DNA of 64,000 nt from Macrostomum lignano (lineage: Eukaryota). The notes beneath the pieces are model-generated. The model worked only from the letters and a program-made list of their open reading frames with translations. It had not been told where the DNA came from and searched no databases. The stretch lies in assembly GCA_002269645.1 (NCBI GenBank), contig NIVC01001946.1, positions 1 through 64,000 of the forward strand, written 5' to 3'. Below are positions 1-64,000 of this stretch, piece after piece; position 1 is the stretch's first letter; every line of letters starts with the position of its first letter. Both the position numbers and the translations under genes were made by a program.

Positions 1-1
1 A

Positions 2-211
2 CTGCTCCGCGTCAGTACTGCAACGTCGCCACGGGTCGGCCAGAAACCGTTGGAGGGTTTCGGCATAGCCGATAGAAGTGCCTTGGAGGTTGCCGGAGAA
101 GCCAGGGAATTCGATTCAGACTGGGTGGTAGCGGCACGCGCAATCGAAAGGCTCATCTTGCTGTTCGGAGTGGTTGCTACTGCTGCCATTATCGGCTTGT
201 TTTTACTATAG
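2..211 (+). CDS. 3' end (M3-M4 loop and M4) of a Cys-loop ligand-gated ion channel subunit; gene starts upstream of the window (copy A)
   Basis: The frame from nt 2 reads LLRVSTATSPRVGQKPLEGFGIADRSALEVAGEAREFDSDWVVAARAIERLILLFGVVATAAIIGLFLL* (TAG 209-211). SDWVVAARAIERL..GVVATAAIIG matches the C-termini of the paralogs ending at 4369, 6793 and 21474. Confidence 0.88.
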   Translation: MLRVSTATSPRVGQKPLEGFGIADRSALEVAGEAREFDSDWVVAARAIERLILLFGVVATAAIIGLFLL

Positions 212-2142
212 AATAATGGACATAAAATGAAGCATTCGATCAAGGAACTGCCGTACGGTAAAAAGGTACAAAATCTTTTCACAATTCGTGCTATCGCAAT
301 TTCGTCTCCTTTCGTGGTATCGCGAACGAGCTTTAAAAGCTCTTCCTTATTAAGTCAAAGTTTGAAGGGATTAGACTGGAAAGTGCCGCAAATTAGGCAG
401 CCAGCGATCGAGGAGGCAAAGCAGTCATATGCCTATTCCACTGACCCATCTGCACTGACACTAATGAAAACGTACGCAGGCACACTCTCGCACATTGTGT
501 AAAATGGCCTCTGGCTTTGTCACCGTGAGACACACTCGCTGAAGCACACTTCGATTACACACTCTGTGCCCTCATGTACTTTGAGTAAAAAGTCTCGTAA
601 AATAGAAATGTTATTTTATAGTTTATAGTTTGGGACAACTATAAAACGTCTTAAAGACTAGTTGAGCACTGTCCTTTCTATAATCTATTATTTAAATGCA
701 CTAAAATATATGTTGTTCTTGTCCTGAATAAAAAATTTAATACTCAGCTGATTGAAGCGTATAAGATACGCCCAGACCAGTAGAAAATATTTCTATTGAA
801 TTAAAGGTTCCCCTCAATCATGATATTCTTTTGGCCCTGCACATGTATTGGGACCAGTCGGTATTTACATACCGTCTATCTAAAAAGTGCTGAAAAGATT
901 TACGATATATTTGAAGCGATTAATTCTTTTCACAATTCAAGTTTTCATTGCAAATATAGCATTGAGCCTATCTACACAGTGGCAGCATCCTCTAGGTTAT
1001 AAATGCTGTATATATCGATTGCATATTGGTACATGTAAATATGCTTTAGACAAACAATGGAGACTGCTTTCGATAGAGTGTTGGATCCCTATAATCGATT
1101 CAATGGCTCCGGCTGCAATCGATTTGTTTGTTAAAGCTCAGTTGCGTAGCGGTTGAAGTGCTCTCGCTTCTGGACTCTCCAGCTCGGTAGGCAATTAGCT
1201 AGCTCAACAGAGTCGATATCTGGAATTTATGGACGGTATTACAAACCCTCAGTTGACAAAGGCAGCTGCACTCGTTACAGAAGAAAGAAGTCCACTACAG
1301 CCGTAAGAGCTTAAACTATGTAGACTGTGTAGGACTTTTCAGTGAGGTGCTTACAAATCCCTTGAGACAGCAAAGCATTTCTGTACTCTTGTGAAAACTC
1401 TGCACTAGCTCTCATATTCGCATACAGATATAGTCCTAAATATTTCAAGTTATGTATTAATTTAAAAAAGTATAAACCGCAGAATTTTTTACTTGCTATA
1501 ATTATTTTAAATGAAGTTTCCTATCGTTATTTCTATTTAGTAAGTCACAAGGTTGGCAAAGTTAATTTTGGTAGAACTTTCAGAGTGGTCGGTTCGTAAA
1601 TTTAACGGTGGATTTTATGAATGAAAGGCTGGGCCAAAATATTCAAAGGAAGTTGGTCATTCCTTGCGCCAAACGCGTCTTGCACGTTATTCACAATCTA
1701 CGGATAAGATGGATCAGCATCGCTGTCACAACGGAACTCGATTTTGGACACACCCTAATTGTCTGCGAGAAGTAGAGCAAAGCATATGGTCTGTGACGTC
1801 GGATGTTTCAATGGAGTCAGTGTATGGAATGCTGTACATCTTGCGTTGTCTGTGTCTTTGAGAGATCAGTAGGCAACATAAAAACTATGCTAAAACACTA
1901 TAGGACCTGCTGCACGCAGCCTTAAGGATCTGCGATATGCGAGTTATCAACGCGGCCTTCTATTGCAGCTCCGGCCTGGTTCTTCAAAGCGACTTGTTGC
2001 GTCTGTTGCAACTGCAGCTGGCAGGCAAATTCACACTCCCCGAGTTGTGTAGCTTGGAGTAGTTGGAGAGAACATGCGGTGAGTGGGTGCAGCATTTGCA
2101 GCGGGATGACCCACAGGGATGGAACCCTTTGGGAAGCAGACC

Positions 2143-2149
2143 CAGAGAG

Positions 2150-2183
<34 letters not shown>

Positions 2184-2320
2184 AGAGAGAGATCATTGCG
2201 ATTTGTTTAAAATGAAAATTCTCGCCAACTAGCTTATTCGATTAAGGTAGTCGGAATTTGTTTATCACATAATTTTATACTCGCAAAGAATACACAGAGA
2301 GAGAGAGAGAGACAGAGATC
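2143..2320. repeat. (GA)n microsatellites followed by a duplicated ~30-bp flank
   Basis: GA tracts at ~2153-2192 and ~2296-2312, each followed by gatcatt(g/a)cgatt(t/c)gtttaaaat. Confidence 0.75.
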
Positions 2321-3089
2321 ATTACGATTCGTTTAAAATTGAACTTCTTGTTAATTTCGTCGAAATGGTTGTCGCCGAGATGGTCTGTTGCCAAATTGGA
2401 CTGTTACTCGGGCGAGGACAGACGCGAACTCGGCGCTCTGTAGACTGCCTGCTGGCCGACACCCGCGCCGCAGATTTAGCTTTGAGGCACGGCCTGCGTG
2501 CCGGGCTGCTCTTGATTTATAAGACCCAACGGACAGGTTAGTTTGATTTTGTCACCTGCTGTATAGACTAAAATTCAACTTCAAAACGACATGGCTTTGA
2601 AAGGGAGCGAAGAATGCTTGTAGGATTTATCCAATTTATTAATTAAACAGATAGTAGCTATACACATAATATTCACGTAAATTTCATTAGCATCCTTTTG
2701 CAACATGCTAGCATACATGGAATACATATCCGAGAATGCTATATAAAGGTGCGCCGCGCGTATCCGTGCTAAAGATAGTTCGCTACTGCAGACCGCACCC
2801 AGACCAGAAAATGCAGCGATGAAAAGTTTCTATGCAAATAACGACGTCAAACGAGGTCAGGGATCTGCTAATTGGAATATCAGACCAATATAAGCAGCTA
2901 ACTTTACGATATTTGATCTATTGAATTACCTAAATGAAATTCAAATAAGAATCAATCTAGAATTTACACTAGCACGCCAGGGTGATGAGTTGCGAGATCT
3001 CTGGTGCTGTATATATATGGCTGCAGTGGAAAACCGAGCAACTTACAATTAACCGATCAATTCAAAGCAAAGCCCTGTCTCGTGGCAAA

Positions 3090-4369
3090 ATGCTCGCTAG
3101 AACAGCGATCCTTTTATGTCTTCTAATAGCTGTTACGCCAACGACTGTCGACTTTGACGCCAAGCTGCTAAAATATCTAAAAAACAATACCGATCACAAT
3201 CCGTTGCATTTTCCACGAATCGACAAAACCAAGATGTTGAACATATCGCTGAACTTCTTGCTGAGCCACATTGTCTCCGTGGACACAGCTAAGCAAAGCA
3301 TGAAGGTGTCAGCATACGTTGAAGCCAGTTGGGAGGAAGAGCGACTCGTGTGGAACCCAGAAGACTTCGGCAATACCGTGTACACCCGATGGGAAGCTGA
3401 ACAGATTTGGCACCCGATCATCATAGTCTACAATGGCAACGGCAATGATCAGACATTGGTGCCGAAGGTGTTTGTTGGATTAAAGTCGAAAACTCCCAAT
3501 TTGTCTGAGGTGATAGCCACTTGGCGACGTGAGTTCGATTTTTTTTGCGCGTACAACATGGCCGAGTTTCCATTTGATCGACACACTTGCGAAATAAAAT
3601 TATTCGCCACTGACGCATACTATCAAAACTTGACGCATCCAGCGGTTCCGCGTATCAAGTACAAGCTTCTAGGCATTTACCAGCATAGTAAAGAATGGAA
3701 TCTCGAAACTGCTACAGTCAGCATATTGACCCAAACATATGACATTTATGAAGAAATGGAATCCACTCTTAAACTACCCATTTACAGAGTCGTATTAAAA
3801 ATTAAAAGGATATCAACCTATTATGTAATTAACATTATAATTCCTCTGTTGCTGCTCGCCCTGCTCCAAGTGCTGGTGTACTTTGTGCCCCTGGAGTCCG
3901 GTGAGAAGCTGGGATTCGGCATCACAATCATGCTCAGCTACACTGTGTTCTTGCTGCTTCTGGACGGAATCCTGCCGAAGTCGCACAAGATGCCGCCATC
4001 GCCCTGTTCATCACGGCCGCCATGGTGCTGTCTACCGTGTCGCTGCTGCTGACCTCGCTGACCATGCTGTTCCACTTCAGGCCGGAGGGCAGCCGCATGC
4101 CGGAATGCGCTCGGACGGTCTTTGTTCGATACCTGGGCCGCCTGCTCTGCGTCAGCGGCGCCACTAGGGCATCACAGAAGACCAATCAAATTGCTGTCGA
4201 AGGCTATACAGAGAACGAAAATGCCCGGAGGCCAAGTGAAAAAGAAGCGTCAGAATCGGACTGGGAAGTAGCAGGTCGAGCAATCGAGAGGCTCATGTCG
4301 CTAATGGGCGTTGTTGCTACCGCCGCTATTATTGGGGCATTCCTGCTGAGGCCACTGTTAATTAACTAA
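3090..4369 (+). CDS. Intronless Cys-loop (nAChR/5-HT3-like, non-alpha) cation channel subunit, copy B, with a 1-nt frameshift at ~3995 (pseudogene or assembly error)
   Basis: Signal peptide MLARTAILLCLLIAVTPT; Cys-loop CAYNMAEFPFDRHTC (C-x13-C); M1-M2 ESGEKLGFGITIMLSYTVFLLLLD. ORF 2982-4052 continues in ORF 4022-4369. Against the paralogs, CCG GCC ATC has lost one G (ccg-cc-atc, 3993-4000). Confidence 0.88.
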
Positions 4370-4626
4370 CTAAACAACACAATGCTGTTAACAACTGTGA
4401 GAACTAATTTTATGGTTGTTTTTATTAGTGTTGCAAAATTATTAACTGGTTTTGCAACTCATCTTGATATTCTTGCTTTAAAATTGTCATGACATACATA
4501 AATTATTAATGTTGATTTTATTAACGGTACTTACCCGCACGGAATCGAACCCGGGACTCAGGACAAGACTCAGATGCGTTGCTGGCTGCAGGAACCGCTA
4601 CTAAAAAGAAATAATTTTTCCGGCTT

Positions 4627-5133
4627 GGGCGCTGTCAACTAAAATAATTATTTATTTATGGCGTCCTTTATGCTTATTATAGGACGGAATACACACACGC
4701 TGCTATCTGCTTACGTATAATATACTCAATATATTATCTACGCCACTAATATGAAGTAGTAGTTTATCTATTTTTTGTACATTTTGATGTTGGAAAATGT
4801 TGGAAGATGTTGGTCTTTTTACATACCCGTTGGAATTCCCGTTAAAAGGTTGAGAGTATATTTTCGATTTCGCATCTGCATTGTAAAGCGAAATATTCTA
4901 ATAAAAGGGATACCAACTAAACGCTCTGGAATGGAGGCCGAAGTGAGGCTCCGGATAAAATATATACATAGACGGACAAGTCGGAGATATTCTCTAAGAG
5001 AGTTCCAGAAACGAACTTGCATTGATAGGATTTTTCGTTATTTATTTCAGCCAGTCGGTTTGTCAGTTTTTTTAGAAATCTAATTCGAGCTTACTTACTT
5101 CTATATACTTACAGTGCTTAAGTTGACAGCCCC
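4627..5133. mobile_element. Possible MITE (imperfect ~16-bp terminal inverted repeats)
   Basis: gggcgctgtcaactaa (4627-4642) versus ttaagttgacagcccc (5118-5133; reverse complement ggggctgtcaacttaa). AT-rich non-coding interior. No clean TSD. Confidence 0.3.
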
Positions 5134-5345
5134 TTTCAAACATTTTGAAGAGTTTCTCTTTACTACTACCATGCAGTAGTTGATAATGTATATTTTACCA
5201 GCTTTCTCGTTTACTAACACACGGAGGATTCGTGCGCTCAGGGGGTAAGGGATATTTAGTCAAACACGGAAGCAACGTCACCAGTTATATTGCACACAAG
5301 AGTACCTCCACAAATGAAATTAATTCAATTACAGCAGTTCCACTC

Positions 5346-5359
5346 GTTGCCATGGCGAT
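5346..5359. promoter_or_regulatory. RFX X-box-like motif ~160 bp upstream of copy C ATG
   Basis: GTTGCCATGGCGAT: perfect left half-site and AT spacer, imperfect right half. Positionally conserved with 20001-20014. Confidence 0.5.
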
Positions 5360-5504
5360 TGATTCAGCACTGGTAGACCAGACGCGTTATTGACTAAACA
5401 GCTATCCTATAGGATCTTTTCTTCAACTCTGCTTTCTATGATGATATAGAGTAGAAAGCAGTAACCAACATTTGCCTCTTACACCGTATCGACACATCGA
5501 CACA

Positions 5505-6793
5505 ATGTCCGTACGCGAAATTCTACTAGTCGCCACAGCGATTTTAGCTGCCACTTGTGGCGGCTCAGCTCAAGATAGAGATCTGCAACACGAGCTGCTG
5601 CAGTACTTGAAGAACAATATCACCAACTATAGTCCGCTGCTGCGACCCACAATTAACGCCTACAAGCCTACTTACATCACTATGGACACATCATTGACCC
5701 AGCTGGTATCAGTAGACAGTGCCAAGCAAAGCGTCAAGATTGGGGCTTTCGTAATGGCCGGCTGGACGAGGAGCGTCTGGTCTGGGATCCGGCCAAGTTT
5801 GGGAACCTAACCGTGATTAACTGGGACAATTCGAATGTCTGGTTTCCTGTCATCCTCATCTATAATGGCATCGGAGACAACCAGATGCTCACTCCGCAGA
5901 TGCCAGTGTATCTAAGGTCGATCCAGTCCAACCTTACCAGAGTCATCGCGGGATGGCGTCGAGAGTTCGAATTCTCGTGTGAGTTCGACGTGAGCAAATT
6001 CCCCATAGACAAGCACGTCTGCGAGCTCGAGTTCTTCTTCAACGACCAGGGCCATGACAACCAAATGCTGATTCCTGTCAAGAACAATTTGACGCCATTC
6101 CAAATAGACGGACTTTATCGGATGAACAGCGAATGGAAGTTGGTGAATGCGTCGACGTCGTCCGAACGGAAGCCGTACAAACTCGTTCAAGGTGCACCGG
6201 ATGTGCTTCTACCAACTTATGTGATCCGTCTGGAGATCGAGAGAGTCTCCGCCTACTACTTTATGAACATCATCACACCACTGCTACTGCTGACTTTGCT
6301 ACAAGTGCTGGTATACTTTGTGCCCCTGGAGTCTGGCGAGAAGCTAGGATTCGGCATCACAATCATGCTCAGCTACACTGTGTTCCTTCTTCTGCTGGAC
6401 AGCATCGTGCCCAAGTCGCAGACAACACCAGCGATCGCTTCGTTCATCACGGCCGCTATGACCTTGTCGACGATATCTCTGCTACTAACGTCGCTAATTA
6501 TGCGTCTGCACTTCGCTCCGGAGGGCAATCGGATGTCGGCCTGCATGCGTGCCGTTTTGATTGGCTTCTTGGCTCGAGTGTTCTGCGTTGGCGGTGCTGC
6601 CAAAATCAACAAGGTCGAGATCAAGAATGGGACTAGCATCGAAAAAAAGAACAGTACTGATGAAGAGGACACTCCAGTTGTTCGATCCGATTGGGTGGTT
6701 GCTACGCACGCTGTCGAACGACTCATGGTTGCTATGGGAGTGGCCGCCACTGCAGCTCTTATTGGAGTTTTCGTCATCCAACCGTACACCTAA
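5505..6793 (+). CDS. Intronless Cys-loop cation channel subunit, copy C, with a 1-nt frameshift at ~5767 (pseudogene or assembly error)
   Basis: ATG 5505 (MSVREILLVATAILAATCGGSAQD signal peptide). ORFs 5472-5810 and 5813-6793 join if tgg ac- gag (5763-5770) is restored to tgg acc gag as in copy D. Cys-loop CEFDVSKFPIDKHVC, four TM helices. Confidence 0.9.
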
Positions 6794-7187
6794 AGACCGC
6801 AAGAGATTATACTGAGTCGGCTTATGAAACTTTCTGAAAAAAGATTCTTTAATAATAATAAATTCTCTATGCTTCTATCTTCTAATTAAATGAATTAATT
6901 CACATCAAAAGTGCATGGGTGCTTCTAGTCTTCTCATTTAATCGAGCGACTTTCAGCAGTGTTCTGTTCTACGAGCTATGCTAATTGTATGCCACTCTGT
7001 GCCACTAGAGACAACTAGAATCAGATTATGCAAACATATAAAAAACAGCTTTGGTTCTCTACTCACAGCAATTGCTGCCGCAGTAGGCTTGCACCCCAAT
7101 CCTTCATAAAACGATAGGTTCATCAAGAGGATAGCTACTCAATCATGCAGTAAACTAAGAGGCACTTTTCATGATTGCAAATGGTGA

Positions 7188-7201
7188 GTTGTTATGGTAA
7201 C
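7188..7201. promoter_or_regulatory. RFX X-box motif ~400 bp downstream of copy C stop
   Basis: GTTGTTATGGTAAC fits GTHNYY-AT-RRNAAC. Homologous position to 21839-21852. Confidence 0.5.
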
Positions 7202-7529
7202 AGTTAATGAATTCTTAGCAAAGGCTTGGTAAGCACTCGATAAAACTAACTGTGGACAGAGCCTTCAGCGAACAGGCAGGACTATTGTTAATTTAACGAA
7301 ATCACAAGCTTTTTGGGCAGAAAGTTTTAGAGAGCGTGTGTTTACTGCCACCAGAAAAAGTTATTTGCAAAGACGATTTTTTTCAACAGGTGGAATAAAG
7401 GCCCGTTTGAGCTACTGAAACTTGAAAGCGGAACCGGGCATTTTTATTCAGCTCGAGAGGGAGAATCCAAACACGAATGGAATAAAATATGACGGAAACA
7501 ACTACAAGTATGTGCATATGGCATATTTC

Positions 7530-8470
7530 TATATATCTCTCCTCCCCTCCCCTGCCCTAATACTAAAACTGACGCGATGTTTGTCTGTCTGTCTGTCTGT
7601 CTTGTCTGTCTGTATGTTGTAAGTGAACTCCTACAATTCTGGCAAGTCAGCGTCGAAACTTATATGGGAAAACTGCAAATTTTCCGGAGCAGGCTTTAGG
7701 CTATTTTAATTTTCACATTTTAACATCCCTAAAAAAGCAGAAAACTGCTTTTTCAGCCACCAATAACCTTCTTTGGCCACTCTGACTGGGGCTGCAGCCA
7801 GTTTGTAAAAAAAGCCACCCCAACCTCCGCCCGCGGGTCGCTGTGTATTGAGGGGTGGTGGGTGCGCGTGTTCTGCGTGCGTTCAATGCAAATAAAACCC
7901 CCCGCATGTTGGGGGGTTGAGGTCAAGTTAATGCTTCCCCCAGAACGGGGGTTGGGCTTGGGTTGAGTGTACATAGCAGTTGTACAGTGTAAACAGATAG
8001 ACTGTGTCGAGATTCATTTGGTTTTATTGTTGGCGCCTTTTTTCCATAGGCAGCCCTGTGTATTAGTTTGGCAGTGAAATTCAATGAATAAACTTGCGAG
8101 CTTCTCTATCTCTAGCAAGCAGTCGGGAAATCGGTAAATTTCAAACGCTAACTGTTCCTCGAGTTTTAAACTTTGAGAGGAGACACTTATATTGCTGGAA
8201 AGATCTTGCAACGCTGAGTTCGGGGATAAAAGTTGTTTGCTTTATATATGAAAAGAAAAAGCACCGCATTTAAAAAACTATTTCCATACTTTTTTAACTT
8301 TCTGCAAAAAATTGTACTCAGTTTTGCGAGACGTAATAGATAAAGTTGGGGGAGGGTTCAACTTCTCACTGCTGCTGTGTATTGGAGGGTTGGTTTAGAT
8401 TGCGCAATTGCGCAATGTTTTTGTTAACTTTAACTGAGACTGATACTGACTGACTGTGAAATCGGTTGCG
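7530..8470 (+). mobile_element. Putative non-autonomous Helitron/HINE-like repeat (family member 1)
   Basis: tactaaaac followed by a (TGTC)n microsatellite near the 5' end. Shares agccaccccaacctccgcccgc and tgtacatagc..tgtacagtgt with 10346-11130, and actgatactgactgactg with ~59185-59203. Boundaries approximate. Confidence 0.35.
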
Positions 8471-8537
8471 CAATGAATTGATTCAATTATTTCAATATTT
8501 TTATCAGTTGTCTTTTAACACGAAGCTGTGCGTAGTT

Positions 8538-8573
8538 CTAACCCTAACCCTAACCCTAACCCTAACCCTAACC
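8538..8573. repeat. Interstitial telomere-type repeat (CTAACC)6 = (TTAGGG)n on the minus strand
   Basis: ctaaccctaaccctaaccctaaccctaaccctaacc read directly. Confidence 0.9.
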
Positions 8574-8619
8574 AATGAATCCGGAGAGTTGAGTTGTTTG
8601 ACGGAAAAAATTCGATTGA

Positions 8620-9130
8620 GTCCAGTTTAGCGGAGACGATTTCAATGTTTAAAATTTGACGAAGAGGATTTCTGTTTCGTGGAGAGGATTTCGATGGTGT
8701 TCAGTTTCACGGAGAGGATTTCGATGATGTTCAGCTTCACGGAGAGGATTTCGATGATGTTCAGCTTCACGGAGAGGATTTCTGTTTCGTGGAGAGGATT
8801 TCGATGGTGTTCAGTTTCGTGGAAAGGATTTCGATGATGTTCAGTTTCACGGAGAGGATTTCGATGATGTTCAGCTTCACGGAGAGGATTTCTGTTTCGT
8901 GGAGAGGATTTCGATGGTGTTCAGTTTCGTGGAAAGGATTTCGATGATGTTCAGTTTCACGGAGAGGATTTCGATGATGTTCAGCTTCACGGAGAGGATT
9001 TCTGTTTCGCGGAGATAATTTATGATTGATTTCTGCTTTATGGAGACGATTTTGATGAATTTAAGTTTCACGGAGAGGATTTCGAAGGAGTCCAGTTTCA
9101 CGGAGAGGATTTCTGCTTCGCGGAGAGGAT
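8620..9130. repeat. Minisatellite with 30-bp and 20-bp units organised as a 110-bp higher-order repeat
   Basis: Core ggagaggattt. The short unit marker tctgtttcg recurs at 8671, 8781, 8891 and 9001 (period 110 = 20+30+30+30). Confidence 0.9.
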
Positions 9131-9154
9131 CTTGATGGATTTGGCATCTTCAAT

Positions 9155-10220
9155 CAGTCAGAGAAGAGAGTAAAGAGAAGAATGAAAAGAGAAGAGAGAT
9201 GAGATGATAGAAAACAGAGTAGAAATGAGTGGAGAGATTAGACATGACAGATGGGAGAGAAGAGGGGAGTAAGGCGGGAACGAAGGAGAGAGAAGAGAAG
9301 AGGAGAGAGGAGATGAAGGGAGAGGATATGAGAGAGGAGATATGAGATAGCAGAGAGGAGACAGGAGAGAGAAGAAAAGAGGGATAAGAGCGTACAGAGG
9401 CAATAGAAGAGAGGAAAGAGAGGAGAGAGGTGAGAGGAGAGAGATGAAAGATCAGAGATCAGAGATTTAAGAGAAGAAAGTAGTGAGGAGAAAGAAGAGG
9501 GTAAAGATGAGAGTGCAGAGAGGAGAGAAACAAGAGGAGACAGGTGGTAGAAAGGAGTGTAAAAAACAGGAGATAAGAAAGGAGAGGGTGAGAGTGAGAG
9601 CATATAGGAAAGTGTAAAAGGGGAGCAGAGGAGAGAGAATAGATAAGTGAGTAGAGAAGAGATATGAGGGAGGAGAGATTCGAGATTAGAGAAGAGATGA
9701 GGGGAGATGAGAGGAGAGAAGAGAGAATGGAGAGGAGAGAAAAGAGAGGAGAGGAGACAGGTGATGCAGTAGAAAGGAGGGAAGAAAGATGGTAGATAAG
9801 AAAGGAGAGGGTGAGAGCGTATAAGAGATACGAGAAATGAGAGCAGAGAGAAGAGAGAAAAGGGAAGAGAGAAAGTAGAGCGGAGACGATAGATAAGTGA
9901 GTAGAGATGAGATATGAGAGAGGAGAGAAAAGGGGAGAGATAAGAGAGAAGATAGGAGAGTAGACAGGAGAGGGTACAGACGAAAGACGAGGGAGAAGAG
10001 ATAAATAAGGGAGTAGAGATGAGAAAAGAGACAGAAGAGATAAGCGAGAATAGTAGGAATAGAGGAGAGAGAGAAGCGAGAGAAGGGAGAGAGTAGGGAG
10101 AAGAGAGATGAAAGATCAGAGATGAGAGAGATGAAAGTGTAGAGAGGAGTAATTAGTGAGGAGAAAGAAGAGAGTAAAAATAAAAATCAGAGCGCAGGGC
10201 GCAAGAGATGAGAGATGGGA
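9155..10220. repeat. Polypurine (A/G-rich) low-complexity tract 1
   Basis: The + strand is overwhelmingly A/G for ~1 kb. An internal diverged duplication is visible (~9530-9700 versus ~9765-9930). Confidence 0.9.
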
Positions 10221-10345
10221 GTTGATAGATTGTAGAGGATTTGGAAGATGGGATTCAATTCATGGAATTTCAGCTGATAGGAGTTCTTCCCCTTCAGAAT
10301 TCCGGTGATGGGAGTTCTTCCCCTTTCTTCTCCAGAGGAGGAGTT

Positions 10346-11130
10346 CCACTCGTCTACATTTTAAAATCAAAACTCTGTCTGTCTGTGTGTGTCTGTCTGT
10401 CTGTCTGTGGACAATTTTGTTCGCTATAGACTCCCAAACCACCCGACCAAATGACACCAAATTTTGCACCCACCCTAAACTCACTACGGAGAATGTCTTA
10501 GGCTATCTTTAAATTTCCTAAATTTGAGTCTTCATACCTAAAATTGCAAAAAACTGCTCAAAATGCGCGATTTTTCCACTAAATCCTTCATAGCGCCGCG
10601 CCACTTCTACCGATGTTCTTCAAATTTGACACAATCAATCTTCAACTATTTTGACACAATCATGTAAAATTTTAAGTCTCAAAGTTAATCCTAAACGGCG
10701 CTGTGCACTTTTAAAGTTAGGCTGTTTTTTTTCAGCGAGGCAGCCACCCCAACCTCCGCCCGCCTGCCTCTCCCGATCCGGGCAAAGGGTGTAAATAGGT
10801 TTTAAAATGACTAACTTTCGGCTGCCATAACTTTGCTCAACGTGAGGCGATTGGCTTCAAATTTGACACAATACTTTATTAACTCATTCTCTGTCTGAAT
10901 GTAAAGTCTCAACTCCGTATCTTAATCAGGACAGAAACTAAAAGCATGTGAATTTTGTCTGCTTTTTCTGTTGTTTATGCCGCTCACTCACTCATTCCCC
11001 CAGTCCAGACGAAGGGTCAGGCGATAGGGCTCAATGTACATAGCGAATGTACAGTGTTTTGGAATAACTTTTCAATAGCCTTCTGCCGCAACCCGCGCGT
11101 GGAGAGGCTACGTTTAGCCATGACAGTTTA
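10346..11130 (+). mobile_element. Putative non-autonomous Helitron/HINE-like repeat (family member 2)
   Basis: Starts tctacattttaaaatcaaaact then (TGTC)n, then ccgaccaaatgacaccaaatttt, an architecture typical of invertebrate non-autonomous rolling-circle elements. Shares motifs with 7530-8470. No clean CTAG 3' end found. Confidence 0.4.
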
Positions 11131-11559
11131 GCGAGAGATTCAAACCAGTGTCCTCTGTATAGACAAGTCTGCAGCAGTTTAACAGTGGATGGCAAATCAA
11201 GGCGATGTGGGATGGTTTGTAAAAATAGCGAAAAATTAATAACTGATTAGTAGTGATTACAATGCAATCCTACTAAATTAGTTACACCATGAAAATTTTA
11301 ACATTAAGATTCGCATAAGGTACTTTAAAATTTAAATGGCTCCTAAGAAATACGTATTTCCTTGGTTGCTAGACTGCTGCAGACTGTGGTGGTGGAGCTG
11401 GGCTGGAGGGAGATACACAAATTCCTCTCAGGGCTGCTAATTGGCCAGAAATATGATGTGATTAAAGCATAACAACCATGAGAGTACTACGCCCCACAAA
11501 CGCTTTCGAAGCGGGGATTGGCAGACTTTAACCTCAAATGCCAGATAAAGAACCAAGCT

Positions 11560-13262
11560 CATGGCTGATGAGATAAGAGTGAAAAGGAGAAGGAATAGAC
11601 TATAAGAAGAGAGGAGAAGCGAGAGGAGGATAAGAGAAAAGATAGAAGACAAGAAGAGAGACGATGGGGTAAGGATAAGGAGTGAGCAGATAATATTGGA
11701 GTAAGAAGCGAGAGGAGGGGAGAGAGAAGGGAGAGGAAAGAGTAGAAGTGAGAAGAGGGAGAGAGAAGATGGGAGAGATGAGACAGGATCGATGACAGAG
11801 GAGAGCAGAGAAGAGTGAGAAGAGAGTAGAGATGAGAGATGAAGGAGGAGAGAGCAGAGTGCAGAAAGGCGAGAGAAGAGAATAGAGGGGAGAGAGTATA
11901 GAAGAGAGAAGAGAAGAGGAGTAAGGAAAGAGAGGAATCAGAAGAGGGTAAAGAGAAGAGTACACTGAAGATTGGAGAGTACAGATGACAGAAAAGAGAG
12001 GGGATGAAAGTGAACACGATATCTGAGAGGAGAGAGGAGAGCGGAGATAGGAGTCAGATGAGGGGAAAGAGAAGAGTACAGAGGAGAGAGGTGAGAACAT
12101 ACGAGTATACGAGAGTAAGGATGACAGATGAGAGAGGGAAGATGAGACTGAGAGAGCAAAGACGAGAGTGAACACACGAGAGATGGTAGAGTAGAGAGAA
12201 AAGAGGATAGATAAGAAATAAGAGATGAGAGATGAAAGGTGAGACAAAGGGAGAGAGAGAAGTGAGTGAGGAGAGAGGAGGGGAAGGGAGAGAATCGAGA
12301 GGACAGGGGAAAGAGGGGAAAGGATGAGAGAGAGATGAGAGAGGGGAGAGGAGAGAGGGAGAGATAGAGGTAGAGAGCATGCAGAGAGAAATGAGAAGAG
12401 AGAAGAGAGAAAAGATAAAAGAAGAGAAAGGAGAGATAGATAAGAGAGCAAAGACGAGAGAGGAGAGGTGGGGAAGAGACGATAGAAGAGAGGAGAGGAG
12501 AAAGACGAGAGAGTACAGAGTACAGAGGAGGGAGGAGAGGAGAAAGGAGAGAGAAGTGTTCGGAGAGGGTAGAGTAAGGAGTGAGAAGAGGGAGAGGGAG
12601 GAGAGGAGAGGAGAGAGGAGAGTAGAGAGCAGAGGGAAGATAGAGTAGAGAGCAGAGAGAAGATGGAGTAGAGAGCAGAGGGAAGATAGAGTAGAGAGCA
12701 GAGAGAAGATAGAGTGGAGAGCAGAGGGAAGATAGAGTAGAGAGCAGAGAGAAGATAGAATAGAGAGCAGAGGGAAGATAGAGTAGAGAGCAGAGGGAAG
12801 ATAGAGTAGAGAGCAGAGAGAAGATGGAGTAGAGAGCAGAGGGAAGATAGAGTAGAGAGCAGAGAGAAGATAGAGTGGAGAGCAGAGGGAAGATAGAGTA
12901 GAGAGCAGAGAGAAGATAGTAGAGAGCAGAGAGAAGATAGAGTAGAGAGCAGAGAGAAGATAGTAGAGAGCAGAGAGAAGATAGAGTAGAGAGCAGAGAG
13001 AAGATAGAGTAGAGAGCAGAGAGAAGATAGAGTAGAGAGCAGAGAGAAGATAGTAGAGAGCAGAGAGAAGATAGAGTAGAGAGCAGAGAGAAGATAGAGT
13101 AGAGAGCAGAGAGAAGATAGAGTAGAGAGCAGAGACAAGAGAGGAGAGGAGAGGAGAGAAAAGAATAAGAGGGAATAGACGCGAGAAGAGGGGATAGAGG
13201 AGAGAGAGAAGAGACCACAGACCAGAGAGAAGAAAGAAAACAGAAGAGAAGGTAGAGATAGA
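11560..13262. repeat. Polypurine tract 2, including a ~27-bp tandem array (agagcagagagaagatagagtag-type) at ~12620-13135
   Basis: Near-pure A/G + strand. It explains the spurious Leu/Ser-rich minus-strand ORFs. Confidence 0.92.
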
Positions 13263-16200
13263 AGTTTCTAAGGATCCAACTTCCAAGGGACACAAGGAGA
13301 GGCAGAGGCCATGAGTTTGCCTGACATTCTGCGCAGCACCCTAACCAAAAATATTAATGTTTGCTTCAAATACTAATTTTACATGAATGTACTCTATTTT
13401 ATGTTTAACTCTATCCTAAATTCCTAACTATTAAAAATTTTTTGTTTAAGTATGACTTCAGATTTTAGAATACTTTCAAAAATAGTTCTAGGGATTGGAG
13501 TTCCCCGGGTTCAAAATCCGCGGGTTTCAACAGCTTGTCGATATATAATAGACACAACCACAGATCCTAAATCTTAGTCAATTAATCAGGCTTCGCAAAA
13601 GAACATAACTAAACACAGGATTGCTTTGGTTTAAATTTTTACATGTAAAAACTATCAATTGATGCGACTATTTATAATATCTTACGAAAACCAACGCAAG
13701 TGTCAATGACCTTTCATTTTGCAATACTTGGAGGGATGGACACTTAAACAGGCTCGTCAAGTTAAAAGATGACTATTTGGACTGCTCTGAAACAAATAAA
13801 TAGGACCAGAATATTTTTATTTTGGCAGAAAATTAAAGCTGTTTTCCGGGTAAGCAATTCTCTAAAAAGGTTTCGAGAAACAAGGCATCTAGGCCTTATC
13901 TATTCTTTTTCACGATCCCTGGTTTGGTTCCTGTTAGGAGACGTGGGAAAGCCGGAAGGGCCTCCTTGCGAGTTGTGCGGGTGGTGCTGCACTCAGAGGT
14001 CTTGTGAGATGGCGCCAGGTTGCAGCTCTCCAGCCGGTTGTGGAGACCGCCTTGCTGTAATTGTACTGAGCTATTATTGTCACTTTTGGATGCACTCTGT
14101 CAAAATGGATGCACATATGCAAGTTTTGTTCAAAAGACAGCGAGACAAAGGCACTGTCTTGTAACCCAGTGTCAAAACTGAATGCACACTGTCAAATGTA
14201 CTAGCAAATTGTGAATAAAGGTTGTAGTTTGTCTTTTTCGGTTGAAAATCGGCATTATTTTGCATTTGAGTTTGTCAAAATAGATTGAAAATTTCAACAA
14301 GCGATACAACAGACTGTCAAAATTGAATGCAAAGATGTCAATATTGAGTGCAGATTTTCCAAAAATCCAAAATCCAAAAAAGAAAGTAAAAAGGTGTAGC
14401 TAAAACTCGGTCTTGTTGTTTCTGTGAAACACTCTATTCGTGAGCTACTTCCTAAGTTGAATCTTAGGTTCAAATTTTGCTGTGTGAAGCGCCCCCAGCT
14501 GGGAGTTGGAAGTCTTTCCCTACTGGGAGAAAATATTAAGCGGCAAATCACATGACTATAGGTGTTGTGGCTCTGGCTTGTGACCCTCAGATAAAAATCC
14601 GGCTTATGCCACTGACATCTGGCTGCTGTGGGCTAGACCAAGGTAGCTAATATGCAAATTTTTGTAAGAATAATAAAAAAATTTCTACCTTCCGTCTATA
14701 TCTATATGAAACATTCTGTTGGGGCGCTAAGTTGACAATATTTACTCATCTCATGCGCAACATGCCAATTGAAAATAGAGCTAGTATTTGTTTGGTCTGA
14801 AGTTAAATTATTTGGTTGGATTATTGCCGACTAGACCTAGTTAATTGACTTTTTTCTTCTTCAGAAGTGCTCCTCGGAGGGTAAGAAAACAGATTGAGGC
14901 CTCTAAAAAGTTGAGATGTTTGACGCGACGCAGGTGTTAGGGTTTCAAATCTCTGGCCTCTTACGATCTCCGGTGCCTTACGTTCTCCTGTAGGCATAAT
15001 TAAAAGTCAAGGGATTTTTTATAAAGGGATTAAAGTTGATAAGAAATTGGTAGCCTTTGAGATCGTCACACGTGTGCTATGTACGCAGTGCTTACTTGTC
15101 AAATGAGTATACGCATAATAATACTAATAGCTCAGCACTATACAGTTCACCACATGCCTTGGCTGCTTCATTATGGCCAGTATTTTATACCTGTTCACTG
15201 TTCAGCATGATCTTCCGTCCAAAGAAAATGACAAATTGAAGCGTTGAATTAGAGAAAAAGGCACGAGTTTTGCTCTTCACAATGTAGCGGAATGTACCAG
15301 CTATAGTTAAAAATATTGCAAGCAGCAAGAGACGGTGATCAAAAGAGTTGAAAAAAGTTGTTTGCATCGAGGATAAGGCCAAGAAGCTTGTCGAAAGGGT
15401 TCACATGGAGTCCTGTCAATTCGGTCTAAAAGCCTCGTCAAAATCAGATGTTACAGTAATGTAGCCGTCACTCCGATTGCCAGGCATAGGCATGTACGCA
15501 GAACTTACATATTGTTGGGTTGCTGTTCAATTCCCAGTGCATACTTGCGGCTGTGCACACCGGATGTACACTGCAGGTGACAGACTATCGATCTTAATCG
15601 TACCTGAAAGTCATGTAGCTCGTATGTACATCTACATATACGTAGATGTACATACATGACAATTCCTTTCTATCCAGGTGCAAAGAAACGGCCAAAATCA
15701 ACGGCTTAACCAAAATTGCCTGAGTTTGCTGCTCAAAGTTTGTGATTCATATAGTCGTGACTGCATGGGATTTAAAGCGAAATGCCATCTAACTCGTCTA
15801 CGACACTCCACCACAGGCACTTCACCCTTTCTGTATGCCGTATCTCTCTGTCTTCTCTAGCGCCTTGTTTGAATTTCAGGCATTAATGCCGACAGAATTT
15901 GTATATTTGCATATAAGAAGCGCCCTACTTCATCAATTTTAGGGCGGCCTTTGGATTCAATCAATTGGGAGATGAGGCTGCCAATTTCTTAACTCGCCCG
16001 ACTGCCGTGCGAACTACTACGAACAGACGCCAGTTGGCTGAAAAAGCAACGCATCGAGCAGAGACAAAAAAGCTGATCGCCCAGAATATTTGGACTTCGC
16101 AAGAGAAGGAAACCGAGTCAGACTTAAAAAGTCTCAACGCGATGACCGACCGCAAAGACGGAAAATTCCAAATGGCTTGGAATGCGCGCAGATAAAAAAT

Positions 16201-16797
16201 GTAACACGAGCGTAAAAGATGTTTCAGTCTGAATGTACTAGCTGACTGCTCTTAAAGGGTGCGTCAATGGACAGCAATCGAAACGCTGCTTCAACTTTGT
16301 TAGCCGAAGTGGACCGATTAATTACCAATGTTTGATCTTAGTATAAACTATCTGTTTTACTAAGTAACGAATAGATATTTGTCAGCAAGTGAGGCGGTTT
16401 CAGTAACTATTCCATTTTCTTTAGATGAGTAAAATGTACACTACTTTTTCTAATATAGTGGTCTGATTGAGTGAACAGCCTTGGAACTATTGTGAAAGAG
16501 AAATAATTTTGATGCCTGCACTTTCGGTCTTTAAAGGACATGTGATCACAGCGGGACCGCAGACAAGAAGCCGGAAATCCTAAAGCAAACCTTTTGTGAG
16601 GTTGCGTTTGATTTGTGCAGTTGGGGTGGTGGCTGCTCTCTTATTACTTGCATCTCGCTTTACTCTGTGCATGCCGCCACCCCAGTTGGGTGACTCATTT
16701 TATAACCCTTCTATCGCTGACTATATAATCGCTCCCCATTTATTGTGCATGTCAAATATACTTCGTGATTTTGACTCTAATTTCTCGGCTCTTACAT

Positions 16798-16808
16798 TGG
16801 TGGCAGCG
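16798..16808 (+). other. Primer-binding site of the Gypsy element (tRNA-Leu-type)
   Basis: TGGTGGCAGCG, 1 nt after the ..TTACA LTR end, is complementary to a tRNA 3' end ..CGCUGCCA-CCA as in eukaryotic tRNA-Leu(AAG/UAG). Confidence 0.7.
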
Positions 16809-18493
16809 AGAACCCAGTGCAAGTGCACTTATGGCCCAGAACACCCTGCTACCGCCAAAGTTCAGTGGAACAGACGGCTCTGACGTGAGAAAATGCCTAC
16901 GCATCTTCGAGGAGTTTGCCAACGATGCGAAATGGGACGATGAGACCTCAGCATCGAAAGTGAAACTGCTGCTTACGGGAGAAGCCCAACTGGTCGTCTG
17001 GGACCTCGCCGAGACGAGGCAGAAGAGCTTCAAGAGCATCAAAGAGGACCTCACAAAGTTTTACGGAGGTGAATCCGACAGCTTTAAGGCTATGAGTGAC
17101 TTCTACTCGAGGAAGCGTGGAGACACCGAGACGCTCCGTGAGCTCTGCTTCAACCTGAAGCTGCTGTACCAGAAGGCCAGGCCGAGTGACTCAGTTGCTC
17201 AGTGGGACCGAGATGTGCGTTTCAAACTTCTGCAGCTGCTCAAGGCCGACATTCGCGACAACCTGCTCAAGACAGAGGACGCAGAGAGCTGCTGCCTGGA
17301 GACTGCTGCGGCGGGCGGCTCGGCTGGAGAAGCTGGCTTGGCGACAGGACCGCCTGGACCGACTGGAGAAACGCATGAATGAGCTCATCGCGAGGGTCAG
17401 CGTGCAGTCCGGTATCGAAACTCGGCGTCGCCGTCAGCAGCGAGGAGGCGGCTGCTTCAACTGCGGCCAGCTCGGACACCGTGCTGCGCAATGTCAGCAG
17501 CGTCAGAAACAGCCGGACCAGATCATCTGCCACAAGTGTCTCAAGCAGTTCCGCATGTACCTGAGCAACAGCCGCAAGATCCAAGTGTTCACCGACCACA
17601 AGCCAATCACCGGGCTGCTCAACGCGAAGGAGCCAATCGGTCGGCTCGCACGTTGGCTGCAACTCATTCAGGAGTTCCTCCTGGAGATCCTGTACCGGCA
17701 AGGCAAGGAGAATATCGTGCCAGACGCCCTCAGCCGAGCACGCGGTTCTACACGCGGTTCAGCACGCGATGCTCCAGCCCGACTTTCAAGTTCCGGCGGC
17801 GGCGAGTGAGTCGGTCCAAAAGCTCACCGGACGGCGCACTGCTCCGCAACGGGCTGCCAGTGATCCCACAGCACATGCGAGCGGAGCTGCTGCAACAGGC
17901 GCACGACCGGCCGAGCGCGGGTTACCTCAAACAGCGGCGGCTGCTGCGAGCCTTGCGCGAGCGTTCCTCGTGGCCGGACATGCGCGAGGACGTGCAGGAC
18001 TGGGTGCGGAGCTGCCTGGTCTGCCAACGCCGCAAAGGAGCGCCAAAGCGAGCGCGCGCTGAGCTGGTGTGGCAACCGCTACCGGCCAAGCCACGGGGTG
18101 TCATGCAGCTCGACATCAAAGGCCCGCTGCCAGCCACCGATTCAGGCAAGCGCTACATCCTCTGCTTTGTTGACACATTTTTAAAGTGGGTGGAGGCTGC
18201 CGCCCTCAGCCAGATCGACGCCAAGACGGTAGCCGAGGCTCTGGTGACCTGCGTGGTGCTGCGGCACGGAGTTCTGGAGGTCGTGCACTCGGACTCGGAT
18301 CGAGGCCGAAGTTTTCAAGCAGACCTGCGCGCTGCTCGGAGCAGAAAAATCGAGGACCTCACCGTATCACCCCAGCGGCAACGGGAACGTCGAGAGGTTC
18401 AATAGAGGTCCAGCAAATTTCGTAGGACGCTGGGCAACATGCTCTCGGCATTCTGCTCGGATAACCAAGCCGGCTGGGATGCCCTGCTGCCCT

Positions 18494-18856
18494 TTTTTTA
18501 TTAGAGGCAGGGGGGTTGTGTGCACCCTGGCGCACTTTAAGCGACATAGGCACACAACCGGCGAGAGGCATTACTGCCCATTCCGCCGATTCCCCTGAGC
18601 AGGCATACAAGCGTGCGGATACGTACGCAGGCACACACTCACACAGGAGTGTACAGCGGCCCTAACTTTATTTTATCGTTAGGCATGTACACTTCACTGT
18701 GCCTTGGGGGGTTGGCTCTCAAGGCCGTTAATTGCACGAGCAGAGCCAAGCCGAGATTCCAATTCAGCCCCAAATTAATGTGACTGCACTTGGAATCGAG
18801 CCTGGGTCGCTGGCACACCAGAGCAGCTGCGCTACCGCTGGGCTACGGCCCCCCTA
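18494..18856 (-). mobile_element. tRNA-derived SINE (~363 bp) inserted in the Gypsy integrase
   Basis: 13-bp TSD gccctgctgccct at 18481-18493 and 18857-18869. On the minus strand: A box TAGCCCAGCGG (18835-18845), B box GGCTCGATTCC (18792-18802) and an A-rich tail at ~18494-18501. The integrase frame DALLP/YVVWAYN resumes across the insertion. Confidence 0.88.
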
Positions 18857-20000
18857 GCCCTGCTGCCCTACGTCGTGTGGGCCTACAACAGCTCTGAGCA
18901 TAGCTCCACGGGCAAGTCGCCGTTCAAAGTTCTACGCGGCATGGAGCCCAGACTGCCAGTCGACTTGGCGCCCGGTGGGCAGCGCGACCAGCCGCAGGAC
19001 TGCGCGGACCTGCAGGCGAGAATCAGGCGCAGCTTCCAGGTGGTGCGAGCGCACCTGCACACGGCCCAGAGATCGCAGCACGAGTTCTACAATCTAGCGG
19101 CAGAGACTACCGACTTCAAGACTGGTGACCGAGTGATGCTGACGCACCATGCGATGAAGCGCGGCCAGTGCAAGACGCTGTCGAACCGGTGGTCCGTCCC
19201 GTTCATCGTCCTTAAGAAGGTTCAGTGAACTACCGGCTGCGGGCTGTGAACGGCAGGCGCCGGTTGCTGGTCCACCACGACCGCTTGAAGCACTTTATCG
19301 ACCGACCGAATCTGAGCGACAGGCCGCCAGCCAAGCTGGCCACCGAGGACGACTGTCCGAGCGCTCCGCGGGCCAGCTTGTCGGCCCGGACGCCTGGGAG
19401 CAGCTGCGTGACCCGAATGCGGCTGAACCCGGCAACGCGCTACGTCGGTCGGGCAGTCAGCGACGGCGGCCGGATTTTTACACGGCGACCAGTTGACGAG
19501 CTTTCTGTCTGCTACTTGATTGGGACTTTTTCGTGTTGCATGAACCTTTTTTGTTGTTTTACTTTTGTTTTATTCCGTTTCTTATCAAGCTCGCAGATCC
19601 TAAGCTGATTTGCGATCCCCTGGTCGAATGATGGCTGCCTCGCAACTCCGAGGTAGACTAATCAGAGAGTTCCCCGGAAACTGCGAAGCAGCCACCGTTC
19701 ACCGAACCGGAGATTGCAAAGAACTTGTAGTCCCCAGAAGAAACCCCTAAGGCCAGCCAGGAGACCGTACAGTCACTTTACATCATCTTGACGAGTTACA
19801 AATTCTTACTAACAGTAGTTAGATAGATCATGCGTGTTTTACAAGCTTTATTTTACAAGTATTTTATTAACGCGAGGACTAGTGCACCCCGGGGGGAATG
19901 GTATAGTTAGCCAAACACGGAAGCAATATTGGCATTTGTGACGAGCTTATACTTCCTAACTTCCACAAACGAGATTCATCCAATTACAGCAGTTCCACTC

Positions 20001-20014
20001 GTTGCCATAGCGAC
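20001..20014. promoter_or_regulatory. RFX X-box motif ~165 bp upstream of copy D ATG
   Basis: GTTGCCATAGCGAC (GTTGCC-AT-AGCGAC), one mismatch from the strict palindromic consensus. Confidence 0.55.
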
Positions 20015-20166
20015 GGCTTCAACAATGGTAGGTGAGACGCATTACTGTTTAACAGCTATGCTTATGGTGCTTTGCTTCAGCTCTGCTTTCTATTTAATTC
20101 TGCCGTAAAGTAGAAAGCCATAACTAACACAGTAACCAAAATTTGCTTCTTACACATATCGACACA

Positions 20167-21474
20167 ATGTCCGTACGCGGAATTCTACTAGCTGCCACTG
20201 CAATCTTAGTTGCAACTTGTGGCGGCTCAGCTCAAGATAGAGATCTGCAACACGAGCTGCTGCAGTACTTGAAGAACAATATCACCAACTATAGTCCGCT
20301 GCTGCGACCAACAATTAACGCCTACAAGCCTACGTACATCACTATGGATACATCCTTGACACAGCTGGTATCGGTAGACAGTGCCAAGCAAAGCGTCAAG
20401 ATTGGCGCCGTTTTAATGGCCGGCTGGACCGAGGAGCGTCTGGTCTGGGATCCGGCCAAGTTTGGGAACCTAACCGTGATTAACTGGGACAATTCGAATG
20501 TCTGGTTTCCTGTCATCCTCATTTATAATGGCATCGGAGACAACCAGATGCTCACTCCGCAGATGCCAGTGTATTTAATGTCGATCCGACCCAACCTCAC
20601 CAAAGTCGTCGCCGGGTGGCGTCGAGAGTTCGAATTCTCGTGTGAGTTCGACGTGAGCAAATTCCCCATAGACAAGCACGTCTGCGAGCTCGAGTTCTTC
20701 TTTAGCGACCAGGGCCATAACAACCAGATGCTGATTCCTTTCAAGAACAATATGAAGCCATTCCAAATAGACGGACTTTATCGAACTAACAGCGAATGGA
20801 AGTTGTTGAATGCGTCGACGTCGTCCGAACGGAAGCCGTACAAACTCGTTCAAGGTGCACCGGATGTGCTTCTACCAACTTATGTGATCCGTCTGGAGAT
20901 CGAGAGAGTCTCCGCCTACTACTTTATGAACATCATCACACCACTGCTACTGCTGACTCTGCTACAAGTGCTGGTATACTTTGTGCCCCTGGAGTCTGGC
21001 GAGAAACTAGGATTCGGCATCACAATCATGCTCAGCTACACTGTGTTCCTTCTTCTGCTGGACAGCATCGTGCCCAAGTCGCAGACAACACCAGCGATCG
21101 CTTCGTTCATCACGGCCGCTATGACCTTGTCGACGATATCTCTGCTACTAACGTCGCTAATTATGCGTCTGCACTTCGCTCCGGAGGGCAATCGGATGTC
21201 GGCCTGCATGCGTGCCGTTCTGATTGGCTTCTTGGCTCGAGTGTTCTGCGTTGGCGGCGCTGCCAAAATCCATAAGGTCGACGGAGCAGAGGACGTCGAG
21301 ATCAAGAATGAGACTAGCATCGACAAAAAGAATGCTACTGACGAAGAGGACACTCCGGTTGTTCGATCCGATTGGGTGGTTGCTGCGCACGCTGTCGAAC
21401 GACTCATGGTTGCTATGGGAGTGGCCGCGACCGCTGCTATTATTGGAGTTTTCGTTATCCAACCGTACACTTAA
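20167..21474 (+). CDS. Intact intronless Cys-loop (nAChR/5-HT3-like, non-alpha) cation channel subunit, copy D, 435 aa
   Basis: ATG 20167; signal peptide; WFPVILIYN (loop A region); Cys-loop CEFDVSKFPIDKHVC; no vicinal CC in loop C; M2 GEKLGFGITIMLSYTVFLLLL; short M3-M4 loop; M4 DWVVAAHAVERLMVAMG. Confidence 0.95.
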   Translation: MSVRGILLAATAILVATCGGSAQDRDLQHELLQYLKNNITNYSPLLRPTINAYKPTYITMDTSLTQLVSVDSAKQSVKIGAVLMAGWTEERLVWDPAKFGNLTVINWDNSNVWFPVILIYNGIGDNQMLTPQMPVYLMSIRPNLTKVVAGWRREFEFSCEFDVSKFPIDKHVCELEFFFSDQGHNNQMLIPFKNNMKPFQIDGLYRTNSEWKLLNASTSSERKPYKLVQGAPDVLLPTYVIRLEIERVSAYYFMNIITPLLLLTLLQVLVYFVPLESGEKLGFGITIMLSYTVFLLLLDSIVPKSQTTPAIASFITAAMTLSTISLLLTSLIMRLHFAPEGNRMSACMRAVLIGFLARVFCVGGAAKIHKVDGAEDVEIKNETSIDKKNATDEEDTPVVRSDWVVAAHAVERLMVAMGVAATAAIIGVFVIQPYT

Positions 21475-21838
21475 TGACAGCTCGAGATTAGCCTGATGGG
21501 GCTTATGAAACTTACTGAAAATTGATTCCTAAATATTTATCAACCCTCTATTATTTTCTCTTCTAACTACGAGCTAAATCCGATAAAGTGTTTTGCATCA
21601 AAAAGTGCACGGGTGCCTCTAGTTGTCTCTAGTGGCAATTACGAGCTTAGAACAAGAACAATGCGAAATGTCGGCTAAACTAATTATCAAGCTGAATAAG
21701 TGTGAGCATCTATAAAGAATGGCTCTTGCTTTCTTGTTGCACTGCCAATTCCCAACGAAATGAGTTTCAGAGGAAATGACCGGATTCGTCCCTCAATCAT
21801 TCAATCAACTAAGCTTCAGTTTGCACCATTGCAAATGA

Positions 21839-21852
21839 GTTGCCATGGTAAC
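21839..21852. promoter_or_regulatory. Consensus RFX X-box ~365 bp downstream of copy D stop
   Basis: GTTGCCATGGTAAC, a full consensus match. Confidence 0.6.
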
Positions 21853-22603
21853 CAACTTTTGGCAAAGACTCGGTAAACACTCAATAGAACTGTGGGCAGA
21901 GCTTTCAGCTAACCATGCATGCAGCAGGGCTATTGTTAATTAAATAAAATCACGAGCGAGCCTTTTGGGGACAGAGCTGCAGAGGGCGTGTGTTTGCAAT
22001 GAAAACAGAACTTGGCTGGAATATGGACACGGCAGCCTGGGAACCTGCTGGGCACCTGCCAGTATATGCTATATATGAATTGTTAAATATTTACCTCAAC
22101 ACTCCGTGTTATATTTTCTCTCCTAAACCTTACTAGCATAGGAAATTGTTAGCATAGAAAACATTTGCTACAGTTAAAACAAAGGCCTGTTTTTAGACAT
22201 GTCATAGACAGCTATTGCATATCAGCATATTCGGCCATAAATCGATAGACACAATCGAGTTTATTGATCAAGCAAGCACTGTCAAAACACAACACAAAAA
22301 TGCCTGCGCACACATGATTGGTCTGTTAAAATCAGGTATAAATGCCGAGCTAAGAGTAGAGAAAGCGAAAACTGTATGATCGGAAGGAATGTTCGATTTA
22401 AGATGTTTTATGGTTAGATCGAGCTAGAAGATTTTAGAATTTTATCTGCATTCCAATCAAATACACACTTGCAATCGCTATATTCTTATAGTGTTCCAGT
22501 GCGCCAACCAATGTCATACGGTTAGTGTCGCAGCGTCCTTGGTATTGAAACTAGAATCGAACTGAACTGAAAGTTTTACTCTATATCGGGAGAAGCTCCC
22601 AGA

Positions 22604-25288
22604 TCACAGATTCGGGGTTGCTACGCCGACAGCTTTCAAAGAATCCTCCAGCGCTGCCAGAACCCGTTCGGCCACGGCCTCCGTGGCGTTGAGGCCCATC
22701 AGGCCGATGCGCCACACCTGGCCTGCGGTGGGGCCGAGACCGCCAGCGATCTCTACGGAGTGTCTGGCGGTTGGCAGGTGCGGGATAATCGTAGTGATTT
22801 ATTACTTTAATAATGAGACACCCAGAGTGATAGAGGTTCAGGTCATCAAAATATATCAATCAAATATAGCAACTGAGGATCTGGGAGGCTGGCCCAGCAA
22901 CTGAGGATCTGGGAGGCTGGCCCAGCAACTGAGGATCTGGGAGGCTGGCCTAGCAACTGAGAATCTGGGAGGCTGGTGCAGCAACTGGGGATCTGAGAGC
23001 CTGGCCCAGAAACTGAAGATCTGAGAGCCTGGCCTAGCAACTGGGGATCTGGGAGGCTGGCAACAACAACTGGGGATGTAAAAAGGCGGCGCTACTATAC
23101 ACAAACTAAAGAAAGCGCTCACTTGGCCATCGCGTGCTGAACAACAGCCTTCCAATCAACGCCCTCCGGCACAGCTATTGTGGTAACGGTTGGCGCCCGG
23201 TCCTGCGGTTTCGACACGAACAGCCGCTGCCCGAGGCGACCTTGGAGTCCGGCGCGTAGCTTGTCAGCGGCGCGCTCGTGTCGCTCCCACGCGGCTGGCA
23301 GGCCTTCGACGGCCACTAAGCGTAGCGCTTCGCGGGCGGCGTACACCAGACTGATCGGCGCCGTGTGGTGGTAGCGCCTGGCCGACACGGGCTGGTCAGG
23401 CGGCTCGGTGGTGCGGCAGCCCCAGTAGTTTGCCAGCTGGCTCGCGTCCAGGTAGAACGAAGGCGGCGGCACCTTGCGGCTGAGGATCTGCGGTTGAAGC
23501 CATTTAAGTTATACGGATGGTTGCTTAACTGATAACAAGTCTCAGAGTCTTAATCACATCGTTGTGTCCCAACGCCTTCCTAATGTCTTAGTGTCCTAAT
23601 GCTTGAGAGTCCTAATGCCTTTGTGTCCCAGTGCCTTAGTATCCCAATGCCTGAGTGTCCTAATGTCTGAGTTTCCTAGTCTTAGTGTCCTAATGTCTTT
23701 GTGTACCAATGCCATACGAGTAGTATCCCAATGCCTGAGTGTCCTAATGTCTTTGTGTCACAATGCCTTAGTATTCCAATGCCTAAGTGTCCTAATGTCT
23801 TTGTGTCCCAATGCCTTAGTATCCCAATGCCTGAGTGTCCTAATGTATTTGTGTCACAATGCCTTAGTATTCCAATGCCTGAGTGTCCTAATGTCTGTTT
23901 CCTTAGTCTCAGTGTTCCAATGCCTTAGTATTCCAATGCCTGAGTGTCCTAATGTCTTAACTGCCTTTAATCATAATGTCTTAGTGTCCTAATGCCATAG
24001 CATATCTTAGTGTCTTAGCGCCTTAGGTTGCCATTATCTTAACGTATTAACTTATTAGTGACTTAATGTTCTAATGTTCTAGTGACTACTTAGTTACTAC
24101 TTACTGCTTACCGTTAAGGCAAAAAAACCACAAATCGCCTCGAAGTCAATATCGAAAACCCAAATCAAAGTAACTTGCATTGTCATTAGTGTCTTATGCT
24201 GTTCTGTTTTAGCACTTTACTATATATTAACGTATGGCTCCGTAATGCTATATTGTGTAAATAGCATAGTGTGCGAATCGAATAGAGTTTCAATTCCATC
24301 ATGTCGTAATATCCAAATGTATCGATGCTTTAGTGCTCTCATGTCATATAGTATCAATTTCACAACTATATTGATTGGGCTAATATCCAATAGTGTCTTA
24401 TGGCATCATGGCTTAGTTATAGTGTCTATTGAGAATAGTCAATATTCTTTTTGCTTAATGTCTAAGTGTCTGAATTTCTAACCTTCCTCCTAGCAGCCTC
24501 CGAGAAGGAGATTAGCCCCAGGCCGGGCGTGCAGCCCAGGCACTTCTGACTCCCGGTGTACACGCAGTCGATCAGCCAATCGTCAGTGAGCAGCGGAGCT
24601 CCTCCGGCAGCGGCAACGGAGTCTACAAGCAGCAGGGCGCCATGCTTGCGGCAGACGCCGCCCAGGTGTTCGAGAGGCTGCAGCGTGCCGGTGCTGCTTT
24701 CTCCGTGAACAACGAAGACAACGCTGGGCCTGTGCTGCTGAAGGGCCGACTCCAGCTGCTCGGGGGTGAACACGCTGCCAGGAGGCTGCGACAGCAGGAC
24801 AGGTTTCAGCGACAGGCGGCGGGACAGTTCAGCGAACCTGTCGCCCCAGATGCCGTTGCGACAGACTAAGACGGTTTCACCTGGCTCCAGGAGGTTCATG
24901 CAGGCCGCCTCCATGGCGCAGTGGCCTGGGTAGAAACCGGGTGTCTGTCTGTCTGTCTGTCTGTGTTTGTGTGTCTGTCTGTCTGTGTGTCTGTCTGTCT
25001 GCCCTGTGTGTCCGTCTGTCTGTCTGTCTGTCTGTGCCTGTCTGTTTGTCTGTTTTGTCTGTCTGTCCGTCTGCCTGTCTGTTTGCCTGTGTGTCTGTGT
25101 GTTTGTGTGTCTGTCTGTCTGCCCTGTGTGTCTGTCTGTCTGTCTGTGTGTCTGTCTGTGTGTCCGTCTGTCTGTGTGTCTGTCTGTCTGTGTGTCTGTC
25201 TGTCTGTCTGTGTGTCTGTCTGTGTGTCCGTCTGTCTGTGTGTCTGTCTGTCTGTCTGTGTGTCTGTCTGTGTGTCCGTCTGTCTGTG

Positions 25289-25319
<31 letters not shown>

Positions 25320-25977
25320 GTGTCAGTCTGTCTGCCCTGTGTGTCCGTCTGTCTGTCTGTGCCTGTCTGTTTATCTGTTTTTTCTTTCTGTCTGTCTGTC
25401 TGTCTGTCTGCCTGTCTGAGTGAGTATCTGTCCAGAAAGCAGTCTTACCAGTTCCAGAGATAGCAAAACTCCAATCGTTGTTGGTTTGAAAGAAATATCG
25501 AATTCCATCTTTCACGTCGTCCATTATCTGTGGCGTGGCAGATTAACGGCGGAAATAAGCATAAGAAACGCTCCTGACCTGATATGCTTCTAATAAAAAT
25601 ACTAAAAAACTCACTGTCCTTGCACCTGCTCAACATCTCCCTCAGTTCCTGTCTACTTTACTTCCCAGTTCCTGGTCACTCTCTCATTTACATGTAGTTC
25701 TTAGTCAGTTTCTCCTTCAGTCTCAAGTCACTCTTCTTCAGTCCCTACTCACTCTCTCATTTAGTTATGAGTCACTATAAAAAAACTGCCTAAAACGCAA
25801 AGGTACCTTGGTGAACTCAGGATGCAGATGTCCAAGCAGCGGTGCGGACAGGGCGGTAGACACTTCCGGGTGTTGATTAGACGGACCGGGACCCGTGAGC
25901 AATTTGTTGGGAATGCTCAAAGGGTTGAGCAGGCCTGCTGCCGCTCGAACCGTAAGATTTGGTAGTCGACAAGTCAT
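22604..25977 (-). CDS. AGXT: Alanine-glyoxylate / serine-pyruvate aminotransferase (class V PLP enzyme), 5 exons, 405 aa
   Basis: Exons 25977-25807, 25527-25449, 24925-24483, 23487-23123, 22763-22604; all introns GT-AG and phases consistent (1218 nt). Motifs [46 protein letters not shown] (PLP Lys), [21 protein letters not shown]. Confidence 0.96.
22865..23077. repeat. 28-bp minisatellite in AGXT intron 4
   Basis: Unit agcaactgaggatctgggaggctggccc, about 7 copies. Confidence 0.9.
23570..24010. repeat. 48-bp (3x16-bp) minisatellite in AGXT intron 3
   Basis: Subunits cctaatgtctttgtgt / cccaatgccttagtat / cccaatgcctgagtgt. Confidence 0.88.
24941..25420. repeat. Compound (TGTC)n/(TG)n microsatellite filling AGXT intron 2
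   Basis: About 480 bp of tgtc/tgtg runs between the exon boundaries at 24925 and 25449. Confidence 0.95.
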
Positions 25978-26389
25978 TTTGATTCAATAGAGCAGCATGC
26001 AAGAGAAATAATAATTACTTATTGTATTTATTGCTTTTTTAGCCCGATTTGTTTATATATAGACAATTAAATAAACAACAAGGGATACACAAATTAGATC
26101 TTCCTAACGCTATCTGAGTCATAGTAGCTTGTATTCGTATATCACACTCATTGTTATCACCGTCATTGTTATAATGCATATGCATAACAGTGGATAATAA
26201 ATCTTAGGCAGTACTACGTTTGCTAACCCAAATGGGATCATTAGGGATATTTTGTGAGCCACAAACTCCAATGTAACCCTGAGACTTATGGGAACAAAAC
26301 ATACGAATTTTTTAGAGAAGACGAGACTAACTAAATTTATGAAGTGTTATGAAAGCGTAGCATCAAAACGTAGCATGAGCTGGACAGAA

Positions 26390-28450
26390 TGAGAAACAGA
26401 GTAAATTGAGCAGAGGGGGTGGAGCGCGCGACTGAGGAGAGGCCAGATCTAAGAACCAATCAGAAGGCAGTGAGGGAGAGAGATAAGAATAACCAGACTG
26501 AACTGGACAGAGAGAGAGAGAAAACAGAGTAAAGTGTGCCGAGGGAGGCTAGCGCGCGACTGGGGGAATGAGGCAAGATTGAAGAGCCAATCAGAAGGCA
26601 GTGAGGGAGAGATAAGAATAACCAGACTGAACTGGACAGAGAGAGAGAGAAAACAGAGTAAAGTGTGCCGAGGGAGGCTAGCGCGCGACTGAGGAGAGGC
26701 CAGATCTAAGAACCAATCAGAAGGCAGTGAGGGAGAGAGATAAGAATAACCAGACTGAACTGGACAGAGAGAGAGAGAAAAAACAGAGTAAAGTGTGCCG
26801 AGGGAGGCTAGCGCGCGACTGGGGGAATGAGGCAAGATTGAAGAGCCAATCAGAAGGCAGTGAGGGAGAGATAAGAATAACCAGACTGAACTGGACAGAG
26901 AGAGAGAGAAAACAGAGTAAAGTGTGCCGAGGGAGGCTAGCGCGCGACTGGGGGAATGAGGCAAGATTGAAGAGCCAATCAGAAGGCAGTGAGGGAGAGA
27001 TAAGAATAACCAGACTGAACTGGACAGAGAGAGAGAAAAAACAGAGTAAAGTGTGCCGAGGGAGGCTAGCGCGCGACTGGGGGAATGAGGCAAGATTGAA
27101 GAGCCAATCAGAAGGCAGTGAGGGAGAGATAAGAATAACCAGACTGAACTGGACAGAGAGAGAGAGAAAACAGAGTAAAGTGTGCCGAGGGAGGCTAGCG
27201 CGCGACTGGGGGAATGAGGCAAGATTGAAGAGCCAATCAGAAGGCAGTGAGGGAGAGATAAGAATAACCAGACTGAACTGGACAGAGAGAGAGAAAACAG
27301 AGTAAAGTGTGCCGAGGGAGGCTAGCGCGCGACTGGGGGAATGAGGCAAGATTGAAGAGCCAATCAGAAGGCAGTGAGGGAGAGATAAGAATAACCAGAC
27401 TGAACTGGACAGAGAGAGAGAGAAAAAACAGAGTAAAGTGTGCCGAGGGAGGCTAGCGCGCGACTGGGGGAATGAGGCAAGATTGAAGAGCCAATCAGAA
27501 GGCAGTGAGGGAGAGATAAGAATAACCAGACTGAACTGGACACAGAGAGAGAGAAAACAGAGTAAAGTGTGCCGAGGGAGGCTAGCGCGCGACTGGGGGA
27601 ATGAGGCAAGATTGAAGAGCCAATCAGAAGGCAGTGAGGGAGAGATAAGAATAACCAGACTGAACTGGACACAGAGAGAGAGAAAACAGAGTAAAGTGTG
27701 CCGAGGGAGGCTAGCGCGCGACTGGGGGAATGAGGCAAGATTGAAGAGCCAATCAGAAGGCAGTGAGGGAGAGATAAGAATAACCAGACTGAACTGGACA
27801 CAGAGAGAGAGAAAACAGAGTAAAGTGTGCCGAGGGAGGCTAGCGCGCGACTGGGGGAATGAGGCAAGATTGAAGAGCCAATCAGAAGGCAGTGAGGGAG
27901 AGATAAGAATAACCAGACTGAACTGGACAGAGAGAGAGAGAAAACAGAGTAAAGTGTGCCGAGGGAGGCTAGCGCGCGACTGGGGGAATGAGGCAAGATT
28001 GAAGAGCCAATCAGAAGGCAGTGAGGGAGAGATAAGAATAACCAGACTGAACTGGACAGAGAGAGAGAGAAAACAGAGTAAAGTGTGCCGAGGGAGGCTA
28101 GCGCGCGACTGGGGAATGAGGCAAGATTGAAGAGCCAATCAGAAGGCAGTGAGGGAGAGATAAGAATAACCAGACTGAACTGGACAGAGAGAGAGAGAAA
28201 ACAGAGTAAAGTGTGCCGAGGGAGGCTAGCGCGCGACTGGGGGAATGAGGCAAGATTGAAGAGCCAATCAGAAGGCAGTGAGGGAGAGATAAGAATAACC
28301 AGACTGAACTGGACAGAGAGAGAGAAAACAGAGTAAACAGAGCCAAGGGGGTGGAGCGCGCGACCGAGGGAATGAGGCGATTAAAGAGCCAATCAGAAGG
28401 CAGTGAGGGAGAGAGATAAAAAGACCGAACTGTACAGAGGGGGAGAAAAT
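26390..28450. repeat. ~129-bp tandem repeat, about 16 copies, upstream of AGXT
   Basis: The gcgcgcg marker recurs at 26424, 26552, 26681, 26811, 26940 and onward. Units differ mainly in the length of an internal (GA)n run. Confidence 0.95.
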
Positions 28451-29461
28451 AGAGTAAACAGAGACGAGGGCAAATGAACTATGACTAACATAGTTCGAGA
28501 AACTCGACCTAGCTCGTATTAAAGCTACGAGAAAAATTGAAAAAAAGAACTGCAATATTTTCCTGACTTTGAAACTGAAGTAAATTCAAGGCATTTATTG
28601 TAATTAACAGCGATTAAATCATTTTAATATGACAAAATATATTTATAGCTTGAGTTAAGTGTTGATAAAGAAAATAATTAATAATTACAACTACTTTACT
28701 ACAAGTAGTATAGTTTTAATTTGAAAAGGTACAAAAAATGTGCATTTGAAAACATGACTCGGGAGCTGGATAACGAATGGTTAATTACTTTATAAACGCG
28801 AGATAAAATGCAATATGTATTAGAAATAAAAATAATACCATTCATTACTATTGGTTGCTCCAATGGCATAAGAAATGGTTAAGTTTACAGTGTTTTATGT
28901 GTATGAATTTTAGGTGTATTCGGTTAGATTCTTAGAAAAAGCTTTAAGACCACAGATACTAGAATAACTAGATGGGCCACTCAGCACATTTGCGTGTAAG
29001 CTACTGTCAGTTCAGTAGTAAATTAAACAAAAACATTTTAATGTAATTTTAAAGCCAAGGCTTATTTATTGGCTTCTCACCTCCAGCCTAAACCGCCTTT
29101 CCTTACTCCCCCCGCCCCGCCCCAATTTTTATTGCCTTTCTCGGAATTCCAGCGTAAAGCTACCATGTACATTTCAGTGGACTGGCTAAATGTACATTAT
29201 TGCTGAACTAATTAGCACTTTGTTTACGCCTGCTAGCTTGGGGTTTCTTAACTTATCAAAGTCATTTTAGCTGTCTTATTAATAAAACAGCTTATGTATT
29301 CTTTGCTACTGAACTGAAAGTAGAAAGCTATTTTTCTAAGTATATATGCTTGTGTGGCTCATCTAGTTATTTTAGAATCTGTGAATAAGACTATTGGGGG
29401 TTTAAGAAATATGCTGAAGTTAAAATTACAATATTGAAATGTCACAGTTCTTGAGAAATAG

Positions 29462-32400
29462 TTAGCCTGGCACACTCACCCTATAGTCCAGTCGAACTTT
29501 CATATGCCGCCTGACAATATCGGCGTACAGAGACCGACCAACAAGCCCATATCCAGTCGCTAACAAGCCTTCAATCAGGTCGTCATAGCAACCAATCTTA
29601 GTTGGCACGCTAAGCAGATCTAAGCCGAGCTCCAATCCCATGCCGGGATCGCCTTCGTCGTTAGCGAATTGAACCAGAGTGACCAGCTCGTCCACTGGTT
29701 CCAGCAGAGTCAGGCGAGTCTGCTTATCAGACTCCGAGTCGCATTTCGCGGCTATTTGAGTGAGCAGTTTACGCAAGCTGGCATCAGTCTCGGGCAGTTC
29801 TCTGTAGCCTACACCGTCGCTAGATAAGCGAACGCACAGGCCAAGTCCGTTCAAAGTGGGAGCTACAACAGTGTATGACCCGATGGTCTTCTTGGCTCGA
29901 GAACGGCACTTGACAACCTTCGACATTTCGGCGGCCGACGGTACGGGCTGATGACAGAATTTGGCCAGCTTACTGATCAGCTGGTTCTGCTGTTGGATTG
30001 CTTGAGCACTGAGGGACTTCTTACTGCGGTGTTGGGCGTGGAGACTGAAAGGGATTTATTTGAGGCGTGGATATGAGATCTGAGATGTTTCCGAGAAACC
30101 CAGTCCCTGCTTGAGGAATCCCACCCTTGATTGTAGGAAATTCCCATCGCTGATTGTGGGAAATCCCCATCCCGATTTTAGGGAATCCTTGTTGCTGATT
30201 GTAGGGGATCCCCATACTGAAATGTAGCCATTTCCACCGTATGCGTTTAGTACAAAACTCCATCTACGCACTTTCATCTGCTGATTCGCTAAACGCAGGC
30301 TACCATATAGCAGCTTAACATCGCGCTGCATTTCAATGCACGAAAGTACGAAGCAGTCCTTAGACCTCTCTTGGAACCCCCCTTGTACTTCTTACACTCT
30401 AGCCAGCTCGCAGACCCTTTATCCATTTCCTCTACTTCCGACTCACTGGCAAACTAACTAAAGACATTGATAGAAACCAAACCAATCAAACCTACAGTTC
30501 ACACCCGATCGACAAGCAATACAGGCATTAGCCTCGAACACCAGATCAGCCGAGTACCGATAAGTATCGATATATATTCCGTTTCTGATTGCTTCATACT
30601 TCGTATTTAAGAAGCTCACATCCTTTGTATTTACGTGAACTCCATCAGTGATTTAGATTGAAAATATACCTCTCAAGAGAAGGTTTAACACCGCAGGAAA
30701 ACACAGTCGGACTTGCCGCTCATTGTTTAATCTTAGAATACTCGGACGCAGATCCGACAGAGAGCTGAGACAACAATTAAAAGTATTTCAATACATGTAC
30801 CTTATTGTAGGGGATCCCCATACCTTATTGTAAAGAATCCCCATACCTGATTGTAGGGAATCCCCATTCCTGATTGTAGGGGATCCCCATAACCTTATTT
30901 TAGGGAATCCCCATACCTGATTATAGGGGATCCCCATACCTTATTGTAGGGAATCTTTGTTCCTGATTGTAGGGAATCCCCATCCCTGATTGTGGGGAAT
31001 CCCCATCCCTGATTGTAAGGAATCCCCATCCCAGATTGTGGGGAATCCCCATCCCTGATTGTGGGGAATCCCCACCCCAGATTGTGGGGAATCCCCATCC
31101 CTGATTGTGGGGAATCCCCATCCCTGATTGTAGGGAACCATTGTTCCTGATTGTTGGGAATCCTTGTCGCTGATTTTAGGGAATCCCCATTCCTGATTGT
31201 GGGGAATCCCCATTCCTGATAGTAGGAAATCCTTGTTCCTGATTGTAGGGAATCCCCATCCCTGATTGTAGGGAACCATTGTTCCTGATTGTTGGGAATC
31301 CTTGTCGCTGATTTTAGGGAATCCCCATTCCTGATTGTAGGGAATCCCCATCCGTGATTGTAGGGAATCACCATCGCTGATTGTGGGGAATCCCCATCCG
31401 TGATTGTAGGGAATCCCATCGCTGATTGTAGGGAATCCTTGTCGCTGATTTTAGGGAATCCCCATCCGTGATTGTAGGGAATCCTTGTCGCTGATTTTAG
31501 GGAATCCCCATCCGTGATTGTAGGGAATCCCATCGCTGATTGTAGGGAATCCCCATTCCCGAATATAAATCGCCACAAAAAAATCACTCACGCCAGACAG
31601 TACAAAATAGACTCGCCCATCAAGTGAAAGTGGCCATCAACTCTAGCACTATTTGAGGCCAAACAAGCCGGCTCCAATTCTGGCGAATCCCTCACGTAGC
31701 CGATGTGAAACTCTTTCTGATCTGCTTCATTGGCGTCGTCAATAGCAACGAATAGAGTGAGAAACTCAGGTGGATCATGAGCATAGCGACAGTGAGTTAG
31801 CCAATCGTATTCCAGCACAGTTGCTTTATCATTGCTGCTGCTAGCGGCTCCGTAGCAGAGAAGAAAGTCGAACGGGCCGCACGGTTCAATGCCCAGAGGA
31901 CGAAGAGTGGACTTGAACCGGTCGGCTGCGTTTTTGTGGGCACCTGTGCTGCAGACATGTGCAGTGCGATTTTATATCAATATTTATGAACTGTTATGCG
32001 ACTCTGTGTACTTTATGTGACTGAGGTTGAGCAAGAGTGATCGAGATGAATCTAGACTGACTGAGATTAATCAAGAAGAACCGAGATTGATCTAGAGTAA
32101 CTGAGATTGATCTAGAGTGACTGAGATTGATCTAGAGTAACTGAGATTGATCTAGAGTGACTGAGATTGATCTAGAGTAACTGAGATTGATCTAGAGTGA
32201 ATGAGATTGATCTAGAGTAACCGAGATTGATCTAGAGTGAAAGATATTGATCTAGAGTGACTGAGCTTGATATAGAGTGACTGAGATTGATATAGAGTAA
32301 CTGAGATTGATCTAGAGTGACCGAGAATGATCTAGAGTGACCGAGATTGATCTAGAGTGACCGATAATGATCTAGAGTGACTGAGATTGATTAAGAGTGA

Positions 32401-33257
32401 CCGAGATTGATCTAGAGTGAGTGACCGATATTGATCTAGAGTGACTAAGATTGATCTAGAGTTAAAGATATTGATCTAGAGCGACTGAGATTCATATAGT
32501 GACAGCTTGATATAGAGTGACTGAGATTGATATAGTAGTGACAACTTGATATAGAGTGACCGAGATTGATCTAGATGACTGAGATTGATCTAGAGTAACT
32601 GAGATTGATCTAGAGTGACTGAGATTGATCTAGAGTGACTGAGCTTGATATAGAGTGACTGAGATAGATCTAGGGTGACTGAGATAGATATAGGGTGACT
32701 GAGATAGATCTAGGGTGACTAAATAGTGACTGGATGATTCAGAGGTGACTAAGCTTGATCTAGAGTGACTGGATTAATCTAAGAGTGACTAGATGGCTCA
32801 GGATAGTATCTGAGTTCAATCTATAGTGACTGAGGTCATTCAGGGGAGTGACTGAGGTGACTAAGGAAGAGCTGCCCTGAATCATGAGTGACTAACAATC
32901 GTGAAGTTAATAAGCGTTAATGTTTCAAAACCAGTCGGCCAGCCCTCACCCTCCATTAAGCTTATTGGCAGAGCAATCAACATTAATATCGCATTCAGCC
33001 AGGCAGAACTCGAACAGTTTGAGCAGCTCCTGCGGGAAACGGACTCCACCGTATGCGACCTCAAGTGCTTCAACAGCGGCAGAATCAATTGTTGGCAAAT
33101 TGGTCACAGCTATTGGCAGTGGAAACGGCAGAGTACGTGTCCTAATCCTACCACTAGCCCCATCCACATCTCGAGCTGCTCGTTTCGTCGAACCATTCTG
33201 AGCTTCCGCCGAAGAAACGTCACCGGCAGTTGACGGTCTTTTTCGACCGCGCGGCAT
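29462..33257 (-). CDS. HPF1: Histone PARylation factor 1, 3 exons, 415 aa
   Basis: Exons 33257-32950, 31948-31592, 30044-29462; GT-AG, phases consistent (1248 nt). Motifs GPFDFL, HCRYAHDPPEF, FHIGYVRDSP, VGYRELPETD and VQFANDEGDPGMGLELGLDL match HPF1/C4orf27, including the Arg of GYRE and the catalytic Glu of NDE. Confidence 0.93.
30810..31560. repeat. ~23-bp minisatellite in HPF1 intron 2
   Basis: Unit tgattgtagggaatccccatccc with an internal palindrome GGGA-A-TCCC. Stray copies also at ~30080-30215. Confidence 0.92.
32040..32790. repeat. 20-bp minisatellite in HPF1 intron 1
   Basis: Unit gagattgatctagagtgact, more than 30 copies, degenerating at both ends. Confidence 0.92.
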
Positions 33258-33440
33258 TTTTTGTATTGTTTTACTTTATAAACAATAAAAATTATAACTG
33301 AAGAGTATGGCAGTTATAAATCGTTTGAGTAATGAAGCTTTGGTGTTGATTTAAATTACCTAACCACAATAGCCTAGAGTATCCCACAGCTTTTGCGGAT
33401 GCCACGGCCAATTCCTCAGGCAAGCTAATCGGATGTTACA

Positions 33441-34066
33441 CCCTCCCTGAGGTCACTCAGGGACACCACAACCCTCCCTGAGGTCACTCAGGGACACCAC
33501 AACCCTCCCTGAGGTCACTCAGGGGCACCACAACCCTCCCTGAGGTCACTCAGGGGCACCACAACCCTCCCTGAGGTCACTCAGGGGCACCACAACCCTC
33601 CCTGAGGTCACTCAGGGTCACCACAACCCTCCCTGAGGTCACTCAGGGGCACCACAACCCTCCCTGAGGTCACTCAGGGACACCACAACCCTCCCTGAGG
33701 TCACTCAGGGGCACCACAACCCTCCCTGAGGTCACTCAGGGACACCACAACCCTCCCTGAGGTCACTCAGGGGCACCACAACCCTCCCTGAGGTCACTCA
33801 GGGGCACCACAACCCTCCCTGAGGTCACTCAGGGGCACCACAACCCTTCCTAAGGTCACTTTCAGGTGCCACAACCCTTCCTGAGGTCACTTTCAGGTGC
33901 CACAACCCTTCCTAAGGTCACTTTCAGGTGCCACAACCCTTCCTGAGGTCACTTTCAGGTGCCACAACCCTTCCTAAGGTCACTTTCAGGTGCCACAACC
34001 CTTCCTCAGGTCACTTTCAGGGGCGCCACAACCCTTCCTCAGGTCACTTTCAGGGGCGCCACAACC
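33441..34066. repeat. 31-bp tandem repeat with internal hairpin, about 20 copies, between CUL5 and HPF1
   Basis: Unit ccacaaccctccctgaggtcactcaggggca contains the stem CCCTGAG-gtca-CTCAGGG. A variant block lies at 33841-34066. Confidence 0.93.
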
Positions 34067-34723
34067 CGTACTCGCACCACCCTCCCTTAAAGCTCAAAGC
34101 TCACAAAGTTCAAGGGTCACTTCGGCAAGTTTTACTATTTACTTCAACTTTTGATGCTTTTTAAATTAAAAAAATACATTGAGTACCTAGTAAAAAGGCC
34201 AATTAGCAATAAATCTTTTAAAGTCAATTTGTAATTTTTTATTAGCAGATAATTACAGATAAGCAATATGAATAATATTTAAATGATCAATAAAAGTATT
34301 TTATAGAAAAATAATAAGAAGTTTTTAAGAGTGCGGCTCGATACGCACATAGCAGTCAAATATAAAAAGCGACAAAAATTACACTAAAATATTGAGCTTT
34401 TTTGTACACAAAAGCTGGGTAAACGACACTGATGATATATTTTATATCGTGACAAGAAGTTTATTTTTTCACACGAAAAATCCAGCAGGTAAGAGAAAGA
34501 GACTGCCTGGAAGGTGGGGTAGGTTAGCCGTCCGCATAGTATGTGCACATTTTTATGCGGAACAAAAAATTTGTGATGTAAGTGAACAAATAGGGCGTGG
34601 TACACGACTTCTCAAAAAAGTTGATATACAAATTAATTTGAATATTATTTACAAACAACGGGTGAACTACAGTTAAGAAGTATTTCTTGTCACAAATATT
34701 TGCAAAGGTAGTAGATGTAGACA

Positions 34724-35075
34724 TTGGCTAGAGTAGCAATCCGTTCTATTCCTTCATCAATGATGCTGGCTAGATTAGCAATCCATTCTATTCCTTCATT
34801 AATGATGCTGGCTAGATTAGCAATCCATTCTTTTACATTCATCCATGATGTTGGCTAGATTAGCAATCCATTCTATTCCTTCATCTATGATGTTGGCTAG
34901 ATTAGCAATCCATTCTATTACTTTATCAATGTTGTTGGCTAGATTAGCAATCCATTCTTTTACATTCATCCATGATGTTGGCTAGATTAGCAATCCATTC
35001 TATTCCTTCGTCTATGATGTTGGCTAGATTAGCAATCCATTCTATTCCTTCATCCATGATGCTGGCTAGATTAGC
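34724..35075. repeat. 42-bp minisatellite, about 8 copies, inverted relative to the array in CUL5 intron 1
   Basis: Unit ttggctagattagcaatccattctattccttcatccatgatg is the reverse complement of the 43334-43868 unit. Confidence 0.93.
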
Positions 35076-35528
35076 TATTAGCAATTTTACTTTCCATTAA
35101 TAATTACGTGCATTTTAGATTATTTTAACTAGACAAAACAGTAAATAGAAACTGTTGCAAAGTAACTTACACATTTTGTCAGTGATTAGCTGCAACCGCA
35201 GTATGCCTATGAAAGCCATCAAAAATAGAAAGCGGGTGTCAGTCAGTTAAAAAAAGCATGATCATTCTGTAAAACAAGGGACACAAGTTAGAAAGTTCAA
35301 CTGGTTACACTGATAGAGCCAACTGGTTTCCACTTTTTTTAAAATTACGTACTATCATTAGAAAATAGACCGATTTTCATTGAAAAGTGCATAAATTATA
35401 TCACTCGAAGCGGAAAAGACATGATCCGTTTTCTTCATCACTTCAACGTTGCGAAGAAAACGAAAAAAACTGTTAATTGCAATCGGATTTGTCTATTAAA
35501 AAATCTTAACGAAGTGAACGAAATTCCG

Positions 35529-38500
35529 TCAAGCTCGATAAATGTAAACGCTCATGTCGACCTCGTCGCGTCTTAAATAGTCGTTCTGTATCATCCAGTC
35601 TATTTGTTCTTTGATCATCTTGCGGCTTGGCACAAACTGGCGAGCTAGTAGGCGGATTAACTCGCTGCAGAGTTCGGCATTGTGCATCCGCTTGCGAGAC
35701 TTCATTATGGTCACTATGGCCTCCTGGGGGATAGGGCGAAAGTTATTGTGAATACATGTGTGATTTGTGAAGCTGTAGTGAATGTCTGTGTGATTTGTAA
35801 AGCTGTAGTGAATGTCTGTGTGACTTGTGAAGCTGTAGTGAATGCATGTGTGATTTGTGAAGCTGTAGTGAATGCCTGTGTGATTTGTGAAGCTGTAGTG
35901 AATGTCTGTGTGATTTGTGAAGCTGTAGTGAATGTCTGCGTGATTAGTGAAGCTGTAGTGAATGCATGTGTGGTTTGTGATGCTGTAGTGAATGCATGTG
36001 TGGTTTGTGATGCTGTAGTGAATGCATGTGTGATTTGTGAAGCTGTAGTGAATGCATGTGTAATTCGTGAAGCTGTGGTGAATGCATGTGTGGTTTGTGA
36101 TGCTGTAGTGAATGCATGTGTGGTTTGTGATGCTGTAGTGAATGCATGTGTGATTTGTGAAGCTGTAGTGAATGCCTGTGTGATTTGTGAAGCTGTAGTG
36201 AATGCATGTGTGATTTGTGAAGCTGTAGTGAATGCATGTGTGATTTGTGAAGCTGTAGTGAATGCATGTGTGATTTGTGAAGCTGTAGTGAATGCATGTG
36301 TGATTTGTGAAGCTGTAGTGAATGTCTGTGTGATTTGTAAAGCTGTAGTGAATGTCTGTGTGACTTGTGAAGCTGTAGTGAATGCATGTGTGATTTGTGA
36401 AGCTTTAGTGAATGCCTGTGTGATTTGTGAAGCTGTAGTGAATGCATGTGTGATTTGTGAAGCTGTAGTGAATGCATGTGTGATTTGTGAAGCTGTAGTG
36501 AATGCATGTGTGATTTGTGAAGCTGTAGTGAATGCATGTGTGATTTGTGAAGCTGTAGTGAATGTCTGTGTGATTTGTAAAGCTGTAGTGAATGTCTGTG
36601 TGACTTGTGAAGCTGTAGTGAATGCATGTGTGATTTGTGAAGCTTTAGTGAATGCCTGTGTGATTTGTGAAGCTGTAGTGAATGCCTGTGTGATTTGTGA
36701 AGCTGTAGTGAATGTCTGTGTGATTTGTGAAGCTGTAGCGAATGTCTGTGTGATTTGTGAAGCTGTAGTGAATGTCTGTGTGATTTGTGAAGCTGTAGTG
36801 AATGCCTGTGTGATTTGTGACTGCAGAGTGACAATGAAGAGTGAAAACGGCAGAGTGACAAACTGCAGGGACAGTGAAGAGTGACAAACTGCAGAGTGAC
36901 TAAAGAGTGACAAACTGCAGTGACAGTGAAGAGTGACAAACTGCAGTGACAGTGAAGAGTGACAAACTGCAGTGACAGTAAAGAGTGACAAACTGCAGTG
37001 ACAGTGAAGAGTGACAAACTGCAGTGACAGTGAATAGTGACAAACTGCAGAGACAGTGAAGAGTGACAAACTGCAGTGTGGCAGTAAAGAAGTGAAGAGT
37101 GAAAATGTGACAGTGAAAAATCATGTTTGTGAACAGCCAATAACAGAGCAAAGTCTTATTGTTACCTGCACCCGAAGCACGCGCAGGTGAACAATCTCTT
37201 CATTCTCTTCTTCGCGCACTTTCTCAGTCTGCAGCTGTAGCCGGCCAATCAAATTGAGCTTGCCGCGCTTCTGTACTTTTTTGTTTTTGCTGAAAATAAT
37301 TTATAATGCATAATATTGTGTGTATTGTAGATCTGGCTTTGCACATGGCAGTCGTTGAATATATTAGTCAATCTAGTCATGATCCTCTAAGCCACTGAAG
37401 TACAGGTAGCATTGGTAGAGGTACTTTAACCACATCTACAGTTCATTCACCATTTTACAACTGAAGTACAGGTAGCATTGGTAGAGGTACTTTAACCACA
37501 TCTACAGTTCATTCACCATTTTACAAGTCTATCTACCGATCCTGCTAATAATTTAGTTTCCCTACCTTTAAATAAATTTTACCCTAACCTTCTCACCCAC
37601 CCTAACTTTGCCCTACTTTATCTCTGAACCAAAGGTACCTTTATCTTACCCCAACCCTACCTAACCTAGTCTACCTACCCTGCCTTACCCTTATCTCTCT
37701 TATCCTACGTCCTCCATTCCCACTACCGTACCTTCCCTAATCTAACCTTACCCTACCCCCTACCCTACCCTACTCCAAACCTACTCTACTCCAACCTATC
37801 CTTTTCCAACCTACACTACTTCCCTTACCCTACCCTGTCTTTCATTTTTCAACAGAAACTACCTCCCCTACCCCAACCAACCCTACCTCCCCTAGCCCAA
37901 CCAACCCTACCTCCCCTAGCCCAACCAACCCTACCTCCCCTAGCCCAACCAACCCTACCTCCCCTAGCCCAACCAACCCTACCTTCTCTACCCCAACCAA
38001 CCCTACCTCCCCTAGCCCAACCAACCCTACCTTCTCTACCCCAACCAACCCTACCTCCCCTAGCCCAACCAACCCTACCTCCCCTAGCCCAACCAACCCT
38101 ACCTCCCCTACCCCAACCTACCCTAACTTCCCTAAGCCAACTTACACTACCTACCCAAGCTCCCCAACCCCAACCAATTCCCCCCTTAGCAACTCACACA
38201 AGGCAAAAGCCATTATTAAGCCAGAACACGGTGGCCGGATTAAAATCCCTAGCCGAAGACACCTCGGGAGAGTAGCACAGCAGCTGATGGGCCAGTTTAG
38301 GATAGGCCACCAGCGACCAAAGCGTCCGGCGCAGCTCTCCGTCTGGCAGCTCCGTAGCCAGCCGCAGACTTTCAAAGCTAATCCGATCGTGCCGCCGAGA
38401 ATTCCAAGCGTACAACACCGCCATCTGGAAGGTGGTCACGTCGATGTCATATTTACCAACGTCGCTATCAAAGGTCAGAGTGCCATTAGACATTAGATGA

Positions 38501-41500
38501 TTCCAGTGCAGCCTCCGGCCAAGATGCTTCTGCTTGTAGAAATCTTCAACGCGAGGCACAAAATCCTCCAGTTCCCGAGGCAGAGTAACGGCAATACGCT
38601 CCGACGGTCGAAGCCACGAGCCCATGTTGAGTATCTTGATGCCAACAGTCTCGGCCATGGCTTCCTGACTATTATTACGCAACTGCTCCTTGAATTCTTG
38701 ATTAAGATCGCCGGACACTTTCACGTCTTGGAACATCCTAGCCAGCTTGTTGACGTACTCGGCTGGCATGCCGCCCTCTCGAAGCCAGTCGACCATGGCT
38801 TCTTCTTTCTCCGTGTCAGCCGAACTGTCTAGTATCAGGCGCCTTGTCAGGTGGGCCTTGTGATACTTCATAAATACGTCCTTGTTTTGCACGTATTTTA
38901 GCACTAATAGCACGTCTTTTAGGCGCTTCTCCACCTGTGCGGGTAGGTGCGGGGTGTCATTGAGGTGTCAGACGGCGCTTAAGTTTCATGTGGAGCTAAA
39001 ATGTCAGACGGAGCTAACGAGAGTATCAGACGGAGCTAGAATGTCAGACGGATCTAATAAATTTTCAGACAGAGCTAATGAAAGTGTCAGACGGAGCTAA
39101 TGAAAGTGTCAGACGAAACTAATGAAATTGTCAGACAGAGCTAATGAAAGTGTCAGACAGAGCTAATGAAATTGTCAGACGGAGCTAATGAAAGTGTCAG
39201 ACAGAGCTAATGAAAGTGTCAGACGGAGCTAATGAAAGTGTCAGACGAAACTAATGAAATTGTCAGACAGAGCTAATGAAAGTGTCAGACAGAGCTAATG
39301 AAATTGTCAGACGGAGCTAATGAAAGTGTCAGACAGAGCTAATGAAAGTGTCAGACGGAGCTAATGAAAGTGTCAGACAGAGCTAATGAAAGTGTCAGAC
39401 AGAGCTAATGAAAGTGTCAGACGGAGCTAATGAAAGTGTCAGACGAAACTAATGAAAGTGTCAGACAGAGCTAATGAAAGTGTCAGACAGAGCTAATGAA
39501 AGTGTCAGACAGAGCTGAAGTGTCAGACGGAGCTAACTGAAATGTCAGACGGAGCTTAATGAAAGTGTCAGACGAAACTAATTAAAGTGTCAGACGGAGC
39601 TTAATGAAAGTGTCAGACGGAGCTTAATGAAAGTGTCAGACGGAGCTAATGAAAGTGTCAGACGGAGCTAATGAAAGTGTCAGACAGAGCTAATGAAAGT
39701 GTCAGACAGAGCTAATGAAAGTGTCAGACGGAGCTAATGAAAGTGTCAGACAGAGCTGAAGTGTCAGACGGAGCTTTAAAAAGTGTTAATTCACTAAGTT
39801 CAATAACGCTTTAATTTAAACACCTAACGAAGACGTGAATCAAAACAAACCAAACGTTTTACTTACCTCGTCAGACGTAAGCCGCTTACTCAGTGGAGTC
39901 TTCCTCAACAGCATGTCGCAATAGTTAGCCAGCTGCTCCGGACACCTGGACTCCGGCAGGGTTTTACCTCCGGCAGCTTTCTTAGTTGGCAATTCTAATC
40001 GAAACACTGACGTATCGTTAACGATAGCCTCGTAGGCGATATCGCGAGACGTAAGAAACCTCGGATCGTTGCTAAACGCCCGATCTACCAAGCTGCTGAA
40101 CTGCTCGAATAAGTCTAGCAGTTTCTCTACGTACTGCTCAGAGTCTGACAGGATCAGCTGAGCGCTAGCAACCATGTTCTCGAGGCCTTTCTGACGGATG
40201 TGCCGTTCCAGTGCCTCTCGCATCGGTTGGACACCGTCTGGCACGCGGTCCAGAAGGCTGAACATCAGGCGGAGCCGCTCCGTTTGACCTTCGTTTATCA
40301 TCGGCTCGCACTCTTGCAGGATGGCCTCTTTAAAGGCGCTTACCTGCGGGGGAAATTTTAGGAGAAATTGGTTTGGAGGTGACCCTGGAGATACGGAATC
40401 TGCCTCAATGCTAATTGAATCTGCCTCAATGCTAATTGAATCTGCCTCAGTGCTGATTGAATCTGCCTCAATGCTAATTGAATCTGCCTCAATGCTAATT
40501 GAATCTGCCTCAATGCTAATTGAATCTGCCTCAGTACTGATTGAATCTGCCTCAATGATAATTGAATCTGCCTCAGTGCTAATTGAATCTGCCTCAATGC
40601 TAATGGAATCTGCCTCAATGCTAATTGAATCTGCCTCAGTGCTGATTGAATCTGCCTCAGTGCTAATTGAATCTGCCTCAGTGCTGATTGAATCTGCCTC
40701 AATGCTAATTGAATCTGCCTCAATGCTAATTGAATCTGCCTCAGTGCTAATTGAATCTGCCTGTGCTAATTGAATCTGCCTCAATGCTAATTGAATCTGC
40801 CTCAGTGCTGATTGAATCTGCCTCAATGCTAATTGAATCTGCCTCAATGCTAATTGAATCTGCCTCAATGCTAATTGAATCTGCCTCAATGCTAATTGAA
40901 TCTGCCTCAATGCTAATTGAATCTGCCTCAATGCTAATTGAATCTGCCTCAGTGCTAATTGAATCTGCCTCAATGCTAATTGAATCTGCCTCAATGCTAA
41001 TTGAATCTGCCTCAATGCTAATTGAATCTGCCTCAATGCTAATCGAATCTGCCTCAATGCTAATTGAATCTGCCTGTGCTAATTGAATCTGCCTCAATGC
41101 TAATTGAATCTGCCTCAGTGCTAATTGAATCTGCCTCAATGCTAATCGAATCTGCCTCAATGCTAATCGAATCTGCCTCAATGCTAATTGAATCTGCCTC
41201 TGCTAATTTAATCTGCCTCAATGCTAATCGAATCTGCCTCAATGCTAATTGAATCTGCCTGTGCTAATTGAATCTGCTTCAATGCTAATTGAATCTGCCT
41301 GTGCTAATTGAATCTGCCTCAATGCTAATTGAATCTGCCTCAGTGCTAATTGAATCTGCCTCAATGCTAATCGAATCTGCCTCAATGCTAATCGAATCTG
41401 CCTCAGTGCTAATTGAATCTGCCTCAATGCTAATTGAATCTGCCTCAATGCTAATTGAATCTGCCTCTGCTAATTGAATCTGCCTCAATGCTAATTGAAT

Positions 41501-44336
41501 CTGCCTCAGTGCTAATTGAATCTGCCTCAATGCTAATTGAATCTGCCTCAATGCTAATTGAATCTGCCTCAATGCTAATTGAATCTGCCTCAGTGCTAAT
41601 TGAATCTGCCTGTGCTAATTGAATCTGCCTCAATGCTAATTGAATCTGCCTCAGTGCTAATTGAATCTGCCTCAGTGCTAATTGAATCTGCCTCAATGCT
41701 AATCGAATCTGCCTCAATGCTAATCGAATCTGCCTCAGTGCTAATTGAATCTGCCTCAATGCTAATTGAATCTGCCTCAATGCTAATTGAATCTGCCTCA
41801 ATGCTAATTGAATCTGCCTCAGTGCTAATTGAATCTGCCTCAATGCTAATTGAATCTGCCTCAATGCTAATTGAATCTGCCTCAATGCTAATTGAATCTG
41901 CCTCAATGCTAATTGAATCTGCCTCAATGCTAATTGAATCTGCCTCAGTGCTAATTGAATCTGCCTCAATGCTAATTGAATCTGCCTCAATGCTAATTGA
42001 ATCTGCCTCAATGCTAATTGAATCTGCCTCAGTGCTAATTGAATCTGCCTGTGCTAATTGAATCTGCCTCAATGCTAATTGAATCTGCCTCAGTGCTAAT
42101 TGAATCTACCTCAGTGCTAATTGAATCTGCCTCAATGCTAATCGAATCTGCCTCAATGCTAATCGAATCTGCCTCAGTGCTAATTGAATCTGCCTCAATG
42201 CTAATTGAATCTGCCTCAATGCTAATTGAATCTGCCTCAGTGCTAATTGAATCTGCCTCAATGCTAATTGAATCTGCCTCAATGCTAATTGAATCTGCCT
42301 CAATGCTAATTGAATCTGCCTCAATGCTAATTGAATCTGCCTCAATGCTAATCGAATCTGCCTCAATGCTAATTGAATCTGCCTCAGTGCTAATTGAATC
42401 TGCCTCAATGCTAATCGAATCTGCCTCAATGCTAATCGAATCTGCCTCAGTGCTAATTGAATCTGCCTCAATGCTAATTGAATCTGCCTCAATGCTAATT
42501 GAATCTGCCTCAATGCTAATTGAATCTGCCTCAGTGCTAATTGAATCTGCCTCAATGCTAATTGAATCTGCCTCAATGCTAATTGAATCTGCCTCAATGC
42601 TAATTGAATCTGCCTCAATGCTAATCGAATCTGCCTCAATGCTAATCGAATCTGCCTCAATGCTAATTGAATGTGCCTCAATGCTAATCGAATCTGCCTC
42701 AATGCTAATCGAATCTGCCTCAATGCTAATTGAATCTGCCTCAATGTCAATTGAATCTGCCTCAATGCTAATTGAATCTGCCTCAATGTCAATTGAATCT
42801 GCCTCAACACTACTTAAATATGCCTGTCTACTACTTAAATCTGCCTCACAAGTACTTGAGTCTGCCTCATCACTACTTGAGTCTGCTTCGCTTCCCTCTA
42901 TATATTCAGGATTCTAAGAAAGCAGACTCACCAGAACATCCACGCATCTAGCAACCAGCTTAGACACAGAATTGCAGCCTGGCTTGGTCTCCAAATACCG
43001 CTTCGCTCTGTCCTCCTCTTCTTTAAGCTTCTTATCAGCGTACTCCATGTACTCTTGTACGCCTCGCATGTTCAGATGCTGATTGGCTTGAGTCCGGTAG
43101 AAAGTTTCCGTGCTGTCTAAATACGAGCGCTCGAAATTGTCCTCGTAGATACGCAGGCGTTCGTCCGAGCTCGGACTGAGATTAACGTAGCTCTCGCGAA
43201 CTCCAATCACAAGGCCAGCGTCAATGGGCTCGCCGCGGCGTTCCTGCTCCACCAGCTTCATAGCGGAGGCCTGGGGAAGGGGGAGAAGTCGATTTGAATG
43301 AAATTTTTAAAAGAAAATGGATCAAGAAATACAGAATGGATTGCTAATCTAGCCAACGTCATGGATGAAGGAATAGAATGGATTGCTAATCTAGCCAACG
43401 TCATGGATGAAGGAATAGAATGGATTGCTAATCTAGCCAGCATCATGGATGAAGGAATAGAATGGATTGCTAATCTAGCCAACACCATGGATGAAGGAAT
43501 AGAATGGATTGCTAATCTAGCCAACGTCATGGATGAAGGAATAGAATGGATTGCTAATCTAGCCAACGTCATGGATGAAGGAATAGAATGGATTGCTAAT
43601 CTAGCCAACACCATAGATAAAGGCATAGAATGGATTGCTAATCTAGCCAACATCATGGATAAAGGCATAGAGTGGATTGCTAATCTAGCCAACATCATGG
43701 ATAAAGGCATAGAATGGATTGCTAATCTAGCCAACATCATGGATGAAGGAACAGAATGGATTGCTAATCTAGCCAGCATCATGGATAAAGGCATAGAATG
43801 GATTGCTAATCTAGCCAGCATCATGGATAAAGGCATAGAATGGATTGTTAATCTAGCCAACATCATGGTCGTCAATGACTCACCTGCAATCTGTGCTTAA
43901 TATCCATGAAGATATTCTGATTCCAAGCCTTCAACATGATTTTAGTGACATAGCGACTCTCTTTAGCCGACTTTTTAGACGGTCCAGTGTGCATCTTGAC
44001 ACCTAAAGTGCTTTCCACTTGGCTAAACGGCTTAGGCAGGTACTCGCATAGAGTGAAGAACTTCTTCCATTCAACTATGTAGGCCTTCAAAAGGGCGCTA
44101 TCTTCTTGGTGCTGCATAACTCGCCTCTCAGCATCTTTAACATAGCCAGTGATAACCTCATCTAAAGCAGTGATAAGCTTCTGTGGGCCGCTCTCGTCCC
44201 AGACGCTGATATTGTGCACAGCAGCAAACAGGTCGTGCCATTCTGCTTTGCTAACATTCTGCTGATAAAGCAACTTCTGAAGTGTGCCATGAACTGCTGG
44301 CCACTTGCTTTCAAACGATGTGTCAGCTTTTTGCAT
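35529..44336 (-). CDS. CUL5: Cullin-5, 6 exons, 774 aa
   Basis: Exons 44336-43884, 43270-42932, 40343-39867, 38934-38198, 37289-37166, 35723-35529; GT-AG, phases consistent (2325 nt). Motifs ALLKAYIVEW, LVIGVRESYVNL, SRCPEQLANYCDMLLRKTPLSK, VLKYVQNKDVF, QKRGKLNLIGRLQL and IMKSRK (neddylation Lys) match CUL5. Confidence 0.97.
35740..37110. repeat. 30-bp (~36 copies) plus ~26-bp minisatellites filling CUL5 intron 5
   Basis: gtgatttgtgaagctgtagtgaatgcatgt at 35740-36820, then gtgacaaactgcagtgacagtgaaga to ~37110. Confidence 0.95.
37390..38150. repeat. Repeats in CUL5 intron 4: ~73-bp direct duplication and a 24-bp C-rich minisatellite
   Basis: Duplication at ~37393-37526 (actgaagtacaggtagcattggtagagg...). 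ccaaccaaccctacctcccctagc occurs about 11 times at ~37868-38130. Confidence 0.88.
38965..39780. repeat. 22-bp minisatellite filling CUL5 intron 3
   Basis: Unit gtgtcagacggagctaatgaaa, about 36 copies. Confidence 0.95.
40391..42810. repeat. 21-bp minisatellite (more than 100 copies) filling CUL5 intron 2
   Basis: Unit gaatctgcctcaatgctaatt with scattered shorter variants (gaatctgcctgtgctaatt). It explains the IEADSIS / RQIQLAL / MLIESAS ORFs. Confidence 0.97.
43334..43868. repeat. 42-bp minisatellite (~13 copies) filling CUL5 intron 1
   Basis: Unit gaatggattgctaatctagccaacatcatggatgaaggaata; gaatgg recurs at 43334, 43376 and onward. Confidence 0.95.
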
Positions 44337-46055
44337 GTTTCACTTGGTCTATTGTTGAGAGTCGGGCACTGTTTTCTTTATTATAGTTCTATTGTTAACA
44401 ATATGCAAGCATGAATGTTATTAACAATTTTATTGTTCAAATCTATGATGCCAAAGTGAAAATCAATATCTCTACCTCTCTGGCCAATAGAAGTTGTTTG
44501 CTGTCTGCAGGCTCCATGTTTTATAGATTTAGACATATTTAAATTCTAAAAATCCTAATAATTCTAAACTTATTCATACTTCAAAAATGAATTGTAAAAG
44601 ATGAATTGTAAAATATATTAGAACTTAAATAAAAATGGTATCCAAAAAAGAAAAAATAGGGTGCTAGTTTGGCATTAGGCATTCAAATCCAAGATGCCTT
44701 AATTAAAATTGATTTGTTATGACTAGAAGTAATTAGCATCGAAATCATGATTTTTAACTGCTAATTGGAAAAAATTGGAATCCCTATTGTACCTTATCTC
44801 TAAAAATTATATTGCCAACCTTTTCACATAAGCTATAGTCATAGTCATGACATTTTTAATGATACAAAATCTAGCTAATGATAATTAATTCACTTGTGAT
44901 CTTTTTTGACATGAAGTATTGGTTAGAAATGCACCTGGTTAACACACTATTGCTATTTATAAATTTTTTTGTCTAATTAAAACAAATATTAGAATAGTAT
45001 TTGACTGCATTGTTTTGCATTGCAAATAGGTGAAAATGCTTGTAATTTTGGGAAAATTAGTCAATGGCATTAAATAAGTATTATCAAGATAAGTTATAAA
45101 CTAAAATTAACTGATTTCTTATTTTAATTGCTTGCTTCCTATTGAGAGACGAACGCTTGGCTAGAGGGGGCAATGACCGTAGGCTGCCTATGACCGGGCA
45201 ATGACCTGACGGACCTCCAGCACCAGACTGTCCCGCCCACATGATTAGGAGCTTTGGTAGCGCTTCGTGACCAGAGGGCCAAGGACCCACATGGACCCCA
45301 CCTGTAGCCAAGGTGCAATAGTTGGTCACTCGGTCATGGTATGACCGAGTGGCTGCCACCACTCTATGTGACCTGGCGCACCTGGATCTTTCTACCAGAC
45401 ATCTCGAGGCTAGAGCCCCGCCTGGATTGGTTACCAGGGGATTTAGGCTAACAGGGGAGACGCATGCAGCCGAGTACAGGGACTCTGCTTGGGGCATGAT
45501 CGGGAACTCTGGGCTCAATCCTGGAGGATTTCTCAGCAGGGGATCCTTTGTGGCTGTGAGCGAGGCTGGCTCGCGACTTTGATTACTAAGAGTAGTATGA
45601 GGCGAACATGTACTGTCTCTAGTTTTGATTGCTCAGGGCGAAGGGACGCGTTAGCATGGGGTTGCAACCTTCCTACTGCCATTCTGTGCCAAGACTCGCT
45701 AATCCCTCTACTGCACGCACACGCGGCCCCGCAGCACGCACTCACAGGCGGGCTTTGCACGGGGAGAGGCCATTAGCTTACCCAAACTTCCTTATGCTTT
45801 GCCACCCCGGGAGAAAGGCTTAGCAAGCCATGAGTGAAATGATGGTGAAAGATTGAATAATGATGAAGTTAGTTAATAGTTAATAATTAGGCCCTTAGGC
45901 GAATAATCAGGCGATTAGGCGACTTCACTATTGAGTCAAATACAGCAAAAGATACGGTATCACAATTGGCTCAGCTCTCTAATCAGACAATGGAAAATAG
46001 GCAAACCCCGGATAAGCAAAGGCAATTAGAACACAAATTAGTAACAGGAACTTAC

Positions 46056-46470
46056 CGGCAGCTGCACAGAGAGAGAGAGAGGCGGAGTGACCGCGGGCGG
46101 CTGTAGGCTGCAGTCAGGCAGATGGTGAAGCGGCGATGCGCTGAGGCGACGAGGCGCTGGTGTAGATCAGGCGGAGCTGATGATGCTGGGCGGTGTCAGA
46201 CCGCGGGCCGATAGGCGAGCTCACTTGGGAAGCTGAAGATAACTTAGCGGTAACAGACCGCGGACCGGCAGGGATTCGTCTTATAGACGAATGGGTCAGA
46301 ACTCAATCTGACAGCAAGTCCAAAGAAGGACGAGGAGAGGAAAAGTCTGAGGATTCTCATGCCGAAATCGCTTCCTTTTATAGACCTCACAGCCGCCTCC
46401 TCAAGGTCGTTACCATGGCTCCCTCTCTCTGATTGGCTGCCGGCAGAATGACGTCAGAATGAGTCATGAT
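46056..46470 (-). promoter_or_regulatory. Candidate Pol II promoter and non-coding first exon
   Basis: Minus strand: TGACTCA (46460-46466), TGACGTCA (46449-46456), CAGCCAATCAG (46429-46439), TATAAAAG (46375-46382), then a GC-rich ~300-nt stretch ending in a strong donor CCG|GTAAGT at 46055. Confidence 0.45.
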
Positions 46471-48614
46471 GAGAAGCATGAGACCGGCATAGCAACATGA
46501 GAAATAGGGAAATTGCGCAATCCGGAGGTGGGGTGGGGGGATAATTGGCGCAGCGGGTGGTTGCGAAAGTGTTGCGCAAGCAAACATTGAGAACAATAGG
46601 GCTGGGGTCGAGAACAAAGGAATTGGAAATCGGGGATAATTGGGGAAAACTGAGAACAATGGAAAAGTAAACATTGGAGAAAAGGTGATAATTAGGTGCG
46701 AAAACGAGAACAAAAGAAAGAGAAAATCGGAGGAAATGTGATAATTGGTGGGGGTCGAGAGAACAAAAGAATCAAAAAACTAGAACAATAGAAGCGGAGG
46801 TGGGGTGGGTGTCGCATGAGAAATTTGGGGAGGAGAACAATGGCATGAGAAAAGGTTACGCAAGAGAGGGGGATGAGTCATCGATGAGTCATCGGGGGGA
46901 AGAAGGGGTCACACGACTTGCGTCACCGTTTGGGAGTTTGGGAGGGGATGGGGAGACGGTGAGCACACCAAATACTGTAAGTAGACACAGAGAAGGAGGG
47001 GACAGCGCAGGAAAAGAGTGCAGAGAGAGACAAAAAGAGGGGGAAAGGGAAAGTACAAGAAGAATAGGGTGGAGTGCAGGGGAGATAAGGTAGAGGGGAG
47101 AGTACAGAGAGGGACAGGGAGCTCCGGAAAGGCAGGTGTGGCGGCAGGGGAGACGGAACCAAGGCAGTAGGAGGGGTGCAGCAGAGCGGGAGTCTCCAGG
47201 CCTGGGCGGAGACCTGGCCGAGTCTCGACAGCTCTGTGCAGAGGGTGCACGGGATAGGAGGCACTTTCGAAAAAGTTCCCATGCCCTATCCCGCGACCAG
47301 AGCGTGGTTACATCATAATTGATTTATATTGTACTTTCTTTGCAAACCAAAGTATATAAAAACACAAAATATTAATATAAAGAGGCTATAGAGATTTGTA
47401 AAGATAAAGTTGCAATAAAACCAATTATAGTGTAAGAGCTGTGAATTAAGAGTCAAATTACAAAGTGTATACTATGACATGCATGTGCAGCATATAAAAT
47501 AACTAAGGAGCAATTACATAGCTAGCAAAAGGTTAGAATGACTTACCCAACTGAGGCGGCAGCATGTACAAAGTAAAGTGTGATGAAAATAATAAGACAG
47601 CAACCCCCATCCCTGATAGCACAAATCAAATCAAATCACAAATTAGCACTGGGTTCTTTATAAGCAGAAGGTAAATTTCAGTATATATGTTAAAAGGAAC
47701 TATTGTATATTTATTCTTAAAAGAATTAATTTTGCAAATGCAAACTGTTATAACTTTTATTATATTTGTTTTTTATTTCTAGAAAGGTTGTATATAGAGA
47801 CTTTTACTCTATTAGGTATACACTCTCACACTGCATGCCTATCCTAATACAAAGCCTAATATGTTTTCATTTTCAACAAGACATCAAACAAGACATTCTG
47901 CAGTTTGTAGCAGCTTTATTCTATAGTTTTTGTCTCTTAGATCTAGAATGCAATGCTGTTTGCACCTAAGTTTATAAAACTGCAAAGTCATAAACACTGC
48001 AAATGCAATTAAAATCATGGTTTCCACTAACTCTGAGGCCTAGATAAAATAGGTCACCATGGTTTATAAGCAGTTTAGTTTGCTTAGCTATATAACCTGG
48101 ACATCCAACTGTAGCAATAGGTACATCTCTTCATACATTCCTACTGTCTACCATGAAAGAAAATAATAATGATAATTACTATTAAACTTATAATAAATTT
48201 CTTATCAACAAAGTATAAAGCCTTAAATGGTATTTTTAGCATTATTTATTGATTTTTTCATACTAAAAATCACTATACCCTGTACATATCTTCGTTTTTA
48301 TTGTTATACTTGTAGATATTCTTATTGATTTATTTTTTTATTCATATTTTCTTACTTAGCTTTGATGCAATTATATTTGTGTGCCTTGGTTATATTTCAA
48401 TATTTTGCCCTGCTGATAACATAGATCATCATAGCATTAGTTTTTATGTTCAATATACTTATAGTGTTCCACCATAGCTATAGCTGTAGCTATAGGATCT
48501 TATGGAAATATGGTAAAATAGGTGCATATGGCAACTACAGATATACTGTGGTAATGTAGCTCGCTTTAAAATTAGCAAAAGAGCAAACGCAACACAAACA
48601 TTTAATCTATTTAA

Positions 48615-48657
48615 ACTGCTAACGTGTTTCGTCCAAAGCGGACATCTTCAGGGCAAA
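48615..48657 (-). ncRNA. Minimal type I hammerhead ribozyme motif (left arm of the PLE)
   Basis: Minus strand: tttgcc CTGAAGA t gtcc-gcttt-ggac GAAA c ac gtt agcag. Perfect 4-bp stem II, GUU triplet, one mismatch at the base of stem I. Confidence 0.65.
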
Positions 48658-49364
48658 CGAACCATCAAAAACACAAACGAGAATGTATTTAAATTAAATC
48701 GAAAAATATTGAGTGAACAAAAAACAGAAAGAACAAAAAAAATGTACATGCTATAAACTTTTAATTACCAAACCAATCAGTTAAAAGGGTGCACCCACCT
48801 CACTACCGCGCACAATGAGATCAAAAAATTCTGAGTTGTTGCTCTATACCTTTACTCACAAGCTGAACATTTAAGCTAGGATTGTATTTCCTAATATACA
48901 TAGCCTCCAACAATTTTAGTTTTCTATCATTGTTACATCCATCCATCACCTTGAACAACTGCATAGGCTCACAGTCACAACACGCCTTGCACATGAATAA
49001 GTGGTCTTTAATGGTCGAAGACCCAAGCCAGTGCTCCCTCACCCTCTGGTGCAGATGCCGTTTAGTTCAAGGTGATGGATGGATATAACAATGATAGAAA
49101 ACTAAAATTGTTGGAGGCTACGTACATTAGGAAGTACAATCCTAGCTTAAACATTTAGCTTGTGAGTAAAGGTATAGAGCAACAATTCAGAATTTTTTGA
49201 TCTTGTTGTGTGCGGTGGTGAGGTGGGTGCACCCTCTTAACTGATTGGTTTGGTAGTTAAAAGTTTACAGCATATAAATGTTTTTTCATTCTTTCTGTTT
49301 TTTGTTCACTCAATATTTTTCAATTTAATTTAAATACATTCTCGTTTGTGTTTTCGATGGTTTG

Positions 49365-49407
49365 TTTGCCCTGAAGATGTCTGCTTTGGACGAAACGCAT
49401 CGGCAGT
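49365..49407 (+). ncRNA. Minimal type I hammerhead ribozyme motif (right arm of the PLE)
   Basis: ttgcc (49366-49370) CTGAAGA (49371-49377) t gtct-gcttt-ggac GAAA (49392-49395) cgc ATC | ggcag. Stem I pairs fully (ttgcc/ggcag). Predicted cleavage after 49401. Confidence 0.7.
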
Positions 49408-50180
49408 TTAAATAGATTAAATGTTTGTGTTGACATTTGCTCTTTAACTACAGATATGCCTATAGTAGATAGCTACGCTTATGGCTATGACTATGAAAAT
49501 ATAGTAGCTGTTGTTGCATTTTATAGATTTTTATAGCCATAGGCCTAGAGTTAATAATTAAAAAAAAACAAAATATTAAAAATAGGTAGAGACAGTAGAG
49601 TAAAACAAAGATACTTTGGTAGATTGTATTATAGACTAGGTTTTTTAAGTTGGAAATCTAGTTACCAGCTAGCCCTTAGGGCTCAAAATCTAGTTGCCAA
49701 TGTTTATTTTTGGTTGCACATTAGCAATTAGCTAAATTATGAAAGATAGATATTTCTAAAACTGCACTTGAAAAGTAGAAATTTGTTCCCTCAACTCTTG
49801 TCTAAGATTGCTATCTATGCTGCAAACAATAACAAACTAATAATTCTATCATATTGATTCATATAGCACTTTTATTATACTTGTAAAATTATTTCATAAA
49901 ATTGGAAACTAGCATGAGGAAAATGAATTTGTCAGATTGGCCTCTAATGCTAAAAATCTAGTTGCCAATAAGATTTTCAAGTATAAGGGGCTAAAAAAAC
50001 CCTATATATGGCCCAAAAAACTTAAATTTTAGACTTAGACTTTAGATTTTGATTTAGTTTAGACTTTTAGACTTACAAACTTATAAATTAGGCCTATACC
50101 TAATAAAGTACCTACAATAAAACATTAGCAAAATCAAACTTTAAATAATGTGAAAAAGTTTAGCATTAGTACTTTCAGTA

Positions 50181-50711
50181 GGCCCCTAGCCCACACTCCA
50201 GATAATGTAATATATGCCCAAAAATTGGGGCATGCATTGGCCTTGCACGCCAAAATTAAGGGTGCGGTGCACAATTGACATGCATCACTCCTGAGAAAAT
50301 AGTATACATGTATATTTGGCACACACTTTATAGGGCTTAGAATCATGCATAAGAGTTATTGTGAAGCTGAAAAAAGATGAAAAAAGTTCATTTTTAAGCA
50401 CAAATTTCAAGCTTTCTAGTTTTTCAAGCTTGTAACAGAGCATTTAAACAAATCTTTGCATGTACAAATTTTTCACTGTTAATAGTATCACCAAAAAAGC
50501 ATGAAAAGCAACCAAATTATCTAGTAATAAGGGTCTATTACATAATTTAAAAAAAGGTATTTTATTGTCTCAATGTAAAAAAAGGTTATTTATTGTCGCA
50601 ACATTAGCATATTTTTTAGAATGGGCGCACACTACATTTTTTTCGGTGTGCATTTGTAATTATTCAATTTTTGTTTGGGTGTGCACCCAGCATGATCTGG
50701 ACTAGGGGGCC
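50181..50711. mobile_element. Possible MITE with TA flanks
   Basis: TA|ggcccctag ... ctagggggcc|TA, an imperfect ~10-bp inverted repeat around an AT-rich interior. Confidence 0.35.
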
Positions 50712-51006
50712 TATGGCCCCTAGCAATTAAGTATTATTACTCAATACTCTGTAAAAAGGATAAAATATAGGCCTAATTTTACAAAGGCAATCAAGTGTTT
50801 GTTTTATTTTCAGCCTTAATTTGCAGATGTTTAAGCACCAGGTTATCTTTTGGATTCAAAATATTTTGTTTCCTAGCTAGACTTTTTGTTAAAACTATGG
50901 TATGGCTACAACAGCTACAAATAGGAACTAGGCCTATAAGAATATGGTAATATTGGGGTCCTTATATAAGAAAATATGGAGCATTGCCATTATATGATCA
51001 TTGCAT

Positions 51007-51237
51007 GACTAAGACCGCCACACACCAAGACCACCACAGCTATTACTGGCTACTGGTATTGAGGGGGAGCTACCAATCTTAATCTTCTAGCATTGCTATT
51101 CCTCTCATAGGTTCTTTTCTTGCTGCTGGCTCTCCTACCCACTCATCTCCTCTCTAGCACCATCTAATAACACATAAATTCAAATTTCTCCTTTAGCTCT
51201 CCAAGTGTGGCGGTCTTGGTGTGTGGCGGTCTTGGTC
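51007..51237. mobile_element. Small foldback/MITE-like element with ~30-bp inverted arms built from 16-bp modules
   Basis: gactaagaccgccacacaccaagaccaccaca (51007-51038) versus gtgtggcggtcttggtgtgtggcggtcttggtc (51205-51237). Confidence 0.6.
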
Positions 51238-52334
51238 CGCTACACTTGGAGAGCTCACTATTTTTCCAAGGAGACGACTTCATGTATTTTTCAAAGAAGA
51301 TTTTGAAATACCGTGCCATAGTACTGTTTAAAACAAAATAGCGTACTTAAAAGTCATTCCGGTGTTTTGTCCTGCAGCGGTTGAGCGCAACGCCCGAGTC
51401 TGCTCCGTTTCACTAATAATATATTTGCTAATGCTAAATAGCAATGTTTCAGTTTCGTCTATTGGCCTCATTGTACGGATCGATCGATCGGCCTACATTA
51501 TTATTTCGTGTTATGATATGAGACATTAACGAACTTCTAAAAGCGGAAAGCAAGTCACATATCTATGCACCCAAGAGACTGCCAGATCAGACCTTTTCAG
51601 TGAGTTAAACATCTAAAAAACATTCTACGAAATATTGGTGGACCGGTGGCCGGCCTTGTTTGCATTCAGCACCCCTCGATCGATGCGGCTGCCTTGATGC
51701 GGCATAAGCGACTGAGCATGGGTTTACAAATGTCCCTGAAATCTTGCAGCGGATCATGTCAGGAGTACATACACATGTATGCGTACGAGCGTACTCAGCG
51801 CGTGGTCTTCCCGAAGTCCAGTGGATTCATGATGATGACGTCATCAAATTAAATCTAATTTACGCCGGGACTTTCGACCCCTAATTCCATGCACCAACGT
51901 CCTTATTACTAGAACATCCGTATTAAAACAAAGAATAAGCTAACTAAATCGTTTCAAACCGATTTTGCTCTTTTTTCTTTAACAAAAAATACGGACGTAC
52001 GGTCGGTGGTTGAGAAGCTTTTAGAAACTAGGAGAAACTAATTTGAGAGACTTTTTGGCGTTTTCATCTACGTACGAATATCGATCCTCTATCGCAGTAC
52101 TTTAGCAAGTCATGGTTCAGAAGCCATCTTTTCGCAAATCAAAATTAACTCATTTAACTCAATCAGTTCAAAACCCTTATGATACCATGCAGTTTTTCTA
52201 AGACACCGTGATACCGCGTCGATGTGTATAGTACATGTAGATCCAACACGGATTTTATATGCAGGATTTCTGTCTGTTACTCGGTATCGCTACATGTGTG
52301 TACAGTGTTAGTAGGACATAAATCAAACATACTT

Positions 52335-52643
52335 ATGTACTTATTTTACTTATACTAGCTCACTACTGGCGGGGGGCGCGCAGACGCCGCGATTAGGCCA
52401 TGAGGCCTAGATCGCAACCCCAAGGTAACATGTACATGTAGAGAAACCAAATAGTAGGTTTAGCCCCCGCCAGTAGTAGTCGGCACGTTTGCAGGGGAGA
52501 CATGATCAGCGACCCTCATCAAGGACTTCTCCCTCATCCGTATCTCGGACTAAGGCGCGAAGATCTCTCGGATGTTGTTTGGGGTGGTCAGCTGAAGTAA
52601 GTGCAGAAGATGACGTGATGCTCTGCCGTCTCCTCTCCTATCC

Positions 52644-52678
<35 letters not shown>

Positions 52679-53480
52679 CTAAAAAGTACGCAGCTGATGC
52701 ATGCAAAGGTCACAGAGAGCAGGGTGCGTCAGATGACGCGCCGAAGAGCCTGAGAGCGGGCGAAGTTCGTCCCGTTGGCGATGTCGGGTTCGCTTAGGAA
52801 ACAGTTCACGTATCGATGGGTTTGGGCCTGACCCCGCCTGAACGGGCCCTACAAGGTGAGCAGAGCAGGACGTCCTGAACAAATGAAGTCGCCACCGGCG
52901 CAGAATGATGGACGGGGCGCTGCAGCTTGGCCCGATCGTACAGGGCCTCGGTCCCGACGCTCTCGTCAGCTCGAAAGGCCGCACGGAGAAGACATACTAT
53001 CCCGGTTTGCTATCGAAGACAGTCTATTCCCGGTTAGGAATAGACTTTCTATCCCACAGAAAAGACAGGTGGGAGGGCAACCGGTTTGCAACGAGATATA
53101 TCTGTGAAGGAATCCATAGACGGTTAGAACCAAAGAGTATTGAGGTCGCCTAGTATAGAGTGCCAATAAGGAAGAAAATTTGAAGCCGATTTTTAGAATC
53201 CACCCACCCCCTCTGGTCACCAAGCTTTTTAGTCTATGGCACAAGTTGTGTATCGACCACGGCAACTGAGTCTGGTGACTGAGCGATGTTGCCTTGCTTA
53301 TTTGATACATGCATTTTCTAAGTGTGAAATGTCTTATATTTCTGAGCATCGGCTTTGTACACCATTCTAGCCACAACTAGAGCAGGGCACACTGCTCGAT
53401 CAAAGACACCAGATTTCGGTTTGGAAAACCGAGGTGTTCTGACTGCCGAGGTGCAGAATTTCTTGAAAGTGCTTCGCTCT
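52335..53480 (-). mobile_element. Degenerate non-LTR retrotransposon 3' fragment (copy 1)
   Basis: Minus-strand peptide [28 protein letters not shown] is homologous to the zinc-finger region at ~55375-55455. Its 3' end (taccttggggttgcgat..ggcct..cagtagtgag followed by taagta repeats) matches 55703-55775. Confidence 0.6.
52643..52679. repeat. (CAA)n microsatellite
   Basis: About 12 perfect caa units. Confidence 0.9.
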
Positions 53481-54849
53481 ACCCCCGGTTACACCGCCGG
53501 CTGTTGCAGTTATTCAAATACATTTAGCTTCATTGCCTGATTTCATCTAGAAAGTACCTGAATCAGGTGTTATGCTATATATAGTCTTGCTAATATATGA
53601 CGAATGTATAAGTTAGTCATTGCATTTGAAGTCATTTGTTTTCTGCAATAAAAAATCAATATATTAAGTGTACCTGTTGAGTATTGCAGTTGCAGTTTCA
53701 GTTGAAGTGAGAAACTAATGAGATAAAGACTGCTCCAGTATATTTAATTCCGTATATAATAATTTAGGCTCGAAATGCCGTATATAATATATATCAAACT
53801 AACAAATCGATCAATTTTCAAATACAACGCGTCCGCGTTCACTCAAACTAATGACCTATCTCCAATTTGTCCAATTTTGGGGCGTAAGGATCATTTAGAC
53901 AGGATTGGGCGCACTGTTTCATTAGGGGGCCAGCACTGCATGGCGACTAGTTAGGCGCCAAAACCTGCATTGGAAGGGCTGGTACCCATACTACAGAATA
54001 CACCAGAATGCCTTTTTCGAAACTAGTCCATCGACTTCGGGCTACGTCGGCGAAGTTCAGAAAGTTGCACGGGAATGGTGTGTGCCGCCCTGGCTTCGCT
54101 CTTGCTTACGTAAGTTTTATTTTCACGTTTTATTTTTCATATACTGTATTCGATGCAAGTGTACATGAATGGGCGAATGTACACGCGCACTATAATATCC
54201 ACGTGCTTCGATGTATTTAAGAATCATTTTTCGGATTTTTTTGTACTCAATGGATACCAAGTGAAATTCGGACATATACTAGATGTCCGACAATTCTCGC
54301 GTCCAGTGTGGGAAGGCATCCGAGTTTTAGCCTTTAGGGGTCTGAAGCTCAGCCAATCGCAAAAGAATCGTAGCTTGTTTATAACAAATCAACCGCTGAG
54401 GATCTTTAAAACTCAGCAAATTTGATCCTCACCATTTTTAAATCATTTTTGGCTTGATAACTTCAATGAGGTCAAGTACCTCGGTGTGAGGCACACGCAT
54501 GATCCGGGCTGGACGAAGCACCTTGAAAAAATTAAGAATGAAAACAACTTGCAAGTTTGAAGCAAGAAAGGTACAGCAGAGTTTGTTAGAAAACAGCACA
54601 TTAATAAATGTCACTCCCCTGGCTCGATTCGAGACAGACTGACTACAGGTGCTCCCAGCAACAGTACCGTTGGGAGGTAGTGTAGCGTGCGCAAGTTTTG
54701 CAATCAGCAGATCGGCCACACATGTGACATCTTCCTCTTTGGCTTGCTGAAACTAGGATACAGTGTAGTTCTGACGTGCTCAGCTCTCTGGACAGGCTAG
54801 CTATTGCTCCAGCAGTGCCATTCCAAGTGAGCTCAGAAAAATGGAGCAC

Positions 54850-55792
54850 ATGCCATTGTAGTGGAAAAGTGGAAAAACTTTGCAAAAACACCCCTCGGTT
54901 TTCCAAGCCGACCATATTGAGCAGTGTGCCCAGCACCTGCTTTACAGGCTGATATCAGATATTTCAATATTCATTCATTTTTACGTGGATAGCCAAGCCG
55001 CTATATCAAGGCCTTAACCACCAAAAAAATTACACTGGAACTCTTTTTTAAATGCTACCGCAGTGTGCAGTCTCTCTCAGCCCTTAACAGGATTAGAATC
55101 ACTCGGTGACAGCGATATCCTGGGTAACGAGCTCGCGGATTCCCTTGCCAAGGAGGGAAACAACCCAGACGACAACCACCGTCTGCAGATGAGGCTACCC
55201 ATTCCTAGGTCGCAAATATCCCGCCATATAAGCAGGTTGCTCCGCCAGCAACACCAGTTCCACTGGAACAGTTGTACCGACTACTGGCGGACCCGCTCTG
55301 CAATGCCTGATGTGAACAGGAAAGTATCTGGTTATCTGACCTCGCTTAACAGAACCAACTTCAAAGAGATGTGCATGGTCCTAACCGGCCATGGATTCTT
55401 CCAGAGACATATCTTGTTGCAAACCAGTTGCCCTCTCACCTGTTTTTTTCTGTGGCATAGGAGAGGAGACTGCGAAGCATCACGTCAATTTCTTCCCTTA
55501 CATGTACTTTAATAAGGTGCGGCACAAATACCTCGGCCACCCCCAGCGGATGGACGAGCTGACCACCCCGGACAACATCCGTGACATTCGCGCCTTCGTC
55601 CGAGATACCGACCGGATGAGGGTCGCCGATGTCTATTCAGTGAACCAGCCGGGGGGCTGGGCGCACCCCCAGGGTTAAACTTTGGTTTCTTCTACCTTGA
55701 GGTTGCGATAAGGGCCTCGCGGCCTATTCGCGTGCCTGCGCCGCTCCCCCTCCCACGTCAGTAGTGAGTAAGTAACAAAAAAAGAAAAAAAT
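54850..55792 (+). mobile_element. Degenerate RNase H-containing non-LTR retrotransposon 3' fragment (I/Loa/R1-like; copy 2)
   Basis: RNase H motifs FYVDSQAAI and [12 protein letters not shown], then LTGHGF..C..FCG..EET..H zinc-finger region across frameshifts. Ends gtagtgagtaagtaac plus an A-rich tail. Confidence 0.75.
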
Positions 55793-55954
55793 TGTCATGT
55801 CAACTATAGAACGGTTTTGGCTAAAGCCCCTTGGTGCTAAAGCCCCTTGGTAATAAAGCCCCTTGGTTACCCATTGAAATCAAATTGCGGCCAAAACTGG
55901 AGACGCTTAAGTCAATTTTCTCATTTCCGGCTTCCGTGTCCATTGTCTATGATT

Positions 55955-58532
55955 CCCTAGATGAAATCGTCATGCCATTTCTTAGCAGATCTGTCTGGAG
56001 CTTCTCGCTACGTTCTTGCAAGAACGTAACAGATCTGCACTATTAAAATATATAGGCAGAACTTACAAGATCTGCAGGAAGATCTTGCACGGTCTGCACG
56101 AGCAGATCTTAGGAGATCTGGGCAGATCTTGTAAGATGTATTAAGCTTTACCAATTGAATGCATTGTCCGTCTTATCAAATCTTCCCAGATCTGTTTAGT
56201 AATCCATTTATAAAATCCCAATGCACTAATTTAATTCCAATAAAGAACACGAGTTATGACAGGACTTTCTTATTTGATTCTGCACTTTTAGTATTGTGCT
56301 AGTAAGCTGCCAGAACAAAAGCAAATGTCATTGAACAATCAAAATAAAGTAGACATATTTATTTGTATATTTGATTTGAAAATGTAAACAAATACACATA
56401 TATGCTCATGAAATAAAACTTGTATGCACAAGGGAAATAGCACAAGCAAAAAATAGGTCAACTTCAAAACAAAAGTTAAGCACACATTCAATAGAAAAAA
56501 TACTAATGGTACAATGGACTAATAAAATTAGGGTGAGCAATACTTTTAGAAACTAAAAAATAGAAGCAGAAACATTTGAAAAAAACCAGGTGCATCTTTT
56601 ACTACAATGTACAATTAAATTGGTTTGCAAATAATTGAAACTGAAAGAGTCCAGTACTGAAAGATTTTAAAGTCAATATTGCTAGAAAGCTTACTTTGTT
56701 ATCAATAAAAGTAGGTCTATAAGAGCTCTTAGTAATACTTTAGGGCTCTTTATCATGTTGCATTTTTACTTTAGGCTGGCTTCATTTTTTCTTTTAGCAA
56801 TCATAGGATGCTTGCCACTTTGCCACTTGGTATAAAGACAAGCTTGGAACCCATAAGTAGCGATGCCATATTGACCATGTAAAGTAGCTGCAATGAAAGG
56901 GAAAATTGTAGTAAAGTTCTGGGATTTTAAACATTCAATTCAAAATAACTAAAATATAAAACAAATATAGTTGTTATGTTTTTAAATAGTCAGAGTAATA
57001 ACTTTTGTAAAAGTCCTTTGGTCTAATTAAATTTAGACCTGTTTTTCTTCTATTCTATATTTTTCATATTATTCATCTAGGCCTAGGCCTATCTAGTATA
57101 AATACTTTTAGATTTTGCTATGCCTATCTATATTCTTCAAATAGTAGGTCAAGGCTTAAGATAACTTTCTAACAACCATAAGCCTATATTTAAGCATCTA
57201 GGTTTAATTTTAATTCATAAAAACTATACCCTATATAGCAATTACAATTTTAGTAGAGTAGGGCCTATTTTATTTAAAAATTAAAATGATAAGCCTAGTT
57301 ATAACACTATTTACTAAAAATAGACATTACAGTCTTAACCTAAGTGTTTAAAATCAAGGAGGGATTAAAACCAAGTTTTACAGATATGTCAAACTACCTA
57401 TTTATAAATCTAGATAAGCATATAAAAAAACAGAATAGACCTATTTAATTAAGATTTACTTACTAGCTAGCTAGGTCACTAGAACTAGCCTAGCCCTAGC
57501 CTAGGGGCTAGAACTAGGTATGTATATATAAATATAATATAATGAAATGCAGAAGACTACAAAAAATACTGATCTATGTAACTGAATTTCTGAATTATTA
57601 ATGGATTAATGAATTATTAATGGACAACATCACTACGACACTAGGCCTAGGTCTAGACATGCATTCTATTTCTATTAAAGCATAGAACAAAGTCATAGTC
57701 ATAGGCCTAGGCCTACTCATACTTATAGGCCTGGGAGTAGTAGGAGACAAGCCTAGATATATATATGATATAGATATATAGCATACATTTTATAGTCAGT
57801 CTGTCAATTATGTCAAATTTTTTTTATTGATGACGCGATCTGCTCTTCATTTAAAGCCATGCTAGGCCTATACTCAATCAAAAAAGTTATTATGGCTAAA
57901 AAAGTAAAAAATAGTGATACAACACTATGAAACAATTTAAGGAATTAAAAATTACGTATTCGGCTAAGTCAAAAGAAAGAAAGTCTGCAAGATGGATGGA
58001 TAAATTGCAAGAGCGAGAATTCAAACTATAAGGGTCAACTATGTTCAGAACTGCGGAAAGAATATTTAAACAAATTCATTTACTGTTGGCTGCCAGAAGA
58101 ACAACTAAAATAAATACAAATCATTAAAAAAACGTAATTACTGTTATGTTAAATATTTTGTGGAAAAAAACAATTCAGACACTTTTCAAAACTGGTCTGT
58201 ACAGATCTGCAAGAACTGATCTGACAAGATCCAGCAGAGAAATGTGAAAATATACGAAAGTATTTTTTCTGATATACAGTTGGAAATTTTGTTTTCTCTT
58301 TACCTAATAAGTATTTTCTAAAAATCACGAATGTTTTCTACGTACTAAACAATAAAAAATGGCTTGCAAAGATTTGTAAGATCTTGTAAGACAAAAGCAG
58401 ATACAGATCTGCTAAGAGATTTAAGTAAGAACAGATCTGTTAAGAATGTGTTAACCAAAATTCACAGATCTGCTAAGAAATTTAAGTAAGAACAGATCTG
58501 CCAAGAATGAGTAAACAGAACTTCATCTAGGG
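55955..58532. mobile_element. ~2.6-kb non-autonomous TIR DNA element with AGATCT-rich subterminal regions
   Basis: CCCTAGATGAA (55955-55965) and TTCATCTAGGG (58522-58532) form a perfect 11-bp inverted pair. Many cagatctg/aagatctt motifs within ~250-350 bp of each end. AT-rich interior, no ORF, no clean TSD. Confidence 0.6.
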
Positions 58533-58814
58533 ATGTCTATGGCTTCAAGTCCTTTGACGATCCTGGAGGTGGGCCGGGAGCCGTCGAGTTCCTCACAGTA
58601 TTCGCACTACTTGTTCGTTTTGACTTTCCTGTAGGCAGTTTGGTAGGCTGGGTTTTTGTTGTTTTAGCCAAACTTAGATTCTCTTAGATTTATTCATTTA
58701 CGATAACGTGCAATGCAGTCTCAAGAAAATTGCAACTTTTAAAAACAAATTAAGATCAAGTAGTACAGTACTGTTAGTAGTATTTTTCGCATTTTTCGCA
58801 TATTTTTTGCGTAA

Positions 58815-59230
58815 CCATATACTAAAAATGGTATGTCTGTGTCTATGTGATCGATTAGAGAAAAAATGGCTGGACCGATTTTGTTCGAACTTGCACTGTT
58901 CGATCAGAAATTTTCCCGTGACTGTACATGCATCGTGGCTAAGAAATTGCTCGATGCTAAAAGCATTAAATATTCGAAAAACATGCTTTTTTGCAAAGGT
59001 CAAGCAAACTTTTCGACTTGAAATGTATTTGTAGCTCGTAAGAATGCTAGAGAAAAAAACTGACTGGTTGAATCTGATTCTGAAATAGATTGCATCATAA
59101 CTGAATTGTAACTTCGACTTGAATTGAAAATGCAGTGTGGAAGCGTAGCACCAGACTTGATTTAAATTGCGTAACCATATTGTTAACTGATACTGACTGA
59201 CTGAGAAACTGATTATGTCATAACTGCTTC
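58815..59230 (+). mobile_element. Putative non-autonomous Helitron/HINE-like repeat (family member 3)
   Basis: tactaaaaat..tatgtctgtgtct..ggaccgattttgttcgaactt has the same architecture as 7530 and 10346, and shares actgatactgactgactg with ~8435-8455. Confidence 0.3.
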
Positions 59231-59409
59231 GTGTGATTTACTCTATGCTTGGATTTTAAACTGTTGAATTATATATATATATAAAAGTGCAAAATTTGAT
59301 GATATCAAAACGATGAGAGCTAGCCTAGAGGTGAACAAATTGAACTGCTAAATGCAGCGACGATGGTTCGAATTTTCATAGTGTATAATTTTTTTAATTA
59401 AAGCTTTTC

Positions 59410-61640
59410 AACGTCAGGAAAACTAAAAGACTTTTTAAAAAGAATCGTCATGTAAAAATCATAGAAGCGTCATATAAAAAATCGTAGAAGCGTCATTTAA
59501 AAAATCATAGAAGCGTCATGTAAAAAATCGTAAAAGCGTCATTTAAAAAATCATAGAAGCGTCATGTAAACAATCATAGAAGCGTCATGTAAAAAATCAT
59601 AGAAGAGTCATGTAAAAAAATCGAAGCGTCATGTAAATAATCATAGAAGCGTCATGTAAACAATCGTAGAAGCGTCATATAAAAATCATAGAAGCGTCAT
59701 TTAAAAAATCATAGAAGCGTCATGTAAAAAATCAGAGAAGCGTCATGTAAACAATCATAGAAGAGTCATGTAAAAAAATCGAAGCGTCATGTAAATAATC
59801 ATAGAAGCGTCATGTAAACAATCGTAGAAGCGTCATATAAAAATCATAGAAGCGTCATTTAAAAAATCATAGAAGCGTCATGTAAAAAATCAGAGAAGCG
59901 TCATGTAAAAAATCATAGAAGCGTCATGTAAACAATCATAGAAGCGTCATGTAAACAATCATAGAAGTGTCATGTAAAAAAAATCATAGAAACGTCATGT
60001 AAACAATCGTAGAAGCGTCATGTAAAAAATCATAGAAGCCTTATATAAAAACTAATGGAAGTGTCATTTAAGAAATCATAGAAGCGTCATGTAAAAATCA
60101 AAAGAAGCGTCATGTCAGACATGAAAGAAGTGTCATGTAAAAATTAAATGAAGCTATTGTGCTGTGCTGGGGAGAATTACTGAGATGTCAAGGCTCACGG
60201 AGAATAACTGAGATTAGGGGGGGGGGGGGGTTCTGAGATGTCAAAGCAAAAGTCAGAAGCTACTTCAAAGTACATGTAGTTTACTCAATTTTTTTTATTA
60301 CCTTCTTTGTTGGCTCGCCACGGGGGGGGGGCGCTGATAGAAGAAGAGTCATGTAAAAAAGAAAAGAAGCACTATGTATACATAAAAGAAGAGTCATGTC
60401 GAAGTTAAAAGATTCATTTGGGAATTGCTACGATGTCAAGGCTTGGAGGGAATCGTTATAGTGCTGTGATTCTTAAAGAAGGAATCACTAAAATGTCAAG
60501 GCTTAAGGGAGAAGAATTGTTGAGATTTCAAGGCTTTAGGTTGGGTTAAAGTTAGGTTTAGTTCCGGTGTGGGTTGAGGGTTAGATTTTAGCGGGTTTCA
60601 AGGTTAACAGGGGATTTTTCAGATATCAAGGTTTATGGGGGGCATTGCTGACATTTCAAGGCTTACGAGGGGAATAGCTGAGATGTCAAGGCTCATGGGG
60701 GAATAAATGAGATGTCAAGGCTAAAGTCAGAAGCTACATGTAGTCTATTGAAAACTTTTTTTCATTATTTGTTGGCTCCTCACGGGAGGGATCGCTGATA
60801 GAAAAAGCGTAATGTAAAAAATAAGAAGCTTCATGTCGAAGTTAAGAGATTCATTTGGGAATCCCTACGATGACGAGGCTTGCAGGGAATCGCTATAATG
60901 CTGTAGTAGTGCTATAATGACTCTTAGAGAGAATTACTGAAATGTCAATGCTTTAGGGTTAGGTTAGGTTAGGGTTAGGGTTAGGGTTAGAAAGTTGACA
61001 GATTTTTTTAGATTTCATGGCTTATGGGGAGCATCGCTGAGATGTCAAGGGGAAGTTGAAATGTTAAAGCTTGTGGGGGGGAATTACTGACATGTCAAGG
61101 CTTACAAGGGACTGCTTGCAAAGCAGTATATTATTGCAAAGAGATGCAAATATTGCAGAGAGATATTGCAAAGTGATGCTACATGTAGCTTATTACAAAA
61201 CTTGTACTGCATTTTTTGGCTCCCCAACGCTAAGATACTAAGCTAAAAAAATACTACTAGCGCTTCACAAACTTATGCAGATGTCAGGCTGTAGGGTTAG
61301 TGTTAGCGTTGGTGTTAGGGTATATGGTTAGGGTTAGGGTTATAGCGTTAAGATTCGGGTTAGTGCTAGGGTTAGGGTAGCTTATAACTTAGCTCATGTA
61401 GCTTATTAAAAATGTTTATCATAGAAGCGTCATGCAAAAATCATGGAAGCGTCATGCAAAAAATCATAGAAGCATCATGCAAAAACTCATGGACAAAATA
61501 TTAAATTTAGGGTTATGTTTAGGGTTGGGGTTAGGGCTATTAGAAGTTTGACAGGAGATTTTTAGGATTTCAAGGCTACATGTAGCTTATTAAAAAACGT
61601 GTATTTCATTTCTTTAGCTCCCCAACGGGGGGCGTAGATT
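59410..61640. repeat. Composite satellite: ~23-bp array, diverged ~470-bp duplications and degenerate TTAGGG runs
   Basis: aatcatagaagcgtcatgtaaaa array at 59410-60150 and 61420-61490. Duplicated blocks ~60235-60470 and ~60710-60910. ttagggttag runs at ~60955-60990, 61295-61380 and 61515-61540. Confidence 0.8.
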
Positions 61641-62469
61641 GCTTCAACACTAAATTTAAAGTGCACTGTCGGATGTGTGTCACATTATATTCGCAAGTCT
61701 GGTCTATTTTATTGGCGGAAATTATAAATTCATTCTCATTCTCTATAGCTACTGCACTTGACTAGTAGGGAGTTAGCTAGAACGGCAGTGTTTGTCTCTC
61801 CCTCCCACTGTCCCAAAACTACGTATAGCCTGCAGCAAAGGGATGATGATGATGCATTTGCATGCTCCGCTGTATGAATGTTTCTGCCTTCGCCGTGCGT
61901 GAGCAAAAATAAATGGCTCAAGCCCGAAACTATGGTTTCATTATTGGCCTCTAAGAGCGCTTCTCTCCGCCTTGTCAGCTGGTATAGTTGGTCTAGGAAG
62001 CTACGAACGTATGAACGCACACGACACGGCTTAATATAAACTTTAGTCTAACCCAGTGTCAAGGACGCCTTAGGTTAGTATCAGGACAGCTGGAAACAAA
62101 AGCTCCACAGGACTGGACGGTTTTGCTACAATACTTTAGGGTCTCGGTGAAATTTCTGAAATTTCACCTCCTGCGCCAGATGTGGACGGTACTGTCATGC
62201 CGCAGCGCTGTACTCACTTGTTGTCGTTAAACGGGGTGCCTATAACAGTGCGGGGTGCTCGCTCACAAAGTACTTACTTATTGTACTCTGCACCCCCGGC
62301 TTACTTCACCCCTGTTTTGCCTTTTATGCCAACGTGGCCGCATATGATTGGCTGAGACCTGAAGGCCCAAATATGTATCTAGGCGCTCTCGCCCTATTTG
62401 GAGGGCCAAGCGTTTTCGCACTGCCAAAATCGATACTGACTTCTGAGTCATTAAAGGTACGACAGTGGT

Positions 62470-63062
62470 GCCAGCACCAAGGGGCGCCAGCACCAAGGGA
62501 CGCCAGCACCAAGGGGCTTTAGCACCAAGGGGCTTTAGCACCAAGGGGCTTTAGCACCAAGGGGCGCCAGCACCAAGGGGCTTTAGCACCAAGGGGCTTT
62601 AGCACCAAGGGGCTTTAGCACCAAGGGGCTTTAGCACCAAGGGGCTTTAGCACCAAGGGGCTTTAGCACCAAGGGGCTTTAGCACCAAGGGGCGCCAGCA
62701 CCAAGGGGCGCCAGCACCAAGGGGCGCCAGCACCAAGGGGCGCCAGCACCAAGGGGCGCCAGCACCAAGGGGCGCCAGCACCAAGGGGCGCCAGCACCAA
62801 GGGGCGCCAGCACCAAGGGGCGCCAGCACCAAGGGGCTTTAGCACCAAGGGGCGCCAGCACCAAGGGGCTTTAGCACCAAGGGGCGCCAGCACCAAGGGG
62901 CGCCAGCACCAAGGGGCGCCAGCACCAAGGGGCGCCAGCACCAAGGGGCGCCAGCACCAAGGGGCGCCAGCACCAAGGGGCGCCAGCACCAAGGGGCGCC
63001 AGCACCAAGGGGCGCCAGCACCAAGGGGCGCCAGCACCAAGGGGCGCCACGCCAGCACCAAG
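62470..63062. repeat. 16-bp GC-rich tandem array, about 36 copies, two unit variants
   Basis: gcaccaaggggcttta units dominate the left part and gcaccaaggggcgcca units the right. Three inverted units also occur at ~55819-55868. Confidence 0.95.
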
Positions 63063-64000
63063 AGAGTTGGAGGCCGCGGCCCTCCCCATGGCCCCTATAT
63101 ATGGCCCAGAAATTTCCCGATTGATGTATTAATCGACTGTAAAACACAATTACCATGGATATTTATTATATTTTCATTTCCAGTTTCTGCTAATTCTTTT
63201 TCTTGAAGTTACGAGCGTATTATAGAGAATGAGTTGTTGATCGAAACTTTCCAAGCAAATTTTGCTTCTAGAAATAATAAATTTATCGAAATTGAAGGAA
63301 AAAACTGAGTGGATTCTGCTAAATTCCAAATTCTCTCTCCATATGTCCAGCCTGCACTGGCTTTTATTGTCCGAAAACTGGGGGGGGGGGGTATTTTATA
63401 TTTTATTCACGCGACGATCTGCACTGGTATTCCAGGGATCAGAGGCGTGCAACTCTGCATGACGATTGGTCGTTTGAATATGCAGCCAGCCAGAGGCATC
63501 AATTTAGGATTTCCACGCCTATGCATCCAAACTCCAATACCAGCTAGATAGGACATGCGAGAGTGTACGTTGTAGTAGTACTCAGTACAAATAAGCTCAA
63601 ACAACCGACGCTTTTTTAAGCTTCCATTTGTCCATGAGCTCGCAGCTATAAGGTAATCATTTTGACTAAAGAGATATAACTACATATCTGAGTGATCTCA
63701 GTTCTAGAATCAGAAATTACCAAAGTACCTCAACTAGTGGTCTTTCAGGTACCAAAGCCGATATCAGAACAATGGGACAACAATTAAGCTGCGAGAGCTA
63801 CTGCGTATCGACAATGCAGCGTTTACGGGCGAGCTTAATACCACAGAAAGTCAGGTGAGAAATATGAGTTGTTTAGCATAATTTTTTTAGTTATTCGGCT
63901 CAAATCTGCCTTGCGTCACGACCCAGAGAGTGTATATGCCTGATGATTAGAAAGCTAGAAAGCCTGCGTACGAGTGCCTGACTGCGTACAGTATTGGTGC

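Follow-up and report, generated by a model that had tools for sequence, protein, structure and literature searches.

A small tandem array of intronless, probably non-cholinergic nicotinic-like channel subunits in Macrostomum lignano

The locus at the beginning of the window (the whole 64,000-nucleotide stretch of Macrostomum lignano contig NIVC01001946.1 that was analysed) raises the question of whether the cluster of intronless Cys-loop channel genes found there encodes subunits of ordinary acetylcholine receptors, sensors of some other, possibly environmental, ligand, or the remains of such genes. The reading that best accounts for the data, to which a probability of about 0.7 can be assigned, is that of a small, Macrostomum-restricted tandem array evolving by birth and death and composed of intronless, orphan, probably non-cholinergic, nicotinic-like cation-channel subunits.

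The array and the state of its copies

When copy D, the last of the array, was used as tblastn query against the window, exactly four copies were retrieved, all on the + strand, with stop codons at 209-211, 4367-4369, 6791-6793 and 21472-21474 (copies A, B, C and D, respectively); these matches, together with those to Pfam, bear out the four same-strand Cys-loop paralogs, and their ends, described in an earlier note on this DNA. As the same note had claimed, the copies are intronless: each consists of a single exon, collinear with copy D over its full length. The contrast that it drew with spliced, repeat-stuffed housekeeping genes also holds, the neighbours in the window being a class-V aminotransferase, HPF1, cullin-5 and GIPC1.

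Copy A (2..211, +) is represented by its last 69 codons, comprising the end of the cytoplasmic loop and M4, its start being cut by the window edge; its frame-2 translation is free of stops before the terminal codon, its tblastn match (53-208) is 44% identical to copy D, and it is too short for a Pfam match. Copy B (3090..4369, +), a paralog of full length in a single exon, shares about 47% identity with copy D; in its M2-M3 loop one nucleotide is missing between 3995 and 3996 (ATG CCG [G]CC ATC). Owing to this frameshift its ORF ends at 4052, and its tblastn matches fall in two frames (3081-3986 and 3995-4354). Copy C (5505..6793, +), likewise full-length and single-exon, shares with copy D 94% identity in protein and 95.3% in coding DNA; its tblastn matches are split over frames 3 and 2, the loss of one nucleotide between 5767 and 5768 (GGAC[C]GAGG, codon 88) having broken the frame, and DNA alignment with copy D reveals a second lesion in the cytoplasmic loop, where 18 nt are missing in frame near 6613. 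Once the frameshift is corrected, no further stop codons are present in either B or C. Copy D (20167..21474, +) is an intact single-exon gene of 435 aa, ordered as a hydrophobic N-terminal leader, the extracellular domain, M1-M3, a 65-residue loop and M4, and carries the sole intact ORF among the window copies. The earlier statement that three copies are seen in full is thus correct as to their length (B, C and D) and incorrect as to open genes, B and C being frameshifted and only D intact. C and D lie 13 kb apart, and part of this spacer is taken up by satellites (8659-9138 and 11710-13249; Tandem Repeats Finder) and by a dead, decayed LTR-type retroelement (16765..19608, +), in which a gag zinc knuckle, an RNase H remnant and an integrase are found in several frames (Pfam zf-CCHC, RT_RNaseH, Integrase_H2C2 and rve).

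A cation-selective pore and an altered acetylcholine site

The Pfam domains Neur_chan_LBD and, following it, Neur_chan_memb match copies B, C and D; in copy D both are above gathering scores (E = 2.6e-28 and E = 6.3e-20, respectively), and in copy B the E-value of Neur_chan_LBD is 7.7e-28. The AlphaFold monomer model of copy D (pLDDT 87.7) displays the pLGIC topology, with the expected strands and the helices M1-M4, and Foldseek places alpha7 and alpha4beta2 at the top of its matches, with E about 1e-31. In the same model a hydrophobic N-terminal helix spans residues 2-18, the signal peptide being judged by eye, and the M3-M4 linker (337-401) comprises about 65 residues, in agreement with the very short loop noted before. 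The Cys-loop of copy D corresponds to C159-x13-C173 and encloses FPID; both of its cysteines are invariant in 7/7 family members, as is the SGEK motif carrying the -1' Glu (E in 113 of the 115 nearest relatives). The C-x13-C loop and the GEK reported earlier are verified in all copies, and M2 is not preceded by an anion motif of PAR type, in keeping with the cation-selective branch (nAChR / 5-HT3 / ZAC type). Assignment to the schistosome 'Cys-less' LGIC clade (PMC9874803) was rejected, both Cys-loop cysteines being present. Among the features of a pentameric, cation-selective channel, the FPxD motif, the pre-M1 Arg, the -4' Glu and the 9' Leu are kept as well, position 19' is occupied by an outer Asp, and the M2-M3 Pro is present along with four TM helices; to judge from its sequences, the family is one of Cys-loop subunits with a cation-selectivity signature. 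Such subunits would form homo- or heteromeric cation channels having the pore in common.

The ligand site is different. In a residue table based on alignment to human alpha7 and to the nearest 115 single-domain relatives, acetylcholine-binding residues are gone from both faces: in 7/7 members Trp B is replaced by S, N, T, I or A, the WxPD Asp, which positions loop B, by V, I, L or E, the vicinal Cys pair at the tip of loop C (YxCC) by residues of KL or LV type, Trp D by V, F, Y, L or I, and Tyr C2 by A, E, S, H or N. Trp B is kept in 102/115 relatives, the Asp in 100/115, the Cys pair in 71/115 and Trp D in 83/115. The strings RKPYKLVQGAPDVLLPTY and CELEFFF are present in copies C and D. The losses of the loop-B Trp, of the WxPD Asp and of the vicinal Cys that had been described are therefore general in the family, and the loop-D Trp and Tyr C2 are to be added to them. 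An nAChR alpha subunit was rejected because the YxCC pair is replaced in all seven members; the aromatic cage of an acetylcholine-gated nAChR was likewise sought and not found, Trp B and Tyr C2 of the principal face and Trp D of the complementary face being replaced in 7/7. With Tyr A and Tyr C1 still in place, a quaternary-amine ligand is conceivable; the channel would be gated by an agent other than acetylcholine. Human alpha7 nAChR is the best solved-structure match of copy D (E = 1e-40, about 23-25% identity), and the two are alike in fold, domain order, Cys-loop, GEK, 9' Leu, Tyr A and Tyr C1; in contrast, W55, D89, W149, C190, C191 and Y195 of alpha7 are all replaced in the window family, whose cytoplasmic loop is about half as long and whose outer acidic residue lies at 19' instead of 20'.

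Relatives, turnover and selection

The nearest relatives are Macrostomum lignano proteins with 46-60% identity, all else among 15 billion proteins being at most about 36% identical. In a phmmer search of 1.84 billion cluster representatives, identities of at least 41% were obtained only for M. lignano-type proteins (the full-length P0002, 48%, and the fragments P0003, 67%, and P0011, 41%), and no 1:1 ortholog was found outside Macrostomum; no further members were added by profile search and none was present in 5.8 billion protein clusters, the members in public collections being only P0001, P0002 and the two fragments. The lineage-specific character proposed in the earlier note is upheld by these identities, and the genes are not 1:1 counterparts of any conserved neuronal or muscle subunit, an outcome that the note had regarded as adverse to its proposal. 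The family is no large expansion, its known members being few (four copies in the window and, on NIVC01000059.1, three with a relic).

On the latter M. lignano contig, an intronless same-strand tandem array of three intact ORFs and one truncated relic (c4) lies upstream of GIPC1; one member is annotated as a hypothetical protein (BOX15_Mlig033226g1; PAA92206.1 / A0A267H1R5), and two intact copies carry no gene annotation. Like the array in the window, it is made up of single-exon genes in tandem on the same strand, in the neighbourhood of GIPC1, with the same lost cage residues and an M2 that shows at most slight differences (identical in the three intact copies); it differs in the order and number of copies. 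Copy A is 83% identical to c4 and their 3' flanks are conserved, and only these two look orthologous. Synonymous sites are saturated between the NIVC01000059.1 copies and both D and B, so that the former may be old paralogs, not orthologs, of the latter.

The origin of C and D can be followed at the DNA level. Self-blastn aligns the segment containing C (5126..6935, +) with that containing D (19769..21629, +) at 86% over 1.88 kb, with a weaker continuation (7138-7343 vs 21792-21995); homology begins about 380 bp before the coding region and continues for at least 140 bp after it, the flanks being 73-75% identical, which indicates that the two copies were born by DNA-level duplication. A processed retrocopy was rejected, because no A-run follows any stop codon of the window copies and the C/D homology runs past the gene ends; of the 'retrocopy- or duplication-derived' origin suggested earlier, the second term accordingly stands and the first has left no direct trace, while an ancient retroposition predating array formation may have occurred. 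The array is turned over by DNA-level tandem duplication plus decay, as witnessed by the flanks common to C and D, by the different order and the truncated relic on NIVC01000059.1, and by the fresh single-base frameshifts of B and C. The dN/dS ratio is 0.20 for C vs D and 0.19 for D vs M. lignano c2 (the latter rough, dS being saturated); in M1-M3, which carries zero amino-acid changes between C and D, it is 0.07-0.12 (D-c2, D-c1, D-B and c1-c2; rough where dS to the NIVC01000059.1 copies is saturated). These ratios suggest that the family is under purifying selection. Among six family lineages, 49% identical overall, M2 is 95% identical and loops B, C and F 21-31%; ligand specificity, or the use of the site, would vary among paralogs.

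Competing explanations and significance

In lophotrochozoans, intronless tandem expansions of nAChR-like genes, built by stepwise lineage-specific duplication and including degenerate copies, have been described in a study of molluscs, annelids and cnidarians that did not extend to flatworms (Jiao et al. 2019, PMC6896357). The window array shares with them intronless coding, same-strand tandem arrangement, a lophotrochozoan host and degenerate copies; it differs in the absence of detectable marks of retroposition and in consisting of a handful of genes, the tens to hundreds of copies of those arrays not being matched by the four present here. The cephalopod chemotactile receptors, or CRs (van Giesen 2020, Allard 2023, Kang 2023), are cephalopod-specific, number 26 in octopus, and have a demonstrated sensory role, with hydrophobic compounds opening the channels (PMC11526382); they too are nAChR-derived cation subunits, intronless, devoid of the acetylcholine signature and diversified in the binding pocket. 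Alpo4 from Alvinella pompejana is a phylogenetically isolated orphan nACh-like receptor unresponsive to acetylcholine and serotonin and, like the window family, a lophotrochozoan subunit without the loop-C Cys pair (PMC10338036); it retains, however, the aromatic cage (F103, W159, Y199, Y205 and W65), whereas Trp B, Trp D and Tyr C2 are gone from the window family.

These likenesses invite the proposal that sensory cells express the family as ionotropic chemoreceptors, responding to environmental, possibly hydrophobic, ligands and convergent with the CRs; CR-like descent from nAChRs, loss of the acetylcholine cage, intronless genes and a cation pore (PMC11526382, PMC10338036) fit it, as do birth and death, pseudogenes and fast binding loops over a fixed pore, which are typical of chemoreceptor families, and a loop C exceeding that of the nearest relatives by 4-5 residues. 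By analogy, macrostomids could have independently recast the nicotinic lineage as a small family of chemoreceptors or non-transmitter sensors, with paralog-specific loops and an invariant cation pore. Both proposals are considered unlikely: the family is very small, and orphan channels gated by neurotransmitters, protons or metabolites would fit identical sequence features. Among the relatives retrieved, no special affinity with cephalopods emerges either, the best from Octopus being 31% identical and cage-positive, with Trp B and Trp D kept; CRs do not occur among the 60 best PDB matches of copy D by sequence, nor among the 50 best by fold. It is more improbable that the family provides non-ligand-binding structural or accessory subunits that join canonical alpha subunits in ordinary acetylcholine-gated heteromers. 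The vicinal Cys pair is absent from non-alpha subunits too, Tyr A and Tyr C1 persist, and the extreme conservation of M1-M3 among paralogs would suit obligatory co-assembly; yet Trp B, Trp D and the WxPD Asp are conserved in ordinary non-alpha or complementary subunits, and also in relatives without the Cys pair, all three being lost in 7/7 members, and a 1:1 ortholog beyond Macrostomum is lacking.

The condition of the copies bears on the activity of the array. The frameshifts in B and C might be assembly or sequencing errors, all three complete copies being then intact: each copy has one frameshift and zero other stops after correction, both single-base losses lie in 2-nt homopolymers (GG to G, CC to C), and dN/dS between C and D is 0.2. 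This is possible, though somewhat doubtful, since no frame break occurs in copy D (1.3 kb) or in the C-terminal half of cullin-5 (four exons, about 1.2 kb), so that the assembly is not riddled with indels; copy C also carries the 18-nt deletion, and arrays of this kind can be expected to include pseudogenes and relics, c4 being one and others being described in PMC6896357. At the opposite extreme, the whole array might be a decaying remnant in the genome of the window, with D intact yet unexpressed; B and C, which make up two of its three complete copies, are broken, D is now separated from them by the spacer of satellites and dead retroelement, and intron-poor nAChR genes of bivalves are often unexpressed (PMC6896357). 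The absence of lesions in D, the low dN/dS with M1-M3 unchanged at the amino-acid level between C and D, and the three intact NIVC01000059.1 copies with identical M2 make this very unlikely. The preferred reading, a small birth-and-death array of probably non-cholinergic subunits, has its own difficulties: with two of three complete window copies broken and two intact NIVC01000059.1 copies unannotated, the activity of the array is only predicted, and variable binding loops could mean relaxed constraint on an unused site and not ligand diversification.

On the best reading, the family is a flatworm instance of the already published lophotrochozoan pattern of intronless tandem nAChR-like genes (PMC6896357). 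At present it is an ordinary example of that phenomenon, its function being only predicted. With four to five paralogs and an intact, easily cloned intronless gene of 435 aa, it is a candidate for deorphanisation, and Macrostomum is a flatworm genus amenable to RNAi and transgenesis. The discovery of a ligand would reveal what the nicotinic scaffold can bind without any cage tryptophan, and would extend the lophotrochozoan pattern to Platyhelminthes.

The array in the window and its reading frames

The related coding regions of the window, as obtained from six-frame ORFs and from tblastn of the whole window with copy D (the 435-aa reference copy), are exactly four, all on the + strand; no further paralog was retrieved by tblastn with copy D in the remaining 42 kb. 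Copy A (match 53-208, stop codon 209-211) is represented by its last 69 codons only, because it is cut by the window start; copies B (3090-4369) and C (5505-6793), both delimited by tblastn with copy D, and copy D itself, an ORF at 20167-21474, contain the Pfam domain Neur_chan_LBD followed by Neur_chan_memb (E = 2.6e-28 and 6.3e-20, respectively, in D). Since each copy aligns collinearly with D along its whole length, in one DNA block, introns are absent. The layout described in the earlier note was thus recovered by tblastn and its motifs by alignment; its three complete genes have to be reduced to one, B and C being frameshifted and only D open.

In copy B the frame shifts between 3995 and 3996, where ATG CCG CC ATC is found versus ATG CCG GCC ATC (M-P-A-I) in the relatives; one G is lost in the M2-M3 loop, and the uncorrected ORF stops at 4052. 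In copy C the shift lies between 5767 and 5768 (GGA-CGAGG versus GGACCGAGG in D), where one C is lost at codon 88, and an additional in-frame loss of 18 nt is seen near 6613. Once the single bases are restored, both copies have zero other stops; evidently, the first reading of the window had translated across both frameshifts. A tiny intron as the origin of these changes was ruled out, single bases being missing within conserved codons. The frame of D is unbroken, as is that of the C-terminal half of cullin-5 (four exons), so that the assembly is not full of indels; the single-base lesions of B and C are probably real. At ~4525-4570, 3' of B, the sequence resembles the reverse complement of a tRNA T-arm/box B (…CGGAATCGAACCCGGGAC…); ARAGORN called no tRNA at this box, which may therefore be a tRNA-derived SINE fragment.

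Residues of the pore and of the binding pocket, and relatives of the family

The best match of D among solved structures is the human alpha7 nAChR (E = 1e-40), and the residues were compared on the alpha7 alignment and on a MAFFT alignment of the seven family members with their 115 nearest single-domain relatives. In 7/7 members the C-x13-C Cys-loop with FPxD, the Trp of WxPD, the pre-M1 Arg, SGEK with Glu at -1' and at -4', and the 9' Leu are kept, and Tyr A and Tyr C1 are retained as well (Phe in one). Equally in all seven, Trp B (alpha7 W149) is replaced by S/N/T/I/A (W in 102/115 relatives), the Asp of WxPD by V/I/L/E (D in 100/115) and Trp D by V/F/Y/L/I (W in 83/115); Tyr C2 is also replaced, and the vicinal Cys pair, found in 71/115 relatives, is absent. 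Compared with the relatives, loop C is extended by 4-5 residues, and the outer acidic residue is at 19', not 20'. An Octopus beta4-like, an urchin alpha10-like and a Pinctada protein, all devoid of the Cys pair, retain Trp B, Trp D and the Asp, so that the family goes beyond an ordinary non-alpha subunit; its state is unusual, not unique, given that the Cys pair, Trp B and Trp D are jointly absent in 12/115 relatives. The AlphaFold model of copy D (65-sequence alignment; pLDDT 87.7) has the expected topology, with an M3-M4 linker of 65 residues (337-401) that includes a short helix; Foldseek with this model retrieves alpha7 and alpha4beta2 chains (E about 1e-31).

When 5.8 billion protein clusters were searched by word index, only two relatives were returned (60% and 46% identity), and a family profile search gave no additional members. 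Exhaustive phmmer against 1.84 billion cluster representatives retrieved the database protein P0002 (48%) together with a pair of fragments (67% and 41%), the remaining phmmer matches being at most about 36% identical, mostly 21-32%. The close matches include the Macrostomum lignano proteins PAA92206.1 and A0A1I8GG98, and neighbouring UniParc accessions suggest that the others are from M. lignano as well; next in similarity come short proteins predicted as "alpha10/alpha7/beta3-like", most of them molluscan and the others belonging to a brachiopod, an urchin, amphioxus, corals and a hookworm. A search with a cullin-5 exon gave matches of about 70% from many phyla, Macrostomum not being among them. 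Exact look-ups in the assembly index gave no match for D or for the database match P0001, a locus being returned only for another such match, P0152; the literature on the M. lignano gene ID and on Macrostomum pLGICs yielded nothing specific.

Synteny, duplication and surroundings of the array

The comparison of loci rests on NIVC01000059.1 of M. lignano, the locus returned for P0152, which carries the same kind of array on a single strand, followed by GIPC1. Its copies are c1 (7884-9188, 434 aa) and c3 (12825-14105, 426 aa), both intact, unannotated single-exon ORFs, c2 (10001-11305), the annotated gene PAA92206.1, and c4 (16390-16674), a truncated relic with M3-M4 only. Copies c1 and c3 flank PAA92206.1, and GCA_002269645.1 has a gene model for neither; the family is under-annotated in this reference.

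In the window the GIPC1 exons lie at about 48.4-51 kb, with blocks at 48462-50965 (+) that are 74-81% identical to M. lignano GIPC1 (20727-21277 of that locus); the tail of A is 83% identical to that of c4 and, together with about 800 bp downstream, matches c4 and its flank at 75-82% (window 2-332 and 958-1519). The window is therefore syntenic with NIVC01000059.1, and the array is older than the split between the two lineages. The ~800 bp of non-coding DNA 3' of A/c4 are conserved although, in the coding sequences of the other copies, synonymous sites have reached saturation; they represent a conserved element or else a repeat common to both genomes. The order of the copies is A/c4-like, B/c3-like and C,D/c2-like, versus c1, c2, c3, c4 in M. 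lignano, and synonymous sites are saturated in the pairs D/c2 and B/c3 (pS 0.6-0.7), which were for this reason not taken as orthologs; most pairs are thus probably old paralogs, and the array has been reshuffled.

The coding sequences of C and D are 95.3% identical; in their flanks, where homology extends for about 380 bp on the upstream side and for 140-550 bp on the downstream side, identity is 73-75%. The shared flanks indicate that a segment was duplicated at the DNA level, rather than retroposed twice. An A-rich tract is absent after every stop codon of the array copies, poly(A) tracts and other marks of retroposition were not found, and the sole, indirect hint of an ancient retrocopy is intronlessness; for C and D, DNA-level duplication is thus to be preferred to the retrocopy origin that the earlier note gave as one of two options. 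By the Nei-Gojobori method, dN/dS between C and D is 0.20 (dS 0.13), with zero amino-acid changes and a dS of 0.03 in M1-M3, versus a dS of 0.15 in the extracellular domain and rest of the gene; between D and c2, dN/dS is 0.19 overall and 0.07 in M1-M3. Along M1-M3 (C 6250-6600, D 20915-21260) only 2 synonymous differences are counted in 85 codons. On sequence grounds, this block suggests either gene conversion or very strong constraint, including at synonymous sites.

The 13 kb between C and D are filled by satellites and by a decayed LTR-type retroelement. The latter (16765-19608; GC 53-57% versus about 43% in the surroundings) has, in several frames, a gag zinc knuckle, an RT RNase H tail and, of the integrase, the zinc-binding domain, the core domain and part of the C-terminus, most of the RT being missing; the satellites, one with a 110-bp period and 30-bp sub-period (8659-9138), the other long, rich in GA and with periods of 7, 23 and 46 bp (11710-13249), account for the strong GC/AT skew of 8-14 kb and for spurious long Ser/Leu ORFs on the - strand. 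Further along are exons of a class-V (AGXT-like) aminotransferase (23119-25524, -), with an intron repeat that reads TDRQ/CLSV in long spurious ORFs (24877-25524), an exon for the C-terminal part of HPF1, Histone PARylation factor 1 (29462-29926, -; Pfam E = 1e-27), and cullin-5 (35532-44336, -), whose exons are intact where checked and whose introns are dense with high-copy minisatellites (35748-36820, 30 bp x36; 38998-39775, 22 bp x36; 40396-42869, 21 bp x119; 43317-43868, 42 bp x13). More large tandem arrays, one of them 129 bp x16 at 95% identity, occur at 26394-28458, 30800-31556, 32017-32794, 33440-34067, 59441-60143 and 62470-63049, and minisatellites take up a striking share of the window. 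An ORF at 55063-55512 (+) has a 12-residue motif reminiscent of retrotransposon RNase H, with no Pfam match at E <= 0.001.

Putative function and relation to known receptors

Across six family lineages, 49% identical overall, identity is 95% in the M1-M2 linker and M2, 80% in M3 and 75% in M1, and 31% in loop B, 29% in the loop F region and 21% in loop C; in ordinary alpha subunits, loops B and C rank with the most conserved regions. The subunits would most likely form cation-selective pentamers with a common pore, within which they might co-mix, gated by a ligand that would not rely on a cation-pi Trp, and the orthosteric pocket would vary from paralog to paralog. Precedents for the type of ligand include nematode orphans, nAChR-like channels gated by betaine, choline, amines or protons. 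Other nAChR-like orphans that lack the ACh signature are already known, namely the cephalopod chemotactile receptors, gated by hydrophobic compounds (PMC11526382), and Alpo4 of Alvinella pompejana, still an orphan (PMC10338036), which offer further precedents; the cephalopod receptors are absent among the top 60 PDB sequence matches and the top 50 Foldseek matches of D.

That the array is a chemoreceptor family, the candidate role of the earlier note, is of low probability; it is mildly favoured by the birth-and-death pattern of the copies, but the family is very small. Another role, that of accessory subunits, is weakened by the loss of both Trp D and Trp B. A fully dead array is unlikely in view of the intact D and of the selection signal. 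The earlier description of the receptors as orphan, cationic, non-cholinergic and lineage-specific appears to hold, with GEK kept, the cage lost and close relatives only in M. lignano.

Tandem arrays of nAChR-like genes that lack introns and share one strand, with stepwise lineage-specific duplication and degenerate members, have been described in molluscs, annelids and cnidarians (PMC6896357), in a sampling that did not include flatworms. Among flatworm groups, membership of the schistosome Cys-less clade was rejected, both Cys of the Cys-loop being present, and membership of the anion-selective ACC group was rejected on the presence of GEK. Judged from its sequences, the family is a Macrostomum-restricted clade, in which the loss of the cage is unusually complete and the pore unusually invariant.
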